From: Bilabrum cf. latius
Lineage: Eukaryota
Direction: 5' to 3'
Assembly (NCBI GenBank): GCA_965178125.1
Contig: OZ237751.1
Location: 868,001 to 932,000, forward strand
Length of the DNA stretch: 64,000 nucleotides
Part shown: positions 1 to 64,000 of the stretch, piece after piece
How the letters are laid out: the number at the start of each line of letters is the position of its first letter
Numbering within the stretch: position 1 is the first letter of the stretch
Program-made: the position numbers and the translations under genes
Notes under the pieces: model-generated
What the model was told of the DNA's origin: nothing
The model's input: only the letters and a program-made list of their open reading frames with translations
Databases searched by the model: none

Positions 1-1453
1 GCCCAAGCCGGACGCCGCCTGGCTGGCTGCGGGCGGGGCCTCCTGGACCGAGTCGACTAGGCGGGCTGGGGTGGGGCGGCACGGGGGGGACTGGGCCGTG
101 CCTGCTGCGCCGGGAGTATCGGGTCACGGTGAGGTGCCGCGCGGCGCCAGCGGAACCGGCGGGAGGGCGCGGAGCAAGGGCTCAACGGCGGGATCCTCGG
201 AGGGCGGGCCGGGGTCCGTGGGGGACAGCGGCAGCGGGGGGGCGGCGGCGGGGGCGGTGCACCAGCGGGGCGTGTCTGGTACGAGCGCCGCGGGGGATAG
301 CGTGGGCGATGCGCTGGCCGTGGCGGCGCGCGCAGCCGCGTCTCCGGCCTCCCCCGCTGGATCGACGGTTGGCTCGGCATCGGCAACTGGTTCCGAAGGT
401 GGGGATCCGCCCAGGATCGCGGGGACGGACACAGGAAGGGGTGGCGAAAGTGGCACATCCAGGGAACAGCAGCAGCAGGTCGGAAAGGTCCTGTTCGAGC
501 GCCGGGGCAGGGCGGCCACGGCCCCCACGGCAGAGGGCCCGGGACTGAACCGGGACTTGCTGGAGGCGGAGGCCAGGGGGCTGGATACCTCGCTGGCCGA
601 GGCGGTGGGGGTGCACAGGGGCAGCGAGGGGGAGGTCATGGGAGTCACTTCCTTGGGAGTCACTTCTGGAGGCGGTGCTTCTGCCGAGTTTGGGGGCGGG
701 GACGATGAGACGGGCAGCGTTGGTGGCCGGTCCACCCGTGGATCGGTGCGGTCCATCTCGCCGCCCCCCGCTACGGGGGCGAGGGCCAGGGGCGTTGGGG
801 GATCCACCGGTGGATTGGAGCACGCCCACGCGAGCGCCCCTGGCCCGTCCCCCCTGCTGCACGACGGGGGTGTGCCCACCCTCCGCAAGGTCCTCCGCAA
901 GGTGAGCAAGGAGCAGCTGCTGGACGTAGAGCTAAAGTACCCCACCCACCTCGAGAGCAGCATAGGGTCCGGCAAGGCCGTCGGGGCGCGCCCATGGCCC
1001 AGGGCTGCATACCTCGCCCGGGTGCTGGCGGTGCTGCGGACGCACTGTTCCCCGACGCAGCCCGTGTTCCTCAGCTCGTTCGACTGGAAGCTGTGTGCCC
1101 TTGCGGTGGCCGCGCAGAGGGCGGGGGGGCGCAGACGGTTTCCGGTTTTGCTGCTCACGGAGGCGGGCACGGAGGTGGCCCGTGAGCCCGAGGGGCGGTC
1201 GCTGATGGCGGCGTGCGAGTTCGCCAGCGCGTGGGGCCTGCAGGGCGTGGTGACGCACTGCCGGCCGCTGCTGGCCTTCCCGGAGCTGGCTCGATGGATC
1301 CGTGGGCTGGGGCTGCGGCTGGCCTCGTTCGGCAGCCCCAACAACGGGGCGGCGGCGGTGCGAAAGCAGTTCGAGGCCGGCGTGAGCGTGGTGTGCTGCG
1401 ACCACGTGAGGGAGGTGGTGAGGCGGCTGGCGAGGGACGAGAAACGGGAGTGA
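1..1453 (+). CDS. 3' part of a glycerophosphodiester phosphodiesterase (GDPD; Gde1/GPCPD1-like); 5' end lies outside the window
   Basis: Frame is open from position 2 to TGA at 1451-1453. C-terminal motifs VPTLRKVL...LDVELKYP...FLSSFD...FPVLLLT...GLQGVV...ASFG..NN...GVSVVCCDHV match the Gde1/GPCPD1-type GDPD domain. Confidence 0.85.
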   Translation, partial: PKPDAAWLAAGGASWTESTRRAGVGRHGGDWAVPAAPGVSGHGEVPRGASGTGGRARSKGSTAGSSEGGPGSVGDSGSGGAAAGAVHQRGVSGTSAAGDSVGDALAVAARAAASPASPAGSTVGSASATGSEGGDPPRIAGTDTGRGGESGTSREQQQQVGKVLFERRGRAATAPTAEGPGLNRDLLEAEARGLDTSLAEAVGVHRGSEGEVMGVTSLGVTSGGGASAEFGGGDDETGSVGGRSTRGSVRSISPPPATGARARGVGGSTGGLEHAHASAPGPSPLLHDGGVPTLRKVLRKVSKEQLLDVELKYPTHLESSIGSGKAVGARPWPRAAYLARVLAVLRTHCSPTQPVFLSSFDWKLCALAVAAQRAGGRRRFPVLLLTEAGTEVAREPEGRSLMAACEFASAWGLQGVVTHCRPLLAFPELARWIRGLGLRLASFGSPNNGAAAVRKQFEAGVSVVCCDHVREVVRRLARDEKRE

Positions 1454-1645
1454 GCGGCGCGCCGCGTGGGATCTTCCCCGCCCCAGGAGGTGCGATAGAA
1501 TTGGTTGCGCTTCTAGCATTTGCCAACATGCGTTGTATCGCGTGCTTGAAGAAAACGGAGATTTGTTTGAAGGTTTCAGCCGCAAGGTTCCGCTGGCGGC
1601 GCCAGGCACCTGCTCGCGGCGATTGAGGTGAATCCATTCTGCCAA

Positions 1646-4600
1646 ATGCAGGCATGCTCGTAGAACCACGCAACCTATCGATCCGGTACATCGATTGGTC
1701 AGGATGGTTTTGTGACTAGCAGCGAGTTCGAATATGCATCTGTAGGCTTCGAGAACCAGCTCGAACCTCCGATTCCCGCGGTTGCATCTTTGAATTCCAG
1801 CGTGGGGATCTGCAGCGCAGACCTCTTTGAAGACGGAAGCACCTTGCTGGGTGATTCAAATGCATTTCAAGCAATAGTAAGTCGAGCAAGGAGCGGTGCT
1901 GGAGTCCGCGGGTTTGTCGTGTAGCGGCAACCTAGTCTTGCAACGCGAATCGAACGGTACGCGCGCCCCCCTCCTCTCTCTGTCCGGTCACCGCAGAAGC
2001 CTCTAGCAGTGGAAAAGACTGATTCTGGCGATGGTCTTTCCTCCAAGGAGTTGTTTGACTTGGCGGTGCCTTGGCAGCTGCGCAGGAACACCGGCCTCAC
2101 CGCGAACTGGATCGGCCGAGCCCTCTCCACCCGATTCGCCGTCCCAGCCCCTCCCAGGTACGCATGCCCCGGCGCCCGCGGACTTTGTGTGGGAGGAACA
2201 TCGGGTGACGTCGCGATCGCCGTTCCCTCGGGCAGCGCGGGCGGCATGCCCGAGCCGGTCTTCCTCCTCTCGCCGATGGCGGCGAGAGAGCGCCTCGCAC
2301 GGGCCGCAGAGGGCAGGGTGGACGGGTCCGAGCGGATTCGCATGTCCCGCGGGGTCTCTGCCTCGGAAAAGACCCTCCTCCGCAGTGCCGTGCACCGGGA
2401 GATGCTCCGAACCCCGGCCCCGCTGCGCCCGCTCGCGGCCTCTCTGGCGGCCGATTTGCCCCGGTGGGCGAGGCCCTCCTGCGCCGCGTGGACGGGGGAG
2501 GCACCCGGCGAATCCACCCTCCTGGCCGTTGGCACTGCCGGCGGGGTCCTGCTGTGGGCCTTGTCCCCGCTGCGGGGCACCTGGCTGGAGTCCGCAGCTG
2601 CCATGGCCGCTGCCGGACGCAGGCGGCGGCCGCAGGCACCCTCCGGCCTGGATGTGACGAGTATCGCCAGGAGGGGCATCGAGGCAGGGGTGATGGACGA
2701 GGAGCCCGCGGGCAGGAGGGACAGGGTGGCCGCGCTGTCGTGCGATGCACCCTCCTCCTCCTCTTCAACGGGCGGTGGCGCGGGGGGCGTGTCGGGGGGG
2801 TCGGCATCGCCCCAGGGCACTGGAGGGGGGGGGGACGAGGGTTTCTTGGCGACCCGGAGCCCTTGGGACTACCGCCCTCCGGGTGTGACGAGTGAGTCGG
2901 CGGGGCTGGGGGAGAGGGGTGACACGGTTGCCACGGTGGGCCGGCGCTGGTACCAGCAGCGAGTCCCGGTGCACCTGAGGCCCAGGCTGGTGTGCGCCAT
3001 TGGCGGATCTCTTGGCCTGGGTGCTGGTGCTGGTGGCGGCACGCGAGCGGGTGCCATTGGCCGTGATGAGGCAGCCGACTAGTCCGGGGCTCTGGTTCGG
3101 TCGGCCGTCACCGCAGTGGCATGGCTACCACTCCTCCGGGCAGCGGCCGGAAATGGTGGCGGAGGGGATGCTGGTAGCAGTGAGATCGATGGATCGGACT
3201 CGGATGGCAGCTCCAGTCCACCGGCAGGGTCTGGAGGCAGCCAAGTGGAGAACGAACGGAACCCGCTGCTACTGGCGGCGACGAGCGACGGGTGCATCGC
3301 ACTGCTGCGCTGCCGGTGGGACTCGCGTCCTACCAGCAATACAACCAGAAGCGCTAGCGCTAGTGGCGCACCTTCGGCCGAGGCATCTGCCGGCACTGCC
3401 AGCCAGGATGCAGCTGCTGGCGCGGGTACTGGCGGTGAGGCATCCACCAGCATGACCAGCATGGTGCACAGCCAGGTGATTCTCAAGCTGAGGCAGCCGT
3501 CCGGTGGTGTAGCACGGGCCACGGCAGTGCCGCTAGATCGGCTGGAGGAACTGCAATGCAGTGCGCTGCAGGGATGGATCGGAGGCTTGTTGTCGTGGGC
3601 GGCTGGAGGCTCAGTCCAAGGCGGGTCGATCCGTGGATCCGGGGGCCCGATGCGTCTTGTGGCCGCATGCACCGCCTGCTCGTCCAGGGGCTTCTCGATC
3701 CTCCTGGTGGGCCACAGGAGGCTTTCCTCATCGGGAGATGATGCAGACGAGGAGGAGGCGGGAGGTGGAGCGGAGGGGCAGAGCCCGCGCAAGTCGAGTG
3801 CCGGCGGGCTCGGGAGGCGGATGCTGGCGGCGTACAGCGGCACTGCGCTGCACATCTCTGGTTCGTGCTCGGCGGGCGGGGCTCACGCCTGCGTGTGCCT
3901 GTCCCTCCCTGCTGTGACCAGGGGGGCGTGCGTCTCGGCTGACGTTGTTCCCTGGTGGGCTGAGGCGGTGGCGGCGCCGCACGTGGTTGCGCAAGGCCAC
4001 GGCATGTCTGTGCCTGACCGAGCCAGGCTGATGAGCGACTCGATGGGCGTGGGTGGGGGTGTGGGCGGGGTGATGGGGACAGGGATGGGCAGCGGATCAG
4101 GTGCATCGCGTGGTAGTGATGGCGCAGACCTGGGATCGTCACAGGGCATCTCGGTCCGGGCTCCGTCGGTGGTTGCAACCGGTGAGGAGGGCATCATGAG
4201 GCGAGTGCCCATCGTTAGCCTACTGCGCGCGGCTGCGGCCGCGACCGGGATTGGGGAGAAATCCACTCGTCACACCGAAGATGGCATGCATGTGGTGCTG
4301 AACACCGCCACGGAAGAGGTGCTGTCCCGATTCGTCGCGTCCGGGGGAGGCAGGCAAGACGTGCTGTGGCTCGGCAAGTTTAGTGGACAGGGTGCAGGGA
4401 GGCCGGTAGCTGCGGGCTCCAAGGCCCGCTCCTCAGCCCAGATTTCGATGGAAGACGACGATGAAGAAGCGGCGGGAGAACAAGAATATAGAGGCGGAGC
4501 GGTGCGTGGTTCTTCAGAATACGACGCGCTCGCGTCCTGCACGAGGCTGCTGGACGGTCGCCTCGGGGCACCATCCTCCTCCTCCTCCTCGCCTGCACCA

Positions 4601-7420
4601 GGGCCCAGGGAACACATGTCGAGGTCATGGGCATTGCCTTCGCTAGGGGACGCACTGGGCGCGCCCCCACCCGCCCTGACAGGAGCTGCCGCTTCGCCCA
4701 CGGGGCACGTGCTGTGGCGGTGGCAAGTGTACAAGCCCAGCAGCAAGGCGATGAAGACCCACCTCAAGCCAGCGGCGGCCATCCCCACTGTGCCGCTCCC
4801 ACTGGTCCTCTGCAAACGAGAGCACCCTCCCGGGGCGCGGCCCCTCAAGGGCCAGCCCACATCCACCCCCTCCTTCCTCCGACTGGCAGAGATGGGTGGG
4901 TCCGCCGAGGGGGCCATCGGCTGGGGCCCTCTGTCTGCAAGCCTGGTGGCAGGGGCGGGGCTGAGTCTAGGGGCCGCGCTGGGACGGTTCACGAAGGCCA
5001 CCACCGCCGTCGCACCGGAGCACTCGTCACACGCATGGAGCAAAGCAGGAAACTCCCGCTCGTCGTCGGGTCGCTGGCCGCTGCTGCCCCTCTCCGTGCG
5101 GGACGCCGTCCTGCCCCTGAACCACTACGCTGCCTCGGTGGCCAGGGGCATCCTGCCTGACGACGTGGAGGCCGTTGTTCCCCCGCACCTGGACGCGCAG
5201 TACTTTGCTGCGGTGCATCCGGCCTGTCTTGCGGCGGCGGTGGCCATGGGGCCCTGGATGCAGCTAGGGGGTGCCGGGGGCAGCTCCGGTGCAACGGCGA
5301 TGCGAGATGACGGAGACCATGACGAGGATGATGAGGACGATGATGACTCGGAATCAAAACGTCTCGAACCTGCGGAATGGTCCGTGGCTCAGGCGGGCCT
5401 CCACGCAGCCGTGCAGCTGCTGTACCTGTGCCCCGCAGATGCAGGCGACCTCGGGCCAAGCAGACCACCCGAAGTGCAGGAGGCAGAAGATGGGCTAGTG
5501 CCCGCCCCTTCGCACACGTTCTCGCTCATGTGGCAGGCACAGGCGGTGGCAAAGGCCGTGGGGGCGGTGAGCGCGGCTCGGCTGGCATGGGTGACCCGCC
5601 TGCTCGAGGCGTTCGCGGCGCGGTTCGGTTCCGCTAGCTCTCGATCCACCGGTGGATCAGGCAGCGGCACAGACGACGATGCAGGCGACAGTGGTACGCT
5701 GTCCCCTTGCGAGCTAGATCTGTGCGTCCTGCGGTGCGCCGTGCAGCACGCGAGGAGCTACTTGAGTCAAATAGAGGACGGGATCGACGCGGGTGGACTG
5801 GACGGTGCCACCACGGACGGGGACGACTCTAGCGGAGAGAGCGAGGAAGGTGATGGTGATGACGATGGCGATGCTACTGACCTTGGTGAAGACGAGGAAG
5901 ACGAGGAAGATGAGGAAGAGGGCATGTTGGTAGCTAGCAGAAGGCGGGGACAGTCCAAGTCCAGCGGCAAGAGCAAAGGCAAGAGCAAAGGCAAAGGGGC
6001 GACACGCGGGGGCACCTCGCGGGCTCGTGGCACCCAGCCGGCGTACCTGGCGTACGAGAAGGAAGGTGAGCATCGCACTGCGGTGCAGCAGGCCTTCAAT
6101 GACATCGACGCGTTCCACACGCTGCCCAAGCCGAGCGACCTGATGCCGCCAGTGGCGGTGGCCAGGCTCCGGCATGCCGTGGATGCCGCGCTAAGCGCGG
6201 TAGCGGGGTGCTGCGGTGCACTGGTCAAAGCAGCGCTTCGCCGCGTTGCTCGGATTGCTGACGACGATGACACGCGGGTCACGATCCGGGGCCTGCTGAT
6301 CGGCGCCTTGAGCAAGGAGGACGCATGGCGAAGGAGAGAGGTGGACGGGGAGGTGGTGGGCGGGGGCTGGCTGCAGCGCTTGGCCTAGATCCAGGGCGTG
6401 CTCCCCTGCAGCAAGTCCACGGTGGATCGATTCTCGCCGGAAGGACAAGAAGGATAGGGAGGGAGCGAAGCGGGAGCGGGATCAGCCGCTGGCTAGGGCG
6501 GACAGGCGTGGCTTGAGCGCGCTGGCAAGAAGGGCATCACTGGACTCGCGCTGGCATCGTGGACTGCCGCTGCGGCCGCGGCGGCGATGCAGGCGGCTGC
6601 TGCTGCTGCAGGGATGTCGCAGGGTTATCTGGACGGAGCTGCCTCTTCAGCGGTGTCCAAGCCGAGCTCGGGGAGCAGTGGGCATAGTGAGCCTGAGGAA
6701 AGTCCGTTGGGTGATGCTTCGGCCGAGCTGCTAGAGGCGGGCGGTGAGGAGGCCTGGGCAATTGACCGGTCTACTATGGCGGTTGAATTGGCCGGCATGG
6801 TTGCCGCTCTGGACGAGGACGATGCGACGGACTCAGGGGGCGGCGCAGGACAGGGGCGCTCTGCCGCCACTGCAGCCGCTGCTGCTGCCATGGGCATGGA
6901 TAGCGACGAGGATGAGGATGAGGATGCGGACGAGGGCGAGGACAGGGCATCGGGAGGCCTCTCAGACGTGTTCGGCGTCGATCGCGGCGACGGCCTGCTG
7001 ATGCCTCCAGTGTTCCTGGCTCCGAGCGCCAGCGACGGCGAGGCAATCCTGCGCATGCTGGCTGACCCGAACATCCGATCCCCGGAGGCGGATGGCCACG
7101 GGCTGGCAGGCCTGGAGCGGCGGTGCGCCGCTACCATGCTGCCTCTGCCCGAGGGTCGCGTGCTTCGCTGCAGCTGCTGCAGGGCCGACGTCCATGCGGG
7201 GGCTTGGGGCGCAAGCTAGGGGCTGGCAGCAGTGCAAGACCTCGGGCGGGCCGTCGGGGTCAAGTCGCACTCAAAGGCATTGGACTGGGTCGGTGCGGCG
7301 CTGGCATGGCGCGGAGGTGCGACAGATGCAACCCCGAATGTGACGGAGTGCGAGCTGTGTCCAATCTGCAGCGGGGGCATGCTGGTAAGGACTGGGCCTC
7401 AAATTTAGGAAGCTGATTGA
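1646..7420 (+). CDS. ~1924-aa protein with WD40-like N-terminal/central strands and a C-terminal Cys zinc finger; possibly TFIIIC subunit delta (GTF3C4/Tfc8)-like. Requires TAG read-through
   Basis: Track ORFs 1712-1924, 2009-3082, 3116-6388 and 6587-7219 share one frame and are separated only by TAG. First ATG at 1646, first TGA at 7418. WD-like segments: LLAVGTAGGVLLW, VTAVAWLP, LLLAATSDGCIALL. The C-terminal RCAAT...RCSCC...CPIC appears only on reading through TAG. Family identity is inference. Confidence 0.6.
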
Positions 7421-7696
7421 CCCAACGGATCCCGGTTAGTGGAGTCGGCCTGTTTACGTCCAATTCAGATGATCCTGGTTCCAATTTGTAACCCGTAATA
7501 TTCAAACGCGACAGATCCAGGGTAAATATTTAAAACAAGGCCAGATAGAGTTGTCCGTGCAGTCAGCCGTCCCAGGCTGGGATCCGAAACAGGGCGGTTT
7601 GTTGCAAAAACAGCAACCAGGTTGCAACTCCAACACCTGATGGAGAGTTGGAGCGCAATACGCTGTGGATCGGATCCCTAGCCCCCCCCCCACACC

Positions 7697-10600
7697 TCAG
7701 AAGTGTTTGAGCTCGCCGGTGTGCATGTCCTAGTGCGACCAGCGCAGTCCCCTCCCATTCTAAGCAATTATACCTGCCATGCCAAGCTCCTCCTCGGTCG
7801 CTTGGTCGCTCACGGCTCCCTTCTACATTGCTTGCACCTCTTTCATGGTTGCCCCGTCGAACAAGTACCCTTCCTGGCCGAAGTCCGCTGGCAGGATGCG
7901 CGGAGGTCCTCTGCTCTTCTTCATGACAGCCTCGCTCCAACCCAGCTGGTCAGCAGCGGGCTGCTCCCACCTCTGCCACGCCCTCGAGTCGACGCAGTCG
8001 CCCGTTCGCTCCGCCCATATGTCAAGGCGAGGCGCGCACGAAAAGTCCGTCGAGAACTACGAGGCTCGCTCCGCCTGCCCTTTGATTCGCTGCATCGCGT
8101 CTTCCTGCGCTGCCAGCGAGGGAACGAGCGCCCTCCCAATCGCCTCGCCCATGAGTGCGACTGCGTGGGATGGAGGGAGGTGGACGGTCCCCGCGCCGCT
8201 ACTGCGCGGCTGCCGCCCTTCGCTCCCCAGCATGCGCTTGGGATGGATGCCCAGGTGCTGCTGGTGACCCACGCCCGCGGCAGCCACCAGACCGGCGAAC
8301 CAACCTGACGTGGTGCCGTGCGGGAAGAGCTCGATCAGCTGGGTACCTCGCCCGCGCATCCAGAACGCCTAGGTGATGTCTGAGCCATGTGCCGCCACGA
8401 CGATGTCGGCAGCGTGGGCCAGGCGCACCATCTGGTCGTGCGTAAACCCGCTCATCGGCGTGAGTCTCACGTCCAGTCGGACGCGCCTGGGGACGGGCAG
8501 AGGGGAGGGCACCGGCTGCTTGGGGGGCTCGCTCGACGGCTGCTGGGACTGCTGCTCGCTGGCCCGGTCCTTGCCATTGCCAGTGCTTTGGGAATAAATG
8601 TGCCGCATAGGGCGGGGCTTGGTCGTGTCCTCGAATCCAACCATGCCGTAACTCGGCAGGTGTGCCACAGTGGAGCGACCCTTCCTACCCCTGCCCGTGC
8701 CCAGCCCCAGCGCCTCCCCGACCCAGTCGCCCACCCGCTTCGTGGATCGGTGCACAGATGCCGCTGCCCTGCCGTCGTCCCCCCTCGTGCCCTACACCCC
8801 CCACGGCTCGGCTGTGGGCAGGTTGTGCCTCTGCAGCTTCTCTCCCAGCACGGCCTGCAGAGAGGCGAGCAGTCCGCTCTGCCCGCTCTGCTTGTCCGTT
8901 GAGTAGCACCACAGCACCCTCAGGATCCGGTCAGCCGGGTCCTTGTCCCCCGCTGCCGCCAGCCTCTTCTTCCTCGTCTCCTTGATCTTCTTTGACTCAA
9001 ACGACTGCGGTTCGTTCTCGTCCTCCCAAGTCTGCAGCCTCGCCGCATTGGCGGACTTTGCCGCCGCTGCCAGCTTGGGCCCCGACTGCTCCCACTTGGA
9101 AGCGGCCTGCCTCAGTCTCTGGTCCGCCACGGTGGGCACGGCCGCCCTCCCTGCGTGAGGCACCCACAGCCAGGGCATCGATCGGAGCAGCTGCTCCTTC
9201 CCGTGCACCAGCAGAGGCACCTTGCCAGCCCCAATGAGGTGGGCCCAGGAGGTGCCCCCTTCCAGCACTAGATCGGACCACGGGGCCACACCCGCTGCGT
9301 CCCACGCCCGCTGGCGGGCCGTCGCCGCGGTGCGCGCGCGAATGTCCAGAGGAGTGTATGGGACGGGTGTCGACGGAGGCATGCCGTACACCACGGTGGA
9401 CACGCATAGAGTGCCTGGGCCCAGCCTGGGCCGAGCCCCTGCCGCGGCCGCCTGCAGGCAGCTCATCTGATCAAGGCCTGCTGACACGCCAATGTGCTTG
9501 CCCGACCACACCTAGCTTGGGGCAGGGGCGGTTGATGCTGCCGCATTTGTGGTGGTGGCCAATGTGGCGCCTCCGGTCCATGCAGACGCTAGCTGTGGGC
9601 TGCCAGGCAGCCCCGGCAGCCACGGTCCCCTCCTCTGGCCCACCCAACCCGCCTCCGCCTCCCCCGCGCCCACCAGCACCGTGTCGTGCTCCCCAAATCC
9701 ATCTGCAGGCCACAGTCCCTGCCTCCTTCCCCCTGCTCTCAGGTCCCTGAGAGGGCCCTAGCCCTCCACCAGCTGAACCAGGGTAAAGGGGCGCGGGCTG
9801 CCGAGCTCGATCCAGGCGTCGAGCGCGGGCAGGTATCCGTTGACCAGCCAGTGCCGAAGGATCCCCGGCTGGAACGGGCGTGTGACGAGCGCGACACTTC
9901 CTCCTTTGGCCAGTTGGAACTGCTCCTGCGGCCTGGCGCGGCTGTCTGGATTGAGGCCGTGCCTCTGCCTTTGCCGCAGGTACTGCTGGAGCCGTTGGTC
10001 CTCGGTACCCAGGGCCTCTGGGTGTGGCAGTGCCTGCCCTATCTCTGTCTTGCTACCAGCACTGCTGCCGCCCTTAACGCTATTGCTATTGCTACTGCTG
10101 CTGCTGCTGCTGCTGCTGCTGTTTCGGTCATTCCCGTTGCCACCCCCCGGGTCCTACTATCCAACCGCGCCAGATCCCCCGGGGCCCGGGCCCGGCCCCA
10201 CGCTTCTGCCCTGCCCCCCTCCCAATCCTCTTCCTCCTCCTCCTTCCCCTTTCCCTTCCCCTCCCAACCCCGACTCGCCGCCGTCCATCTGACCCAGCTC
10301 GTCCCTCTGACCCAGCTCGTCCCTCTGACCCAGCTCGTCCCTCTGACCCAGCTCGTCCCTCTGACCCAGCTCGTCCCTCTGACCCAGCTCGTCCCTCTGA
10401 CCCAGCTCCAGCTCTATGAGGTCCTCCACCCCTTGTTCCCTGGTCCTCTGTTCCATCGCGACGGGTGCACTAGCACTCCGAAGCTCCTGGGGAAGCGCCT
10501 GCGCATCCACCCGCAGGGGGAGGCGGCTCCTCCACGCGTACCACCCCGAGGACGAGGACGCGCGCATGTTGCCGACCGCCCCCACCGCACCGAACTCCGG

Positions 10601-11524
10601 CACGAGGCCTTGTTCGTAGGAGGCGTGTGACGACTTTAGCCACTCCTGGTGCTCCCCCTGAGCCGCGGTGCTACCATGCAGTGCAGTTGTGTCGGCTGGC
10701 GCCGCGTGGATGGGGCCGGGCAGCTGCTGCTCGGTGTTCACGGTGCCCTGCTCATCTGTGATGACGGCGCGGCCGAACACGCACAAGCGGGTGGTGTCTG
10801 CCCAACCCGGGGCATCTTTGGCGTGCCTTTCACCCGGCTGGGCGAGCTGAGCGTGCGTCGGGACCTACGCGAACCCCGGTAGCAGCGACGGTCGACCGAA
10901 CGTTCGCTCTGCCCAGGAATCGGCACAGACCGGCCGCCCGTGAATCGCCTGCAGCCCGGTTCCCCTGATTATGTCCTCCCCAATCTGGCGCAAAGTGGCC
11001 AGATGCATCCCTGGCCGGCGCCCGGTGACCGTGTCTGGCCCAGGCGGGGCGGGCTCTCCCGGGTCGGGGAGAAGCAGCGCCGGCACCGGCGACAGGCTGT
11101 GCATTCGCCAGCCTGGAATCATCTCGATCGCGTAGACGACGCAAGCCAGACAGAATAAAAACGCACAGAGAGCCAGGATTGCTGAGGGCAGCGAGGGCCA
11201 CGAATCGAGGCGCTAAAGGCAAAGCCGGCTGGTGCAAGCCCATGGTGCTTTCCAAAACTAGCGACACGGCGCCCCACTGCACGCGTGTCGAGCCCAAGCG
11301 TATAAATCAAATGAGTGCCTATGACCTAATTTTGCGATGGTGCGAATTGAGGTTGACGAGCCGTTTGGCTGATCTTGGCCGAGGCCAGCTGTTGAAATCG
11401 ATGCCGGCGCGCGCAGCTGCGGATCTGCATACCGCCCATTAGAGCCTACTTCAGTAGCATGATTGACTAAATCACTATCTGCGTTATCCCTAACTCGCCG
11501 TCTGCGGTGATCTTGCCCGTTCAT
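7697..11524 (-). CDS. Glycosyltransferase family 61 (DUF563)-like type II membrane protein, ~1275 aa, TAG read-through
   Basis: ORFs 11258-11524, 10865-11122, 10157-10786, 8792-9511, 8369-8755 and 8057-8359 are in frame and joined by TAGs, ending at TGA 7697-7699. N-terminal TM segment AILALCAFLFCLACVVYAI. The GT61 signature QMVRLAHAADIVVAAHGSDIT[TAG]AFWMRGRGTQLIELFP spans a TAG. Confidence 0.8.
10290..10406 (-). repeat. 18-bp coding tandem repeat (~6.5 copies, ELGQRD)
   Basis: Unit tgacccagctcgtccctc is repeated directly, in frame within the GT61 gene. Confidence 0.95.
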
Positions 11525-11858
11525 GCGAAACTTAGCCTGGGTGAAGGTTTTCTGGAGCCCCCTCTCAAATCAAGCCAGCAGCAGACTGGATGCAGTGTTC
11601 TACCCTTCTATGTATGGCAGCCAAGTTAGCCGGTATTTTTGAACTCCCACACGGCCGTTTGAGTAAGTAAAACTGAGCAGTTTCTCGAGCGAAGCGGCTT
11701 CTTCTCCCCTGGATTATCAGGCAATTCCGGTTTTCGGTTGTCCCGGCAGAGTAGACATAACATCAATTCCTAGTCAAATACCACTCCGATCTGAGAAATA
11801 TATAAATCCACATGGAGACAAAGCTGCGTAGAATCCGCATACACAGTCCCGCACTCGA

Positions 11859-14800
11859 TCATCCCAGCATAGACTGCATTCTACGAGCAGAAATAGACCC
11901 GCGAGCCTAGCCAGCCCTATCCATTCTGTTCAACTTGAAGCCCAAGCCCGAGTCCAGAGCTGCCCGCCGCCCCGCCGCCGTCTCCAGGCCAGCCAACCCG
12001 AGCCCGACAAACGTCCCCGGTCTCCCCAACGCCCTGGCCCTCTTCTTCTCCTCCTGCTCCCGCATCGCCCTGGCGTGCTCGGCCAGGCTAGACTTGCTTG
12101 GGACCCCCCTCGCCCTCTCACTTATGCCCCTATTGGAGCCATGACCCCCACTACCAGTACCAATGCCAACGTCCCGGTTGCCAACTCTCCTTTGCATACC
12201 ACCTGAGGCTGTCTCAACGGCAGACCGAGCCGCGTGACCCACCCGCGCACCGGCCCCCTCGTCGCCCACGAGGGAGGCAGATGGCCTCGACGACCCTGCC
12301 GCTGCACGACGCCGCGCAGTTGGTAGCGGAGCATGTAGGCCGGCAGTTGCGTCTTCAGTCTCGCGGTCGTCGGCTCGATTGGTTCGCGGGTGCACTGCAC
12401 GGTGGTGCATCGGTCTGTGTTGGCTGTCCCTCCCAGGTGCGGCGACCTGACCCGCGCCAGCCCGGTCTTGCGTCGGGGTGCGGCTTGAGTGCCCGCGGTT
12501 ATCCTGCTTGGCCCCTTTGCCTTTGCCACCTGCTGCCGAGTCCTGCCGGGCATCCCCGATGACCGCTTGCTGCAGCTGCAGCCCGACCCGCCGCAACAGC
12601 GGATCAGCCCTCAGAGCCTAGAGCACCTCCTCCTCTCTCTGAGACGGGCCAGCAGCACTACCATGCAGTGCACCTGGTTCAATCGTCACACCATTGCCCC
12701 TGATGGTTTCGGCTCCGAGTCCCATGGCTGCCAGGTCGCTCATCGCTGCCAAAGAGGGCAACGGCAGCCGGTGCAGTAGGTCGTTGGATCCACCTGTGGA
12801 CTGCAAACCTGTCAATGAGGGGCTGCCATCCCGTGACTCAGCCTCGTTATGCCCTACTTCTGGGCTACTCCTCTGCAGGATGGATCGGGCGGGCCCCCGT
12901 ACCACGCTGTCGCTGGCCAGGCGACACGCCGATACCGCCCCTCGCAAGCGGGCCATCAAGCCCTGCGGAAGCACTGGTTCCTCTCCACCACCCGCACCTG
13001 GATACATCTCGCCTTGCAAAGCGCAGCAGTGCACTGCACCCATCAGCATCCTCCAGAGCGCCGGCCAGCTGATCCTGTGTCTGCATGCCTGCGCCCGCAG
13101 GCACAGGCCCTCCGCCATACGGCACAGTCGCCGCCTGTCCCGCGGATCCAATTCAATTTTAGCCTCGGCTTGTGAGGCTTTGCCAGCCCCGGGGTCCCCC
13201 CTGGGTTCCTTTACACGCGGCTCCTTGGAGCGGGGGCGGCCTTCCGGCTCACGGCTGTGTGGCTCGCGACCTGCATCACTGTGCATTGCGGCGGCTGGTT
13301 TCGAGTTGCTGTGGGGGAGAGGGAGCTATGGGGGACATGGGCCTGACTGTTGCCTTGCGAGCGCCATGGCTCCAGTGTCGGCAGCTGCCACGCGACCTCG
13401 AAGCTATTGCGAGCCGGTTGCTGCGCCGACTGAACGAGTAGAGTCCAGCCCGGCATTGCTAGACCCCTCCCCTCTTGGCCTGCCTCGATGCAGATCAGCG
13501 CTGCGGTCTTCTCGCTTCCCGGGAATGGCTCTGTGGTGTCGCTGGTGCCCTGATCGGTGGGCACTAGGCTTGGGGGGTGGTGCTGCGGGCATCGCACTGG
13601 CGCGAGCTGCGACTGGCTTGTCGCGCTCACTCGTGCCCTGCAGCAGCACGTGCACCGGGGGCCCGTCGGGCCCGGGACTAAGCCGATTGGAATTCTCATC
13701 AAACTGAATTGGACCGTCTCTGGCATCTGATCGCGCGGATTTTCCCGTTTTGGATGGCACGCGACTACCTTGGTGGCGCTGCCTGACTCCCCTGCCAGGT
13801 GAAGATGAAATCTAGCTTGATCTCACTGGTGAATTTTCCTAATCCTGTGGAGCCTATCTAGCTGGACTGACGTAATCAGAATGAGCCTTGGATCGATCTC
13901 TTTGCGACATCCAGTGGCGCGTGCTAGGACTGCCAGGCAAATGCATGCTATGATGCCTGCCATCCCGGCTGTCGGAGCCCTGCTTGGACACTTGCATAGA
14001 TCGCTTGACGCGCACCACCTTTGGGCCAGATCGATGCGGAGCCTCTCTTGGCACCACCCGCCTCCGGCTGGGGCTACTGGGCTCCTGCCTGTACTCTCGG
14101 GCACTAGGCCGCCGAGGAGCTCTGCCATCAGGCACGGGTGGGCCGCCGCTGTCTCCCATTGCGACGTGCTGCCCCACCATGCCCTCATGCATGTTGTTGT
14201 TCCCCTGGCTACCATGAGGGCCACCGGACGGCGGTGGTGGTTGCTGCAGACGGGTGGAAGCATGTTGGCCCAGCTTGCTATCAGTATCCAATTCCTGTGG
14301 ACCCTCCGCACCCGTGGCGCGGCGGTGGCGCACGGTCACTCGCCGAACTCCACCGGTGGATTCATAGGCAAGGGACCGTTTGGACCGCTCTTGCTGCTTC
14401 TGCTCCGAATCACCGCCACTTCTTCTGCTGCTCCTATCGCGACTGATCTTCCGTTGCGTGCTTTCGTCATAGATGCCACGCCCATCCTGATTGCCACTGC
14501 CACTGCCCCGCTTGTCTGTTGGAACCCTGCCAGACACCCCATCACCATGACCACCGTCACCGACCTCCTCGCCAGCCTCATCCCGGGATCGACTCAGCTC
14601 GACGAGCACCTGCTCCAACTCGGCTACTGCACGGCTGGCCGAGGGTCTCCTAGTTCCGGCTTTGTCCAGCATGGCGTCGACCAGGCGGCACAGCTGCGGT
14701 GGGTGCCTGCCGGGGCCGTGCCCCGGCTGCAGGGAGGGGTGCGGCTTCTCCACGATCAGGCGGGTGAGGGCGTGGATGGAGGGTGCATTGAACGGCGGTG

Positions 14801-15578
14801 CGCCTCGCAGCATTTCCAGGAGCAGCACGCCCAGGGACCAAACGTCGGTGGCAGTGTCGTAAGGCCGTCCCAGGCACATCTCGGGGGAGAGGAAGAGAGG
14901 CGTGCCGAAGAATGTTTTAGCCATTACCGTGTGCTCGCTCAGCGGCCGACTGACCCCAAAGTCTGCCAGCCGAGCCACTACCTGGACGCTGCGTGGCAGT
15001 GGCTCGGTGTCACCGGCAGCGGCGGTGGGTGGAGGCCTGCCGGTGCGAGACGACGGGCGACCCGCAGATCCAGCGCGCGGCCATTCAATGGCGACAGCAT
15101 CCGCAATGTGGTCCGCTTCAGCTTCACAAAGTACAACGTTGAGACCTTTCACATCCCTATGGATGACACTCTTTGCATGCAAATGTTGCAGTGCGCGGGC
15201 GATGTGAAGACCGAATCCAACTGCGCACAGCTTGTCCATGCACTTTCCGGCTCTGGCGTACCCCTTGATGAGCCCCTACAAATCGCCAAACTCTGCCCAT
15301 TCCAAGACGACAAACACTTCTCGCTCAGTCGCACCTCGGAAGAAGCCGAAGCAACGGACGACGTTTCGATGCTGTAGGCCTGCAAGCAGCCGCGCTTCGT
15401 GCAAAACGTCATGACTAGAGCCAAGTTCGGCCGAGTATCGCCGCTTTAAGGCAAAAACTGCGCCATCTTTGCGGCGGCGGGCCTTCAAAATCGCTCCGGT
15501 AGTGGACGCATGAATTTCGGCGAGAACTACAAAGTCCGATAGGCGCCACGGCAACTCGCTCAGTTTGCCCGAACTCAT
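11859..15578 (-). CDS. NEK/NIMA-type Ser/Thr kinase, ~1239 aa, long low-complexity tail, TAG read-through
   Basis: FALK, HEARLL, HRNVV, EWAEFGDL[TAG]GLIK, HRDVKGLNVVL, LADFGVSR, GTPLFLSPE and DVWSLG. The kinase domain is split in the track only by TAG at 15276. The frame continues through further TAGs to TGA at 11859. Confidence 0.88.
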
Positions 15579-15703
15579 GCAGAAGCATTATCCTTGCAAA
15601 TATTACGTACCTCTTGCATTGTCAGTGGAAGCTTGACAGGCACGAACAACTAAATGCAAACGCAATCAACGGCTTTCTAGGTGAAGGTTCGCGGACGTCA
15701 CGG

Positions 15704-18700
15704 TCACCACCGCCTCATCCGCCGCGCGCTGGCAGATCTAGGCTTGGGCTTGGAGCTGGCTGGTGGCGGGGCCCCACCCTGCATCGCATCGATGACCTCC
15801 AATCCGCCGTCAGAGCTTGCGCGCCCGCCGGCGACCGTCCCCGATGCCCGTCTCACGCGCATGCCACGCAGCCATCCGCCACCAGCAGCAGCTGCACTTT
15901 CCCCGGGCTTCCTGAGCAACGACCCCTCCAGGAAATCATTGGTCTGCGGGATGACCCCGCCGCCCCTTCCCCGACTCATGGCTCGCCCCGCGCTCCGGGA
16001 CCGTCCTTTTCCAACCTCCCCATCCACCTTTTTCTCCTTCTCCTTCGCTCCACCAGGGGCCACGGCGGTGGCAGTGGGCAGAATCAGACCCAGTTCGATA
16101 TCGCCTCGGGCAGGACCATTTGCGCGGGAACGAGAACGAGAACGAGAATGGGACTGCGACCGCCCGGGGCCTCCTGGCTGGCGACTCACATGCCCGACGC
16201 TAGTGTTGAACGAGGCCTGTGCTCCGCGGGCCAGCGAAGCCGACAGTGCGGCAATATTTGCAGCGAGATCCCGTTCCGCCCCGCCATGGACACGCACTGG
16301 CCCTCGCCTGGATGCAGGCCCAGTAGAGGCAGACCGACGCACGGGCTTTGGAGCCGTCACCGGCATCAAGGCCTCGGGGGATGAGTCTTTAAACACCATG
16401 GGATCTGCTTTGCACACCAAGGCGCCCACACGAGGCGCCTGATCCGAGGGTGCATCGCCCGAGGACCACGCCACTGAAGTGCACCCATTCTTTATGAATG
16501 TGGACGTCTGATCATCCTTTCTAGCCTCGAGCTCGTCCATGGACGTGTTGCGGAACATGGCCCGCTGCTCGGATCCATCCCCGTCCACCCCACGCCCATG
16601 CCCATGCTCATCGTCGTCAGCCTCGAGCTCGTCCATGGACGTGTTGCGGAACATGGCCCGCTGCTCGGATCCATCCCCGTCCACCCCACGCCCATGCCCA
16701 TGCCCATCGTCAGCCTCGAGCTCGTCCATGGACGTGTTGCGGAACATGGCCCGCTGCTCGGATCCATCCCCGTCCACCCCACGCCCATGCCCATGCCCAT
16801 CGTCGTCAGCCTCGAGCTCGTCCATGGACGTGTTGCGGAACATGGCCCGCTGCTCGGATCCATCCCCGTCCACCCCACGCCCATGCCCATGCCCATCGTC
16901 GTCAGCCTCGAGCTCGTCCATGGACGTGTTGCGGAACATGGCCTGCTGCTCGGATCCATCCCCGTCCATCCCACGCCCATGCCCATGCCCATCGTCGTCA
17001 GCCTCGAGCTCGTCCATGGACGTGTTGCGGAACATGGCCCGCTGCTCGGATCCATCCCCGTCCATCCCACGCCCATGCCCATGCCCATCGTCGTCAGCCT
17101 CGAGCTCGTCCATGGACGTGTTGCGGAACATGGCCCGCTGCTCGGATCCATCCCCGTCCACCCCACGCCCATCGTCGTCAGCCTCGAGCTCGTCCATGGA
17201 CGTGTTGCGGAACATGGCCCGCTGCTCGGATCCATCCCCGTCCACCCCACGCCCATGCCCATGCCCATCGTCGTCAGCCTCGAGCTCGTCCATGGACGTG
17301 TTGCGGAACATGGCCCGCTGCTCGGATCCATCCCCGTCCACCCCACGCCCATCGTCGTCAGCCTCGAGCTCGTCCATGGACGTGTTGCGGAACATGGCCC
17401 GCTGCTCGGATCCATCCCCGTCCACCCCACGCCCATGCCCATGCCCATCGTCGTCAGCCTCGAGCTCGTCCATGGACGTGTTGCGGAACATGGCCCGCTG
17501 CTCGGATCCATCCCCGTCCACCCCACGCCCATGCCCATGCCCGTCGTCAGCCTCGAGCTCGTCCATGGACGTGTTGCGGAACATGGCCCGCTGCTCGGAT
17601 CCATCCCCGTCCACCCCACGCCCACGCCCATGCCCATGCCCATCGTCGTCAGCCTCGAGCTCGTCCATGGACGTGTTGCGGAACATGGCCCGCTGCTCGG
17701 ATCCATCCCCGTCCACCCCACGCCCATCGTCGTCAGCCTCGAGCTCGTCCATGGACGTGTTGCGGAACATGGCCCGCTGCTCGGATCCATCCCCGTCCAC
17801 CCCACGCCCATGCCCATGCCCATCGTCGTCAGCCTCGAGCTCGTCCATGGACGTGTTGCGGAACATGGCCCGCTGCTCGGATCCATCCCCGTCCACCCCA
17901 CGCCCATGCCCATGCCCATCGTCGTCAGCCTCGAGCTCGTCCATGGACGTGTTGCGGAACATGGCCCGCTGCTCGGATCCATCCCCGTCCATCCCACGCC
18001 CATGCCCATGCCCGTCGTCAGCCTCGAGCTCGTCCATGGACGTGTTGCGGAACATGGCCCGCTGCTCGGATCCATCCCCGTCCACCCCACGCCCATGCCC
18101 ATGCCCATCGTCGTCAGCCTCGAGCTCGTCCATGGACGTGTTGCGGAACATGGCCCGCTGCTCGGATCCATCCCCGTCCACCCCACGCCCATGCCCATGC
18201 CCATCGTCGTCAGCCTCGAGCTCGTACATGGTCGTACTAGGTTTTCCAATGCTGTACTATGGTTTTAGTGCCTTGAAACCTTCGGTGTCCGAATCCGTGG
18301 CGTTGTCTTTTCGATCGCGATTATCCATACTTGGAGACGTACACTTGAGCGTTGTCCCTTTTACTACGCGTGGGCTGACCCGCTCTTTGAACTTGGACTA
18401 GGAAAGGATACCCAACTCACTGCCCGCGTCGGTGAGGTGTCGAGGAGGGAGCAGCTGCGGCGATTGTCCGCTGGAGATCTCCATCGCCATGAATCGATCT
18501 GTCCTGCGGTGGTCGGGCCTTCGTTCATTCTAGCTATGAGGGGCCTTGACGTGGGTGCCAGTCGTGGGTTCAGACACACGGGATAATGACCTTGTGTCTG
18601 ACAGAGCCGAAAGCTCCCTTGATCGACCGCTGGGTACGTTTTGCTATGTCTGTTGCGTCGATGTGCTGATAGCCGTAGGCTAATGCCAACGGCCTGCACG

Positions 18701-21700
18701 CTCGTGCCCCTGCTCCTGCCCTCGACCATGCCCCCGCCCCACAGAAGCAGACCGATGGACTCCGTGATTAGCAACTGCACGCTCGTGCCCCTGCTCCTGC
18801 CCTCGCCCATTCCCCCGCCCCACAGAAGCAGACCGATGGACGCCGTGATTAGCAACTGCAAGCGCATGCCCCTGCTCCTGCCCTCGCCCATTCCCCCGCC
18901 CCACAGAAGCAGACCGATGGACTCCGTGATTAGCAACTGCACGCTCGTGCCCCTGCTCCTGCCCTCGCCCATTCCCCCGCCCCACAGAAGCAGACCGATG
19001 GACTCCGTGATTAGCAACTGCACGCTCGTGCCCCTGCTCCTGCCCTCGCCCATTCCCCCGCCCCACAGAAGCAGACCGATGGACTCCGTGATTAGCAACT
19101 GCACGCTCGTGCCCCTGCTCCTGCCCTCGCCCATTCCCCCGCCCCACAGAAGCAGACCGATGGACGCCGTGATTAGCAACTGCACGCTCATGCATGGCAA
19201 CAGGTGCAGCTTCCGTCACATGGGCTGCCTTGGGCTCATGCACGGCAACAGTTGCAGCTTCCGCCACATGGGCTGCCGCGGGCTCGTGCCTGGCAACAGG
19301 TGCAGCTTCCGTCACATGGGCTGCCGCGGGCTCATGCACGGCAACAGGTGCAGCTTCCGTCACATGGGCTGCCTTGGGCTCGTTCCTGGCAACAGGTGCA
19401 GCTTCCGCCACATGGGCTGCCGCGGGCTCGTGCCTGGCAACAGGTGCAGCTTCCGTCACATGGGCTGCCGCGGGCTCGTGCACGGCAACAGGTGCAGCTT
19501 CCGTCACATGGGCTGCCGCGGGCTCGTGCCTGGCAACAGGTGCAGCTTCCGTCACATGGGCTGCCGCGGGCTCGTGCCTGGCAACAGGTGCAGCTTCCGT
19601 CACGTGGGCTGCCACGGGCTCGTGCCTGGCAACAGGTGCAGCTTCCGTCACATGGGCTGCCGCGGGCTCGTGCCTGGCAACAGGTGCAGCTTCCGTCACA
19701 TGGGCTGCCGCGGGCTAGTGCCTGGCAACAGGTGCAGCTTCCGTCACATGGGCTGCCGCGGGCTCGTGCTTGGCAACAGGTGCAGCTTCCGTCACATGGG
19801 CTGCCGCGGGCTCGTGCCTGGCAACAGGTGCAGCTTCCGTCACATGGGCTGCCTTGGGCTCATGCACATGGGCTGCCGCGGGCTCGTGCCTGGCAACAGG
19901 TGCAGCTTCCGTCACATGGGCTGCCGCGGGCTCGTGCCTGGCAACAGGTGCAGCTTCCGTCACATGGGCTGCCGCGGGCTCGTGCCTGGCAACAGGTGCA
20001 GCTTCCGTCACATGGGCTGCCGCGGGCTCGTGCACGACAATTGGTGCAGCTTCCGTCACATGGGCTGCGGCGGGCTCGTGCCTGGCAACAGGTGCAGCTT
20101 CCGTCACATGGGCTGCCGCGGGCTCGTGCACGACAATTGGTGCAGCTTCCGTCACGTGGGCTGCCTTGGGCTCGTGCACGACAGGAGGTAGAATCCTCCC
20201 TTTACTACCGGAAGCGACTGCAATATTCAACTGTATCCCGTCGTGGTCGTCCCGCTACTCTGAGCCTGCAGCATCGCTGCGCTTGGAACGGCTGTCGCTG
20301 ACGTCCGAATCTAGGTCTAGGCTGACCTCAGGCACGTCTTGGAGTTCGATCTCATCCGACGAAACCAGGCCGTTGCAGGCCCCACCTTCTGGCTTTCTCT
20401 GGTTGTGTTCAGTCTCGCCTGCAGACGACATGCTGCTGTCAGTCTCGTGCTCCTCCGTTCTGGCGACAGTCTCATGCGCCCCCTCCTTCTCGCTAGCCAC
20501 CTCATCAGCGCGTGCAGGCGATTCGCACGGCGCATTGAACAGCGCGTCTTCGAAACTGTCGTTAGGGATCCTGCTCTTTGATCGCAGCTGCTTCGATGGA
20601 AATCCGGCGTCATTAGCGCCGCCAGTGCTTCCATTCCCACCTTCTCTCTACTTGTACTACTGTCCCTGCTCCTCATCCCCAGCGGGGAACTGAAAGTAGT
20701 CCTCCGAGGCGCCAGGGAGAATCGCCGGGTCATCATCGTCAATGGACGTGCGCGCCTCTTCGATGATGCTAGCAGAAGTGCCCCGAGTTTTGCGGCTCCT
20801 ATCGAGAGCCTCCTCGTCCGCGAACTGAAAAAACTCCTCCGAAGCACCGGGGAGTATATCCTCATCCTCATATTCGTCTGGATCAGCAGCATCCCCTGCT
20901 TCAACGAACTTGTGAAAGTCTTCATGTGCGCCGGGTAGCATCATGGGCTCCCCGTTCGGAGGGGCTGGCCTGGTGACGCCTGACACCCCCCCGCTACGGA
21001 CTCATATCTGTAATAAATGTTGTTACTATTTCACAAGGCTTCTTATCTTTTAATAAATCTTTTAAATGGTCTTTACACCTTGCTATGTAATAGGTTTGAC
21101 CTTCAAAATAGACGTTCCAGTTTATCCTTCTATAATAATCTTTCGGTTGTGTAGCTTTCAAGGTTCCATTTTCCCATTTTAATAATTCCATTCTGTATAT
21201 ACCTATAATAAATATATTTTTTAAGTCAATTTAAACGCTCTATAACAATTTAAAAATAAAAGCGCGTTTGTTCCATTTGTGAAGGTATAAGCGAGGATAA
21301 GGGGGTATAATGAAGGTAGTTTAGAAGGTTGAATAATGGAGTCCCATAAAGTGATGGAACTTTTGGCTAGAAAATGGCTAGAGTCCCATAACACCTTCAC
21401 AAGAGGGCTACATCCACGTTTTGCTAAATAATACATATACTAATACGCAATTTGTGGATATGGTCATCGTATAGAGTTTTATATATAATTGATTTTCTAT
21501 AATTAGAAGGATAAAGCAGTTATATGAAGTAGCAGTATGAAGAGGCTCACCTTGACTTTTGGAGCGACTAGCGAGAAAAGGAATGGAGAGAGGGAAGAGC
21601 TTTAGCTCTGACTGAACGTAATTATTGATGATGTTAATCATCCTTAACCGAAGGGAATAAATTTATTTATTACCGTAGCGGGGGGGTGACATGGCCGTGG

Positions 21701-22428
21701 TGCCTGAGGCAGCGGGAGCGGCGCTAGCAGCCGTGCCAGCGGAAGAGTAGCCCGGGGCCAGCTCGAGGGACCCAGACACGGAAGTGGACCCAAATCGAAG
21801 GTCTTGGGGCGCGTCAACTGGCGCAACCTCTTCGATTCCGGCTTCCTCGCAGCAGCCGCCCTGACACACCGCCACAGTGGACGCAACTGCAACCAAGGCC
21901 GCTGCGCATGTGCATGCCGCCACCGCAGCGAAGGCCGGGATATTCGCGTCACCAGCAGTAGTTTCCTATGAATCCTCGCAGTGTTTACAATCCGCTTCTC
22001 CGTACTGTCCCTAGTCCGCTTTGACTGTCTCGACGACAATGCTCATCGTGCGGCCACTTCTTAGGCTAGTCCCACCAGGTCGGTGAGCAGGTCCTCGCAA
22101 GCTACTTTCTATATGCTACACTTTACATGGTAAACGTTGGCTTTGAAGAGATCGGACTATCGTCGTGCCTGTGCAAACAGTATTGCTCAAATGTTGCGCA
22201 GATGCTGACGGTGCATCGTGCTGACACCTGCAGAATCAAACAAACATAACCAAACCAATGAATATAAATAGAGGATATGCCATACTGATGCAAGATCGAC
22301 AGCATGCTTGAAATCGCCGGGAGAATAGGGTAGGGCACGCGCAACAGCTACGTCAAGACTGTGGAACTTCCACGACAATGAAATAGCAGCTATACAAACC
22401 AGTTCTTAAGGATCAGTCCACATGTGAC
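15704..22428 (-). CDS. Large tandem-repeat protein of unknown function (~2000 aa), interrupted by the TIR element at 20986-21686; 5' exons uncertain
   Basis: ORFs 21663-21923 | 20657-20986, 20255-20500, 19715-20230, 18680-19699 and 15704-18229 form one frame with TAG read-through and removal of the insertion. TGA at 15704. Probable intron 22228-22285 (GT..CAG). All repeat-unit length variants are multiples of 3. Confidence 0.65.
16524..18225 (-). repeat. ~18 tandem units of 84-102 bp (mostly 96 bp) encoding MDELEADDDGHGHGRGVDGDGSEQRAMFRNTS
   Basis: Near-identical units starting gcctcgagctcgtccatgg; indels are always codon-sized. Confidence 0.97.
18696..19190 (-). repeat. 69-bp coding tandem repeat (~7 copies, HERAVANHGVHRSASVGRGNGRGQEQG-type unit)
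   Basis: Direct tandem units visible in the sequence. Unit length was estimated by eye and is approximate; the translated unit suggests about 81 bp. Confidence 0.85.
19190..20183 (-). repeat. 39-bp coding tandem repeat (~25 copies, HVTEAAPVARHEPAAA-type unit)
   Basis: Repeated unit ggcaacaggtgcagcttccgtcacatgggctgccgcgggctcgtgcct (48 bp as written; unit size and copy number are approximate). One unit carries GAG->TAG at 19715. Confidence 0.85.
20986..21686. mobile_element. 701-bp AT-rich mini element with 14-bp TIRs and 5-bp TSD, inserted in a coding exon (virophage/Polinton-like remnant or MITE)
   Basis: Left end CCCCCCCGCTACGG (20986-20999) is the exact reverse complement of the right end CCGTAGCGGGGGGG (21673-21686). 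TGACA is duplicated at 20981-20985 and 21687-21691. GC drops abruptly. Excision restores host frame ...TTAMS|GVTRPAP. Confidence 0.93.
20994..21191 (-). CDS. 65-aa AT-rich ORF inside the TIR element (probably a truncated viral-type gene)
   Basis: MELLKWENGTLKATQPKDYYRRINWNVYF... is protein-like, has AT-rich codon usage and is preceded by an AT-rich leader with AAATTGA about 40 nt upstream. It ends at a TAG inside the TIR. Confidence 0.5.
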   Translation of the reverse strand: MELLKWENGTLKATQPKDYYRRINWNVYFEGQTYYIARCKDHLKDLLKDKKPCEIVTTFITDMSP

Positions 22429-22789
22429 TTATGAATCATGTCTTTTGCGGATATAATGACGTAACACGGCTAACACTGCATCCATCCTACGTGTCAATCT
22501 ATTTTTCAACAGTATCAAAACAACTTTTCCAAGCGTTCAGCCGCTTGACTCTCGCAAAATGATGGCTACTGACCCCAGCTGGACCATTCTTACAAGAAAT
22601 AAGTTAGAATGAGTATCACAAAATACCGCATCAGGGACTCATCGAGGCTCTCAAAGACATGCGTCACTGTTGAGTGAAGAGCCCCAACTTGCGACCACAT
22701 TGACGCAAGCTCCGATCGCAAGAGTCTACAGAACGAGCGGTGCCTCACAGTGGACCTGCAAGCCAGCCTGGCCCAGGTGATTGGCACCG

Positions 22790-25700
22790 TCACTGCTTAG
22801 GATACTTATCACTAGGCCGCATCACCACCCGCAGCCCCACGATGGAAGGCCTCAAACTAGCGGGCTAGCCAATCACGAAGACGCGCCTAAAGTGGGCAAA
22901 TACGCGGGCAATCTCGCCCTGGCCCCAGTCGCGCACGCAATCGCTGGGCTGGAGCTGTGCACTGTCGTGCGATGCATGGGTCTGTGGTTCAGTGCCGGTC
23001 GAGGGGTCGCCAGAACTGGCTTGCTGACTCGTACCGCTACCATTTACTTCCTTGCTGCCTGCATGACCCTCCAAAACAGCATCATTGCCATCTCCATCAT
23101 CATCATCATCGTCGTCGCTGGAGAAAGCTAGTTCGACAATATCTCCGTCCCCTTCCACCTGCAAGCAGGCGGCACCTTGTGCCCCACCATGGGCGTCCTC
23201 GTGGGAAGTTTCGTTAATGGACCGATCCAAAGCACCAATCTCTATGGGGGGCGGCAGGTCTTCCTGATCCCATGTGATGAGAGAGAACACGCTGACACCG
23301 TCAGCCACCACAGCCACGATACCAGGCGGTGGGCGCGGCAGCACGGGCAGGACAGGCGGGACGCTCGCTCCGATGTTCCGCAAGGCGCCGCGCAATTGCA
23401 TGCGGGCCTGTTTCTTGTTCCGGATCGACTGCTTGCTCGTGATAGTGCCTGTACCTGTGCCTGTACCTGTGCCTATACTAGCACCTTCACCTGACGGAGC
23501 GTGGCCTTCGACTCGCGGGCTGGATGCAGTCGCAGCAGCGGCAGATGAAGGCGCGTGGGCAGGTGCCGAGACAAGCTATGGTCCTTGCTAGCTAGTATCC
23601 ATTGCTGTCGCTGGAACTGGCTGTTTCTCCTCCCCACTGCTGCGGCGATCAACGTCACCGTGGACGGTCTGGTCACCCACACTCTCCTAATCCTCGTCCT
23701 CCTCCTCATCGTCCTCATCATCATCTGTGGAATCCACTTCGTGCACTGGGCTCTTGCTAGGCGCAGCTCTTCGGAGCATACCAGGTGAATCCTCACCTGT
23801 GCTACCGTGCGCTGCACCTACACCCTCACCATCCGAAGCGCCGCTGCTCCCCAGCCGGGCGCCCCCCGCGGTGGACAGGAACAGGGGAGACACGTGCTTC
23901 TGCAGGTGCCGCAGGTGCACCAGTTCCGGGTTCCCGAGGGCCTGAGTCACCACAACGAGCGGGTCACCATCCAGCACAGAGCGGGAGCAGCAGGCCAGTG
24001 TGTCCCGGGCGAATGCCGCCACAGTGGCGCTGAGCGTAGCCCTGGCTGCCCGAGTGCTGAGCCGGGCAAAGGCCCGTCGTGCGCCGGCGAGACCCAGCTC
24101 CGTGGCCGCACTCGTCATACCATTTGGTTCGAAGCCCACGCTGGAAATATCTGCCCGCGGTCCGCCTTTGGCCACCCACAGTGCGCCGAAGACGTCCCCT
24201 TTAGCCATCTCCATGACCCTGTCGAACACCGCCTCCGCGAGGCCCCTCACCACCCCGGCCATCCCGCTGTTCGTGAACATTCGCCCGTCTACCGACACAC
24301 GGTCCCTCCTGAGATCAGCCTCCATCTGCGCGCTTCCCACCCTGTCCCCCGGCACGTGCCCGTACATGCGCCGCTGTGCGGCCGCCGCTGCCTCAGCCAC
24401 GGCCAGCCGGGCCTCCTCCTGTGCCCCTTGTTCACTGGACCCAGATGCACCTCCGACTTGTTCCCTCAGCTGGACGGAGGGGAAGCCCGCTCGCAGGCCC
24501 ACCCCCAGCTCCCCGTCTCGGTTGGACACAAGCCCCAAAGGCTGCATGGGCGCCTGCCGACCCGACGACCGGCCCATCTCCTCCCCGAATCCAGTCGGAG
24601 CGTCAGTGCCGCCCACGTCCGCGCCCCTCAGAGCGCGCGGCGCCGGTTCCGCAAGACCCCGGGCGGCCATGTCCGCCTGCAGCTGCTCACGCTCGGCGGC
24701 GCTCGCGGCTGCCGCAGCCACCCTGATCCTGTCGCAGTCCAGCACCAGGTCCGGGGGCCCTAGCACAGCGGGGGCGCGGGGCTAGCGGGTGCGGCGGGCT
24801 CGGGGGCGTTCTGAAGTATCGGGCAGCGGATGGGGCAAAGGCTGGCGCCTCGTGCTGGGGGGCGATCTAGCCGTCCACTTGACCCTCGCTACGCCTGCGG
24901 GGTCTTCCGTGTCGAGGAAAGTTGGCTAGCGAGACATAGTCGCTGCTTGGGCGACGCTTGGGTCTATGCCTGAGCTGAGCTGTGCGCTATCGGCCAGCGG
25001 CGGATCTGTTCCATGATCGAGTCCACCGGTGGATTGCTCTTCTGTCTTCGATCCTGCCTCCCCATGGCCTAGCGCACCCTCACTCGTCACACGCACGGTG
25101 TTCCCTGGCATCATCCAGTGTTCCGTGTATCCATATCCCACCGGCAATACCTAAGGGCAGGCCTCGGTCACTGAGGGGCCCTTGGCGGGATCGGCTGCGC
25201 TCTGGATTGTTGTGACTTCCACAGCCCTGCCTTCCGCACTCTATCTGTTCTCCGAGCCCGTGCCGGGTACGCCCATCTCTAGGATTGCCTCCACCGGTGG
25301 CTCGTCGTAGGGCTCCACACCCGCGGCAAGCTCGAGTGCCTCCGTCACTGCCGTCCTGAACCCGATGCAGTCGTCGGCTTTCCGCTACCGTTGGCGCCAC
25401 TGCACGAGCAGCCGATGGGACGTCTCGATCGCGTCCCGGGCCGGGCTGCCCCACTCCCACTCGCTCTCGCTCTCCTAGTCGCATCGGCTTGCCCATCCTT
25501 GCCCATCGAGCGAGTCAGCCGCCCCTGAGTTCGTGCTGCCACCCACCGACGCACCCCCGCCACCGCCAGGACCAGAGCCTCTGGAGGAGATCGAAGATTG
25601 CCCGGACACCCGCCCCAGATCCAGGGCACTGCCACTAGCGCCAAACGACCCGGAACCAAAATCACCACGGGCCCGCCGCGCGGCCCGCGATATCTCTGCC

Positions 25701-27022
25701 AGCCAGAAATCCCTCTCCTCCACCGAGTCCGTGGTCCACAGGTACTTCTCCTTGTTCCGGTTTAGGGGATTGAGAGGGCCGCCGGTCGCCGCCCCGGCGC
25801 CAGCAGCGGCTCCTTGGCGTCCTTGTCCTGGTGCTCGAAGGGACGAAGAAGAGGACGGGGGGCCCGTCCTGCCCGAGGCGACAGACGCAGCGTCTGGCCA
25901 CGGCCCCTTGCGCTGCCTGCCAGGGTCTGGCCACGGCCCCTTGCGCTGCCTGCCAGGGTCTGGCCACGGCCCCTTGCGCTGCCTGCCAGGGTCTGGCCAC
26001 GGCCCCTTGCGCTGCCTGCCAGGGTCTGGCGGGGAGTTTTCAGCCTGTGCCGGCACAGCAGACGCGTCAGAGCGGTCTGGGGAAGGTTCGGTGCTGCCTG
26101 AAGAACCGCTAGGTGCGGTGCCACTGCCACTATCGTGGCTGCCCGAAGCAGCTGCTCCGCCGGTTGCAACCGAACTCGCGAAGAATCGCCCGCAGCCACC
26201 GCGGCTGCCAGCTCGGTCGCTGCCTGGGGGTCTTGGGCTTCCAATAATCGCTGGGTTTCTTCGTCGAGGCCGGGCGAGCTTGCGGGCAGTTGCTCCGTCT
26301 GCCACTGGCACTGCTTCGTCGGCAACCTGTGAACCAGCGATACTGCCCTAGTCGGCAGGATGAGAGTCGGATGCGCGAGCGATGGTTGCGTCAAACAGGG
26401 CAGTCCTCTACATCTCCATACCGCGTCGTCGTGCCTGGCCGCTGCCGAAGCGGTCCATGTGCTGCATGCGCTTGCGCTTCTGGTCTTGGATCGCGTGAGA
26501 TCGGAGCTCCAGCACCAACCCACACGATCCACCTCGAAATCCGGTCGAGGGCCGCACAACTAAATCTGACTTCAAAGATATGATTCCTTTCAGTTTGGTT
26601 TCCTCAGTGTCTGTAAAGTAGGAGAGCTGGGCCGACAGAGGATCAAGCACTACCCAACGCCGATTCCATGGGGCCATCATGCCGGAAAACTTCCACATCC
26701 ACCCGCAAACAACTCGATTAGACCCAGATCCTCGCACTACAATGGTACCGCTTGGTTGTGCAGGTAGCCTGCTCGGCTATTTGACAAGTGGGGCACGTTG
26801 CTTGGAATCGGCCTTCGAGTCGCCTTGAGATGCACCATCTGAGCTCAAAAGGGCTTCATGCCGCTCAATCCAAGGTACAAGTACTTTGTGCAGATCTGAA
26901 CCGGGCTTCTCTTTCGCAAGAAGCACCCGAATTGCAGGAATTACAGCTTTTGCCGAAAGGTGCTCCTGACGGAGCTGGTCCAACAGATGCAGTGACGCAT
27001 CTACGAAGAGGTTCTCTGCCAT
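22790..27022 (-). CDS. PH-domain protein (~1410 aa) with the PH domain split by a long insert; TAG read-through
   Basis: ORFs 26777-27022, 26408-26737, 25475-26311, 24926-25147, 23687-24766 and 22865-23401 are in frame through TAGs, ending at TGA 22790. PH N-half CGWMWK..WNRRWVVL..LSYF..KLKGII; C-half KYLWTTDSVEERDFWLAEI. Confidence 0.82.
25892..26030 (-). repeat. 33-bp coding tandem repeat x4 (PDPGRQRKGPW)
   Basis: gtctggccacggccccttgcgctgcctgccagg repeated directly. Confidence 0.95.
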
Positions 27023-27194
27023 AATATGTATATGTGTGCGAGTTCTATGCTACACCGGCACCGCAGAGCTTGAAGCCAACACCACCGACGTGACCGATCC
27101 AATGGTTGGGCAGTTGCAGGGTGCACGCAACCCAACCACCCCAAAAAGCAAGCCTCCAGTCAACCACTATAAATTCATACACAACATATAGCTG

Positions 27195-27666
27195 TCAAGC
27201 AAAAAATGAAGCCGTGCTGATGCCAGCATCTGCCGACCCGCCGGTCTCATCCGTGCCATTCCGAACTCCAGTCGGCCCAGCAAACGCACCACCTGCACCC
27301 TCCCCCTCCTGCGCCGCTGCTTTAGACTCGAAGAATGCCGCTGGATTGGTCCCTGGTGACACGTTCGCGAGCGCGCCTGCCTGCTGGAACAGAACAGCAG
27401 CACCAGGGGCGGGAGCGCTTGCTTGGTGCTCGCCTGCAGGTGCACCTGCCTTTGCGCCACCAAAAACAGCAGCCGCGCTAGCCTTCATCGGAGTATCATC
27501 TACGGCTCGAATGCCGAGGACGGGCTGTGGCAGCCCTTCTGCACGTGCAGGCGCCGATGTGCCGCGAGGACTAGTCGGGCCAGATTGCTTCTGCACTCCA
27601 ATCGATTGCTCTTCACCGTCGTGGTCAGGGGACTGATGCATGTCTAGAGGCCGCTCTTGCTCACCT

Positions 27667-27709
<43 letters not shown>

Positions 27710-30700
27710 ACTGATGATGATGATCGCGGTCAGGCTCGTGATGCATCTGGTGTGACTGCGGCTGCCTGGGCCCGTGCCCTCGGGAGACCCTCGCTCCCCT
27801 TGGAATGAACCGCCGGTGGGTCTTAAGGTGCGAGTGCGAGTGCGAGTGCGAGCGGGAGGGGGAGACTGGCGGTGCGTCTGCCTCGCCCTCATGCCCTGGG
27901 GATAGCCCTGCTTCGGGGTGTGGGCCAGTCTGCCCATGTCCCTCCGTGCCCGGCGGTCCATCTGAACGCGTGTCTCCTGGCGCACCTACTTGCAAGGCCA
28001 ATACGTGCAATCCTGACTCATCATGCTGCTGCTGCTGCTGCTGCTGCTGCTACGGCTGTATAGGACCAACCTCGGACTCGCTTGCCTGGGACACAGCTGA
28101 CTGAGGGGGGCCATCGGCATAGGCAGGGAGCTCTGCTGCGTTGGTATCACCCGAGCCGGGAACCCCGAGAGCATGATGCTGCACCTCTGCTGCGTCGTCG
28201 CGCTCCTGCATTTTCTCATTCCCACTAGCAGGCTCGTTGGACTCAGCTGGTCGACCAATAGACTGCTCCTGCTCCGGGCCAACGCTAGTTGGAGGAGGCT
28301 GCTCGGCTCCTGCGAATGGGCCAGAGCCGGGCCGTTGCTGCCCATCGGTCGCTTCTTTCCAGGTGCCGCTTGTACGCTGCTGCTGCTGCTGCTACCGCCG
28401 CTGCTGCCGCCTGCGCTTGGCAAGCATGCGAGCCCCCGGCCCCACCGCGATCGCTGCCATCTCCGTGTTGGGCACCTGCGGAAACGACTGCGTGGGGGGC
28501 CTGCCGACCGCTGCTGCTGCCACACCGGCCGTGCCTAGTCCCATATTGGGAGGCGGGCCAGCCGTGGGCGGGCCGACAGCCGCATCCAGAGGTTGGTTGT
28601 CTCCACCTAGGCTGCTCGGACCTGGGCCGAAGTTGGGCCCGCCGATGGGAGGGCCGGCCTGCGCATCTAGCTCCGGCGCCTGCTGCTATTTTTGCTGCTC
28701 CCACTGCTGATGTGACGATTGTTCCTGCTGTTCCCTGAGCTGGTCCTCCTTCCGCACCTATTCAATCACGTCCTCGGCGGTGAAAAAGCCCCCCATGGCC
28801 GTAAAGAAAGAGCTGGAGGCTGCCTGCACCTGATCCAGCACACTCGACTCGCCCTCCACCTCCCCGTCGGCATCGGCATACGCGTCAGAGTACGGGCCCT
28901 GGGTCTGCTGCCCTGCTGCCATTTCCTGGGCGTACTGCTGCTCGTGCTGCCAGTTCGCAGCATCCTGCTGGTACCCCTGCTCGGTCGCCTGGCCAGGTGC
29001 ATCCTGGGCATCGTACCCATACTCATTCGATTGCATTGAATCTGCCCCAACAGGTGCACTGTGCTGGTCATATTTTCCAGGTTCTGTCTACTGGTGGTGG
29101 CCCTAGGAAGGCTGCATCTCCATGGGGTGCCGATAGCCACTGCTACCATAGTGTTCCTGCGTTGGCGGCTGACTGACCCCGATCACAGCTGCACCGTCCA
29201 TGTCACCATCGCCGCCCCCGGCCGTGCCCTCGAACATGGCCCCGCCGCTGCTCCCGGCACCATCGCCGCCCCCGGCCGTGCCCTCGAACATGGCCCCGCC
29301 GCTGCTCCCGGCACCATCGCCGCCCCCGGCCGTGCCCTCGAACATGGCCCCGCCGCTGCTCCCGGCACCATCACCGCCCCCGGCCGTGCCCTCGAACATG
29401 GCCCCGGTATCGGCTGGTGACTTCCCCACTGCCCACTTAGGGCCGGCATTCCTGCCATTGCCAGTCTACGGACCGAAATACCCGCCGGGCCCGTGAGGCC
29501 CGAAAGCAGACGAACCCAGCGCGTCCAACGCCCCGCCTTCTTCCTGCCCATCTTCATCGCCATCGCCATCATGACTGTCCTATCCGTCTCCACCTCCGCC
29601 CATGCCAGTGCCAGTACCGGGGTCGAATCTGCCTCGGCCAGCACTGCCGTCCTTCTGCGGTGTGTTGCCGGTCGCAGTCATGAATCGGGCGAACCCGATG
29701 ACTGAATTCAGCACGCTGCTAGACTGCTCGCCCCCTTCGCCGTCCAACGATTCGGCACCGTTGCCCGCGGCAGCTTCTGCCCCGTCTTCCGCACCGAAAT
29801 CGAACCCGTCTGCAGAATCCCCGTAGTATGCTGCCTCGTCCTCGTCCTCGCCGTCGCCATACCGGGTACCGCCGTGCTGCGAATGTCCACTGCGAACAGC
29901 ACGCTCTGCATCTCCAGCTCTTTTGCCACCGAAAGCTTCGTAGCCTGCCACGTTCACCTGTCCCGCATCACTACCCATTTGCTGGTCTGCAAGGTCCTCC
30001 GACGGATTCACTCCTTTGCTTGCCGCATCCTACGGACCGCTTCGACCGCTGGACACGTCCCCTTCGAAGTCTCCGTCCTGGCCGGCACTCCCGCCCTCGT
30101 GCTATTCGTCCTCGCCCAGCATCAATCCGCCGTCATGCGTCCCCGCCCCATCGCCCACAAACCCGCCCAACTCGCCTCCCGACACACCGTGCTCCCCGAG
30201 ACGCCCCCCTGCGAGCCCCTCGGCCTCATCCTAGCCAACATGATCACCCCCATCATCATCGTCATCGTCATCGTCACCCAGGAACACGTCCTCCACGAAG
30301 CGAGAAGACGCGATTTCGTGATTGACTGCCTGAGACGATACCGGATGAACTTCATGCCCCGGCTCATGGCCATCACCCGCCCCATTTGAATGCTCTGCCT
30401 CTTTTGCCCGGCCCGCCACCTCGTCGCCGTTGGCAGGCGTGGAATGGTCCTAGCCGGGCCCAAAGAGGACGGCACTGTGCACGCGAGGCCGACCCTGGGT
30501 CGCAGGGGTGGCCGCGTGCGCCTCACTGTCGTGCGATGCACCCTACGACTCGCGTCGTCCGGCTTCGTCTTCGCCGCCATCGTCGTCCAGGAACGTTCCT
30601 TGGATGGCTTGCCGCACGGCCGTGCCCCGCCCGGGCGCGTCCTGGCGATACACGGGCCGGCCTTGGCCCGGACTGTGCTCCAGCGAAACGGCCGGGCTAC

Positions 30701-33700
30701 CGTACGACTCGTTTTCATCGTACGACGCATCGCGGACCGCATCTTGCACAGCCACGGGTGAAGCCCCTCTGAACCCCTCCGCTGGGGGGCTCCCGCTCCC
30801 GGGTGCCCGCCTCGTGGGCTGCTCGAACGACCTGTCCGCCACGCCGTGCCCGCCCCCCGGCTGGGAGCCTTCACTCGTCACACCGATCCCGGAGAGGTCG
30901 GCCTCGGCCAGCGCCCCCGTGATTGTTCCCCCAGAGGCTGCGTCGATCGCCTTGACGCCCTCCAGCCGAGCCATGGCCACCGCGTGGGACCCGCCCGCAC
31001 GCTGGAGTGCCTGCGCCAGAGCCACCGTCTCAAGTTCCTGGGCGGCCAGCAGCACCAGCAGATCGCCCTTCTCGGACTGCAGCTGGGAAAGCTCCAGCTC
31101 CAGGGACTGGTCGGCATCCCCGGGGGCGCCACTCGTCACACCATTGCCGCTCGCCGTGCCTCGGATCCGCTGCAGCTCCGCCTCCAGCTAGGCCGCTCGC
31201 TCCCGCTCCGACTGCAGGTCCTCGGCGAGGGCACCCACACGCTCCTCGAGCCGCACCGCCTTCGATGCGAGCTCCCGCTATTCCCCGATCCGATCCTCTT
31301 GTTCCCTGGCCCTCTCCGCCTCGGCTCGCCGCAGCTGCTCCCTTAGGCCGGATCGCTCCGCGGCCCACCCCTGCCGCTCTGTGCGCAGGGTGGACTGCAC
31401 CTCGGCGAGCTTGCGTTCCAGGGCGAGGGCCGATCGTCTGGCCCTGGCCGCTTCCTCCATGGCTTCCTGCCTGCCCTCCTGTGAGGTCCTCAGCCCGCTC
31501 TGCAGGTCACGCACCTTGGAAGACAGCTCGCCGATTTGCTGGGCAGCGGCTCCAGCGCCAGAGTCCGGCGCGGCCTGGGAATTCCTCTGCTATTCCCGCT
31601 GCAGCTCCTACCTGGCCGTGTCGGCTTCCATCTCCGCGCCTGCCAGCACCTCCCTCAACCGTTGCAGCTCGTTCTCGTCCTCCCGCCTGGCTGCCTGCAT
31701 GGATCGCTCCGACTGAGTCTGCTGTTCCAGCTCTCGGCCCGCATCGTCGGCCCGCTAGAAAGCCTCGGTCAGCTGCTTCTGCAGGCTGTCTCGAGCTTGC
31801 GCGACCTCATCCAGCTGTCCTCGAAGCGATGCAGCTTCTTCCCGTGCCTGCTGCAGACGCTCGATAGTAACGGTTGCACTCGGTGAGCCTGCGTCCGTCT
31901 AGGGCATGCTTTGCAGCTGCTATTCGAACCGCGCTCGCTCCTGTTGCAGCTGACCACTGGCCTCCCGCATGCCCTGCTGCAGCCGCTGCACATCCTCCCG
32001 CAGCCGCTGTGCCTCCTCCCGCACAGAAGCAGACTCCCGCTCGGCTGCAGCGGCGCGTTTAATCGCTGCTCGGAGTTCGTGATGCACAGAGCCGCCACGT
32101 CCAGCGGCGGGCGATTCAAGGGAGCTGGCGGCGGACATTGAGCTCCGTACTGGTCCACCAGGGCTACCAACGGTCAGCCCCTGCCCCTGCCCCTGCCCCT
32201 GCATCTAAATGACCCACAGCGCCTCGCGCACCTGCGCCAGCCTCGTCCGCAGCGTCTCCGCATCTGCTTCCGCCTCGTCTGCAGGCGCCTTCCCTGGGCC
32301 TGCCCCTGCCCCCCCGAGGACGTGGGTCATCAACGCGCCGCGGAGGTAGTCTCCCGCGGCCCGCACCACGTCACCCATCGTGGCAGGGTGACCCGCGACG
32401 ACCTGGTGACCCGCCCAATCCGCCCCCGCGGCCAGCCCCATGGCCGCGTCCAGCTGCCGAGGGCCCACAGAGGCGAGGGTATCAAGAATGGAAGACCGCA
32501 GCGCCACTGCCAACGCGGCATCGCCATCCGATGATGACCCGGGCCCGCTTTCCGCCTGCTCCCCGGTGCCCGGATCGCTGGAAGCGGGCCGCGCCATGGG
32601 CTCGAGCCCCGCCAGGATGCAGCCCACGATGGTGCCGCGGAGGCCGTACAGCCACTCGGGTGCGCTCGTCACACGTGACTCAACCGGAGACTCCACCTCG
32701 CCCTCGCGCGCCTCGTCGTTCCCCACGGCCAGCCCGCGTGCCAGTCTGACCGCCCAGTGTGCCTCCACGGTGCCAGCCCGGGCCTCGCCGCTTGGACCAG
32801 CCTAACCGCTTCCATCGCCGCTCCCCAGCCGCAGCACGGTCCTCACCGCCCCCTCGCTGCAGCAGAGCCAGTGCGAAAGCAGGCAAGCAAGCCGCGGCGC
32901 TGCCCTGCGGCAGTGCATGCCGCCCACTGCAGCCCCCTGCAGCGCGCGCCTCGCCAGCCGAAGCACGCCCTCCAGCAGCGCCTCACGGCCGGACCCCGTC
33001 CCGCGCCCCACGCTGCTTGGCGACAGGTCCACCTCCTCACTCGTCACACCGCCCGCGAGCGACTAAGCCACGGTCACCTGCGCAGCGACTGCAGCCGCGT
33101 CAGTTGACTAACTGCTGGCGGCCGGCGCACCACCGAGACCAGAGCCAGGCCCACCCCTTGACCCGTCAGCGCGCAGTTTTTCTGATTCTGCGGTCTCTCC
33201 CAACTACCCCATACCCTACCCCGGTGATGCACCCCCGTGCGCTGCAGCCAAGAGCCAGTCGGGGGACCCCAGCGCCAGGCCCAGGGCCCCGCTGGTGCGG
33301 CTCAGCTGCTCGCACAAGTACTCAACGGCTAGATCCCCGAGGCCAGCCCCGGCACCAGGCCCGTCCCCCGCGCACAGCTCCCTGGCCGCTGTGAGCAGCC
33401 CAAGCACAACTACTTGGGCTGGTGCCCTGTACGGCGCGAGGGGCTCCAACAGCTGCCCGTTTGGCCCGCGCAGTGGGGGCTGAGACAGGGCACCCGCGAG
33501 AAAGCCCACGGCTGCCTGCGAGTCCTGCTTCCCCAACACCCCCAGGGGGTATCCCCCGGTGGTACTCTCACGGGGGGACACCCCCGCACCGGGGAGGGGC
33601 CTCCGACCCCTGGACCCAGGGAACAAGCCCAACCCACCGCTCCCGCCGCCCCACGGACGAGCGCCGAGCAGCACCTGAAGCAGCGACATGGACCCGCCCG

Positions 33701-35797
33701 CCAGGGCTTGTTCCCTGGATCCCGCCTCCCTCCCGGGTCCCCCCAGTGGCACCAGGGCCTGGGCGACCAGCGCTGTCGCGAGCGACATGTCGGCCACCCC
33801 AGCACCAGCCCCTGCCAGCCCGCTGCCCCTGCTTACCGCCCCCGCAGGCAGCAAACCCACGCCCCTCAACGCCCCCAGCACCGCACCCGCCCCGCTGGCG
33901 CTGCTGCCCGCACACGCCCGCGCCGCCGCCTCCAGGTCCCGTTGTTCCCTGGCGTGCAGCCGCTCCGCGACCAGCGGATCCACCGCCCGCAGCGCCACGT
34001 CCATCTGCACCCTCGGCTGGCCCCACGCCCCCGAGGCCAGCACAGCCCTTGCGGCAGGAGCCAGGTAGGACCCCGGGGAGGCGGAAGCGCGCGCCCTCCC
34101 CTGCTGCCCGCCGTCCTCCAGCTTGCTCTCCTCCTCGTCCTCGCCCTATCTCTGGCCTGGGCGACCTGCACCACCGTGCGATGCATCCAGAGCCAGCGCG
34201 CACAGCGCCTCCCGCACCTTGCCGCTCCTGGCCAGCGCCGCCCTCACCGTCCCCGCAGCGTCCTCCTCCTGCCTGCGGTCGAGGGAACCCGCCTCACTCG
34301 TCACACCGATGGCACCCACGCTCGCACTCGTCACACCGTTCACGAGGATCCTGCGGGCGTCGGGCAGCAGCCCCACCAGCACTGCCATGGCCCCGGCAGC
34401 AGCCTCCGCCGCCGCCCCCCTGACCTGCTCAGTGGCCCTCCGGTCCGCCCTGGCGTCTTCCGGCGCCCTCCCGTCCTCGTCCTCGTCCTCCTCCTATTCC
34501 TCTTGCGCACCTCCCGTGGCGCCTGCCTGGCCCCGCTGGTGCAGGGGGTGGATGTTCCCCGGCTGCAGCAGGGGGGCGAGCGGCTCCAGACCAGAATTTG
34601 CGACCAGTTTGCGCGCCACGGGTGACCTGGCCATGGCCTGCGCCAGCACCCGCAGGCACAGGGACGCTTCCTCGGCGTGCTGCGCCGCCAGTGCCCTCGA
34701 TGCAGGCGGTGGCGCCCCGGCCCCGGCCCCTTTCTTTCGATTCCGGATCCCGCACCTGTCCCTCGCTATGTTGAGGAGGAGAGCGGCGCTCCCGTGGAAC
34801 GCCAAAAAAGAAGCCACCTCCGATGTGCGCCTGGCGTGGGCCGTTGCACGCGGTGAGGCGTCCTAGGCGCGGGGGGTGGTGATGGTGGTGCTGCTGGCAG
34901 CGGCCACCTCGCCTGATGGGTATGCTTGCATGTGAGGCAGCGCCGGGGGGCGTGTCTTCGCATCGTGGCCTGAGGCTGAGGCTGCGCCCATCGGGCCGGT
35001 CGACTCGGATTGGTGCATCGTGCCAGCCGGGCCAGGGCACCACTCGTCATCCCGTGGGACGCCTGTGAGGGCGAGGAGCAGCGAGAGGAGAGCCCTGCGG
35101 ACGTCCGGGCGGGCGTCCTCGAGCGTGTCCAGGAGAGGCTCCACCCCGCCGGGGACGGAGAGGAGGGAGGCCTCCGTGTCGGCAGGGAGGCAGCGGTGCA
35201 TGGCGAGGAGCAGCTGCAGGGCGAGCATGCGGACCCACACGTCCGACTGGCGGAGCAGTGCCATGGTGACTTGGGCCGCGTACGGCTGCGCCAGGAAGAG
35301 ATGCGTGCATGCTCTCGCCTCCTCGGCGTGGGCGCCCTGCCCTGCGATTGCCGAGCCGTCGCTGCTTAATGATTCCGTCGGCAGCACCAACGTGAGAGCC
35401 AATTCGAGAGCTTCGCGGACGATGTCTACGTCGCTACTATCTTCGTCGTCTCCCAGTACTTCCACAAGGATTGGCATCACCCTCCGGCCAAGTGGCAAGC
35501 GATGATCGTCGGCCAAGCCCTGCGAATTCAAAAGCATATGTCGCACATCCCTTGGTTCGCGCAGTGGAGCTATACTTCGGCAATTGATCTTTTCACATAC
35601 ATCCATTTTAAAACCATTGGCCTCACTTTCATCTCCTGCAACGATTCGAGGATATCGGCGGTTGATGTGCTGCTCTCGAGCCTATCCACAAGCATGGCAA
35701 GCATGCCATCGTCAGCTCCTTGGTTTCCCCCATTTCCGTGTTTATTGCCATCTAAATGATCACTGGATCCTGCTGGGGATCCAAATAAGAAGTCCAT
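27195..35797 (-). CDS. USO1: Uso1/p115 vesicle-tethering protein (~2830 aa): armadillo head, coiled coil, very long acidic/Gln-rich tail; one intron 35520-35626
   Basis: LVDRLESSTS...K|GLADDHRLPLG...LVEVLGDD..DVDIVREALE...DVWVRMLALQLL...GVEPLLDTLEDARPDVR matches the p115 head. GT..CAG intron. Coiled coil at ~31000-32200. One frame through many TAGs to TGA 27195. Confidence 0.85.
29203..29405 (-). repeat. 54-bp coding tandem repeat (~3.7 copies, AMFEGTAGGGDGAGSSGG)
   Basis: Direct repeats within the USO1 tail. Confidence 0.92.
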
Positions 35798-35901
35798 TCT
35801 CAAGTTGCTTCCCAGTTGGTCCCAAACAACGATCTGTATTTTGTAATAGTAAGGTGATGGATTGGGCCCGTGAGAAAATGTCCGTTTGGGCTCAGCATAG
35901 C
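35798..35901. promoter_or_regulatory. 104-bp divergent intergenic region (likely bidirectional promoter)
   Basis: The USO1 ATG (35797, minus) and the RIIa-protein ATG (35902, plus) are head-to-head. Confidence 0.5.
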
Positions 35902-36227
35902 ATGGTTGACGTGGAACCGTTGTACTGCGCGGAGCAGATTAAAGTTCCAGAACATCTACCTGATGTCATGAAGCAGTGGACGAAGGCAGTTATTAGGGCG
36001 AACCCGGATGATTTGGTTGCGTGGAGTGCAGAGTGAGAAGCATGTTTTGTCACATGTGCTCAATAGAAGTTGTGGTAATGCTATATCTGCATCGATGCGA
36101 TGTTATTATTCTTTTGCGTGTCTTCTCGAGCAGGTACTTTGCCAGGAGAGCCGAAGAGCGAGTAGCAGCGGCATCAGGTGGGGCTGCTGAAGGCAAGGAA
36201 GATGGAGACGCCAAGGAAGACGGTTAA
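35902..36227 (+). CDS. Small RIIa dimerisation/docking-domain protein (ropporin/RSP11-like), intron 36033-36133
   Basis: MVDVEPLYCAEQIKVPEHLPDVMKQWTKAVIRANPDDLVAWSAE|YFARR is a ropporin-type RIIa motif. The GTGAG..CAG intron joins GA+G in frame. Ends in TAA. Confidence 0.88.
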
Positions 36228-37343
36228 CTGCCATGAATCTCGGCAATAATAATCTTATAGTATAGCAATTTAACTGTGGCCGGCCCCTACAGGCTATTTG
36301 CATTCGGCATATCGGATTTTTCTGCTCGACTGTGCATCGCATCAGTGGAGCAGGCATCATTGATCAATATTGCCATGTACATTCCGATGGCGCTTTCTAA
36401 GCTTTGTACGCGTTGACATACTGTGTATTGCTTGCCAGATTCCATGCACCTCTGAAAGGGTCCAGTCACTAGTCTTGGGAAAGCCTAGATCTAGCAAGTG
36501 GAAGGCTCCAGCTACCTTCGCAACAGCCGCCTCCGACGCCTGGGTGTCCTTGCGATGGACATGCATCCTTATGCTACACAGAGCTCCGTAGTCCTGCTCG
36601 CCCCTGATGACCACTAGCGCGCTAATCCCCGCTAGACTTGGCTGAGGTCCGCCAGCTTGTCCTGCCCGTGCCCGCGATTCGCTGCGGGCAAGCCGGCCGA
36701 CCAATGCCAAGTCTACTAGAAGTATTCGATCATTAGAATGCCATTGCCACAGCGGTTTCCCGCATGGTCCGGAGCTGGACCTGCGATGGTATCCTCCACT
36801 GGCACTCCTTGGTGCTCCCCCAATCGCGTCGAAGCATGAACCCACATTGTGTGAGGAGTTGCCCCGCTGTTGCCGAAGCGGATCGCGCGGCCGAGGAGCT
36901 CGCAGAAGGCCCTGTGCCAGAGGGTGGTTGGCCTCTGGTGGCGCTGTTCCGATTAGAGCGCGTGGAAGTGCGTGTCCACGAATGCGAGCACGAGGCCCTA
37001 CCAGCGCAGCTCGAGGGTGCCTTCTCCCGCCATGGGGTCGTGAGGTCAGGCCTCGTCGAACATGACTTGCTTCGGGTACTATTGCTCGAAGCTGTCCAGG
37101 GTCGTGGTCGGGCCATTCACCTCATCGACCACCTCCCACCACGGTGGTGAATTCCTGCAGAATCTGCAGCATGCGGCCCTCGATCTCCTCCGCAATCGCC
37201 TGGTCCCTGGCTCGAGTCACGTTCATGGGCGACTCGGACAAGAAATCCACATGCGTGGTATGATGTTGCCTAGCACCTTGATGTACGGAGAAGAGTGGAC
37301 AAGTCTCCTACGGAACGTTCATAATTGCATGCAAGATCCGATT

Positions 37344-37664
37344 TGGGCTCACTCGGCCCAGACTCCTCCAACCAGACACGCTATATCAACCCAACATTCC
37401 CACTCAATCACATCTCCTCGCCAACACCCCCCCAGCGCCCGTCTCGCGCGCTTCCCTCTGCGGCCCTTCCCGTGGCCACCTCGTCGACGTCGCCCTACCC
37501 GACATCGTCCCACCTGTTGTCTGATGATTCCCCTTTTCGAGGCGCTAATGGTACATCCGGCGCCTGGGAGCAGTGATTGCTGGCAGGGGTCAGGCTCGAC
37601 CCTGCCCAGCACTTGTTCCCTCGGGCCCCCAACCTGATGGTCAGGTACCCTCAGGACTCCCCAC
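37344..37664 (+). repeat. 321-bp direct repeat, copy 1
   Basis: Identical to 39176-39496 by eye. Confidence 0.93.
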
Positions 37665-39003
37665 GCCGGGACTCGACCTAGAGTCGGCAATCCCCCAAAA
37701 GGAAAAAAAATCAAACTGAGCTAGCCCACCCCCACGATCGCTCCCATCGCCTACCTCCTCGGCTAGGGCCTGCGTCGTGACAGAGGCTGGCGCGGTCGTC
37801 ACCCAGCTACCATTGAGGGCCAATCGCCCCACCACCCCAGTACCAGGTATAGCTGCTTTACCGCTCTTCCGCCCCACCGTGGGGGCATCAGAGCAGTGGT
37901 TAGCCGCGCAGGAATCGTCCCGCTCATGCTATGGCATTGGCTCCCTGCCGCCGCCACAGCTCCAGACTCTCCTCTCTAGCTGTGCAGACCCACACTCTGA
38001 GGCTTCGCCGTCCGGGCGTCGCTCCCAGTCCCCGCGCAATACGCCACCCCATTGGACGGGGCTCGCCAGCGTACGCGAAGGGCACTGTGTGTTCTGGGCC
38101 CGGCCACCGCCGATCATTGGCCTCACCCCTCCCCACAGCGCAGGTACCAGGCATCCGGATGTACGTTCTGCCGTTTCGGCCCGTGCCATCGTTCAACGTA
38201 GGTCCTGCGAGTGTACGAGGACAGAGCGACCAGGTGTGTGCGTTCCGGTGTAAGACCAACGCGCCACCCTGGCTGACATTCATCAACCGCACTATTGCGG
38301 CCGCCCTGCCTTCCGATGGCTAGCATTGCGCTGCCACCGGCGGGTTCTCGCTGTTACTGCAGGCCCTCTGCAGCTCCAGCATTAGCTTCCGATCGTCGCG
38401 TCGCCTCCCTGGCTCGCACGTTCAAGTGCGTTGCGCGGATGTAAGATCTCTCCCATTCCGTGCGAGCCTCGCCTTTACTCAGCTTTTACACGAGAACCTG
38501 CTCCAAGGCTGGTATGGCGCAACTGCCAACGTAAGTATACTCTCCTACAGGTCAAGTCTGGGTCTGCCCAACCGTGGGTGACGTTCCAGTCCCGAGCTGC
38601 AAGACTCAGCGTTTGCTGTTATTGAGCAACGGAGGGGCACATAGCGGCTAGCTGGCGTGCGCCCTCTCGGAGTATACCTAGTTGTTAGTCGCACCACACG
38701 CCCCCCGGTGCAGGCCGCCGTGTCTGCAGTCGATGTGGCTCCTGCCATACTCCCTCCATCTGGGTTCCCGCAACTTTTCCTGCGGTTGCTGGTCCCAACC
38801 TCGGCTGCCATCGCAACCCCTCTTCTCGACTCTACTCTTCAGCTTCCTAACCACCCCTGTAGCTGCTGGTACATGGTCGCATGTTGCCCAGCTCACCGGT
38901 CCGACTTTGGGCCGCTCGCTCATCTTTTCCGATAAAGAGCCCTCTCCCGTCAGCCGATCCAAATCCGTTAGGGTATCGCGTTGTCTCCCTGGGAGAGCAC
39001 CAG

Positions 39004-39175
39004 AAAATAAAAATAAAAATAAAAATCGCGCTCGGCCTCGGGAAATCCTCCCGAAGTGACTGAGCGGTCACGCTGGTTGATACACGCCGCGCATGGTCGG
39101 TGTAGCGGATCCTCGCAGCCCACTCGTCACGGTCGCAGGTCTGATTAATCACCAGTAGACGCTACCGTAGTCCCA
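39004..39175 (-). mobile_element. ~170-bp element made of the joined 5' and 3' termini of the neighbouring retrotransposon, with an (ATTTTT)n tail
   Basis: 39102-39175 matches 51001-51074, and 39017-39105 matches 41867-41955. The halves overlap at GTAG/CTAC. The tail is longer here than at 41867. Confidence 0.8.
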
Positions 39176-39496
39176 TGGGCTCACTCGGCCCAGACTCCTC
39201 CAACCAGACACGCTATATCAACCCAACATTCCCACTCAATCACATCTCCTCGCCAACACCCCCCCAGCGCCCGTCTCGCGCGCTTCCCTCTGCGGCCCTT
39301 CCCGTGGCCACCTCGTCGACGTCGCCCTACCCGACATCGTCCCACCTGTTGTCTGATGATTCCCCTTTTCGAGGCGCTAATGGTACATCCGGCGCCTGGG
39401 AGCAGTGATTGCTGGCAGGGGTCAGGCTCGACCCTGCCCAGCACTTGTTCCCTCGGGCCCCCAACCTGATGGTCAGGTACCCTCAGGACTCCCCAC
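39176..39496 (+). repeat. 321-bp direct repeat, copy 2 (abuts the short retro-element)
   Basis: Identical to 37344-37664; offset 1832 bp. Confidence 0.93.
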
Positions 39497-40069
39497 TTGG
39501 CCCGAGGGACCCCTGGGTTCCCCAGCATGCTTGGAAGCTGGGGCCCCCACCCCACCACTTGGTCCTCGGGCCCTTGCCCGCACGGTGGTCTCGCTGCGGG
39601 ACACTGCCGTAGCCCTCTTCGGACAGCCCATGCTAGCTCAGCGGATGCGAACCAACGCGACTGCCCCTCTGTGCCTCCCTTGGCAATCTGCGGCAGGGTG
39701 TAGTCGTGTATACAAACCGGAAACGAGCCTCAGTGAGACCGACGTAGCCGCCTGCTCGGCTCTGAACGCTCCGGTCCAATATTGACCCCCAAGCTATCAA
39801 CCTTAACACCCTCCCACTCCACAACACGCCAAAGTGTTTCGCCCTATTGACCATGCACTCTAGCGCAACCCAGTCCACCAGGTGACGAAGCCGAGCTCAT
39901 CTCAATCAAGTCCGGTGTTACGCACAACAAGCAGTACAAGAGTATGGCGGGTCACGGGTAGGTGCTGTGTGAAAAGAAAGGTAAAAAAAGCGGGTGCGAG
40001 ACCGATAGCAGCAATAAAACAACAGCCACTACCAAACACCGGACTACACAAGAGCTAATGGCTACCATC

Positions 40070-41450
40070 ACCCGGCAGCCTTGAGGTGACAAGCAAGATG
40101 AGCACTGGTCAGCAAGGAAACAGGTGCTCACGCCACAACGCGCCATCCTACTTCACAGCAAGCACAGCCTACCCCACCCACAAACACATGCAGGCGAAAG
40201 ACTCATGACAAGCTCAAAGAGCACGCGCCTCCTCCGACGGCCGCGCTCTCCCTCGGCCACAGCCACCCGCTCCTCCTGCCCAGCTCCCCTTTCAAACATG
40301 GGGACAGCATACAAGCGACATCGCAGGGCCACCGCCACACCGGCAGCCTTGAGATGACAAGCAAGATGCGCACTGGTCAGCAAGGAAACAGGCGCTCACA
40401 CCACAACGCGCCATCCTACTCCACAGCAAGCACAGCCTACCCCACACACAAACACATGCAGGCGACAGACTCATGACAAGCTCAAAGAGCACGCGCCTCC
40501 TCCGACGGCCGCGCTCTCCCTCGGCCACAGCCACCCGCTCCTCCTGCCCAGCTCCCCTTTCAAACATGGGGACAGCATACAAGCGACATCGCAGGGCCAC
40601 CGCCACACCGGCAGCCTTGAGACGACAAGCAAGATGCGCACTGGTCAGCAAGGAAACAGGCGCTCACACCACAACGCGCCATCCTACTCCACAGCAAGCA
40701 CAGCCTATCCCACACACAAACACATGCAGGCGAAAGACTCATGACAAGCTCAAAGAGCACGCGCCTCCTCCGACGGCCGCTCTCTCCCTCGGCCACAGCC
40801 ACCCGCTCCTCCTGCCCAGCTCCCCTTTCAAACATGGGGACAGCATACAAGCGACATCGCAGGGCCACCGCCACACCGGCAGCCTTGAGATGACAAGCAA
40901 GATGCGCACTGGTCTGCAAGGAAACAGGCGCTCACACCACAACGCGCCATCCTACTCCAAAGCAAGCACAGCCTATCCCACACACAAACACATGCAGGCG
41001 ACAGACTCATGACAAGCTCAAAGAGCACGCGCCTCCTCCGACGGCCGCGCTCTCCCTCGGCCACAGCCACCCGCTCCTCCTGCCCAGCTCCCCTTTCAAA
41101 CATGGGGACAGCATACAAGCGACATCGCAGGGCCACCGCCACACCGGCAGCCTTGAGATGACAAGCAAGATGCGCACTGGTCTGCAAGGAAACAGGCGCT
41201 CGCACCACAACGCGCCATCCTACTCCAAAGCAAGCACAGCCTACCCCACACACAAACACATGCAGGCGAAAGACTCATGACAAGCTCAAAGAGCACGCGC
41301 CTCCTCCGACGGCCGCTCTCTCCCTCGGCCACAGCCACCCGCTCCTCCTGCCCAGCTCCCCTTTCAAACATGGGGACAGCATACAAGCGACATCGCAGGG
41401 CCACCGGCCCACCGGCAGCCTTGAGATGACAAGCAAGATGCGTACTGGTC
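40070..41450. repeat. 268-bp tandem satellite, ~5.2 copies
   Basis: ttgagatgacaagcaagatg recurs at ~40081, 40349, 40617, 40885, 41153 and 41421. The period is not a multiple of 3. Confidence 0.95.
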
Positions 41451-41866
41451 CGGTAGTAAAACGAGGTCGTCCGGCCTCGAGTTCTTTGTTTTCCCCCCAA
41501 AATACATATTACCTGCCATATTCCTGTCGCGAATATGCGTTCAACATGTTGCTGGGTTCCTTATCGCGCGAAAACGTTTATCGCGAGAGACGTCGCGGGC
41601 TGTAAGCGTGCAATATATTCAGCGGTTCACACCCCGGTCGTTCTTTCTTGGCCCTTGTGCGTCAATTCCCATTTAACTGGAGCAAGGCACTGGCGTGATA
41701 GGCACTATTTATGCTTATCCACGCGAAACTGCGTCTAAGGTACAACATGGCTCTCTGTTCGTAGGGCCAGATGCCCGCAATCGTGCGTTGCTACTGCGTC
41801 TCGCCGCCTGCCTCATAGTTACTTGCTTGCGTATAATATACTCCCATGCTGAGTGCGGTCTTTTTG

Positions 41867-44800
41867 AAATAAAAATCGCGCTCGGCCTCGGGAAATCCTC
41901 CCGAAGTGACTGAGCGGTCACGCTGGTTGATACACGCCGCGCATGGTCGGTGTAGAGAGAGAGAGAGAAAATAGAGTTTTCGCACGCAATTCAATACCAG
42001 AGACAATCCGAGGACTGCCACCAAAGTAACGCGCACCTTAACAGGGGACCCAGCTGTACCCGCGTTGGCGGAGCCAGTCAGGACCTGAAAAGGCCTCTGA
42101 AGAAATAGTTGGTCTGGTTAAGACCGATACATGCCTAGGACCCGTGTCCTAAGCGCACCGCGTTGAGATCTCCTGGGAGTCAGACCCAGTCGAACGTCCG
42201 CAGTGAGGGAGCATGCGCGAGGAAGGCCTGGCGAGGCGTGAGGCGTTCAGCCTCTCGCCACCAGACCGCCACATAGTCCGCCTCTAGGACTTGTTGCCTG
42301 CTCCAGATCCGGGAGCGTGCTAGCCTTGCCGTTCCCTTCGCCCAGATGCGTTCTAGCACCTGAAGCTCCTTGCTGAGGGCGCAACGGCCCAGCGTTCCTG
42401 TCATCCACTCTCCGATGAACTAGTTCTCGGAGGGATTCAGTATGTGTCCGAGCGGGTGGGCTCGGATTGCAAGGTCTCGGGCTGTTGGGCTGCCCGAGCT
42501 GAGTTGTTCAGCTACGCACAGTTGGCAGGACTACAACCCCTCGATGGCTCGTCCGAAGCTCTCATTGGCCCTCTGCTACAAGCGTCGGATTGCACGTCGG
42601 CACCGTTCTTGGAGTTGTTCGAGGGTGCCTTGGACGATAGAGAGCTCCAAGGAGTCTGCGTCCCCTCGGTGTTCCTGTGTCAGCACCTGCTCCGTTTTGA
42701 CGTGTTCCATCCATAGTGCTCTCCCCACTGCCGTGGGTGCCCAGGGTACGTCCGTGTGCGTGGCTTCCGCGCGCATCATTTCGGCCTGTACCGAGCGTTC
42801 TCCTCTGTGGTGCATGGTCCCTTCCCGAGGGTAACGCCCAGTGAGCCATCGTAGGATGAGGCGGCCGTCTCGGCCTCGCCAGGTGCTCCGTGCTATCGCC
42901 GGCATGGCCGAAGGGCCGAGGATCCGGGAATTGTCCAAACCGATGCAGCTCTGTAGGTATTTCATGCCTACAGAGTCCTCGTCAAACTTTGCCCAGGCGT
43001 CTGTCGCTACCGGGTGCATCGTTTCTGCTTCGCGCAGTATACCGGCAGCGTGCGTGCTGGAGCTCGACTTCAGCAGTGCAGTCGCGTCCCGTAGGATATA
43101 CGGGCACAGCCACGAGGTGAACGTTCGTTTCAGCTGCTTGCGGTTCTTGGTGTTGAAGATCATCTGGAAGACGGACTGGTCTCGTGCGCCATGTTGGCAC
43201 CTGTAGACTGCGGCCATGTTCGCCATAGGTCCCTGGGCACTAGGTTCGTGCTTGACCATGTACCACGCGGTTAGCTGCATGTGGGCAGGCGTGTCTCCGC
43301 TCAGCAGCACCAGTGAGCAGCCGTACGCCTGTGAGACAGCTCTGGCCATCGCGTCGGCCGGCCAGACCAGCGCCCTGACCGTGTCCTTCGGCAGGAAACG
43401 GCCACCTCCTTTCTTAGGAAGTCGGGGGGCTGCTTCGACCAGGGCGGCCCTGGCACAGTCTAGGACCTCGTCGACAATGTTCAAAGCTGCCTTGTTCCAG
43501 ACTATACCTGGTACGTAGGTGCATTTCACTGTCTTGCGTTTTAGCTCCTGCTCGAAGCCTGCTGGTGCCGCTGAGAGGTGGAGGTCTTGCAGCACCGTCC
43601 CGTAGACTGCACTGTACAGGATCGAGGACAGCTGTGCAAGGCTCCAGTCAGAGTTCACGGCTGCTTGGCAGATGTCCGCAATGCTTCGTCTTGCCTTGCC
43701 GGCTTGCCTCTCCAAGTGTTTCACTGGGTCCAGGACGTGGAGCTGTCTAGTACTTCCGTCGGCCATTTTGACCGGTGCCCGTCTGGTGTGTAGACGGAAG
43801 CCGAGGTAGTCGTACTTGTGGACCAGTCGGATTGGCTCCAGTGGTGCCGTGGCTAGAGTGCCAGGAAGTTGCTCTTGGATCCTGAGATTGAGCTCCTCTG
43901 GGGTGAATGCAACTGCACGTCCGCTTTCCACGTCGTCGTCAGTTGCTTCGAACGCCTCACGGGTCAGTCCGGTCGCCATCACAGCTGTCTTGCTCGTGTA
44001 GCCATTGCTGACTGCTCTTACGCCCAACTCATGGCCAGACTCATGGTGTCCAATGGAGAGCACTGCTACAGCCGTCAGCGAGCCGCTCTTGCACAACATA
44101 GTGACGCAGGTGTCGTCCGCGTACAGCGTCTGTGGCTCCTTCTGTGCGATGTCCCAATCGGCTGTCAGTGGTGCCGCTTGCGGTCCTGCGCACACCTGCC
44201 TGACGTACTCGTTCGCAGGTACCATTGATACCGCGAAGCCATCTGGGGAGATGGGATCTCCCTGGCATGTCCCCTTTCCTCGCTCGAATGGTTCCGATCG
44301 GGTGTTGCTTGGGCGGTGGTACACCTCCGCTTTAGCTTTCATCCTATTGACGAATGCACTCGAAGCGGTCGCGCTCAGTCCAGCCTTCTCTAGCGTGTAC
44401 CGCATGATAGGCCATTGGACTCGGTCGAATGCTGCTTTCAAGTCTCCGAACAGGAGCACGAGGCCCTGCTTCCCCGCGGTGAAGGTCTGCTGCAGGATCT
44501 TCAGGATTGCGATCACTCGGTCACGGCGCAGCGTGAAGCCGAACTGCGAGGCTCCTTTCGTTTGGCGTTGAGCCATGACTTCCTGGCAGTTGCCCAGCAG
44601 GATGATGCCCAATACCTTTGCAATCACGTCTGCGTACTAGATGCATCTGTAGTCACTGCATCGGAAGTCACGGTCGTCCGGCTTGCCTTTGAAGGCTGGT
44701 GCAATGAAAGTGCGCAAGAGGGTCAGCGGGTACTATCCGCACACCATTGCGCAATTGTGGATAGCTTGAAGGGCCTTGAGGAGTGTCAGAGGGTACTTGC

Positions 44801-47800
44801 GTTCTCCGTCGGCGAAATCGAATGTGAGTCTGATTGCGCGTGTTGGCACCCCGCTCGGCCCCGTAGCCTTTCCGGACTTCAACTACTTGATTGCAGTCGA
44901 GATGTGTTCCTCGGCAGCGTCATCAGTCACCAGCATGCCGATTTTCGGGGATGTTGGCATGTGTTGGCCCAGGACCTCGATGAATCTTGAGAGACCCTCA
45001 TCAGTGGACGTGTCCACTGTGTTGGCCGTTGCGTTGGTAGCGCTACTGGAGTAGTATGCCGCGTGGGCGTCCACTGCCTCCTAGGCATTGGAGGTCCGTG
45101 TCCCGTCTTCGCGGTCCACCATTGCAATAGCTCGTTGCTTTGATCTTCTGGCCCCGAGTTGGCTCGATATCGTGCGGTACGCCTCGCGGGCAGGTAGGAC
45201 CTTCAGAGCTTGTTGGAGTGCGTGGGCATCGCAGCGGATACGATCTCTGGTGAGACGTGTCACTGATATCGTGTCACTTCCTGCAGCTGCAACTACTCGT
45301 TGAAGCACCATCTTGTTCGCGAGGTTGCTCGGTTGTAGGTCTGCGGGGGCCAGGGAGGACAGTGCAGTCGGGAGCAGATGCTTGCCCCAATCGCAATTGG
45401 TCGCTACCCTAGCCTGTACCCGTCGTCGCAGTTTGCTGATCCTTTTGATCATGGCATTGGCCTCTGGGCACTTGCCAGACCCAATCTCCCGTATTGACGT
45501 CTCGCGCCTGTCTGCGTGCTTGCTTTTGATCTTACGCAGCAGGGAGGCAGCTGTGTCCCGGATGCAGACAGTCTCGGTCAGAAGGGATGCGTCCTTGTGT
45601 CGCTGGAGTCTTGCTCTTTGGGCCCTTTTTACCATGCGAGAGATCTTCGCACGGTGCTGGAGGCGGCTGCGTGGGGCTGCTTGTTGGCGCTGGGCTGGTC
45701 CAACCGCGGCCTCGCAGGCTTTGGAGTCACAGTCTGCCAGCGTGGAGACCAGATGTTCCAGTACTGTCGTGGCTTGGCCAAGGATGCTGGCCTTTTCATC
45801 TCCTCCCGCTCCCGAGTCTTCACCTAGTGTCAGGGCTGCTGTGCTCGCCTGCTTGCTCAGCTCCATCAGCTATGGCTATTCGGCCAGCAACTGTGCCATC
45901 TTCCTGCGGTATCGGCGGACCTGGGCTTTGGTACGTGGTCTCCGTAGCTTGTCTGGCGCCGTGTCTAGGGTAGCACTTGGATCGTTGTAGACTTGTGACC
46001 TGGTAGTCTCTACCCTCATGGCTACGGGTGAGTGATCCTAAGATCCGGGATTTCGAAGGACTGCACCTCCTGTCCAGAGCGCTGACCCAGCGAGGCCCAC
46101 GTCTAGGCAATTACCTCCGCCATGTGTTGGCATCCACGGGGTCCGAAGGCTCAGACACGGTTCACCGTCCTCCCTGGTGGGGGCGTCCTCCATGATGTCC
46201 GCTTCTCGGTGCGTGTTCAGGTCGCCAATCAAGACGGTCTGATCCAGGTCAAACTCGAACCTTTGCCCATTGCTTGTAGTCCAACCTGTTTGCATGCACC
46301 TAAGTAGGCGCTTATAGTCCCCGCGATGCTCGCCGTCGAGGGGGTTGTAGCATCCAACTGCGTGAACTGTGCGGCTCCCTGCGACTGTCACATTGACGAT
46401 GAGGCAGTCCCGGATGTCCTGGGGCATATCTGCTGGCTGAATGGGGCAGAACTTGGTCATTAGTCGTGAGTTTGTGTTCCAGACCGCCGCAACCCCATGA
46501 GTGCCTCCTTCCGTGGGTGTTAGCCACACGCCTCTGTACGTCAGGTTTGGCACTGCAAGTGGCAGTAGCTTCTGGTCCATGGACGAGTCAGAGCTTCGGC
46601 CGTACTCCGTCATGAACAGCAAGTCAGGGGCTTGCGTTAGTTGGAGTGCACGCTCGATGGTACTCAGTTTCCTCGACTTGTTGACATTCAGGTGGCCGCA
46701 GCGGAATTCTTGGGGGCGATGTGCCGCTTCCCAGGTAGTGGTCCAGTGCTTGGCAAGAGTCATTTCGTTCTCAGGAGTCATCTACTTGTGTGAGATGGCA
46801 CGGACTGTCTAGGCTGGGTCATCTCGGGCTTCTATCTCATGTCGCCGGTACTCTCGGTGTTCCCTGATGCGTCGTGATGGTGTAATGGTCCGTCTTGTCC
46901 CCGCGTATCCGACTGTGGACCGGTTCAGGTAGTCGCGGTTGCCGATCGCCGCTGTCTCCGGCCGACCTCGGCGGTCAGAGGAGAAAGCTGGCACCTCCAG
47001 TGTGCCGTTCTTACATTGTCTGTATAGTTCTCTGTCGTGCTAGTCCACGAGCTCGGACTCGCTGCCCTCACAAAGGCTCTTGAACAGGCTCTCCGAGGGG
47101 AACATGTCGTATGCCACTCTTGGTAGTTCCCGTCCGGCAATCTTGTCGAATGATCCTGCGTTGATCGACTTGGCCAGGGCTGCACGCTGCGCCTTCGAAG
47201 GGCTGCCCCAGAATCCTACTGCTGCGATGAACTTGTGTCCAAGACGTGGGCCTGGAGCTTTGTCGAACTTCGCCGGTGCGTAGGAGCCCAGGGTTAGACG
47301 TCGGAGTGTATTCGCAGAGATGTCCTCCCTGGTACCGTTTGCTACGCCGTCGACGTACAGGTATGGAGTCCTCTGTTCGCTGGCCATGGCCGTCGGCGAG
47401 GCCTTCATCGTGATGATCGAAGCGGCGTGGTCGATGCTGAGCAGGAGGACTCGAGAGGGAAGCTTCAGGTCAGGACCGTCGATGGCCCTTCTCATGCTGT
47501 GTAGGAGGCTGGATACGCCCATGTCTGGGCTGGCCACCATTGGTCTGCACCACGTGTGGTCGTATCCATCCGCCGAGGCAAGGCGGGCCACTGCTGTCAG
47601 CATCCTCCCAATGGTGGTGCACCTATTTGCCGAAACGATGCAGTTGTCCGAGTCCTACAGGCGGCATGCCTACTGCATTGAGAGGGGGACAGCGCTGACG
47701 ACCTGAAGGGCAAGCGTATGACACTGTTTAGCTGGGAGCCTGTACGATCCGACGACATGGTCTCCGGAGCTCTACCAATTCAGGAGGGCCTCTCCAGACG

Positions 47801-50800
47801 GGATGGGGCCCCCGTTGAGCTCGGCCATCGTCTCCACTGCAGACTTCATGTCCTCATCGGATGGGTGCTGGCTCGCCAGGGTGTCTTCCGCCTGTTGCAG
47901 CCTTTTCTGCCACGTTGTAGTTGGTGCCCAAAGTTCTGCACTTGACGCTGGGACAGGCGGTGCGTCGTCGCGTGTCAGGGCCACTGGTTCGTGCGGGAGG
48001 TCGAGCTCAAGTCCGTGTCTTGCGTAATCCAGAGCAGTTGAGTCTTGGGCAATGCACGCGGCCGAGGGTTTGCTCAGCAATATCCGGGGCATCGTTCGAG
48101 CGTTGACCAGCGCCTGAGGTCCTCTACGTGGCTAAACTGATGTTGTCTGCATTCCCATGAGGAAGTAGTGACCTCCAGTGGTATCAGTCCCATCGAGAGT
48201 CTGGGCACGCATGGCTACTGCTGTCGTCATCCTGGCGGGCGTGTGTAACCGCTGGGTGACTAATGGTCGGGCGAGGTATAGTGTTGCCTTGGCGGTACCC
48301 ACTGTCAACATAGGGATGTGTACTCCGTGGACTGCCGCTACGTGTCCCAACACACACTCAGCTGGTGGCCAGTAGTGCGAACTGCGCCACCATGGGATGC
48401 ACAGGGGTGCTACCTCCGATCCAGTCGTCGTCGTCCCGGCCATGAAAGACAGGCTGGCGTTGAAGTGTGCCTTCATCCACTGGAGTGTGTTGCCCGGGAG
48501 TGAGGCAGTAACTTCACTGCTGAAGAGGAACTTGCCTGGGACGTAGTCCGGCTCAATCTTCGTGATCCTGACGAAGTTACCAATGGCACTCTCCATGATT
48601 GCTAGAGTAAGCACCACAAGATCGCGTTCCAGATGCTGTAACGATGAGTTCTCTTCGCGGTCTTCCGCTGGGCCGAGGCTTTGTAGGATCTCTTTGGTCT
48701 TGTCTTCGTCCAGCTCTCGAGTCGAAACAGCGTCCGCGAGTTGCTTAATCTTGTCTTGTGGGTAGCCCTGCCGGGCCGCGTACAAGGACAGACATTGGGG
48801 TGCATACGGGTGTGCCCTCATGATGCCTCGCAACAGTGGGAGAGTGTCGTGATGCTCTGCCGTGGTGGGAGTGCGTACCTCGCCTCCATCACCGGTCTCC
48901 TACTCAGCGGCGTCTCCAGCCCCTGCTACCGCGTGTTCTGCCGCTGCTCCTCCTGTGGCTGCGTTTGATGCGGTGGTTGTGGTCCGTTCATGGGCGATGT
49001 GTGCTTTGCATGATTGGACGATTGAACTGACGAAGGCAGGGACGTGACTTGACTGGACCCCCACAAGTGTGTGGATGGAGTCCAGCCAACATAGGCCGTT
49101 GGTGCACGTCTTGGTCCTCCGGGATGACAATTTACTCGTCGGGATGTCAGTGGTGAGGGCCTGGATGCTGGAGGGGTTGGTGGCGAATGCATCGGGATCC
49201 TTGTTGCAGTTCGCCATCATGTCTGTCACCGTGTAGAGTTGAGGAGTGGTTCTTACGATCGGTCTTGCTTGGTCCCTGGTTGCCTGCGTCCCACCTTGCT
49301 GTGCTTGCCGCCGTGAAGGTCGTTGAGTCTTGGGCTGAGGGGGCTGGGCTGTCTTCTGGTTGCTGCGTGCTTGGCGCTGGCTCTGGGAGCGCCGCTGTTT
49401 ACCTCCCTTGGTCGACTTGGTGCAGTGTGCCCGAAATAGTGCATGTGTCCTAGGTGGAAGGTAGCCTGCCTTAACAGCCTGGCAGAATTCCGAGTCGGTC
49501 AGCTTCTCCGAGTTCCAAGTCCCGACCAAGTTGTGGTCGTTGCGGTGTCGCATGCCCTTCTCCTTCACTGCGGCTTTCAGCGTGGCGGGTAGTTTCTCAA
49601 TCAGCGGGGTCTTAGGTGGCAGCATTCCGTATGCTGCTGCCTTGAGGATCGCCTTGGTGTCTGGGTACTTCTCCGACTTCCAAGCTGCTAGCGGGTTTGA
49701 GCAGTGGCGAAATCCTTGCTTCTCAAGATTCATCCTCGTCTACGCATTTGGTGTCCGCTTCTCCAGTTGCAATAGAGATTTCCTCAGTTGTGAGGTCTAC
49801 TGAGGGGTGTTGCTTCGGCCTTTGTTCGTCGCCCTTGGTGAGGCAGTCCTGCCGGGCCCGCGTGAACTTGCCTGTTGCAGACTAGATGGTGCTGCTGAGG
49901 TCTTGGGCTTTGGCTTCTGCTGTTCTTTGCGTCGTTTCGCTGCTTGGCCGCGTTTACTGGCTGTTAGCCAACCATCAGCTGGAGACGAGGGCGACTCGTC
50001 GCCGCTTTCAACCGGTTCTACGATTTGAACGCCAGATTGGAGCTGGCGTCCGAACTGATGGTATCCCATTGGGGGCAGCCCGATGAACACACTACCTCCG
50101 TGGCTGGTATTGCCATGGTTGGTGTTCCCAGAGAGTTCGGGGTTCGCCTGCTGGTTCTGAGGAGGTGGGGTTGTCGCGGGCATCACCGCTGCTGTCGGTG
50201 CTGCCTGTGCCACCAGTGCTGGTGCAGGTGGTGCTGGTGCAGGTGGTGCAGGTGGTGCAGGTGGTGCAGGTGGTGCAGCTGGTGCTGCTGGTACTGCCGG
50301 TGCTGCTAGTACTGCTGGTGCTGCTGGTGCTGGTGAAGCCTCCGGGGAAGCTGATGCGGTTGGCCGCGTGCCAGGCGGGTTATCGGTGGTCTGTTCGGCG
50401 CGCTCTACCGCAGCAGTGCCCGTCGAGTTCACGGGCTGAGCATCTGCATTGGTAGTCTAGTGGTCTAGTGGCTGGGCCGGTGCCGTCATCTTGTGCGTGG
50501 CCACCCTTCGGCGCTTGTTCATCTTGGACTCATAGTACGTGAGCGCCAGATCTGCGATCCAGATCCAGAAGAAAACGAAGCCCGCGACCAGGGCTGTGCC
50601 GGTAAGCCCGTACATTAGAACTCTTCCCATAAATCCTAGATCGCCCGAGATGATCGTCCAGGTCTGGTGATCGCCATGGATGTGCATCGGCGAATTCAAG
50701 TTGTGTCTGGTCCAGTCCTCCCGGTAGTGCGAAGGTTCAGCGTTGCGATGGTCGCGCCAGCGCCTTTCACGAAAGGTGGTTTCTTCTTCTTGCATCGTAT

Positions 50801-51074
50801 TGGGGGTATCCGGTGCTGGGGCTCGGTTCCAAGTGGGTTCCGTGTGCACCGGGTTTGAACAGTGGGATTGCTGGGAGAGTGGCTACATCTCTTGCTCTAG
50901 GGTGCTTGACGCTCCCAGTACCGACAAAGCCCCGACTATCAGCGCTATTGATGCCCCTTTTGGGCATTTCAGCAAAACAGCCCCCATAGGAGCCTAAAGG
51001 GTAGCGGATCCTCGCAGCCCACTCGTCACGGTCGCAGGTCTGATTAATCACCAGTAGACGCTACCGTAGTCCCA
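41867..51074 (-). mobile_element. Full-length APE-type non-LTR retrotransposon (~9.2 kb)
   Basis: Contains an APE+RT ORF. Both termini are duplicated in the 39004-39175 element. (TC)n and (ATTTTT) tracts lie at the 3' end. No clear flanking TSD was seen. Confidence 0.9.
42180..50987 (-). CDS. Single ~2935-aa retrotransposon polyprotein: signal-like N-terminus/TM helix, Pro-Ala linker, putative cysteine protease, AP endonuclease, reverse transcriptase, C-terminal CxxC
   Basis: ATG 50987 to TGA 42180 in one frame with ~22 TAGs and no TAA/TGA. APE motifs: GHLNVN, LLFMTE, VLIGDLNTH, NCLD, DHSPV. RT motifs: AIK.LKSGKATGPSG, QFGF, DLKAAFDRV, GTCQGDPISP, LYADD, YLG. Confidence 0.9.
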
Positions 51075-51129
51075 CGTTTGCTGCAATATCAGAGGCTTAC
51101 CGACACAACCGAGACACGCTAGTATTTAA

Positions 51130-54100
51130 ATGTAGTACTTGCTTCGATTTCCAATCATACAGAGGAGTCTCCCGCCATTGTAGAGCATTTTGCCGTACTT
51201 GCTATCCACGGATGGACACGACGACATCCACAAGTTCACACTGAAAGAAGAGGGCATGCTCACTCAATTGGCAGATTTAATGACTGGCTATGATAAACTT
51301 TTGCGAACGCCAATCACTCAAGACACAGTGGACTTCTTGTGTCAAAAGCTTCTACGATCGGCATGTCCGAGGCACCTTGTTCTCGACATGATTCGCACTG
51401 TGGGACTTGTACCACGTGCAGCGGTGCATCTGTAGAAGTATATATCTGTGCTCCTTGTACAGGCTGTGCGTTTGTTGCAGACAGGAGAGTGCAGTGTGGG
51501 AATCCGGCGTGTTGGCTTTGAGCTGGCCGGGTCCATTCTGGCTGGTTGCCTGGACAAGCTACTGCTTTTTGAAGGCAGTGCAGAAGTGGAACATGCACCG
51601 GCTGCCCTTCAATCTGAGCTCACGCCTTACAAATTCGCCGAACTGACCGTTCAAGCGTCCGGCAGCGGAACCGCGACATCAGCAGCAGGGTCCGCTGAAT
51701 CTAGATCCGAGATCGGATTCCGTCCATCCGCTGCGAGCAGCTCGAGTGGCGCTGCTACCGGAGGGGCTGCCCCACCATAGGCCTCTCCGGTGTCTGCATT
51801 GTCCTCCGGCCCTCCTGAGGCCGCCCATCATAGCACCTTGCCTGTTCGCGTCATTGAAGCCGCGGGCTCTGTGCTGGCAGCGGCAGGCCCATCCGATGCC
51901 ACGCCCGACCGCTAGCTGCAGCAGGCAGCCGCGATGCTGCTGGCCACCGTGGCCTGGTGCGTGGGGGAGGTGGTGCAGGCTTCTGATGGCGAGGAGGTGG
52001 GCAAAGGAGCAAAGGTGGGCAAAGGAGCAAAGGTTGTAGGAGGGGGTGCATCGGTTGCACTGGTGCGCGCTGTATCATCGGGGCTGCAGGCCATGCGGGA
52101 AGCGCCTGCAACGGACCACCGTGCTGTGAATATCGTGCGGATGTTGATGAAGGCGCTAGGCACGGTGTGCTACTGGTCTCCCGATGCCAGGGAATATGCA
52201 AACCACGATGAACGCATATCATCACTGCTATATAAGGACGATGAGGACGACCCGCAAGTCCTCAGCGACCCTGGCGATGTTGCACCTGCGGCAAGCAGCA
52301 CTGAGGTGATGCATTCACGTTTGGTTGCACCCGTTGCGGTGTTTGTTCGGGGCGTGCTGGCAGGGATTTGGATAGGAGAAACCTCGGCGAAAGGTGCAGG
52401 TTCTGACGCTGACGCTGACACTGACGCTGTCCCTGTAGCATATTCTGATGCTGCAGAGCCGCAGCTGCCCGCAGACTTAGGGCAGCATGCATCAGCGCAT
52501 TCCACAGCAGATGCAGTCTAGGCACATTCGCGCTCATCCTAGGCCGCAGGGCAGTAGACCGCCGTGGACTGTGCGGGTCTGAACATGAGGAACAGCATCA
52601 CTGGCTATCAGGAGGCAGCCGGGAGCCAAGACCTGGCCGGGTATGAGGGCGTTGGCGGCCTAACGGACAGCCCCCCACCAGCTGCATCAGGCGCAGGCAG
52701 TTCCGATCATTCAAGCGCAAAGTAGTCAGGCATGCATCAGGAAGAGGGGTGCAAGGACCACCAGCGCGCCTTCGAGCTCGCTAGGCTTACCATCGCAAAG
52801 AGCATCGCCGAGGAGCGCGAGCGGCTGCGAGCGATCGAGGCCGTGTGTGACGAGTTCCGACACGATGCTGTTGAAGCAGCGCAGCAGATGCCAGCTCTCC
52901 TTGGGTTGGTTAGGACGCCTACCCCCTTCTGTGGTGCTGACTGCGAGACTGGTACGACTGCGAGCGAATCTTCAGGTATTGCGCCTGGTGCAAGGGACTC
53001 ATCGAAAGCAGCAGACTTAGTCGTCCCGGACTCGTCCGGTGCTACTATCCTGATTGATGCCGGCGGCATAGCAGGCGGCGCCAAGGCCATCCACGCCAAG
53101 CACGGCCTCTTCCTCAAGACACCCGAGTCTGACAGCATCTACGGCAGCGATGTCATGGCGGCAAAGGTCATGAAGTTGGAGATGAAGGCAGCCAGGTGGG
53201 TGCACGAAATGGACTCGATCCACGCCAATGGCGTTCTGACCACCGTGGTGGATGTACCGTACGAGCGCAAGGATGGGAGAGGCAGGGGCGTGCAGCGTGT
53301 GCAGGTGCAGGCCCGTGTGCCGGTGAGCGACGCCACCCTCCGGTACGGGTCATCGGACGGTGGTGTGACGATACACGTGGACAAGGAGCAGGAAGCAGAC
53401 GTAGTAGATAAATTGGCGGATCACTGCAAACTAGCACCACTGGGGCAGGCGGGGTGCAAGCGGGTGGTCGTGCACACTTACGATCGTGTTGGAATGGGTT
53501 CCACTGGCGAGCCCTACAGCTGGCTGGATGACATGAAGCAGATGGGCCACGACATGAGCGAGCTAGAGGAACTGTGCACTCCACCATCGCATGATCACCG
53601 GGAACCATCTTCGAAAGAGGAGATCGCTTTTGGGCTCGGCATTGACTTTAGTCCTGCATGTACCGCGTTTGGCAACCCACACTCTTGTCGAACTATTGAA
53701 CCTGCTACTGCGAAAGAGCATGGGTGGGACGTTGCTGATGGGCTCCTGATTCACAAGCTTCCATTCGACGTGGAGATTCACCAACTGGAGAGCGGCAGCA
53801 GGATCGTGCTCGACACACACCGGCTTCTGCCTCCCGACCTGGCGTGGATTCTTTGGGCTAGGTAGAGCGAAGAATCTAGACCTCGTGTCTGGGCAGTGTA
53901 GACGGAACCGCCAGTGTACTGCAGTGGGCAACTCGATACTCATTTTCCATGGCCTGCAAACTCAAAGAGCTGGCCAGAATCTCTCGCGTAGTCACAAGAC
54001 GAATCTCTTAGCGCATCATTCTGTGGGGCGGTCCATGGCTGGGCCCGAGCCCAAGATCGTCTCGGGCCTGCTTCAAAATGCACACTTCACTCCCTACACC

Positions 54101-57100
54101 GCGGGGCTGGTATCGTGCTGCTGACCTCGGACTGTCCCACCAAGGGTAAGGTGGTGTACGTGGTGTCGTGCCCGCAGTGGTATTGGGGCGATGTGCCGTC
54201 GCTGACGTGCATGATGCCGCCGGAAGCAGCCGGGTATGGTTGTACGGCAACGGACGACGATGCCGAACCAATAAGTAGTGTTAGTCCTGATTGCACGTTG
54301 AGCGCTGGCGCTGACCCAACCCAGAAACATAAGAGAAATCTCGCTGCATGGACGGGTGCTGTCACGTCACCGGACAGGCTAGCACGAGTCTGGGAATCCC
54401 TTCGGAGCTGCATACCAGACATTGGAGTGAAAGCAGAGGATCAAGATGACGACGAAACAGCAGCCGATTCGCATGAGTACGGCGCCACTGGGTTCAGGTG
54501 GTCGTCGCTGCACAATATTCGAAGATCCGCCAAGCGCGTGCTAAGACAGGGTGGTCTTCGATTAAGACACATTGGCATGGTGGCACGGACGCCCAAGGCA
54601 TCAGATAACCCGCATACGCTTCTACATGCACTGGTTGCTTGCGGTAAGACTTGGGATCAGGCCCGACTGATTCCGAGTCGTTCGGGTCCTGGTTTGTGCT
54701 CCCGAGGCACTTCCCTTGAGGCAAGTGCTCGAGTGGAGGCTGAGACGCAACACGCAGCGCCACAGATATAAAGATCTGGGCACTGGAGTTCTGTTGAAAG
54801 GTGGTGCCCACGAATTCTCTGGAATTTACCGACTGTTGGCCACCGACGGGTCCGAAATGCCAACACTCACGCTGCAACTCAACGCCATGCGTACTCGCCT
54901 GCTTAGCGTATCACTCTTAGTGCGAATGTTGGTTTGAACTATTAACGAACTATTGGAGGGCGTACAAAGTGCGGCCGGTAGCGAGTTCCCGGGGTATCTG
55001 AAGTTAACCGCAAAATTTTGACCCGGCTCGTGCCGCATCCGTGACGGCCTGGGAGCCGCAGCCGCAGCCAAGCTTACCTTTTGTGGATGCAAGGAAGCAC
55101 TAGCGGAACCGGAATGCGCGTATAAGTCATGCGAGACCGCGGACCAGGCACAGCAACGCCGGCGAGATCATTTTCTCGTCAGCATGGCTCCCACTCTAGT
55201 TCTCTTCACAGAAATGAGCTCGAAACCACGGCCACAGGCGGTAGCAGCCATGGTCGACTCTTTCCCTAAGCTAGGGCGGTCCGCCGAAGGCGACGAGTCG
55301 CCACTGATGGTGCGGGTGTTCCGGTGGACCATGCTCGACGGCACGCCAACAGGTGCGCAGCTAGCGTGCGACCTCCTCCAGATGACGGCGATGCGGCACC
55401 TCATCAGCCTGCAGAACGCGGCAATAACTGGGGCAGTGGATACGGCGGCAGCCACCGGGTGGCCGAGGCGAACGGCACCCACGGAGTAGGCGCCCGGCGG
55501 GCCTGACGTGTCGAGCACGGACGCCGTAGAGCTGGAGGACATCAAACCGTAGTGCTGGAGGAGGCCCAGCTCGTGAAGTATCTGGTGGCTGCCAGCCTCG
55601 AGCTCTCCGCATCGTGGAACTTCTCAATCGCGCAGGAGAAGGCGGAGGCAGCGGCGCCCGGTGCAGGAAGTGGCGCAAGGAGAGTGCTCCGACGTCGCCG
55701 CGCCACTACTCCGGTAGCGGCAGCAGTGGGGTACCCTCGGGCGCTGAGGTTGTAGCTGGATCAAGCAGGAGAGCGTGACCTACACCCGTGCGCCAGATTC
55801 CGCTGCTGAACGTGCCAAGGCGACGCTGGCTGCCAGACGTGGGGCCAGCCGCATCGCCGCGACACAAGTACTTGGCCGGGGCGGGGCCTCAGGTAGTGCT
55901 TCTTCGTCATCGTCTTCCAGCTCCGTTCCTAGAAGGGATATAGCCGACAGTAGGGGGAAAGATGGGCCTGGACTCACACTCCTACCGTCGAGCGGGTCCC
56001 ACGCTGGGGTGGCTGTGCGGCACTTACGGGCCCCGCCCAGCTCTGCTTTGCGTACAACCGATCAACTCTCGGGAGACCTATTGGCTGCCTCTCCTTCAGC
56101 CCCGGATGTGCGTCTGCCCTCTTATAGGGCAGATCTGCCGGGGCCTCGGGGGTTGACGCCGTAGGCTCTATTCAACGAGGGCTCGCCGGTGGGAAACAGG
56201 CAGAGGTATCTGATGGGGATGACGACGAGGGGGCAGCAGACTCTGCGGCTGGTGAGAGCCGAGCACATCGTGGTGTAGACTCTGCGGCTGGTGAGTGCAG
56301 CGCCATCTTGGGTTTACTTGGGATGGCGTGGTCTTGATGGCACCAGCGTGCGCCTGCTGCGGACCGCCGTGCTGTGGATGTCAGCCTGGCGAGCCCTTGG
56401 CGGGTCGCTTTGCGTCATCTAGTAGATCGACTTGGGCTTGATTGGTCTTCAGAACGCCAGTGTGCGCCTGCCATAGACTGTCTTGCTGTGGAGGGCAGCT
56501 TGGCGAGCCGGTGGGAAGGGCACCCACGGAGTGCAGGTGCTCGGCGGGCCTGACGTGTCGGGCTCAAGGCGCAGTCAAGCTGCAGGACGTGCAGACCGTG
56601 GTGATGGAGGAGGCCATACTCGCAAATGATGTAGTGGCCGCCGTCCTCGAGCTTTCCGCAGCGGGGAAATCCTCCATAGCGCAAAAACGAAAGCGGCGGC
56701 AGCAGCGCCCGGTTCAGGAGGGACGCCGACGTGGGCGGGGAGAGTGCTCCGACGTCGCCGGCGCCACTACTCCGGTAGCGGCAGCAGTGGGGTACCCTCG
56801 GGCGCTGAGGTTGTAGCTGGATCAAGCAGGAGAGCATGACCTACACCCGTGAGCCAGATTCCGCTGCTGAACGTGCCAAGGCGACGCTGGCTGCCGGAGG
56901 TGGGGCCAGCCGTATCGCCGCGACACAAGTACTTGGCCGGGGCGGGGCCTCAGGTAGTGCTTCTTCGTCATCGTCTTCCAGCTCCGTTCCTAGAAGGGAT
57001 ATAGCCGACAGTAGGGGGAAAGATGGGCTTGGACCCACACTCCTACCGTCGAGCGGGTCCCACGCTGGGGTGGCTGTGCGGCCCTTACGAGCCCCGCCCA

Positions 57101-60100
57101 GCTCTGCTTTGCGTACAACCGATCAACTCTCGGGAGACCTATTGGCTGCCTCTCCTTCAGCCCCGGATGTGCGTCTGCCCTCTTATAGGGCAGATCTGCC
57201 GGGGCCTCGGGGGTTGACGCCGTAGGCTCTATTCAACGAGGGCTCGCCGGTGGGAAACAGGCAGAGGTATCTGATGGGGATGACGACGAGGGGGCAGCAG
57301 ACTCTGCGGCTGGTGAGAGCCGAGCACATCGTGGTGTAGACTCTGCGGCTGGTGAGTGCAGCGCCATCTTGGGTTTACTTGGGAGGACGTGGTCTTGATG
57401 GCACCAGCGTGCGCCTGCTGCGGACCGCCGTGCTGTGGATGTCAGCCTGGCGAGCCCTTGGCGGGTCGCTTTGCGTCATCTAGTAGATCGACTTGGGCTT
57501 GATTGGTCTTCAGAACGCCAGTGTGCGCCTGCCATAGACTGTCTAGGGTACCCACGGAGTGCGGGCGCCCGGCGGGCCTGACGTGTCGGGCACACGCAGT
57601 AAAGCTGGAGGACGCGCAAACCGGAGTGATAGAGGAGGCCACACTCACGACGGGGCTGGTGGCCGCCGCGCTCGAGGCCTCCGTAGCAGCAGTGTTATAC
57701 CGTTGAGCGCTGAGGTTGTAGCTGGATCAAGCAGGAGAGCGTGACCTACACCCGTGAGCCAGATTCCGCTGCTGAACGTGCCAAGGCGACGCTGGCTGCC
57801 AGACGTGGGGCCAGCCGCATCGCCGCGACACAAGTACTTGGCCGGGGCGGGGCCTCAGGTAATGCTTCTTCGTCATCGTCTTCCAGCTCCGTTCCTAGAA
57901 GGGATATAGCCGACAGTAGGGGGAAAGATGGGCTTGGACCCACACTCCTACCGTCGAGCGGGTCCCACGCTGGGGTGGCTGTGCGGCACTTACGAGCCCC
58001 GCCCAGCTCTGCTTTGCGTACAACCGATCAACTCTCGGGAGACCTATTGGCTGCCTCTCCTTCAGCCCCGGGTGTGCGTCTGCCCTCTTATAGGGCAGAT
58101 CTGCCGAGGCCTCGGGGGTTGACGCCGTAGGCTCTATTCGACGAGGGCTCCCCGGTGGGAAACAGGCAGAGGTATCTGATGGGGATGACGACGAGGGGGC
58201 AGCAGACTCTGCGGCTGGTGAGTGCCGAGCACATCGTGGTGCAGACTCAGCGGCTAGTGAGAGCCGAGCACATCGTGGTGCAGGCCCGGCGGCTAGTGAG
58301 AGAAGCGCACATCGGGGTGCAGACTCTGCGGCTGGTGAGAGCCGAGCACATCGTAGTGCAGGCTCGGCGGCTGCTGTGAGCAGCGCGCCTCGCTGTAGAT
58401 GCCAGCTGCCTCTCCTCCCGCTCCGGATGTGCGTCTTGCCCTCTTTAGGGCAGCTCTGCCGAGGCGACTAGGGTTGACGCCGTAGGCTCTATTCAACGAG
58501 GGCTCGCCGGTGGGAAGCAGGCAGAGGTATCTGATGGGGATGACGACGAGGAGACTCTGCGGCTAAGGTGAGCAGAGCATATCGTGGTGCAGGCCCGGCG
58601 GCTGGTGAGAGCAGAGCACATCGTGGTGCAGACTATGAGGCTGGTGAGAGCAGAGCACATCGTGGTGCAGACTCTGCGGCTGCTGTGAGCAGAGCACATC
58701 GTAGTGCAGACTCAGCGGCTGGTGTGAGCAGAGCACATCGTGGTGCAGACTATGAGGCTGGTGAGAGCAGAGCACATCGTGGTGCAGACTCTGCGGCTGC
58801 TGTGAGCAGAGCACATCGTGGTGCGGACTCAGCGGCTGGTGTGAGCAGAGCACATCGTGGTGCAGACTCAGCGGCTGGTGTGAGCAGAGCATTTCGTAGT
58901 GCAGGCTCGGCGGCTGCTGTGAGCAGCGCGCCTCGCTGTAGATGCCAGCTGCCTCTCCTCCCGCTCCGGATGTGCGTCTTGCCCTCTTATAGGGCAGCTC
59001 TGCCGAGGCGACTAGGGTTGACGCCGTAGGCTCTATTCAACGAGGGCTCGCCGGTGGGAAACGGGCAGAGGTATCTGATGGTGATGACGACGAGGAGACT
59101 CTGCGGCTAAGGTGAGCAGAGCACATCGTGGTGCAGGCCCGGCGGCTGGTGAGAGCAGAGCACATCGTGGTGCAGACTCAGCGGCTGGTGTGAGCAGAGC
59201 ACATCGTGGTGCAGACTCTGCGGCTGCTGTGAGCAGAGCACATCGTGGTGCAGGCCCGGCGGCTGGTGAGAGCAGAGCACATCGTGGTGCAGACTCTGCG
59301 GCTGGTGAGAGCCGAGCACATCGTGGTGCAGACTATGAGGCTGGTGAGAGCAGAGCACATCGTGGTGCAGACTCTGAGGCTGGAGGGATCAGAGTGCATT
59401 ATGGGTATACTTGCTCTTGCTGGGGCTTGATGGCGCATGTGCGCGCCTGCCAGTGGCCGCCTTGCTGTCAAAGTCAGCCAGGCGAGCCGGGGTGGGCTGC
59501 TTCGCGTCGGCTGCCACAGAGTTGGGCTTGCTTGGTCTCGATGGCGCTTGGGTGCGCCTGCCATACGCTGCAGTGCGGTTGATGTCAGCCTGGCGAGCCG
59601 GCGCGAGTGGCTTCGCGTCGTCCAGTAGGTAGACTGTTGATAGACTTCGGCCCCAACGGCACCACGATTGCGGAGGCGATCAAGAATCTTGACCGGATCC
59701 CTGCCCATATGGTGCTGCGCATGGAGCGCGGCAATCTCCAGGGCTCCACGCTCAGGTCAACCTTCTCCACGTGTCGAGATATATCGACGTGACGGGCTGC
59801 ATCTCCATCCCCCGACACATCCGGAACGACCAACACGGTGATGGTAGGCAGGGACAAGAGGCTGCACGACGTGGGCAACCGGAAGAAGCGTGCTCCCATC
59901 ATCTAGATGGAGCACCGCAATGGTCACAGACGGCGGGCCCAAGGCGGGCAAACCCGAAGAGATCCTTGCCCTCGAGGCTCCACTAGTGGGCATCGGCGGC
60001 ACGTGTCGCGGCAACGAGCTGCGGTCCCGGACCATGGATGACGCGAGTATGATGTACAAGGGCAAGTGCACATATATGGCCATGTTCTCTCTCTGGAAGA

Positions 60101-62840
60101 CAACAGCTGTAAGGGACACGCTGTAGGCAGTGCTCATCCCAATGGGCCAGACCGCACTGAAGCGACTGGACGAGGTGCATCAGCGAACCACGATCTGGGG
60201 GACATTGCAGTAGACTAGCCGGCTGCGGCGACGACCCTGCTGACTCCAAGACCTATCGGTTCGTGAATTCGGACGCCAAGACAACAAAGCGTTGGTAAGC
60301 AAGCTGGACGACAGCCATCAGGAGGATGATGGAGGCGTACTGCACGGGCACGAGCGAGATCACGGAGTCCTTCAGCACGCACTCTAGGCGAACAGGCAAC
60401 AGTTGCCGCCGTGGGTGTTATGTACAAGCACGCCGACTGGAAGTCGTTGGAGAATGCCGTGTACTGCATGAGCAAGGACCACTTGCCCAAGCTGGCTGTG
60501 GCGTTCAAGAAGGCAGTAGCGGAGCTCTAAGGAATGAGTCAGAATGGCGAGAGGACAACGGACGGGCGCCCCTCCCGTCCGAGTAGCATCAATGTGGTGT
60601 GGGGCTGCCGAGGCGGGCAGCCCTTGGGTGAGGCTGGTGCGGGCCAGCTCACCCCGTCCCCATCGCCGTCTTTCTCAGCAAATACCAACCGGCAGGTTGG
60701 ACAGAGATTAATTATGCCATCGTATTATAACAAATCGGGACCCGGTAAGACTTGGGATCAGGCCCGACTGATTCCGAGTCGTTCGGGTCCTGGTTTGTGC
60801 TCCCGAGGCACTTCCCTTGAGGCAAGTGCTCGAGTGGAGGCTGAGACGCAACACGCAGCGCCACAGATATAAAGATCTGGGCACTGGAGTTCTGTTGAAA
60901 GCCCGCCCACCCGTGAGCTCATGGAGGGTCTACGGCAGGACAGACTGGCTGCGGTGCAGGATGCTACCTGCTGATCCGGCCAACTGGTCCCTGCTTGACA
61001 TGTTTTATGTGTGATTGATATCAAACCTGCCGGCAGGGAGCTCACGTTCCCTGACGACGACCGGGACGTGGTGGTGTGGGGCTGCCGAGGCGGGCAGCCC
61101 TTGGGTGAGGCTGGTGCGGGCCAGCTCACCCCGTCCCCATCGCCGTCTTTCTCAGCAAATACCAACCGGCAGGTTGGACAGAGATTAATTATGCCATCGT
61201 ATTATAACAAATCGGGACCCGGTTTGCCATCAAGCAGCTCAGTGTCTGGACTCGCACTGGATGCGGCTATTCAAGCAGCAGTGAACATCGTGCTCGTATC
61301 AGATCGCAAGGCACCCGGCGAACCGCTGCTGTTGTAGACTCACGTTGCCTGCATGAATGCCCGGGCATTCGCTGCACGAGGTGTCGCCAGCCTGTTCGAG
61401 TTGGGCGAGCCACGCAAGGTACCCCACAGCGAGGTCTAGCAGATCTTGCTGGATGCATACAAAACGCACTTGATTGGGTCTGGTATGTATGGCTGCATCT
61501 CGCAGGGAGGACAATTGTAGAGTAGCGTGGTGGGCAACGCAGAATCAGTGAAGCGAATGGTTCATTCAGAGGCGTTTGAAAAAGCGACCAGCAGCTCCAA
61601 AGCATCATTCGTTTTGACGGAACTGATGGAGGAGCTAGCACATGCTCAAAGGGTACTAGGCTACAATGAGGCATACTTGATGAAGTAGTTTAACGCATGC
61701 TATTGGCAACAAATGTCAATGCACAGCATGTTTCGACGAGCTCTCGTGCGGTCAGTGTCTCTCTCAGAATAGCTGCCTGAACGGTTGCGAATTGGCCTGC
61801 AGCCTCTTGATTTTGCGAGGAGATTTGCTGAATCAGAGTGTCACTAGGCTGCCTTACTAGTTCTGAAAGACATAAGCCAGTCGTGCGGCAGCGAGTCTGC
61901 GTGGGAGCTTCGGTATGAGCTTGTCCTGGCTCACATGCGGTTAGAACAGTTCGATGCAGCTGCTGGGGTGCCTAGCTTTGTTGAGGAAGCGACGATGCCG
62001 CAGAATGCACGCGAACTGCTGTTCATGGTGAAATCGTGGTACTTGCACAGCCTGGCTACTCTATGCTCGGAGCGCGGCCGTCATTGTGCCGTCAGAAGCA
62101 ACTACGTTGACATCTACGAGAGAGGTATAGCAATGGCCGCAGGGTCCCCAGCCGAGGTACCTGTTCTAGTCAGTACCATGCAAGAGTTGTGTCGCGGACT
62201 ATTGCTTGCATACACTGGTTCGTACGGAGATGCAGCTTGGTATTTAGGCGCGGCTTTAGGATCCAATGTTTTGGGCGACTCTGAGCCCAATTTGCAAATG
62301 GATGCGCTGCACGCTAGAGCCGAGTGCTTGTTTCGGCTGGGCCTGCACAGCGATGCAATCCAAGCGTACCACGATACCGACCAGCGTGCTGTCTATCTGC
62401 ACGGATCGCAATCCCCCGAGCGAATTCGAGTTCGGCTCTGGCTGTCAGCGTGCCATCGAAGAATGGGTAACATTCTCGCGGTTGTCGCAGAAGTCCAGGA
62501 CTTCCGAAGTAAGGTCTCATCACGCATGATAGACGGGCGTTTGGACATTCTGGAGCTTCTTCGGGAAGAGTGGCTAGCGCAAGCAGCCTTGGGCGATTTC
62601 GAATAGGCGTACCTTGCGGTCGATCATGTACTCTGTGGGGTTCGAAAACTCTATGGCGAAGATAGCCGGGTGTTTGCCGTCGTATCACTGGATCGGTTTT
62701 TGTATGCGGGCAAGACAGACAGAGAGGATGACGCTGAGAAGTCGCTTGAAGCTGGATTGCCGTGGCTCACAATATGCATGGAAGACTTGGGACTATTGGA
62801 CAGCAGCGACCGCAAGCGGTAGTACTGGATTCCGGATTGA
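51130..62840 (+). CDS. Clu-domain + TPR protein (clustered-mitochondria-like), split at 54645/61224 by a YR element; start codon uncertain
   Basis: ORFs 51190, 51448, 51934, 52732 and 54115 share one frame via TAG. Clu motifs: IAGGAK..HGLFLK, YGSDVMAAK, RYGSSDGG, PFDVEIH..RIVLDTHRLLPP, GLRLRHIG. After removing 54646-61223 the frame continues (TGC GGT|TTG CCA) into helical TPR-like repeats (LGLHSDA, LGDFE[TAG]A) to TGA 62838. Confidence 0.78.
54801..55489 (+). pseudogene. Decayed first ORF (gag-position) of the YR element
   Basis: Protein-like frame (ORFs 54716-54937 and 55184-55489 in the same frame) interrupted by two TGAs. No recognisable domain. Confidence 0.4.
55681..59380. repeat. Internal block duplications (~0.5-1 kb, 3 copies) followed by a 39-bp-type minisatellite array inside the YR element
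   Basis: Near-identical ORFs 55775-56164, 56836-57225 and 57741-58130. The unit gagcagagcacatcgtggtgcagactctgcggctggt is repeated over ~58200-59380 (unit size approximate). Confidence 0.9.
59890..60530 (+). pseudogene. Frameshifted tyrosine recombinase
   Basis: GTCRGNELRSRTMDD (catalytic Arg, ~60007), LWKTT..AVLIP (Lys), FSTHSRRTG (HxxR, ~60380) and ADWKSLENAVYC (W...Tyr, ~60438-60464) occur in order but across different frames. Confidence 0.72.
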
Positions 62841-64000
62841 GCATAAGCAGTGCTAGTGAGTGATAGATAATCCACCGCGGCACGGCGTTGCACTTCTGTT
62901 ATATTGCCCGCATTATCCGGACATGAAGATGTGTGTTGCAGTGAGGTGGCGTGGCACCATGGCCTGTTCGCGTGTACGATCAATCCGGATTCCGGGTGAG
63001 CGACACACGATGGTGCAGATGGAGTGAGGGGCTCTGAACGGCAGGATCTTTGGTGCCAACGGAGTGGAGCAACGATTCAGAAAGGAGGCGTGGTAGGTCT
63101 TGTCCTCGCACTGCCGTCTGCTTGTTAGTGAGGCCAATGAGGCCTCTGAGATTGAGGCTGCATTTTAGGCGCAGAACCCGCTCGAGGTGCAGGGGCAGAG
63201 ACAGGGCGAAGCAGAGGAGTGCGCGGGGTGGACCAGAAGGACGAGGGCGGCGGAAGGGGGGAGGGGTGATGGCACATCCGGCGGGTAGAGGAGGGTGCGT
63301 GGAGGAGAGATAGCTTGCAAGGGAATCACGGTGGTTGGAGCTCGTGAGAGCGTCAAATTCAAGTATCAAATGTGTGGTCATCTAAAGTGGCAAACTAGAA
63401 CTGCTTCCGTAGCTTACTGGTGCGATAAATCGGGCACTCAGTACACCGCAGGACAAGCGAAATGACCGCGCTTCGTCCAGTCCAGCCTCCCAGGTTGTCA
63501 GCCCGTCTTTGGCCCATCAGGATGATAGATCACTCAGTGGATCGAACCAAGACTCGAGTACTTGCGGTCCTCTGCGTCACGCATGCACCGCGCGGCAGCC
63601 GCCAGCTCTGCATCACGCAGGCCGTCCAAAACAGGGCCCTGATCGCGACGAGCCCGTGCACCGCACTGCAAGCCTGCAGATCCGAGCAAACAACGTGCGA
63701 TGGAGACCGAGAGGACCGAAAGGCTGTGAGGGTGCATGCTAGCGTGATGCACGCCCTCACAACCCCTCGTGCTCCGTACCGAAGTCCAAGCCAAGTAGGC
63801 TAATTCGACTTGATGTAGTCTAGGCAGCTGCTGTACCGTCTCCCGCGCGATTCAGAGAGATGAGACAAGGTTGCAACAGACAGCCGCACCCGTCATGCCT
63901 TGCCGCATTGCCCTAGAAAGTTACATGACAGCAGTATGCACGTTACTCCCTACAGCGCCGCACCAACGACGCAAGCTGTCATTGTCATTGCGAGCAAACC

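What the first reader, a model, noticed from the sequence alone, without database searches (positions are those of the whole stretch)
1646..62840. Variant nuclear genetic code: UAG is a sense codon (Gln) while UAA/UGA stay stops
Seen: every long gene is cut in the track only at TAG and continues in the same frame, including inside conserved domains: kinase GDL*GLIK (15276), GT61 HGSDIT*AFWM (8369), RT AIK*LKSGK (44883) and TPR LGDFE*A (62604). Genes end at TGA, or at TAA for the RIIa gene, and I found no in-frame TAA in thousands of codons of intact genes. TAG sits inside CAG runs (CAT CAT CAT CAG TAG CAG.. at 27708; CCG TAG CAG8 at ~28050; CGG TAG CAG5 at ~28392; CAA AAA TAG CAG CAG at ~28686) and in Q-typical coiled coil (AR*ELQRE*QR, FE*QLQ). 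Established: UAA and UAG are almost always reassigned together in nuclear genomes; UAG-only reassignment is known from very few protists (e.g. Iotanema spirale, some ciliates, one rhizarian). Inference: this GC-rich lineage may be an independent, undescribed case.
Basis: partly seen in the sequence, partly recalled or inferred. Interest (0 to 1): 0.97.

Follow-up and report, generated by a model that had tools for sequence, protein, structure and literature searches.

The report
UAG read as glutamine, eukaryote
This GC-rich eukaryotic DNA is only readable if the stop codon TAG is translated, almost certainly as glutamine, while TAA and TGA still end genes, a rare genetic-code variant that uncultured relatives in metagenomes share.

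Summary
With TAG read as sense, the window gives nine long, essentially non-overlapping ORFs of 613-2955 aa (15,429 codons). They hold 127 in-frame TAG, 0 TAA and 0 TGA. The two off-frames hold 39 and 55 TAA and 243 and 318 TGA. Eight ORFs end at TGA and one at TAA.

Paralogous copies of the window's retrotransposon carry a residue at 8 of its 23 TAG sites. At 7 of those 8 sites it is Gln; the eighth shows Val or Glu.

A metagenome scan found 17 related loci. In all 17, only TAG-as-sense opens the ORFs. Sixteen ORFs there hold 163 TAG, 0 TAA and 0 TGA in 15,510 codons. Their TAGs sit on conserved Gln columns, and Gln is the best fit by about 10 log10 units.

TAA is not Gln. About 44 in-frame TAA would be expected in the window and none is seen.

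Contigs of four runs from three studies carry the TAGs unchanged, with no splicing.

Not tested: the tRNA-Gln(CUA), eRF1, the proteins themselves, and the organism's identity. The code (NCBI table 15 type) is known from Iotanema and a few ciliates. This looks like a further, probably independent, lineage.

The parts
1571..7420 (+). ORF of 1949 aa (stop to stop), 8 in-frame TAG, ends TGA; no Pfam family
7697..11569 (-). ORF of 1290 aa, 13 in-frame TAG, ends TGA; the GT61-like motif HGSDITxAFWM is only a sub-threshold resemblance
   Evidence: contigs of run X5 cover 7507-9639, 9694-10069 and 10379-11653 with 0 other letters
11859..15587 (-). Protein kinase gene, 1242 aa, 8 in-frame TAG (one inside the kinase domain at 15276-15278), ends TGA
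   Evidence: Pfam PF00069 E 2.3e-37; one colinear X5 contig 11774-15635 with 0 other letters and 0 gaps
15704..21001 (-). ORF of 1765 aa with three internal tandem-repeat arrays, 9 in-frame TAG, ends TGA
22790..27484 (-). ORF of 1564 aa (weak PH domain), 15 in-frame TAG, ends TGA
27195..35711 (-). ORF of 2838 aa (coiled coil, polyQ), 31 in-frame TAG, four of them at the head of CAG runs, ends TGA
35878..36228 (+). Small RIIa-like gene with one inferred GT-AG intron (36033-36133, 101 nt), ends TAA at 36226-36228
   Evidence: read from the sequence; splicing restores ...WSAE|YFARR...; no Pfam hit for exon 1 alone
42180..51047 (-). Non-LTR retrotransposon ORF of 2955 aa (RVT_1), 23 in-frame TAG, ends TGA; paralogous copies give the TAG-to-Gln evidence
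51130..54771 (+). CLU-domain ORF of 1213 aa, 12 in-frame TAG, ends TAA; member of the family used to fetch the related loci L001-L017
60999..62840 (+). ORF of 613 aa (TPR below cut-off), 8 in-frame TAG, ends TGA

Best explanation
The window is nuclear DNA of a GC-rich, intron-poor eukaryote whose translation system reads UAG as glutamine and terminates only at UGA (the usual stop) and UAA. This matches NCBI table 15. TAG makes up about 16% of Gln codons in the window (127 of 802). At least one related, uncultured lineage seen in metagenome contigs shares the code.

Shown here: TAG is in frame and tolerated; TAG interchanges with Gln codons; TAA and TGA are absent from reading frames; TGA and TAA sit at gene ends.

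Inferred from what is established for other UAG-only codes: a tRNA-Gln with anticodon CUA, derived from tRNA-Gln(CUG), decodes UAG but not UAA, and eRF1 has lost UAG recognition.
For: 1. Codon counts. There are 127 TAG, 0 TAA and 0 TGA in 15,429 in-frame codons. The off-frames hold 39 and 55 TAA and 243 and 318 TGA.

2. Code controls. Only TAG-sense produces the long ORFs.

3. Retrotransposon paralogs. Paralogs of 82-94% identity cover 8 of the 23 TAG sites of the retrotransposon ORF. Seven sites show only Q (P0001, P0011-P0015) and one shows V or E. The log10 likelihoods are Q -6.0, E -12.3, K -15.1. The pattern is reciprocal. Paralog fragments stop where the window has CAG (2 sites), CAA (1), GAG (2), AAG (1) or TAG (1). 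Three fragments end at the window's own TGA.

4. Independent replication. In 17 of 17 related loci TAG-sense lengthens the ORF, for example from 197 to 1971 aa. TGA-sense lengthens none, and TAA-sense lengthens one by 5 aa. Sixteen ORFs there hold 163 TAG, 0 TAA and 0 TGA in 15,510 codons. Their stops are TGA x10 and TAA x5.

5. Conserved columns. At 23 TAG sites in well-aligned context, Q is the majority residue at 8. These include the conserved VQRVQVQA motif. The log10 likelihoods are Q -25.2, next best Y -35.6.

6. Read-through in a conserved enzyme. A GH3 enzyme in L003 aligns to PDB 7vc6 to within one residue of that chain's end. It carries a TAG 76 codons before its TGA stop, inside the aligned part.

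7. TAA is not Gln. From the CAA/CAG ratio (174/501) about 44 in-frame TAA would be expected in the window, and 0 are seen, P about 7e-20. In the relatives CAA/CAG is 233/344 and TAA is again 0.

8. Contigs from public runs. Contigs of 4 runs from 3 studies carry the region with no other letters, no indels and no credible joints. They cover 19 of the 21 TAGs of two genes.
Against: No tRNA gene was found in the window or in the 17 loci, so the decoder is unseen. eRF1 was not available, and there are no protein-level data.

At 15 of the 23 well-aligned TAG sites in the CLU family the majority residue is not Q: E 3, R 3, Y 3, A 2, V 2, S 1, N 1. In the GH3 enzyme the three covered TAGs align with P, S and Q. 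The window's own CLU-gene TAGs fall in variable columns and say nothing. The neighbour-residue test is weak: the Q-neighbour fraction is 0.067 for TAG, 0.099 for Q and 0.066 for E.

Whether any of the laid runs is RNA is not on record. Loss of TAG by editing is therefore excluded only if run X5 or X6 is RNA.
Confidence: 0.9

Rival explanations
1. UAG is ambiguous. It is glutamine inside genes but also the real terminator of some genes, so the short tails between a last TAG and the next TGA or TAA are untranslated.
For: Five of the 9 window ORFs have a TAG within their last 25 codons (4, 6, 11, 16 and 25 codons before TGA). About 0.19 per gene is expected, binomial P about 0.015. GC3 of these tails (0.596, 57 codons) lies between the coding body (0.677) and downstream DNA (0.516) and fits either.
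Against: This is a post-hoc test on 9 genes. In the related loci 5 of 15 complete ORFs show it against about 3.5 expected, which is not significant. The retrotransposon tail after its last TAG is conserved in paralogs down to the shared TGA. The GH3 enzyme is aligned through its last TAG to the end of the solved homologue.
Confidence: 0.1
2. TAG is a sense codon for an amino acid other than glutamine, such as Glu, Lys, Tyr, Leu or Ser.
For: One retrotransposon TAG site aligns with V or E. In 15 of 23 CLU-family sites the majority residue is not Q. Two GH3 sites align with P and S. UAG = Leu, Ser or Glu exists in other lineages (PMC11687900 passages).
Against: Gln is the best fit in two independent data sets, by 6 and by 10 log10 units. 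The non-Q sites scatter over seven residues with no second favourite. TAG heads four CAG runs.
Confidence: 0.03
3. The code is standard. On this view the TAGs are nonsense mutations in dead genes, or they are removed from the mRNA by tiny introns or by editing.
For: No run is on record as RNA, so the mRNA sequence is not formally known.
Against: Decay would also make TAA and TGA, and 0 of either occur in 15,429 plus 15,510 in-frame codons. The frame is kept across every TAG. TAG positions are conserved between 84-99% identical paralogs (P0002 and P0003 stop exactly at a window TAG) and between near-identical loci. Contigs from three studies are colinear, with 0 gaps and no credible joints.
Confidence: 0.02
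4. This is the ordinary ciliate or Hexamita type code, with both UAA and UAG read as Gln, and TAA is merely rare because the genome is GC-rich.
For: None was found beyond the GC bias (GC3 0.68).
Against: About 44 in-frame TAA are expected from CAA/CAG in the window and none is seen. In the less GC-rich relatives CAA is 40% of CAA+CAG and TAA is still 0 of 15,510 codons. TAA ends 2 window genes and 5 ORFs of the relatives. TAA-sense lengthens no long ORF.
Confidence: 0.01

Closest known systems
UAG=Gln with UAA/UGA stops in the fornicate Iotanema spirale (Panek et al. 2017, PMC5304391; passages read)
   Same: The codon table is the same: UAG is glutamine and UAA is kept as a stop. The same mechanism is predicted: a tRNA-Gln(CUA) plus an altered eRF1.
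   Different: Iotanema keeps UAA as its dominant stop (passage), whereas here TGA dominates (8 of 10 window genes). Iotanema is an anaerobic endobiont known only from a transcriptome. The relatives found here carry a cytochrome P450 and CLU-domain genes next to recoded genes, which suggests an aerobe. I did not test relatedness directly.
UAG=Gln in ciliates: Protocruzia tuzeti and two phyllopharyngean lineages (McGowan et al. 2024, PMC11687900; discussion passages read); NCBI table 15
   Same: The reassignment is the same, with UAA not reassigned.
   Different: The window is a 64-kb stretch at about 62% GC with a 9-kb retrotransposon and a 101-nt GT-AG intron. From my own recall, this is unlike ciliate macronuclear DNA. 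No phylogenetic test was possible.
UAR=Gln codes (NCBI table 6: many ciliates, Hexamita, Streblomastix, ulvophycean algae, Amoeboaphelidium; listed in the passage)
   Same: A stop codon is captured by glutamine, probably through anticodon mutation of a tRNA-Gln.
   Different: TAA is not a sense codon here: 0 in-frame TAA against about 44 expected.
Other UAG-only codes: rhizarian exLh (Leu), Scotinosphaera (Ser), phyllopharyngean UAG=Leu (passage)
   Same: UAG and UAA are decoupled.
   Different: The amino acid differs. Gln fits best here.
TAG=Gln recoded phages (code 15; abstract of PMC9523058 seen in the listing)
   Same: The codon meaning is the same.
   Different: These are cellular eukaryotic genes: a kinase, a CLU-domain gene, a non-LTR retrotransposon and a spliceosomal-type intron. 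An exact 38-mer of the window found nothing in viral contigs.

Membership tests
UAG=Gln, UAA/UGA=stop nuclear code (NCBI table 15 type) | In-frame UAG inside intact, conserved coding sequence | tested here: met
   There are 127 in-frame TAG in 9 ORFs. One lies in a kinase domain with E 2.3e-37. One lies in the aligned part of a GH3 enzyme in L003.
UAG=Gln, UAA/UGA=stop nuclear code (NCBI table 15 type) | UAG corresponds to glutamine in homologues | tested here: met
   Seven of the 8 covered retrotransposon sites are Q. Q is the majority residue at 8 of 23 CLU-family sites and the best fit by 10 log10 units. The sample is small and comes from two gene families only.
UAG=Gln, UAA/UGA=stop nuclear code (NCBI table 15 type) | UAA is not a sense codon and ends genes | tested here: met
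   There are 0 in-frame TAA in 15,429 and in 15,510 codons. TAA ends 2 window genes and 5 ORFs of the relatives.
UAG=Gln, UAA/UGA=stop nuclear code (NCBI table 15 type) | UGA is not a sense codon and ends genes | tested here: met
   There are 0 in-frame TGA. TGA ends 8 of the 9 long ORFs. Three paralog fragments end at the same TGA as the window's retrotransposon ORF.
UAG=Gln, UAA/UGA=stop nuclear code (NCBI table 15 type) | A tRNA-Gln with anticodon CUA | not testable with these tools
   No tRNA gene was found in the window or in the 17 loci. No whole genome is held.
UAG=Gln, UAA/UGA=stop nuclear code (NCBI table 15 type) | eRF1 altered so that UAG is no longer recognised (in Iotanema the conserved GTS motif has its Thr replaced by Gly, passage) | not testable with these tools
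   eRF1 is not in the window and no genome is held.
UAR=Gln code (NCBI table 6) | UAA also read as Gln | tested here: not met
   There are 0 in-frame TAA against about 44 expected. TAA-sense lengthens no long ORF.
Ambiguous stop/sense codes (Condylostoma, karyorelict or Blastocrithidia type) | The reassigned codon also terminates, depending on its position near the mRNA end | tested here: inconclusive
   TAG is enriched in the last 25 codons in the window (5 of 9 ORFs, P about 0.015). It is not enriched in the relatives (5 of 15 against about 3.5 expected). Tail composition is undecided.

The most novel reading that the evidence does not exclude
The window organism and its uncultured relatives in metagenome contigs form an undescribed, aerobic, GC-rich, intron-poor eukaryotic lineage. 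It evolved UAG=Gln with UAA and UGA kept as stops, independently of Iotanema and the ciliates. The change is old enough that TAG supplies 16-22% of Gln codons. UAG may also still terminate some genes near their 3' ends.
Probability: 0.45. Interest if true: 0.85.

Novelty: new member of a known kind. Interest (0 to 1): 0.72.

Why it matters
UAA and UAG almost always change meaning together. The passages read name only a handful of nuclear lineages that split them. A further case would be useful here because it comes with genomic DNA rather than only a transcriptome, and with environmental relatives.

With the genome, the predicted tRNA-Gln(CUA) and the eRF1 changes could be read directly. It would also add a case in which TGA, not TAA, is the main stop, and a GC-rich case to a field built largely on ciliates.

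There is a practical side too. Gene callers using standard codes cut these genes into pieces. The database proteins found here (P0001-P0020, P0137 and P0138) are such fragments.

Tried and rejected
- Whole genome: none is held.
- The look-up of sequencing runs: no RNA holder is listed, and the kinds of X5-X7 are guesses.
- Read laying: parts without cover in X5 (about 7232-7507 and 11653-11774) are not used as evidence. The seven listed 'joints' have 20-25-nt sides in low-complexity DNA and skip 302-7976 nt. I take them as cross-matches.
- Weak hint only: contigs of X5 and X6, from two studies, both stop at 15635, where the X1 contig runs on.
- Rfam found nothing in the window or in 11 of the 17 loci.
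- ARAGORN found no tRNA in the window or in the 17 loci.
- The metagenome scan with the retrotransposon ORF found nothing.
- An exact 38-mer found nothing in viral contigs.
- The genome-contig scan with the CLU region found nothing.
- The first CLU alignment (A1) was too diverse to search with.
- Representatives search with the CLU ORF: 107 hits, but the window's TAG columns are variable. One site has a single Q; the others are mixed.
- A 120-sequence, 6046-column MAFFT alignment is unreliable. In columns with a majority residue of at least 50% the tally was Q 6, E 3, P 2, L 1, G 1, H 1, R 1, with L013 included. L013 and L014 were dropped because of an in-frame TAA inside the match, possibly an intron.
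- Naming the organism failed. Cluster look-ups gave no names. The Atlas gave only generic CLU and MDH clusters. The MDH gene next to a recoded gene in L002 has as its best named relatives Balamuthia (55%) and Naegleria (52%).
The kinase was not used in any outside search after that, so it gave no orthologue evidence.
- Supplementary files of the papers were not consulted. They may list codon tables or GC values for Iotanema and the ciliates.
Full report
WHAT IS IN THE WINDOW

The window is GC-rich, 0.54-0.69 in 4-kb steps. Under the standard code the longest stop-to-stop ORF is 1101 aa. With TAG as sense, nine long and essentially non-overlapping ORFs appear, of 613 to 2955 aa. As controls, TAA-sense adds nothing, and TGA-sense gives many ORFs but none longer than 1182 aa.

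In the nine ORFs (15,429 codons) the reading frame holds 127 TAG, 0 TAA and 0 TGA. The two other frames of the same DNA hold 114 and 107 TAG, 39 and 55 TAA, and 243 and 318 TGA. Of the 127 TAGs, 125 lie after the first in-frame ATG. Eight ORFs end at TGA and one at TAA.

GENE CONTENT

- Protein kinase: PF00069, E 2.3e-37, with a TAG inside the domain.
- Non-LTR retrotransposon ORF with RVT_1, and a CLU-domain gene.
- A weak PH domain.
- The TPR match is below its cut-off.
- The 'GT61' label has no Pfam support at E <= 0.01 and only sub-threshold PDB hits to POMGNT2, E about 0.5.
- A small RIIa-like gene on the + strand is interrupted after ...WSAE. A 101-nt GT...AG stretch (36033-36133) restores ...AEYFARR..., and the gene ends at TAA 36226-36228 (read). 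This intron is inferred, not shown. Exon 1 alone gave no Pfam hit at E <= 0.01.
- The window holds no tRNA and no Rfam family.

ARE THE TAGS REAL AND KEPT?

Seven runs in three studies hold the kinase gene, but none is on record as RNA. I laid four of them on 1500-15700. There were no other letters, no indels and no credible joints.

Contigs of X5 cover 7507-9639, 9694-10069, 10379-11653 and 11774-15635 colinearly. That is 19 of the 21 TAG codons of the two genes. The other two lie in a repeat the contigs skip. Assembly error and strain-specific mutation are therefore excluded. Editing or micro-introns are excluded only if X5 or X6 is RNA, which is a guess. As a weak hint, contigs of X5 and X6 both stop at 15635, where the X1 contig runs on.

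WHAT DOES TAG MEAN? EVIDENCE 1: RETROTRANSPOSON PARALOGS

Database proteins called with a standard code are fragments of other copies of the element. Eight of the window copy's 23 TAG sites are covered by a residue in some paralog.
- Seven sites show only Q: aa 1989, 2055, 2105, 2137, 2824, 2839 and 2876. The paralogs are P0001 and P0011-P0015, at 85-94% identity.
- One site (aa 1336) shows V in P0137 and E in P0138.

I estimated substitution frequencies from the same alignments. The log10 likelihoods are Q -6.0, E -12.3 and K -15.1.

The pattern is reciprocal. Paralog fragments end where the window has CAG (2 sites), CAA (1), GAG (2), AAG (1) or TAG (1; P0002 and P0003). Three fragments (P0007, P0014, P0015) end at the window's own TGA. 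I could not see the paralogs' DNA, so it is an inference that their breaks are TAG.

EVIDENCE 2: RELATED LOCI

The CLU ORF has only distant relatives among cluster representatives, at 26-60% identity. The window's TAGs fall in variable columns there, which is uninformative.

A seven-sequence alignment of the CLU core (A2) then fetched 17 metagenome loci, L001-L017. They are 47-64% identical to the window's core and have GC 0.52-0.60. In all 17, TAG-sense lengthens the ORF through the match, for example 197 to 1971 aa and 206 to 1989 aa. TGA-sense lengthens none, and TAA-sense lengthens one by 5 aa.

Sixteen ORFs in these loci (15,510 codons) hold 163 TAG, 0 TAA and 0 TGA. They end at TGA (10) or TAA (5); one runs off its contig. 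CAA/CAG is 233/344.

Their neighbours include a GH3+WSC enzyme (9 TAG), a cytochrome P450 (3), a PLD-like protein (3), an AAT-family protein (5), a GTP cyclohydrolase II gene (4) and a malate dehydrogenase (0). The GH3 enzyme aligns to PDB 7vc6 from residue 184 to its last residue 982, against chain residues 4-742 of 743. It carries a TAG 76 codons before its TGA, inside the aligned part.

At 23 TAG sites with at least 60% flanking identity, the majority aligned residue is Q at 8. These include three paralogs with TAG on the conserved Q's of VQRVQVQA, and one site with Q in 35 sequences. The other sites give E 3, R 3, Y 3, A 2, V 2, S 1 and N 1. The log10 likelihoods are Q -25.2, next best Y -35.6. 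L013 and L014 were left out because of an in-frame TAA inside the match.

A cruder 120-sequence alignment gave Q 6, E 3, P 2 and four singletons at columns with at least 50% majority. The three GH3 sites align with P, S and Q.

So most TAGs sit at variable positions, as expected for a captured codon. Where the position is conserved, it is Gln.

TAA AND TGA

If TAA were Gln too, the CAA/CAG ratio (174/501) predicts about 44 in-frame TAA in the window, and none is seen, P about 7e-20. In the relatives CAA is 40% of CAA+CAG, and TAA is again absent. Both codons are therefore stops, with TGA preferred.

AN OPEN POINT

Five of the 9 window ORFs have a TAG in their last 25 codons. About 0.19 per gene is expected, P about 0.015. 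GC3 of those 57 tail codons (0.596) lies between coding (0.677) and downstream DNA (0.516) and fits either. The relatives show 5 of 15 against about 3.5 expected. I cannot exclude that UAG also terminates some genes, and I give that 0.1.

MECHANISM

This part is inferred. By analogy with what the authors predict for Iotanema (PMC5304391 passages), UAG would be read by a tRNA-Gln(CUA) one mutation away from tRNA-Gln(CUG). That tRNA cannot pair with UAA. eRF1 would no longer recognise UAG. In Iotanema the conserved GTS motif has its Thr replaced by Gly (PMC9161772 passage). Neither component could be looked for here.

COMPARISON WITH WHAT IS KNOWN

Discussion passages of PMC11687900 list the UAG-only codes:
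- rhizarian exLh (Leu)
- Iotanema spirale (Gln)
- Scotinosphaera (Ser)
- Protocruzia tuzeti (Gln)
- phyllopharyngean ciliates (Leu, and Gln twice)
- a ciliate with UAA=Lys and UAG=Glu

The codon table here is therefore known (NCBI table 15 type). Five full-text searches found no further UAG=Gln-only eukaryote. Papers outside the library and the supplements were not seen.

The differences from the known cases are these:
- TGA, not TAA, is the main stop.
- GC is high.
- The sequence is a long contig with a 9-kb retrotransposon and an inferred 101-nt intron.
- The relatives carry P450 and CLU-domain genes.

I could not name the organism. Cluster look-ups gave no names. The Atlas gave generic clusters. 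The MDH of L002 has no named relative above 55% identity.

VERDICT

It is a new member of a known kind, unless the organism turns out to be one already described.

Noticed in passing
window 7406-7408, 7730-7762, 11907-11909, 22865-22867, 62820-62822: Five of the nine long ORFs carry a TAG 4-25 codons before their TGA. UAG may double as a terminator near gene ends. The statistics are weak and the tail composition is undecided.
   Followed up: partly
window 42180-51047 (-): A 2955-aa non-LTR retrotransposon ORF (RVT_1) is intact under TAG=Gln. Other copies of 53-100% identity sit in public assemblies, each broken at different TAG positions by standard-code gene calling.
   Followed up: yes
window 35878-36228 (+): A small RIIa-like gene lies on the opposite strand to its neighbours in an AT-richer patch. 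It has an inferred 101-nt GT-AG intron, the only intron candidate seen in 64 kb.
   Followed up: partly
window 40072-41450: There is a tandem array of a 268-bp unit, 5.1 copies at 97% match, in a gene-poor stretch.
   Followed up: no
window 15704-21001 (-): One ORF holds three separate in-frame tandem arrays: units of 48 nt (about 14 plus about 6 copies), 81 nt (6 copies) and 96/189 nt (about 18/9 copies). In one 48-nt unit a TAG replaces the GAG of the other copies, at 19715-19717.
   Followed up: no
window 54650-54771 and 60745-60869; 60560-60740 and 61060-61230: There is a segmental duplication. The last ~40 residues and the TAA of the CLU-like ORF recur at 60531-60869. The stretch VVWGCRGGQPLGEAG...YYNKSGPG recurs at the head of the 613-aa ORF.
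   Followed up: no
window 55700-59650: About 1-kb units are repeated three times, followed by degenerate 39-bp tandem arrays. A ~450-nt element also occurs twice, at 37352-37798 and 39184-39729.
   Followed up: no
window 11653-11774 and 15635-15704: Contigs of runs X5 and X6, from two studies, end at or near the same places just outside the ORFs (15635; 11653 and 11660), while the X1 contig runs through. If these runs are RNA, the transcripts carry no spliced leader, and the spacing between neighbouring genes is under about 120 nt.
   Followed up: partly
L001-L017: The CLU-domain gene is a multi-copy family in the relatives. There are at least 12 distinct long genes (up to 1989 aa) among the 17 loci, many within one metagenome record set.
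   Followed up: partly
L013 196-597 and L014 658-1059: There is an in-frame TAA inside the CLU match of these two identical loci, possibly an intron. They were left out of the residue tally.
   Followed up: no

What the first reader, a model, noticed from the sequence alone, without database searches (positions are those of the whole stretch)
20981..21691. AT-rich 701-bp TIR element with C7/G7 ends and 5-bp TSD: possible miniature virophage/Polinton-like derivative
Seen: perfect 14-bp TIRs beginning with a C7 run, TGACA TSD, strongly AT-rich interior, and a small ORF with an AAATTGA-containing AT-rich leader. Established: mavirus-type virophages and Polintons are AT-rich, TIR-bounded, integrate via a retroviral-type integrase giving 5-6-bp TSDs, and mimivirid early promoters are AAAATTGA-like. 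Inference: a non-autonomous mini-element or deletion remnant of such a virus. A standard-code virus in a UAG=Gln host would be expected to avoid UAG stops.
Basis: partly seen in the sequence, partly recalled or inferred. Interest (0 to 1): 0.72.

Follow-up and report, generated by a model that had tools for sequence, protein, structure and literature searches.

The report
Remnant of a recoded integrated virophage
This 701-base insert is the leftover ends of a small virus (a virophage) that inserted into a protist gene and then lost almost all of its middle; the remnant is ordinary, but its virus family reads the usual stop codon UAG as glutamine, as its host does.

Summary
Observation confirmed: TGACA | 701 bp (20986-21686, GC 0.35 against about 0.6) | TGACA, with 14-bp C7/G7 terminal repeats. 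Bases 15-701 are the right end of a family of 25-57 kb elements: 17 paired copies, about 425-bp TIRs, 5-bp TSDs. These encode rve-integrase, mavirus-like MCP and penton, ATPase, protease, pPolB and primase-helicase, so they are mavirus-like endogenous virophages. The piece is 14 bp of left end joined bluntly to 687 bp of right end. It is single-copy with no private substitutions: a recent deletion remnant, not an amplified MITE. It interrupts a host ORF, and spliced RNA-like contigs read into it. The parent type uses UAG as Gln (22 of 23 ORFs carry it, including a conserved protease Gln). The host has a CUA-anticodon tRNA. One other resident virophage type has no UAG at all. The 'AAATTGA' is one instance of a family-specific upstream motif, not evidence of a mimivirid early promoter. 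Truncated virophages with TIRs are known. I found no mavirus-type virophage reading UAG as Gln in print; the precedent is the Streblomastix endogenous viruses.

The parts
20981..20985 (+). Left target-site duplication TGACA
20986..20999 (+). Surviving 14 bp of the left virophage terminus (C7GCTACGG), shared by the paired long copies
20999..21000 (.). Blunt internal deletion junction, no microhomology (parent left end continues TAATAA; parent interior is preceded by TAAAGC); unique in the assembly
   Evidence: bridged by contigs of X1 and X3
21000..21191 (-). First 64 codons of the virophage's terminal DUF285-repeat gene (366 aa in the C30 copy), cut before the repeats; under UAG=Gln the frame runs on to TGA at 20922 (89 aa), out of frame with the host ORF
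21220..21235 (-).
   Evidence: upstream of 8 of 22 genes in the C9 copy; motif defined on those same sequences
21262..21686 (+). Complete right terminal inverted repeat, about 425 bp
   Evidence: query 277-701 matches the opposite ends of long copies at 92-99.5%; left/right end alignments of 421-427 bp
21663..21686 (-). TIR tip read in the host frame: adds PPRYGNK and a TAA stop (21665-21663); AATAAA at 21671-21666
21687..21691 (+). Right target-site duplication TGACA
21692..22227 (-). Host exon upstream of the insertion (about 180 codons, 3 in-frame TAG, one hydrophobic stretch seen by eye); single copy
22228..22593 (-). Host GT-AG intron, donors at 22593 (run X6) or 22573 (run X5); both keep the frame, from ATG 22631 (signal-peptide-like start, by eye) or ATG 22587
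15707..20980 (-). Downstream part of the interrupted host ORF (1758 codons, tandem peptide repeats, no Pfam match); in frame with the upstream exon when the element and one TSD copy are left out

Best explanation
A roughly 26-kb mavirus-like virophage, of a type that reads UAG as glutamine like its host, was inserted by its retroviral-type integrase into exon 2 of a single-copy host gene, duplicating TGACA. An internal deletion sealed by blunt end joining then removed about 97% of it, leaving 14 bp of the left end, a stub of the terminal DUF285 gene with its upstream motif, and the whole right TIR. The remnant codes for nothing complete and has not multiplied. Its effect is that of an insertion mutation: the host transcript is spliced, runs into the TIR and meets a TAA 7 codons in, predicting about 200 aa in place of about 1950. 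Shown: anatomy, parentage, gene content of partners, single copy, recency, read-in of spliced contigs, UAG as a sense codon. Inferred: integrase as the agent, deletion after rather than before integration, truncated protein, Gln identity (no peptide data), dependence on a giant virus.
For: Bases 15-701 match the ends of 11 long copies at 89-98% and bases 277-701 their opposite ends. 17 paired long copies of 25.0-57.5 kb, 12 of 17 at 25-28 kb. TSD of 5 bp or more in 17 of 18 pairs by script, the 18th by eye. rve E 8.9e-12, penton V18-19 E 5.3e-7, Prim-Pol E 7.2e-16, DUF285; MCP to PDB 6g45 E 3.7e-8, penton to 6g41 E 6.5e-24, both mavirus structures (PMC6048507). Junction unique and blunt. 0 private bases in 687; identical to the C30 and C27 copies over bases 15-438. 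Scars of 36 and 33 bp with both ends and 5-bp TSDs suggest that deletion in place happens here. 22 of 23 ORFs with in-frame TAG (103 TAG, 175 CAA, 21 CAG); Gln is the commonest residue opposite TAG among close copies (26 of 61 counts; Lys 8, Glu 5). The Gln 9 residues before the protease Cys is TAG in 3 and CAR in 4 of 7 proteases. Host tRNA with CUA anticodon. Spliced contigs enter the TIR.
Against: No empty allele or orthologous full-length copy was seen, so the order of deletion and integration is not shown. No resident copy is an exact parent over the whole 687 bp (best 97.8%; the TIR is a mosaic of shared blocks). The break is asymmetric and lacks microhomology, which fits no specific repair route. 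MCP scores below the Pfam cut-off (E 0.0037); ATPase, protease and pPolB of the parent type had no Pfam match and rest on motifs, gene order and a weak PHROG P-loop hit. With distant types included the residue opposite TAG is noisier (Gln 37, Glu 22, Lys 21). The genome search scored 40 of 105 candidates, so copy counts are lower bounds.
Confidence: 0.8

Rival explanations
1. Defective mini-genome: the 701-bp unit arose during protein-primed replication of the free virophage by a template jump, kept both integrase ends and was integrated by itself with integrase supplied in trans, as a nascent MITE-like or satellite element.
For: Both terminal motifs are intact and the 5-bp TSD is perfect; no private substitutions; Hackl et al. 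read TIR-flanked truncated EMALEs as having regenerated their TIRs (PMC8547959), and the Halocafeteria preprint allows integration after gene loss.
Against: One copy only. Scars of 25-36 bp with both ends are probably too short to have been integrated as such (my inference), so deletion in place suffices.
Confidence: 0.13
2. Introner-like domestication: the remnant is spliced out using a GT at the TIR tip (CG|GTAATA) and the AG formed by the TSD (TGTCAG|GC), which would keep the host frame and add four residues.
For: The sequence allows this in-frame splice (by hand); the host uses GT-AG introns.
Against: The X5 contig is spliced upstream yet runs unspliced through this donor for 322 bases; no such joint is listed in any of 4 runs (contigs drop rare forms). 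The acceptor follows a G run, unlike the T-rich host acceptor at 22228.
Confidence: 0.04
3. Assembly collapse of a long repeat-bounded virophage into a short piece.
For: Partial EMALEs in Cafeteria were mostly assembly artefacts (PMC8547959).
Against: Single contigs from two runs cross host flank, TSD and internal junction with 0 differences; those artefacts lay at contig ends, this one is internal.
Confidence: 0.02
4. MITE of an ordinary DDE cut-and-paste transposon, or organellar or bacterial DNA.
For: Short TIRs with a 5-bp TSD and an AT-rich interior look like a MITE in isolation.
Against: The partners examined carry capsid, penton and rve-integrase genes and no transposase match (42 ORFs drawn from 4 copies); all 687 interior bases align to virophage ends.
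Confidence: 0.01

Closest known systems
EMALEs of Cafeteria burkhardae and mavirus (PMC8547959: passages and sections 8-9 read; PMC10945749: abstract and outline)
   Same: AT-rich TIR-bounded virophages in a GC-rich host; rve-integrase with chromodomain, pPolB, primase/helicase, MCP, penton, ATPase, protease; short TSDs (mavirus 5-6 bp, EMALEs mostly 3-5 bp); insertion into exons (13 exon sites reported); nested GC-rich retroelements; truncated copies that keep TIRs.
   Different: Parent is 25-28 kb (complete EMALEs 5.5-21.5 kb); the remnant is 0.7 kb and scars are 25-36 bp; genes are open only if UAG is a sense codon; DUF285 repeat genes at the terminus; MCP is distant from mavirus (E 3.7e-8) and its best full-length public relative is 32% identical; TCTA lies upstream of only 7 of 22 genes.
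Fragmented virophages and PLVs of Halocafeteria seosinensis (10.64898/2026.07.28.741278: passages read)
   Same: Decayed copies lacking core genes, some keeping TIRs and TSDs; nested viral elements.
   Different: 'Stop codon' does not occur in that main text; sizes of its fragments are in a supplement that I could not see.
Endogenous viral elements of Streblomastix strix (PMC10120064: passages read)
   Same: Integrated DNA viruses that use the host's reassigned code (TAA and TAG = Gln).
   Different: Those have Metamonada-group MCPs, not mavirus-type ones; here only UAG is reassigned, and recoded and UAG-free types share one genome.
MITEs and introner elements (recalled)
   Same: Short, non-coding, TIR plus TSD, inside a coding exon.
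   Different: Single copy, viral parent, no splicing seen.

Membership tests
Maveriviricetes (virophages), tested on the long partners | Virophage-type major capsid protein | tested here: met
   PDB 6g45 (mavirus MCP) E 3.7e-8 over residues 92-620; Pfam MCP_V20_C E 0.0037, below cut-off. The ICTV profile set was not available.
Maveriviricetes (virophages), tested on the long partners | Virophage-type penton | tested here: met
   Pfam V18-19 above cut-off; PDB 6g41 E 6.5e-24
Maveriviricetes (virophages), tested on the long partners | Packaging ATPase and cysteine protease | tested here: inconclusive
   Walker A and Q-x8-CG motifs, and the order ATPase-protease-penton-MCP, seen; no Pfam match in the parent type, PHROG P-loop hit E 1.1e-6
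Maveriviricetes (virophages), tested on the long partners | dsDNA genome of 15-45 kb | tested here: met
   12 of 17 paired copies are 25-28 kb; nested inserts shown in 2 of the 5 longer ones
Maveriviricetes (virophages), tested on the long partners | Dependence on a giant virus | not testable with these tools
   No helper virus known; the search for an integrated NCLDV capsid gene was uninformative (no control rang)
Mavirus-like (Maviroviridae / EMALE) | rve-integrase, TIRs, short TSD | tested here: met
   rve E 8.9e-12 with weak chromodomain; 421-427 bp TIRs; 5-bp TSDs
Mavirus-like (Maviroviridae / EMALE) | Protein-primed polymerase B | tested here: inconclusive
   499-aa ORF with YDINSHYP, NSLWG and HTDS motifs by eye, no Pfam match; the nested second type's homologue hits DNA_pol_B_2 at E 1.3e-5, below cut-off
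Mavirus-like (Maviroviridae / EMALE) | MCP best hit or clade with mavirus by ICTV cut-offs | tested here: inconclusive
   The only PDB hits are mavirus MCP; my quick tree held no named reference
Virophage, tested on the 701-bp piece itself | Core morphogenesis genes | tested here: not met
   Only a 64-codon DUF285-gene stub; it is a remnant, not a member
MITE / non-autonomous element family | Several dispersed copies of the same internal structure | tested here: not met
   1 match to the junction at up to 2 mismatches; 1 of 47 matches covers bases 1-701
Polinton/Maverick | Polinton-type capsid; 6-bp TSD and AG...TC-type ends (recalled) | tested here: not met
   Capsid and penton are virophage-type; ends are C-run/G-run with 5-bp TSD
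Introner element | Removal from the mRNA by splicing | tested here: inconclusive
   Unspliced read-in seen, no removing joint in 4 runs; contigs cannot show absence

The most novel reading that the evidence does not exclude
The host's UAG=Gln code is a host-range lock for virophages: several separate MCP lineages here (parent, C3, C11 and C37 types) have each filled their genes with UAG and can no longer be translated in standard-code hosts, while a UAG-free type close to the C37 type stays portable; a helper giant virus tolerant of this code must then exist. The 701-bp unit would be a defective mini-genome of such a code-locked virophage, integrated in trans with both integrase ends and a live promoter, the first copy of a virophage-derived satellite.
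Probability: 0.15. Interest if true: 0.78.

Novelty: new variant of a known kind. Interest (0 to 1): 0.56.

Why it matters
The remnant shows how integrated virophages are lost and what they cost: near-total deletion that keeps both ends (701, 36, 33, 25 bp), with the host gene still interrupted. How EMALE load is limited is an open question in PMC8547959. The larger point is the family it leads to: mavirus-like virophages whose capsid, integrase and protease genes need UAG=Gln, beside a type with no UAG, in a probably bicosoecid host with a CUA tRNA. That makes the genetic code testable as a host-range barrier for eukaryotic DNA viruses. It also means that standard gene calling would score such virophages as decayed or miss them.

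Tried and rejected
Rfam scan of 20900-21800: no match. No tRNA in 19 virophage loci. No relative of the MCP by pattern scan in viral contigs or metagenome contigs (16 pattern matches, none confirmed), none by word-based search, no exact TIR match in viral contigs; these find close relatives only, so whether free recoded relatives exist stays open. The profile-based scan could not run. The ten nearest MCP clusters carry no names. NCLDV capsid search in the host genome: no match and no control rang, uninformative. No RNA holder is on record as RNA; X5 and X6 are treated as RNA-like only because they show GT-AG joints absent from X1 and X3. X5 and X6 have no cover over 20088-21215, but a part without cover is no evidence and their contigs stop at different places, so silence of the downstream half is not claimed. 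No empty-site joint was listed in 4 runs; contigs cannot show absence. X6 shares a flank with the C22 copy, so it is probably the same strain and no population test. AAATTGA as a mimivirid promoter was rejected. Of 50 exact terminal-motif matches, 7 were set aside as chance for lack of a virophage interior. The MCP tree is the quick version, with long branches. Earlier scan notes: none.

Full report
Observation. The window shows TGACA at 20981-20985 and 21687-21691 around 701 bp with perfect 14-bp inverted ends that start with seven C; GC is 0.345 against 0.58 and 0.64 in the flanks. The terminal motif alone is not rare (9 matches at up to 2 mismatches, reached by 3 of 100 shuffles; 50 exact matches against 88 for the control), so the case rests on pairing, TSD and homology. 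Contigs of runs X1 and X3 cross the left flank, TSD and internal junction without a difference, and X5 crosses the right junction.

Parentage. A search of the host assembly (48.6 Mb, 111 contigs; window = C17:868001-932000) gave 47 matches from 40 scored of 105 candidates. Bases 15-701 match one end of long elements at 89-98%; bases 277-701 also match their opposite ends, so the family TIR is about 425 bp (421-427 bp in four copies aligned end to end). Of the 50 terminal-motif matches, 36 form 18 pairs (17 long elements and this one), 3 are unpaired ends, 3 are tiny scars, 1 probably ends another virophage type and 7 were set aside as chance. The 17 long copies span 25.0-57.5 kb, 12 of them 25-28 kb; the two longer ones that I read (C27, C30) carry GC-rich inserts, and C30 also a nested second virophage. 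A TSD of 5 bp or more was found in 17 of 18 pairs by script; the C/G runs make the exact length ambiguous, and a 5-bp reading fits all 18 by eye.

Gene content. I read four long copies. Under UAG=Gln they encode an rve-integrase (E 8.9e-12) with a weak chromodomain, a penton (Pfam V18-19 above cut-off; PDB 6g41 E 6.5e-24), a major capsid protein (PDB 6g45 E 3.7e-8; Pfam below cut-off), a Prim-Pol/helicase and terminal DUF285-repeat genes. PDB 6G41-6G45 are the mavirus structures (PMC6048507, passages). ATPase, protease and pPolB are recognised by motifs and gene order, not by Pfam. This is the EMALE plan (PMC8547959, sections 8-9 and passages) and fits the virophage criteria of PMC9952930 (passages). 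No cut-and-paste transposase was matched among 42 ORFs scanned.

Anatomy of the remnant. It is 14 bp of left end joined to the last 687 bp of the right end. The junction is blunt and occurs once at up to 2 mismatches. The small ORF is the first 64 codons of the DUF285 gene (ATG 21191); under the host code it reads through the terminus to 20922, out of frame with the host gene. Each of the 687 bases is shared with at least one other copy, and bases 15-438 are identical to the C30 and C27 copies, while the TIR is a mosaic of shared blocks: the event is recent and no resident copy is the exact parent. Scars of 36 bp (C27, TSD ACACA), 33 bp (C25, TSD AGATC) and 25 bp (C10, no clear TSD) keep both ends. 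I take these as signs of deletion after integration, which I favour over integration of a ready-made mini-genome. The order is not shown, and Hackl et al. read their truncated EMALEs the other way.

Promoter claim. AAATTGA lies upstream of 1 of 22 genes of the C9 copy and is not enriched (21 seen; shuffles mean 13, maximum 25). A longer motif that contains it lies upstream of 8 of 22 genes, among them pPolB, primase-helicase and both DUF285 genes, and those are its only 8 occurrences. I defined this motif on the same sequences, so its shuffle control overstates the case. TCTA, the mavirus/CroV late motif, is upstream of 7 of 22.

Host gene. Leaving out the element and one TSD copy gives a continuous minus-strand ORF. 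Both flanks are single-copy, with no Pfam match downstream. Runs X5 and X6 show GT-AG joints (22228-22573 and 22228-22593) absent from X1 and X3, and the X5 contig continues unspliced into the TIR to 21365. In the host frame the TIR adds seven residues and a TAA, predicting about 200 aa in place of about 1950 (inference). An in-frame splice that would remove the element is possible on paper but was not seen in 4 runs; contigs cannot show absence.

Genetic code. Long window ORFs open with TAG=Q and not with TAA=Q; seven of them hold 96 TAG in 11,854 codons (chosen for being open, so partly circular). A single-copy tRNA with anticodon CUA lies at C23:907602-907684, 1 of 6 pattern matches; its Gln-like arms are my recollection. 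In the C9 virophage copy 22 of 23 ORFs carry in-frame TAG (103 TAG, 175 CAA, 21 CAG; stops 19 TAA, 4 TGA). Among close copies 80 TAG columns are invariant and Gln is the commonest alternative (26 of 61 counts; Lys 8, Glu 5); with distant types the signal is weaker (Gln 37, Glu 22, Lys 21). The Gln nine residues before the protease cysteine is TAG in 3 and CAR in 4 of 7 proteases. An MCP search found 43 matches of several types; most contain only TAG 'stops', four contain none. In that type 10 ORFs (3,940 codons, 138 Gln) have no TAG, sense or stop; about 47 would be expected at the parent's share. In a quick tree of 48 MCPs the TAG-using types fall on separate long branches and the TAG-free type pairs with the TAG-using C37 type. 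This hints at repeated recoding, but the tree is unrooted, unfinished and has no named references.

Host lineage. Named best hits of a host EF-G are Albugo (66% over 57% of the length), a protein filed under Symbiodinium sp. KB8 (68%) and Cafeteria (65%); the main 18S is 1,700 bases. I read this as a stramenopile, probably a bicosoecid; the short 18S as a Cafeteria trait and the KB8 record as a possible co-cultured flagellate are recalled, not tested.

What is known. Truncated TIR-flanked virophages and exon insertions are described in Cafeteria (PMC8547959) and fragments with TIRs and TSDs in Halocafeteria (10.64898/2026.07.28.741278, passages); their supplementary tables, which I did not see, may list remnants as small as this. 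Endogenous viruses using the host's altered code are known from Streblomastix (PMC10120064, passages), one giant-virus MAG fits code 6 (PMC13524828, passages), and an ochre tRNA in a virophage was noted (PMC6905037, passages). UAG-only to Gln is listed for Iotanema and some ciliates (PMC11687900, passages). Searches listed no mavirus-type virophage, and no bicosoecid, with UAG=Gln; I saw listings only for most hits and the library lacks most subscription papers. PMC10945749 (abstract and outline) shows that some EMALEs respond to a giant virus; nothing of the kind is shown here.

Verdict. Real; a recent single-copy deletion remnant of a mavirus-like endogenous virophage that interrupts a host gene (confidence 0.8). 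The remnant is a small extreme of a known decay product. The family's use of UAG=Gln beside a UAG-free type is the part worth following. New variant of a known kind; interest 0.56.

Noticed in passing
G000:C36:465567-484826, C21, C40, C1 (L067-L070, L083, L084): A virophage type with no TAG codon, sense or stop, in 10 ORFs of the C36 copy, in a UAG=Gln host; its MCP pairs with the TAG-using C37 type.
   Followed up: partly
L100:1489-1563 (G000:C23:907602-907684, minus): Single-copy host tRNA with CUA anticodon, probably the Gln decoder of UAG; a nuclear UAG=Gln code in a probable bicosoecid, not found in my paper searches.
   Followed up: partly
L054:996-1031 (C27), L053 near 1076 (C25), L049 near 3318 (C10): Scars of 36, 33 and 25 bp that keep both virophage ends; two have 5-bp TSDs.
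   Followed up: partly
L033-L035 (G000:C30), and flanks of the C9, C6, C2 and C22 copies: Virophages nested in virophages: a 38% GC type inside the C30 copy; four copies have AT-rich flanks.
   Followed up: partly
L043:4176-9998, L031-L032, L067:6218-9940: GC-rich retroelements inside virophages (RNase H-like RVT_3 match in one), reminiscent of Ngaro insertions in EMALEs; they also read UAG as sense.
   Followed up: no
L038:4850-6590 (also C33, C34, C6, C2 copies): A cassette of about 1.7 kb and 50% GC just inside one TIR of several copies, with 239- and 153-aa ORFs without Pfam match.
   Followed up: no
window 21320-21485: An inner TIR segment recurs at several intergenic sites inside the long copies at 77-85% identity; possible terminator or promoter module.
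   Followed up: no
L040:5027-5812: 261-aa ORF after the MCP in the C33 copy with a GIY-YIG-like start (by eye, no Pfam match), absent at that place in the C9 copy.
   Followed up: no
L077:4693 (G000:C37:164692): The same 13-base terminal motif near a different virophage type, suggesting a shared integrase end sequence.
   Followed up: no
window 42183-51047 (minus): 2,955-codon ORF under UAG=Gln with a reverse transcriptase match, probably a non-LTR retrotransposon.
   Followed up: no
window 22573 and 22593 (minus): Two splice donors 20 bases apart, each in frame from its own ATG, giving forms with or without a signal-peptide-like start.
   Followed up: partly
L085 (G000:C95:6099-7900): A second, longer 18S rRNA gene (1,802 bases) on a separate contig: possibly another eukaryote in the assembly.
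   Followed up: no

Follow-up and report, generated by a model that had tools for sequence, protein, structure and literature searches.

The 64,000-nucleotide stretch of DNA analysed here (the window; G000:C17:868001-932000 of a 48.6-Mb assembly of 111 contigs) very probably contains a young and intact non-LTR retrotransposon with an apurinic-like endonuclease (APE) and a reverse transcriptase (RT), which belongs to a deep-branching clade and encodes one polyprotein of 2,935 residues. Because the host appears to decode UAG as Gln and to stop only at UAA and UGA, the element would be translated as a single polyprotein.

On the minus strand, a frame extends from an ATG at 50987 to a TGA at 42180 and spans 2935 codons, 22 of which are TAG, with internal TAA and TGA absent (Table 1). 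The first-pass annotation had described an intact frame of about 2935 codons with about 22 TAGs, and both numbers proved exact. It had also taken the apparent fragments, or ORF1 plus ORF2, to be one frame, and this was borne out by the absence of TAA, TGA and frameshifts over the 2935 codons. The plus strand across 42180-50987 is closed, and in 200 shuffled sequences of the same base content the longest frame with TAG read as Gln had a mean of 266 and a maximum of 507 codons. The AAG TAG ATG noticed near 46782 is present, with the TAG as codon 1402 (46784-46782), and the segment ahead of the endonuclease, put at about 1400 residues, has about 1,430, the first APE motif (GHLNVN) being located at aa 1431. 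A TAG-ATG ahead of the endonuclease is not conserved as a meaningful border, since the distance from the last TAG to the APE motif is 29, 6, 248 and 218 codons in the four families compared.

Table 1. Features of the retrotransposon and its insertion site (window coordinates).
Feature	Positions	Strand	Basis
Whole non-LTR retrotransposon, 9,045 bp	41956..51000	-	Empty paralogous site on G000:C14; common 3' end of copies
5' copy of 4-bp target-site duplication, CTAC on minus strand	51001..51004	-	Repeats and empty site
3' copy of target-site duplication; CT overlaps the tail	41952..41955	-	Repeats and empty site
5' leader, 13 nt ahead of ATG	50988..51000	-	Frame open to 5' edge; slight 5' clipping possible
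Single ORF, 2935 codons, 22 TAG read as Gln, TGA end	42180..50987	-	Frame analysis
Signal-peptide-like leader, aa 1-28	50904..50987	-	Hydropathy heuristic
Membrane helix (predicted), about aa 120-152; a basic patch comes after it	50532..50630	-	19-mer mean hydropathy 2.0
Pro/Ala-rich linker of 9-nt repeats (repeat family D2)	50188..50353	-	Repeat analysis
Possible protease region of papain/OTU-like type; Cys633 with His871 or His940	48093..49157	-	Weak; motif kept in sister families
AAG TAG ATG, codons 1401-1403; a normal Gln codon and no conserved boundary between ORF1 and ORF2	46779..46787	-	Family comparison
Apurinic-like endonuclease, aa 1426-1660; HLN, TE, YNP, GDLN, LD and DH present	46008..46712	-	Motif alignment, Pfam
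Reverse transcriptase, aa 1991-2480; DLKAAFD, QGDPISP and YADD intact	43548..45017	-	Pfam, profile, motifs
C-terminal region common to the clade	42183..43547	-	Searches negative for RNase H, zf-RVT and restriction-like nuclease
3' UTR, 224 nt, ends in TTTT(CT)n	41956..42179	-	Copy comparison, empty site
Host repeat of 159 bp interrupted by the element, 3' half	41867..41955	-	5' half at 51001-51074; intact copy at 39017-39175

The limits of the element at 51000 and 41956, together with the CTAC duplication, were defined by contig C14, because it has the same segment without the element. LTRs are absent, and 5' truncation, a repeat tail and a target duplication are all present. A split-direct-repeat (Ngaro-like) or RIME-like reading of the 74- and 89-bp repeats was rejected, since other LINE copies lack them and on C14 they form one host repeat that is split here by the insertion. 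Window positions 37344-41955 and G000:C14:1065720-1074705 have in common a non-coding segment, in which 159-bp repeats are combined with a satellite of 268 bp; the satellite has 5 units in the window and 21 units on C14. The segment recurs incompletely on contigs C5 and C36, and it is possibly a larger mobile unit.

The RT was matched by Pfam RVT_1 over aa 2104-2297 (E 7.7e-9), and the RT profile matches the RT structures of L1 ORF2p and R2 with E about 1e-20. Pfam Exo_endo_phos matches the cut-out endonuclease domain at E 0.0008, which is short of the curated cut-off; the endonuclease motifs can be aligned across four families. No domain was found by Pfam in aa 1-1400. A separate ORF1 with an RRM, zinc knuckle or esterase is absent, there being one frame and no CCHC motif. 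Pfam revealed no RNase H in two families, and a C-terminal restriction-like endonuclease (RLE) was seen neither by pattern (PD-D/E or CCHC) nor by Pfam. A 2A/NPGP motif was not found in the element, and a search of window positions 36000-53000 against Rfam gave 0 matches.

Random nonsense mutations at the TAG sites should be missing from other copies of the element. TAG is kept at 17 of 18 shared sites in the C22 copy, 8 of 9 in C12, 3 of 3 in each of C18 and C36, and 15 of 16 and 3 of 3 in pieces on C27; all three exceptions are changes from TAG to CAG. Thus, the copies have TAG or CAG at these sites. The proposal that the element is written in a UAG=Gln code of its host is upheld by TAG at invariant Gln columns of both MCM and RT. 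Among the 12 TAG columns printed for eight MCM paralogues, the two invariant ones have Gln in 7/7 of the other sequences and the rest are variable, and in the C10 family TAG occupies two RT columns that are Gln in 5/5 of the other sequences. Between sister subfamilies that are 78% identical, the residue opposite 24 TAG sites is Gln in 12, TAG in 3 and another in 9, and never Tyr or Leu. A noisy alignment of six sequences has a Gln majority in 5 of the 17 TAG columns scored. Long frames with TAG (n = 32) end in TGA (27) or TAA (5). The host MCM and eRF1 genes and the genes of the window have open frames only if TAG is a sense codon; the remaining long frames of the window likewise need TAG alone, and most gain nothing from freeing TAA. 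This is the pattern of a code in which UAG is read as Gln and UAA and UGA are kept as stops. PRP8 has 4 TAGs (unaligned), two of which are presumably opposite non-Gln residues in the human protein, and hence it was not counted in support of TAG=Gln.

A nuclear tRNA with a CUA anticodon is encoded at G000:C23:907607-907679 (minus strand; locus L149), the only one among 29 pattern matches, with 63 of 780 tRNA candidates scored. It is identical to tRNA-Tyr at 50/75 positions, to Gln-UUG at 49/77 and to Gln-CUG at 44/75, and is not clearly derived from a Gln tRNA. Its acceptor stem begins with C1:G72, as in tRNA-Tyr here, whereas both Gln tRNAs have G1:C72. Loci L076 and L107 are nuclear tRNA-Ile genes with a GAT anticodon, which to our knowledge is unusual in eukaryotes. 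The eRF1 gene (L212:1379-2941; G000:C35) has two in-frame TAGs and two apparent introns. A TAG of this gene is opposite Gln in PDB 8ip8, with Leu at the site in 4/5 of the alignments shown, and the residue just before NIKS is Val, compared with Ser in all five PDB alignments shown. The CUA tRNA and the altered eRF1 would let ribosomes read through all 22 UAGs of the element. A UAG-only genome with such a tRNA and eRF1 makes the question of how UAG and UAA are uncoupled testable.

Of the 158 Gln codons of the element, 22 are TAG (13.9%); in the window, seven host frames together have 94 TAG among 567 Gln codons (16.6%). A search of the genome for RT gave 46 matches from several LINE families, most of which also include TAGs. 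The code usage of the element, taken in the first-pass annotation as co-evolution with the code change, is ordinary: its TAG share is at host level and other LINE families are the same. On these counts, the TAG codons of the element are best taken as neutral synonyms used at host frequency and no regulatory device; an active element that uses the code of its host is expected biology. The further warning that standard pipelines would mis-annotate such elements is confirmed by public proteins of the clade, which are fragments cut mostly at Gln. Of 11 aligned fragments, 8 (6 of 9 distinct sites) end just before a Gln/TAG, and one further fragment is unaligned; those cut in this way include two that are only 43-46% identical to the families described here. 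The clade is therefore invisible in databases, being represented there only by stop-bounded fragments. All visible members seem to live in stop-to-Gln hosts, which fits confinement to such hosts and is no proof of a barrier. A code-based block on transfer to standard-code hosts is a logical consequence only; the genome makes it testable whether the code change isolates the mobile elements of the lineage.

The copy number and identity, checks proposed in the first-pass annotation, were determined with the 3' 751 bp of the element as query, 40 of 46 candidates being scored, so that the count is a lower bound. There are at least 44 matches in the genome, 38 of which reach the 3' end, and 30 of these 38, the studied copy included, are at least 99% identical. 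The longest other copies are 5'-truncated and begin at positions corresponding to 49108 (C22), 45948 (C12), 44553 (C18) and 43666 (C36). In the C22 copy, the frame is open for 2,345 codons at 99.7% identity. Target duplications of 4-6 bp flank the C22, C12 and C18 copies, and a loose script called a duplication of at least 4 nt in 12 of 20 short copies, two of these rows being one insertion. A (CT)n tail, target duplications of a few base pairs and many nearly identical copies with truncated 5' ends are together the signature of target-primed reverse transcription. The prediction that the element is probably active is supported, as regards recent activity, by the many copies with at least 99% identity and by their target duplications.

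The 5' 1.9 kb (window 49110-51000) is present in the studied copy alone among the copies in the genome. Seven of the 26 copies compared differ from the studied copy at one 3' UTR site only, and its allele at that site is private, being absent in all 24 copies that cover the site. Given this private change, the studied copy is a very young member of an active lineage rather than its demonstrated source. All parts of the protein are under purifying selection, with pN/pS of 0.14-0.36 in comparison with the C27 copy and dN/dS of 0.08-0.41 between sister subfamilies. For the main C27 copy, identity is about 99% over the 5' part and about 95% over the RT, which suggests that it is a mosaic; G000:C27:127668-138710 is a nest of inverted and broken LINE pieces. 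Part of the stretch was found in 9 of the 10 sequencing runs listed, with no RNA run among the listed holders.

An RT profile built from five families was compared with 1.84 billion representative sequences, and the best 150 matches were taken. Seven of these, at 45% identity or more, are metagenome fragments without names; the rest are at most 33% identical, and the named ones among those looked up are animal LINEs. The RT phylogeny, another check that had been proposed, placed the element in a clade of its own: in a tree of 153 RTs, from which two short fragments had been left out, the five families group with five fragments at support 1.0 on a stem of 0.94 (next node 0.515, the references carrying no clade labels). 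The clade thus appears to be long-branched and deep-branching and may lie outside the named ones, with the reservation that Repbase and subscription papers could hold it. A word-index search for homologues of aa 1400-2935 gave no match among 8000 candidates of 1614-5137 aa, and a scan of metagenome contigs revealed at least 49 relatives among the 574 stretches listed, all at 35% identity or less and none of the clade.

The sister copies on C10, C1 and C34 are single giant frames that are 5'-clipped. The sister LINE at locus L215 (G000:C22:766187-774640, minus strand) is apparently full-length and, read from a Met some 35 nt inside the target duplication that flanks it, encodes 2,736 aa; its family has about 15 RT copies in the genome. 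The L215 protein has a hydrophobic leader, a Cys-rich segment and several membrane-like helices. The RT of the studied element is about 22% identical to that of the sister family (from the C10 copy). The N-terminal parts of the families gave no reliable mutual alignment (E 0.002 versus C34).

By hydropathy only, the first Met of the element has the most hydrophobic leader, ranking 1st of 75 Met, and is followed downstream by membrane-like helices; in L215 the first Met likewise ranks 1st of 82. The leader is accordingly termed signal-peptide-like, on hydropathy in two elements only. The ORF start is seen in the studied copy alone, with no sibling for comparison. The membrane region of the sister family has a dN/dS of 0.41. 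In three sister sequences (22-76% identity), Cys23 and His282 are invariant, about 260 residues apart and in contexts that we take to be OTU-like, and the Cys633 motif of the element resembles the sister Cys motif. A profile of the three sequences detects neither the studied element nor C34. The fold predicted from them (pLDDT 40) places the Cys at a helix start and the His on a strand, and a structure search with this model gave no match at E 0.001 or Z 8; a single-sequence fold of aa 560-1400 reached pLDDT 35. The sister protease region had no match among PDB sequences and, elsewhere, one near-identical fragment only. A Cys-His protease in the N-terminal part is possible, weak as the case is.

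We propose that the 1,430-residue N-terminal part stands in for a separate ORF1. The leader would direct the nascent chain to the ER and the helix would stop transfer, with the enzymes remaining cytosolic. The signal-peptide-like leader and the membrane helix give a slightly better than even chance that the polyprotein is anchored in the ER with its enzymes facing the cytosol. Release of the APE-RT part by the Cys-His protease is a tentative addition, and packaging of the element into vesicles is scarcely to be expected. Similarly speculative is the combined picture of an undescribed LINE clade of stop-to-Gln hosts with an ER-inserted polyprotein cut by a papain-like protease, in a new, probably stramenopile, UAG-only=Gln lineage with an atypical CUA tRNA. 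If true, an ER-anchored, protease-released polyprotein would amount to gene expression in a virus-like manner by a non-LTR element. No report of a LINE polyprotein with a signal peptide or a membrane anchor was found in the partly accessible literature, with Repbase and subscription papers outside its scope; a genuine leader with genuine membrane helices would provide an ORF1-replacing route for non-LTR elements of which the searches found no description.

The element might instead be a cryptic two-ORF LINE, in which the UAG at codon 1402 (or 1393) is a leaky stop and re-initiation at the next ATG yields much ORF1-like and little APE-RT product. Most APE LINEs are bicistronic, the TAG stands immediately ahead of an ATG and 29 codons before the APE motif, and in C34, the closest family, a TAG is likewise found 6 codons ahead of the motif. 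However, the C34 TAG has no following ATG, the C10 and C1 families have no TAG within 218-248 codons of the motif, and a TAG would fall within 40 codons of an arbitrary point with a probability of 0.26. In addition, 11 earlier TAGs would first need read-through; we consider such an arrangement improbable. Capture of host sequence, or a chimeric origin, is also unlikely, if slightly less so, for the 5' 600 codons that include the leader and membrane helix. Window positions 49110-51000 are found in no other copy and have no homologue found, and the N-termini of the two full-length elements cannot be aligned; but the target duplication encloses the entire 9,045 bp, the frame is unbroken, and a sister family with only ~22% RT identity has the same layout inside its own duplication, with its membrane region constrained as given above.

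That the element is dead, with TAGs as nonsense mutations in a standard-code host, would accord with CAG to TAG being a common nonsense change. This reading is refuted by the lack of TAA, TGA and frameshifts in 2,935 codons and by TAGs common to the copies; host MCM, eRF1 and window genes also need TAG as sense and a CUA tRNA is present, so that its probability is practically nil. UAG could be sense and yet ambiguous or non-Gln (e.g. Tyr or a mixture), to which the Tyr-like C1:G72 pair of the CUA tRNA would point, both Gln tRNAs having G1:C72. Nevertheless, Tyr is opposite 0/24 TAG sites and Gln occupies the invariant MCM and RT columns, which makes this very improbable. The preferred reading is that of an intact single-ORF element with UAG as Gln.

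Like the APE-type non-LTR elements L1, RTE, I and CR1, the element has APE followed by RT, 5'-truncated copies, short duplications and a simple-repeat tail; it differs in having a single 2,935-aa ORF, in which 1,430 aa precede APE, and in lacking zf-RVT and RNase H, and the nearest outsiders are at most 33% identical. APE and RT are shared with Dualen/RandI of Chlamydomonas, whose ORF is reportedly single and very long, with a cysteine protease at the N-terminus. Dualen combines APE, RLE and RNase H (PMC4640811); in the element neither RLE (Pfam and pattern) nor RNase H (Pfam) was detected. With respect to Ingi/L1Tc/Vingi, the element lacks 2A/NPGP, RNase H and an Rfam ribozyme match and has a far longer N-terminus with a hydrophobic leader. 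Those elements are said to resemble it in having a single ORF and a very short 5' UTR. Like it, they make a polyprotein that would have to be processed, in L1Tc by means of a 2A peptide (PMC4981915). A precedent for a protease is provided by NeSL/Utopia, in which a Ulp1-like cysteine protease precedes the non-LTR RT (PMC4640811), but these are RLE-type with fixed targets and the element is APE-type and dispersed.

The mitochondrial contig G000:C111 (L114-L117; 38,401 bp) uses TGA as Trp and encodes a UCA tRNA, cox1 and nad7. Also found on it were 10 tRNAs, an 808-aa basic ORF that is ribosomal-protein-like and a 535-aa ORF without assigned function. Given this aerobic mitochondrial contig, the host is not a fornicate. 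Its nad7 scores 624 bits against plant chains and 428 bits against 7tgh, presumably a ciliate structure, and is thus non-ciliate-like. Twelve near-full dynein matches in the genome indicate a flagellate. Since bicosoecid mitochondria have the same code and a similar size (PMC6723347), the host is probably a Cafeteria-like stramenopile. The code found here, UAG=Gln with UAA/UGA stops, is the same as that of Iotanema spirale, Hartmannula sinica and Trochilia petrani (PMC5304391, PMC11687900); the CUA tRNA gene was located here and was predicted or not found there for the Gln cases. The literature as far as accessible, including PMC13524379 and PMC5718144, yielded no description of a stramenopile or an aerobic flagellate with a UAG-only=Gln code.

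Elsewhere in the window, a 1,746-codon frame at 15704-20944 (minus strand) consists mostly of three kinds of tandem peptide repeats. Adjoining the insertion, a 1,213-codon frame at 51130-54771 (plus strand) has a CLU-like match (E 6e-9), and 159 bp close to the end of this frame are found again in locus L203.

Follow-up and report, generated by a model that had tools for sequence, protein, structure and literature searches.

The 64-kb window, by which we mean the whole stretch of DNA that was analysed, contains a gene for a CLU-domain protein whose one long ORF is interrupted, in the sense orientation, by a 6,578-bp element at 54642-61219. The upstream part of the gene (51130..54641, on the forward strand like all features described below) is an open frame with 12 TAG codons read as sense, and the corresponding ORF spans 51130..54771, running into the element. 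The downstream part (61224..62840) comprises 539 codons counted from 61221, eight of them TAG, and closes with a stop at 62838-62840. The statement in the preliminary description that the host ORF contains no TAA or TGA on either side is correct, this terminal stop excepted, and TAG is a sense codon in the host organism. When the element was deleted in silico, the two halves formed a single open frame of 1,710 codons; with the element present, the host frame continues for about 42 codons into the left repeat, A1, and ends at the TAA at 54769-54771.

The upstream half carries the Pfam CLU domain (PF13236) at residues 655-770 (E 5.6e-9, 36.6 bits versus a cut-off of 24), and in the downstream half TPR_12 scored 16.7 bits, below its cut-off of 30.1. 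The downstream half is predicted to be all-helical; its predicted fold had a pLDDT of 38.6, and secondary structure alone was therefore used for it. The protein resembles the CLU/TIF31 'clustered mitochondria' proteins in its CLU domain and long helical C-terminal half, but differs from them in the 650 uncharacterised residues that precede the CLU domain and in the sub-threshold TPR match. A word-based search with residues 600-1172 of the upstream half found no homologues, and the TAG-free segment 53992-54642, used as a query to detect empty or spliced versions of the site in public assemblies, gave no matches. Scans of the window for tRNA genes and Rfam families were also negative. No intron is recognisable elsewhere in the window, where nine long ORFs (15,316 codons) run uninterrupted. 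The host is a eukaryote whose genome is GC-rich and whose genes are compact; the literature listed on UAG reassignment offered no match to such a genome.

Structure and relationships of the element

The element is bounded by split direct repeats in the order A1...B1A2...B2, with B1 abutting A2 and both pairs 100% identical: repeat A at 54642-54800 and 60743-60901 (159/159 nt), and repeat B at 60594-60746 and 61071-61223 (153/153 nt). A1 (54642..54800), the left end of the element, starts with CGGTAAG and thereby offers a donor-like G/GTAAGA with its GT at 54644-54645, while its internal copy A2 (60743..60901) has the donor-like GT at 60745. B1 (60594..60742), which repeats the right end internally, contains the acceptor-like CTTTCTCAG, and a unique spacer of 169 nt (60902..61070) separates A2 from B2. 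The latter (61071..61219) forms the right end of the element, with CTCAC, a pyrimidine tract, CAG and an in-frame ATG at 61191. At the B1-A2 joint the right end meets the left end as in a circle junction. The four letters CGGT at 61220..61223 belong to the host target and recur in the left end, at 54642-54645, and in the B1-A2 joint, at 60743-60746. There is no target-site duplication, as the only shared letters are this 4-nt CGGT, which also belongs to the element's own left end. CGGT is a crossover microhomology that is absent as a duplication in other copies; three right flanks of such copies (19 of 35 loose ends) lack a CGGT continuation.

Inside the element, a unique sequence (54801..55469) is associated with an ORF of 184 codons (55022-55576) that matches no Pfam family and, judging by its position, may be a gag-like ORF1. 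Next come internal repeats (55470..59620), in which a unit of roughly 1 kb occurs three times, at spacings of 1061 and 905, along with arrays of a 39-nt unit. This region contains numerous GGTGAG donors, and strong acceptor-like sites lie in it at 55920, 56981 and 57886. A broken, probable tyrosine-recombinase gene lies at 59658..60521, where tblastn of protein P0003 against the window gave a joint E of 3e-27 over four collinear blocks in frames +3, +1, +2 and +3. At least three frameshifts and one stop interrupt the gene, in which the motifs RGNE, HSRR and W...Y can still be read. Relatives of the recombinase retrieved by phmmer were P0002 and P0003. The assignment of P0003 to the recombinase family rests on a weak Phage_integrase match (E 0.0035, below the Pfam cut-off). 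Searches of the recombinase pieces against Pfam, of PDB profiles and, for one piece, by extended homology gave no matches, and the predicted fold (pLDDT 46.0) was too poor for use. No relatives of P0003 were found in metagenome or viral contigs. A 46-residue match of P0003 to a Lactobacillus contig (L001), the sole one in genome contigs, was set aside. Furthermore, none of 14 translations of the element matched reverse transcriptase (RT), RNase H or methyltransferase. The earlier impression that the element's own ORFs are decayed is borne out by the four recombinase blocks spread over three frames, the one stop and the lack of an RT among these translations. Given that no RT/RNase H ORF was found, the element is filed as a non-autonomous derivative rather than as a complete member of its group. 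Its sequence suggests a non-autonomous, Ngaro-like tyrosine-recombinase retroelement with a broken recombinase and no detected RT.

The passages on Ngaro in PMC8547959 and PMC4157794 describe elements of about 6-7 kb, present in tens of copies, with repeats arranged A1-[ORFs]-B1A2B2, the internal ones directly preceded by the recombinase gene; some insertions are located in genes, and there are deletion derivatives. The present element shares the repeat order, the position of the probable recombinase gene and the size range of Ngaro elements of the DIRS order, as these are portrayed for example in Cafeteria burkhardae. It differs from them in having no RT/RNase H ORF, a frameshifted recombinase, an interior filled by tandem repeats, and A2 and B2 that are set apart by a 169-nt spacer. 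The likeness is one of architecture; the sequence relatives found are three metagenome proteins only. VIPER of kinetoplastids is outlined in PMC4157794 as having split direct repeats, no methyltransferase and internal repeats downstream of the recombinase, as in Ngaro. Both VIPER, which is likened here by this description only, and PAT-like elements share split direct repeats with the present element. PAT-like elements encode a methyltransferase domain. The search for one in the present element was negative, but since its interior has been largely replaced, this absence says little.

Other copies and the insertion allele

Public sequencing runs revealed other copies of the element at different sites, with at least seven distinct left and at least three distinct right flanks (19 of 35 loose ends), of each of which 30 letters were seen. 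The word depth of the element was 7 to 65 times that of host contigs in four runs; depth is not a copy number, and the distinct flanks are hence the sole proof of several copies. An internal contig of 959 nt (54771-55729) showed no differences in any of the four runs. A 35-mer from the start of repeat A had no matches in collections of metagenome and genome contigs.

At the present locus, contigs covering 54202-54669 in X4, X5 and X6 reach 28 letters into the element across the left joint, and an X4 contig starting at 61194 has 26 element letters followed by host sequence at the right joint, all with no differences; both lengths are below the 31 letters needed to call a junction bridged. The downstream half of the host gene is partly without cover in X5 and X6, and such a hole is no proof of anything. 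The insertion allele is present in runs of three studies, of which two differ from the window at 54193, this being the one difference between runs in the host gene. The insertion is consequently not private, and this is compatible both with a dispensable gene and with an insertion tolerated through rescue.

The insertion looks recent, because the repeats are 100% identical and the copies nearly so. In a recent insertion no decay of the host ORF is expected either way, and an intact ORF is therefore no argument for rescue. The interpretation offered by the preliminary description thus stands in part: a tyrosine-recombinase element with split repeats does lie in the sense orientation in a coding frame and does bring its own donor-like motif, whereas the appeal to the intact host ORF has to be dropped.

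Splice-like motifs at the element ends

A donor-like GGTAAGACTT begins at 54643 and 60744, placing its GT at 54644 and 60745; these are the only two matches in the window, and none occurred in 100 shuffles. The acceptor-like CTTTCTCAG ends at 61155 in B2 and at 60678 in B1. In B2 it consists of a tract with 16 pyrimidines in 19 positions and a CAG ending at 61155, preceded by a yUnAy-like CTCAC (61125-61129) 27 nt upstream of the AG. Both motifs had been proposed at these places, and motif search of the window found them as described. The acceptor-like site lies 66 nt from the end of repeat B, so that 61156-61221 of B2 would be retained. A direct join 54643->61156 is predicted to be in frame, with the terminal stop only and an addition of 66 nt, or 22 codons; a route through a 66-nt mini-exon in B1 (60679-60744) would likewise be in frame and open and would add 44 codons. 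Translation reproduced both of these earlier predictions. The left-end donor is borne by the element itself, as GGTAAG follows six of the seven distinct left flanks (19 of 35 loose ends). Splice motifs at the ends of the element, a property by which introners are recognised, are thus present at the level of motifs. It appears from the sequence that the element could be cut from the message in frame by intron-like signals at its ends. The joints 54643->61156, 54643->60679, 60744->61156 and 54645->61224 were absent from the DNA-like contigs of four runs, which is uninformative, since such contigs drop rare variants.

In-frame openness alone is not special, as 83 of the 240 GT-AG pairs near the element ends are open. 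What is unusual against the background of the window, and unlikely by chance, is how strong the two end motifs are and where they lie. Of the 15 GT near the left end, only one is part of a GTAAG, and it lies at the very start of the element; of the 16 AG near the right end, only one, the CTTTCTCAG site, is an acceptor whose pyrimidine content is 80% or more. With window background probabilities of 0.16% for a strong donor in the first 5 nt and 3.3% for a strong acceptor in the last 225 nt, the joint chance of this placement, calculated as the product of the background figures and 1/3, is about 2e-5 to 4e-4. Several findings speak against the self-masking of the preliminary description as an evolved design. 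The retained 66-nt footprint is open in one of three phases and has a TAA in the other two. Furthermore, the interior of the element holds three further strong acceptors and 18 further strong G/GTRAG donors; of 648 splice paths between strong sites, two are open and 646 closed, and the path to the nearest strong acceptor meets a stop after 78 codons. The element ends show no pairing beyond that of shuffles: the duplex scored -92, shuffles averaged -97.7, and 155 of 200 shuffles were equal or better.

Interpretation of the interrupted allele

We favour, with a probability of roughly 0.55, a recent sense insertion of a non-autonomous element from a Ngaro-type, multi-copy family, resulting in a null or leaky allele of the CLU gene. 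The circle junction (...GGGACC/CGGTAAG...) would have recombined with a target having CGGT, leaving no target duplication, and the family would presumably be mobilised in trans by an autonomous relative. With the host frame closed after 42 codons of A1, the allele would be recent and either null or strongly reduced, the gene presumably being dispensable to the organism, and the donor- and acceptor-like motifs at the element ends may yield some leaky in-frame message with 22 additional amino acids. Those motifs are real and complete, but we see in them neither a demonstrated nor an evolved device for rescue. What speaks against a null allele is that the motifs are complete and well placed, that CTCAC precedes the acceptor, that the footprint is a multiple of three, that the chance figure is as low as 2e-5 to 4e-4 and that the allele is not private.

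The same observations lend some weight to a more doubtful reading, according to which host read-through RNA would be spliced in introner-like fashion from the A1 donor to the B2 acceptor, or via the B1 mini-exon. This would remove 6,512 nt and leave the CLU protein with 22 (or 44) more residues in an apparent loop, the sites having evolved or been kept because the family inserts into a genome dense in genes. The full set of donor, branch-like site, pyrimidine tract and CAG lies at the element ends, in a placement improbable at background rates; the footprint is divisible by three and open at the present site, and the donor lies within the element at six of the seven left flanks. In addition, element RNA starting inside A1 would be without the A1 donor, so that only host read-through would be spliced. 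However, element RNA extending as far as 61155 would itself be cut, at the A2 donor and the B2 acceptor. Clean splicing is further opposed by the decoy sites competing inside the element, which leave only the two open paths, by a footprint that suits one phase in three and by the 6.5-kb length of the supposed intron in a window showing no other; nor do the ends pair beyond shuffles.

Introners are known from many transposon orders, and most are non-autonomous, according to the portions of PMC12130899 that deal with them; the reported sources are TIR, LTR, non-LTR, helitron and Crypton elements. The terms 'DIRS', 'Ngaro' and 'split direct' have no occurrences in the main text of PMC12130899 or of PMC9860276. 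The present element is introner-like in being non-autonomous, multi-copy and inserted in a coding exon, with the 5' motif at its very end and the 3' motif near the other. Introners are, however, defined by many copies annotated or shown as introns, whereas here one copy in a gene is seen in DNA only, and the predicted removal is imprecise (+66 nt) and the length 6.5 kb. Exonic transposons, such as those of the maize Ds and dSpm alleles and C. elegans Tc1, can be removed from the message via cryptic splice sites near their ends. Such removal is imprecise and often leaky, giving partly working alleles; these are DNA transposons of intron-rich hosts, unlike the present element. That the family would be the first introner of the DIRS order, spliced from read-through but not from element RNA, with a 3n footprint, in an intron-poor host with TAG as a sense codon, is a tentative suggestion that we regard as rather unlikely.

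If the splice route is used, tyrosine-recombinase retroelements would join the transposon orders known to seed introns, in a lineage with seemingly rare introns and a reassigned stop codon, and one gene with two predicted junctions would provide a clean test case. If it is unused, a defective mobile element would simply have knocked out a CLU-type gene in recent times, as is ordinary for such elements, and the interest of the locus would lie mainly in describing a new family of Ngaro-like elements with a target joint of the CGGT type.

It is quite improbable that the gene is expressed in two pieces, a truncated upstream half and a downstream half translated from the ATG at 61191 in B2 on a putative transcript that begins in A2 or the spacer. 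This ATG lies in frame 10 codons ahead of the host joint, frame 0 is open from 60999, and by analogy with LTRs repeat A would probably be the promoter-bearing end of split-repeat elements. The promoter is nevertheless putative, and so is the separate working of two halves of a CLU protein.

Very improbable, too, is a restoration of the gene in some cells at the DNA level, by the recombinase of an intact relative reversing the integration at the CGGT cores. The presence of CGGT at both ends and at the B1-A2 joint means that excision would give a circle junction and an empty site; against this, the right flanks of other copies (19 of 35 loose ends) lack CGGT, and the element's own recombinase is broken. 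Finally, although multi-copy elements with repeat ends are typical causes of misjoins, it is scarcely credible that the element was misplaced by repeat misassembly and the gene is really intact, as independent X4, X5 and X6 contigs cross the left joint, and an X4 contig the right one, with no differences.

Architecture and identity of the element

The element interrupting the CLU-domain gene (54642-61219) is 6,578 bp long and is framed and subdivided by two direct repeats, each with copies of 100% identity: repeat A (159 nt, 54642-54800 and 60743-60901) and repeat B (153 nt, 60594-60746 and 61071-61223). The second copy of A (A2) directly adjoins the first copy of B (B1) and is followed by a 169-nt spacer of unique sequence before the second copy of B (B2), giving the order A1-[interior]-B1A2-spacer-B2. 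Tandem repeats make up most of the interior. All three joints share the letters CGGT: that between host and A1 (54642-54645), that between B1 and A2 (60743-60746) and that between B2 and host (61220-61223). The repeat order is the same as in Ngaro elements, outlined as 'A1-[ORFs]-B1A2B2' (PMC8547959), and the location of the repeats agrees with the brief characterization of Ngaro and VIPER as having 'internal repeats downstream of the YR domain' (PMC4157794).

When a 133-residue piece of the putative recombinase (59842-60240) was searched among 1.84 billion proteins, three matches were obtained. One of them, P0001 (68 aa), is 100% identical and thus represents the element itself, while P0002 and P0003 (330 aa) share 40% (E 4.4e-7) and 34% identity (E 1.7e-4) with the query, respectively. 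P0003 matches the window in four collinear blocks (59658-59903, frame +3; 59890-60186, frame +1; 60227-60397, frame +2; 60372-60521, frame +3); the joint E is 3e-27 and the first block contains one stop, bearing out the earlier statement that the element's own ORFs are decayed. The motifs RGNE, HSRR and W...Y of the element are found at the positions of ARGNE, HAARR and W...YY in P0003. The Phage_integrase match of P0003 is weak (E 0.0035, below the Pfam cut-off), a PDB search with the profile of P0002-P0004, the related protein matches, returned no match, and the predicted fold was too poor for a fold search (pLDDT 46). The recombinase assignment is therefore based on the motifs, the weak Phage_integrase match and, above all, the repeat architecture. 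No reverse transcriptase, RNase H or methyltransferase match was found in 14 element translations. The element is a non-autonomous derivative and as such a new addition to the tyrosine-recombinase retroelements with split repeats.

The interrupted gene and the possible fate of its message

Nine long uninterrupted ORFs appear in the window when TAG is taken as a residue. Their 15,316 codons include 127 TAG, no TAA and two TGA, both of the latter being terminal stops. TAG is a sense codon in this organism; it was translated as Q purely for convenience. In the split gene, 12 of the 1,172 upstream codons and eight of the 539 downstream codons are TAG. The upstream half contains a CLU domain (36.6 bits vs. 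a Pfam cut-off of 24), while the downstream half has a TPR match below the Pfam threshold and an all-helical predicted model of low confidence (pLDDT 38.6). Word-based searches returned no homologues of the host gene.

The best reading, to which we assign a probability of roughly 0.55, is a recent sense insertion resulting in a null or leaky allele of the CLU gene. A circular copy of the element would have integrated in the sense direction at the CGGT microhomology, within a loop-like stretch (...C-G-L-P-S-S-S-S...), giving a null or leaky allele of a gene that would be dispensable in culture. Several model organisms can do without their CLU genes. In silico removal of the element yields ...TGCGGTTTG... 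and a single open frame of 1,710 codons. The lack of TAA and TGA on either side, stressed in the preliminary description, does not discriminate rescue from a fresh knockout, since after a young insertion neither half is expected to hold stops yet, and the intact frame is thus uninformative.

A tentative alternative is an introner-like rescue, in which the host message would be restored by splicing at the element ends. The proposed splice arithmetic holds: both the direct route (54643|61156, adding 66 nt or 22 aa) and the route through a mini-exon at 60679-60744 (adding 132 nt or 44 aa) are in frame and open. The G|GTAAG at the start of A (54644) is the sole GTAAG among 15 GT near the left end, and the AG at 61155, preceded by 16 pyrimidines in 19 positions and by CTCAC 27 nt upstream, is the only one of 16 near the right end with at least 80% pyrimidines before it. 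With the remainder of the window as background (1.5e-4 per nt for strong acceptors and 3.1e-4 for G|GTRAG), a strong acceptor would fall within the last 225 nt with a chance of 3.3%, and such a donor within the first 5 nt with one of 0.16% or within the first 128 nt with one of 3.9%; the joint chance, including one third for a 3n footprint, is approximately 2e-5 to 4e-4, a post-hoc figure. Both motifs are, moreover, several times denser on the strand of the element itself than in the background. The quality and placement of the motifs are unusual against background, but in-frame openness by itself says little, since 83 of the 240 GT-AG pairs near both ends are open.

Equally concrete results weigh against this rescue. 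The interior contains three additional strong acceptors (55920, 56981 and 57886) and a further 18 donors of the type G|GTRAG. Among 648 strong-site paths from 54644 to 61155, 646 are closed, the two open ones being those originally proposed, and the path to the nearest strong acceptor reaches a stop after 78 codons. Furthermore, the 66 nt that would stay in the message can be read through in the present phase alone, with TAA in both other phases, whereas a device shaped for masking insertions should either be open in every phase or leave no residue. The candidate intron would span 6,512 nt in a window otherwise without a visible one, and no pairing between the two element ends was found. Finally, the element's own RNA, should it extend as far as 61155, would likewise be cut at the A2 donor and the B2 acceptor. 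Overall, the preliminary observation is confirmed, while its interpretation is supported in part only.

Such candidate splicing would resemble that of introners, i.e., transposons turning into spliceosomal introns upon insertion. Their sources as listed in PMC12130899 are TIR, LTR, non-LTR, helitron and Crypton elements; neither DIRS nor Ngaro nor 'split direct' appears in the main text of PMC12130899 or PMC9860276, and among the top 15 of 352 literature matches on a link of introners to DIRS, Ngaro or tyrosine-recombinase terms, none contains the word 'introner'. It is unlikely that the downstream half is expressed on its own, starting at an in-frame ATG in B2 (61191-61193), 10 codons before the joint; excision of the element at the DNA level is more improbable still, and misassembly hardly credible.

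Copies, flanks and spread

All runs found resemble DNA contigs. A contig covering 54202-54669 (468 nt, 0 differences) occurs in X4, X5 and X6, public sequencing runs from three separate studies, and extends 28 letters into A1; a 3,040-nt contig of X4 begins at 61194, 26 letters within B2, and continues into the host. Both overlaps are shorter than the 31 letters required for a bridged junction, as expected of a 31-mer graph at a repeat. Of 35 loose ends, 19 were listed; in these, seven distinct sequences precede the start of A and three follow the end of B, so that the family must occupy several further sites. GGTAAG comes directly after six of the seven left flanks listed, and CGGTAAG after five of these six, so that the donor-like motif is part of the element. 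The three right flanks listed begin after ...GGGACC or ...GGGACCC and none continues with CGGT, so that CGGT here is microhomology with this target rather than a duplication.

An internal contig (54771-55729, 959 nt) shows 0 differences in all four runs and, together with the identical repeats, points to recent spread. At 54193, X4 and X6 carry G>T (Val to Leu, by our own frame reading) while X5 agrees with the window; the insertion allele thus occurs on sequences differing nearby. In X5 and X6 a contig departs from the window sequence after 54231, which could reflect a structural variant or another locus that has a short stretch in common. A contig of X6 joins 54676 to 60936, adding a single letter (depth 122, ends GT..GG). 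This is non-canonical as a splice joint and, because A1 equals A2, corresponds to a deletion of about 158 nt (60777 to 60936) in some copies.

Other features of the window

The genes of the window are long, rich in low complexity, close together and without visible introns; no introns were recognisable across the 64 kb, and no tRNA genes or Rfam families were found in it. Three long tandem arrays, whose units measure 48, 81 and 96 nt, make up most of an ORF of 1,765 codons (15704-21001, minus strand). An open frame of 2,955 codons with 23 TAG and an RVT_1 domain (42180-51047, minus strand) has the appearance of an intact retroelement of the non-LTR type. Between its upstream end and the first codon of the split CLU ORF there are 83 nt, and the host gene may thus have lost its own upstream region too. 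Between two divergent genes, a 6-kb region devoid of long ORFs holds a 300-nt direct repeat pair of 100% identity (37344-37643 and 39176-39475, 1,832 nt apart) and a tandem array of five copies of a 268-nt unit (40072-41443), probably further mobile elements. The peptide stretch ...GLRQRLLVINQTCDRDEWAARIRY..., seen by eye in the ORF lists, is common to 50767-51096 (minus strand), the head of the long retroelement, and 38685-39239 (minus strand), within the repeat-rich stretch, which suggests a second, partial copy of the retroelement's 5' region.
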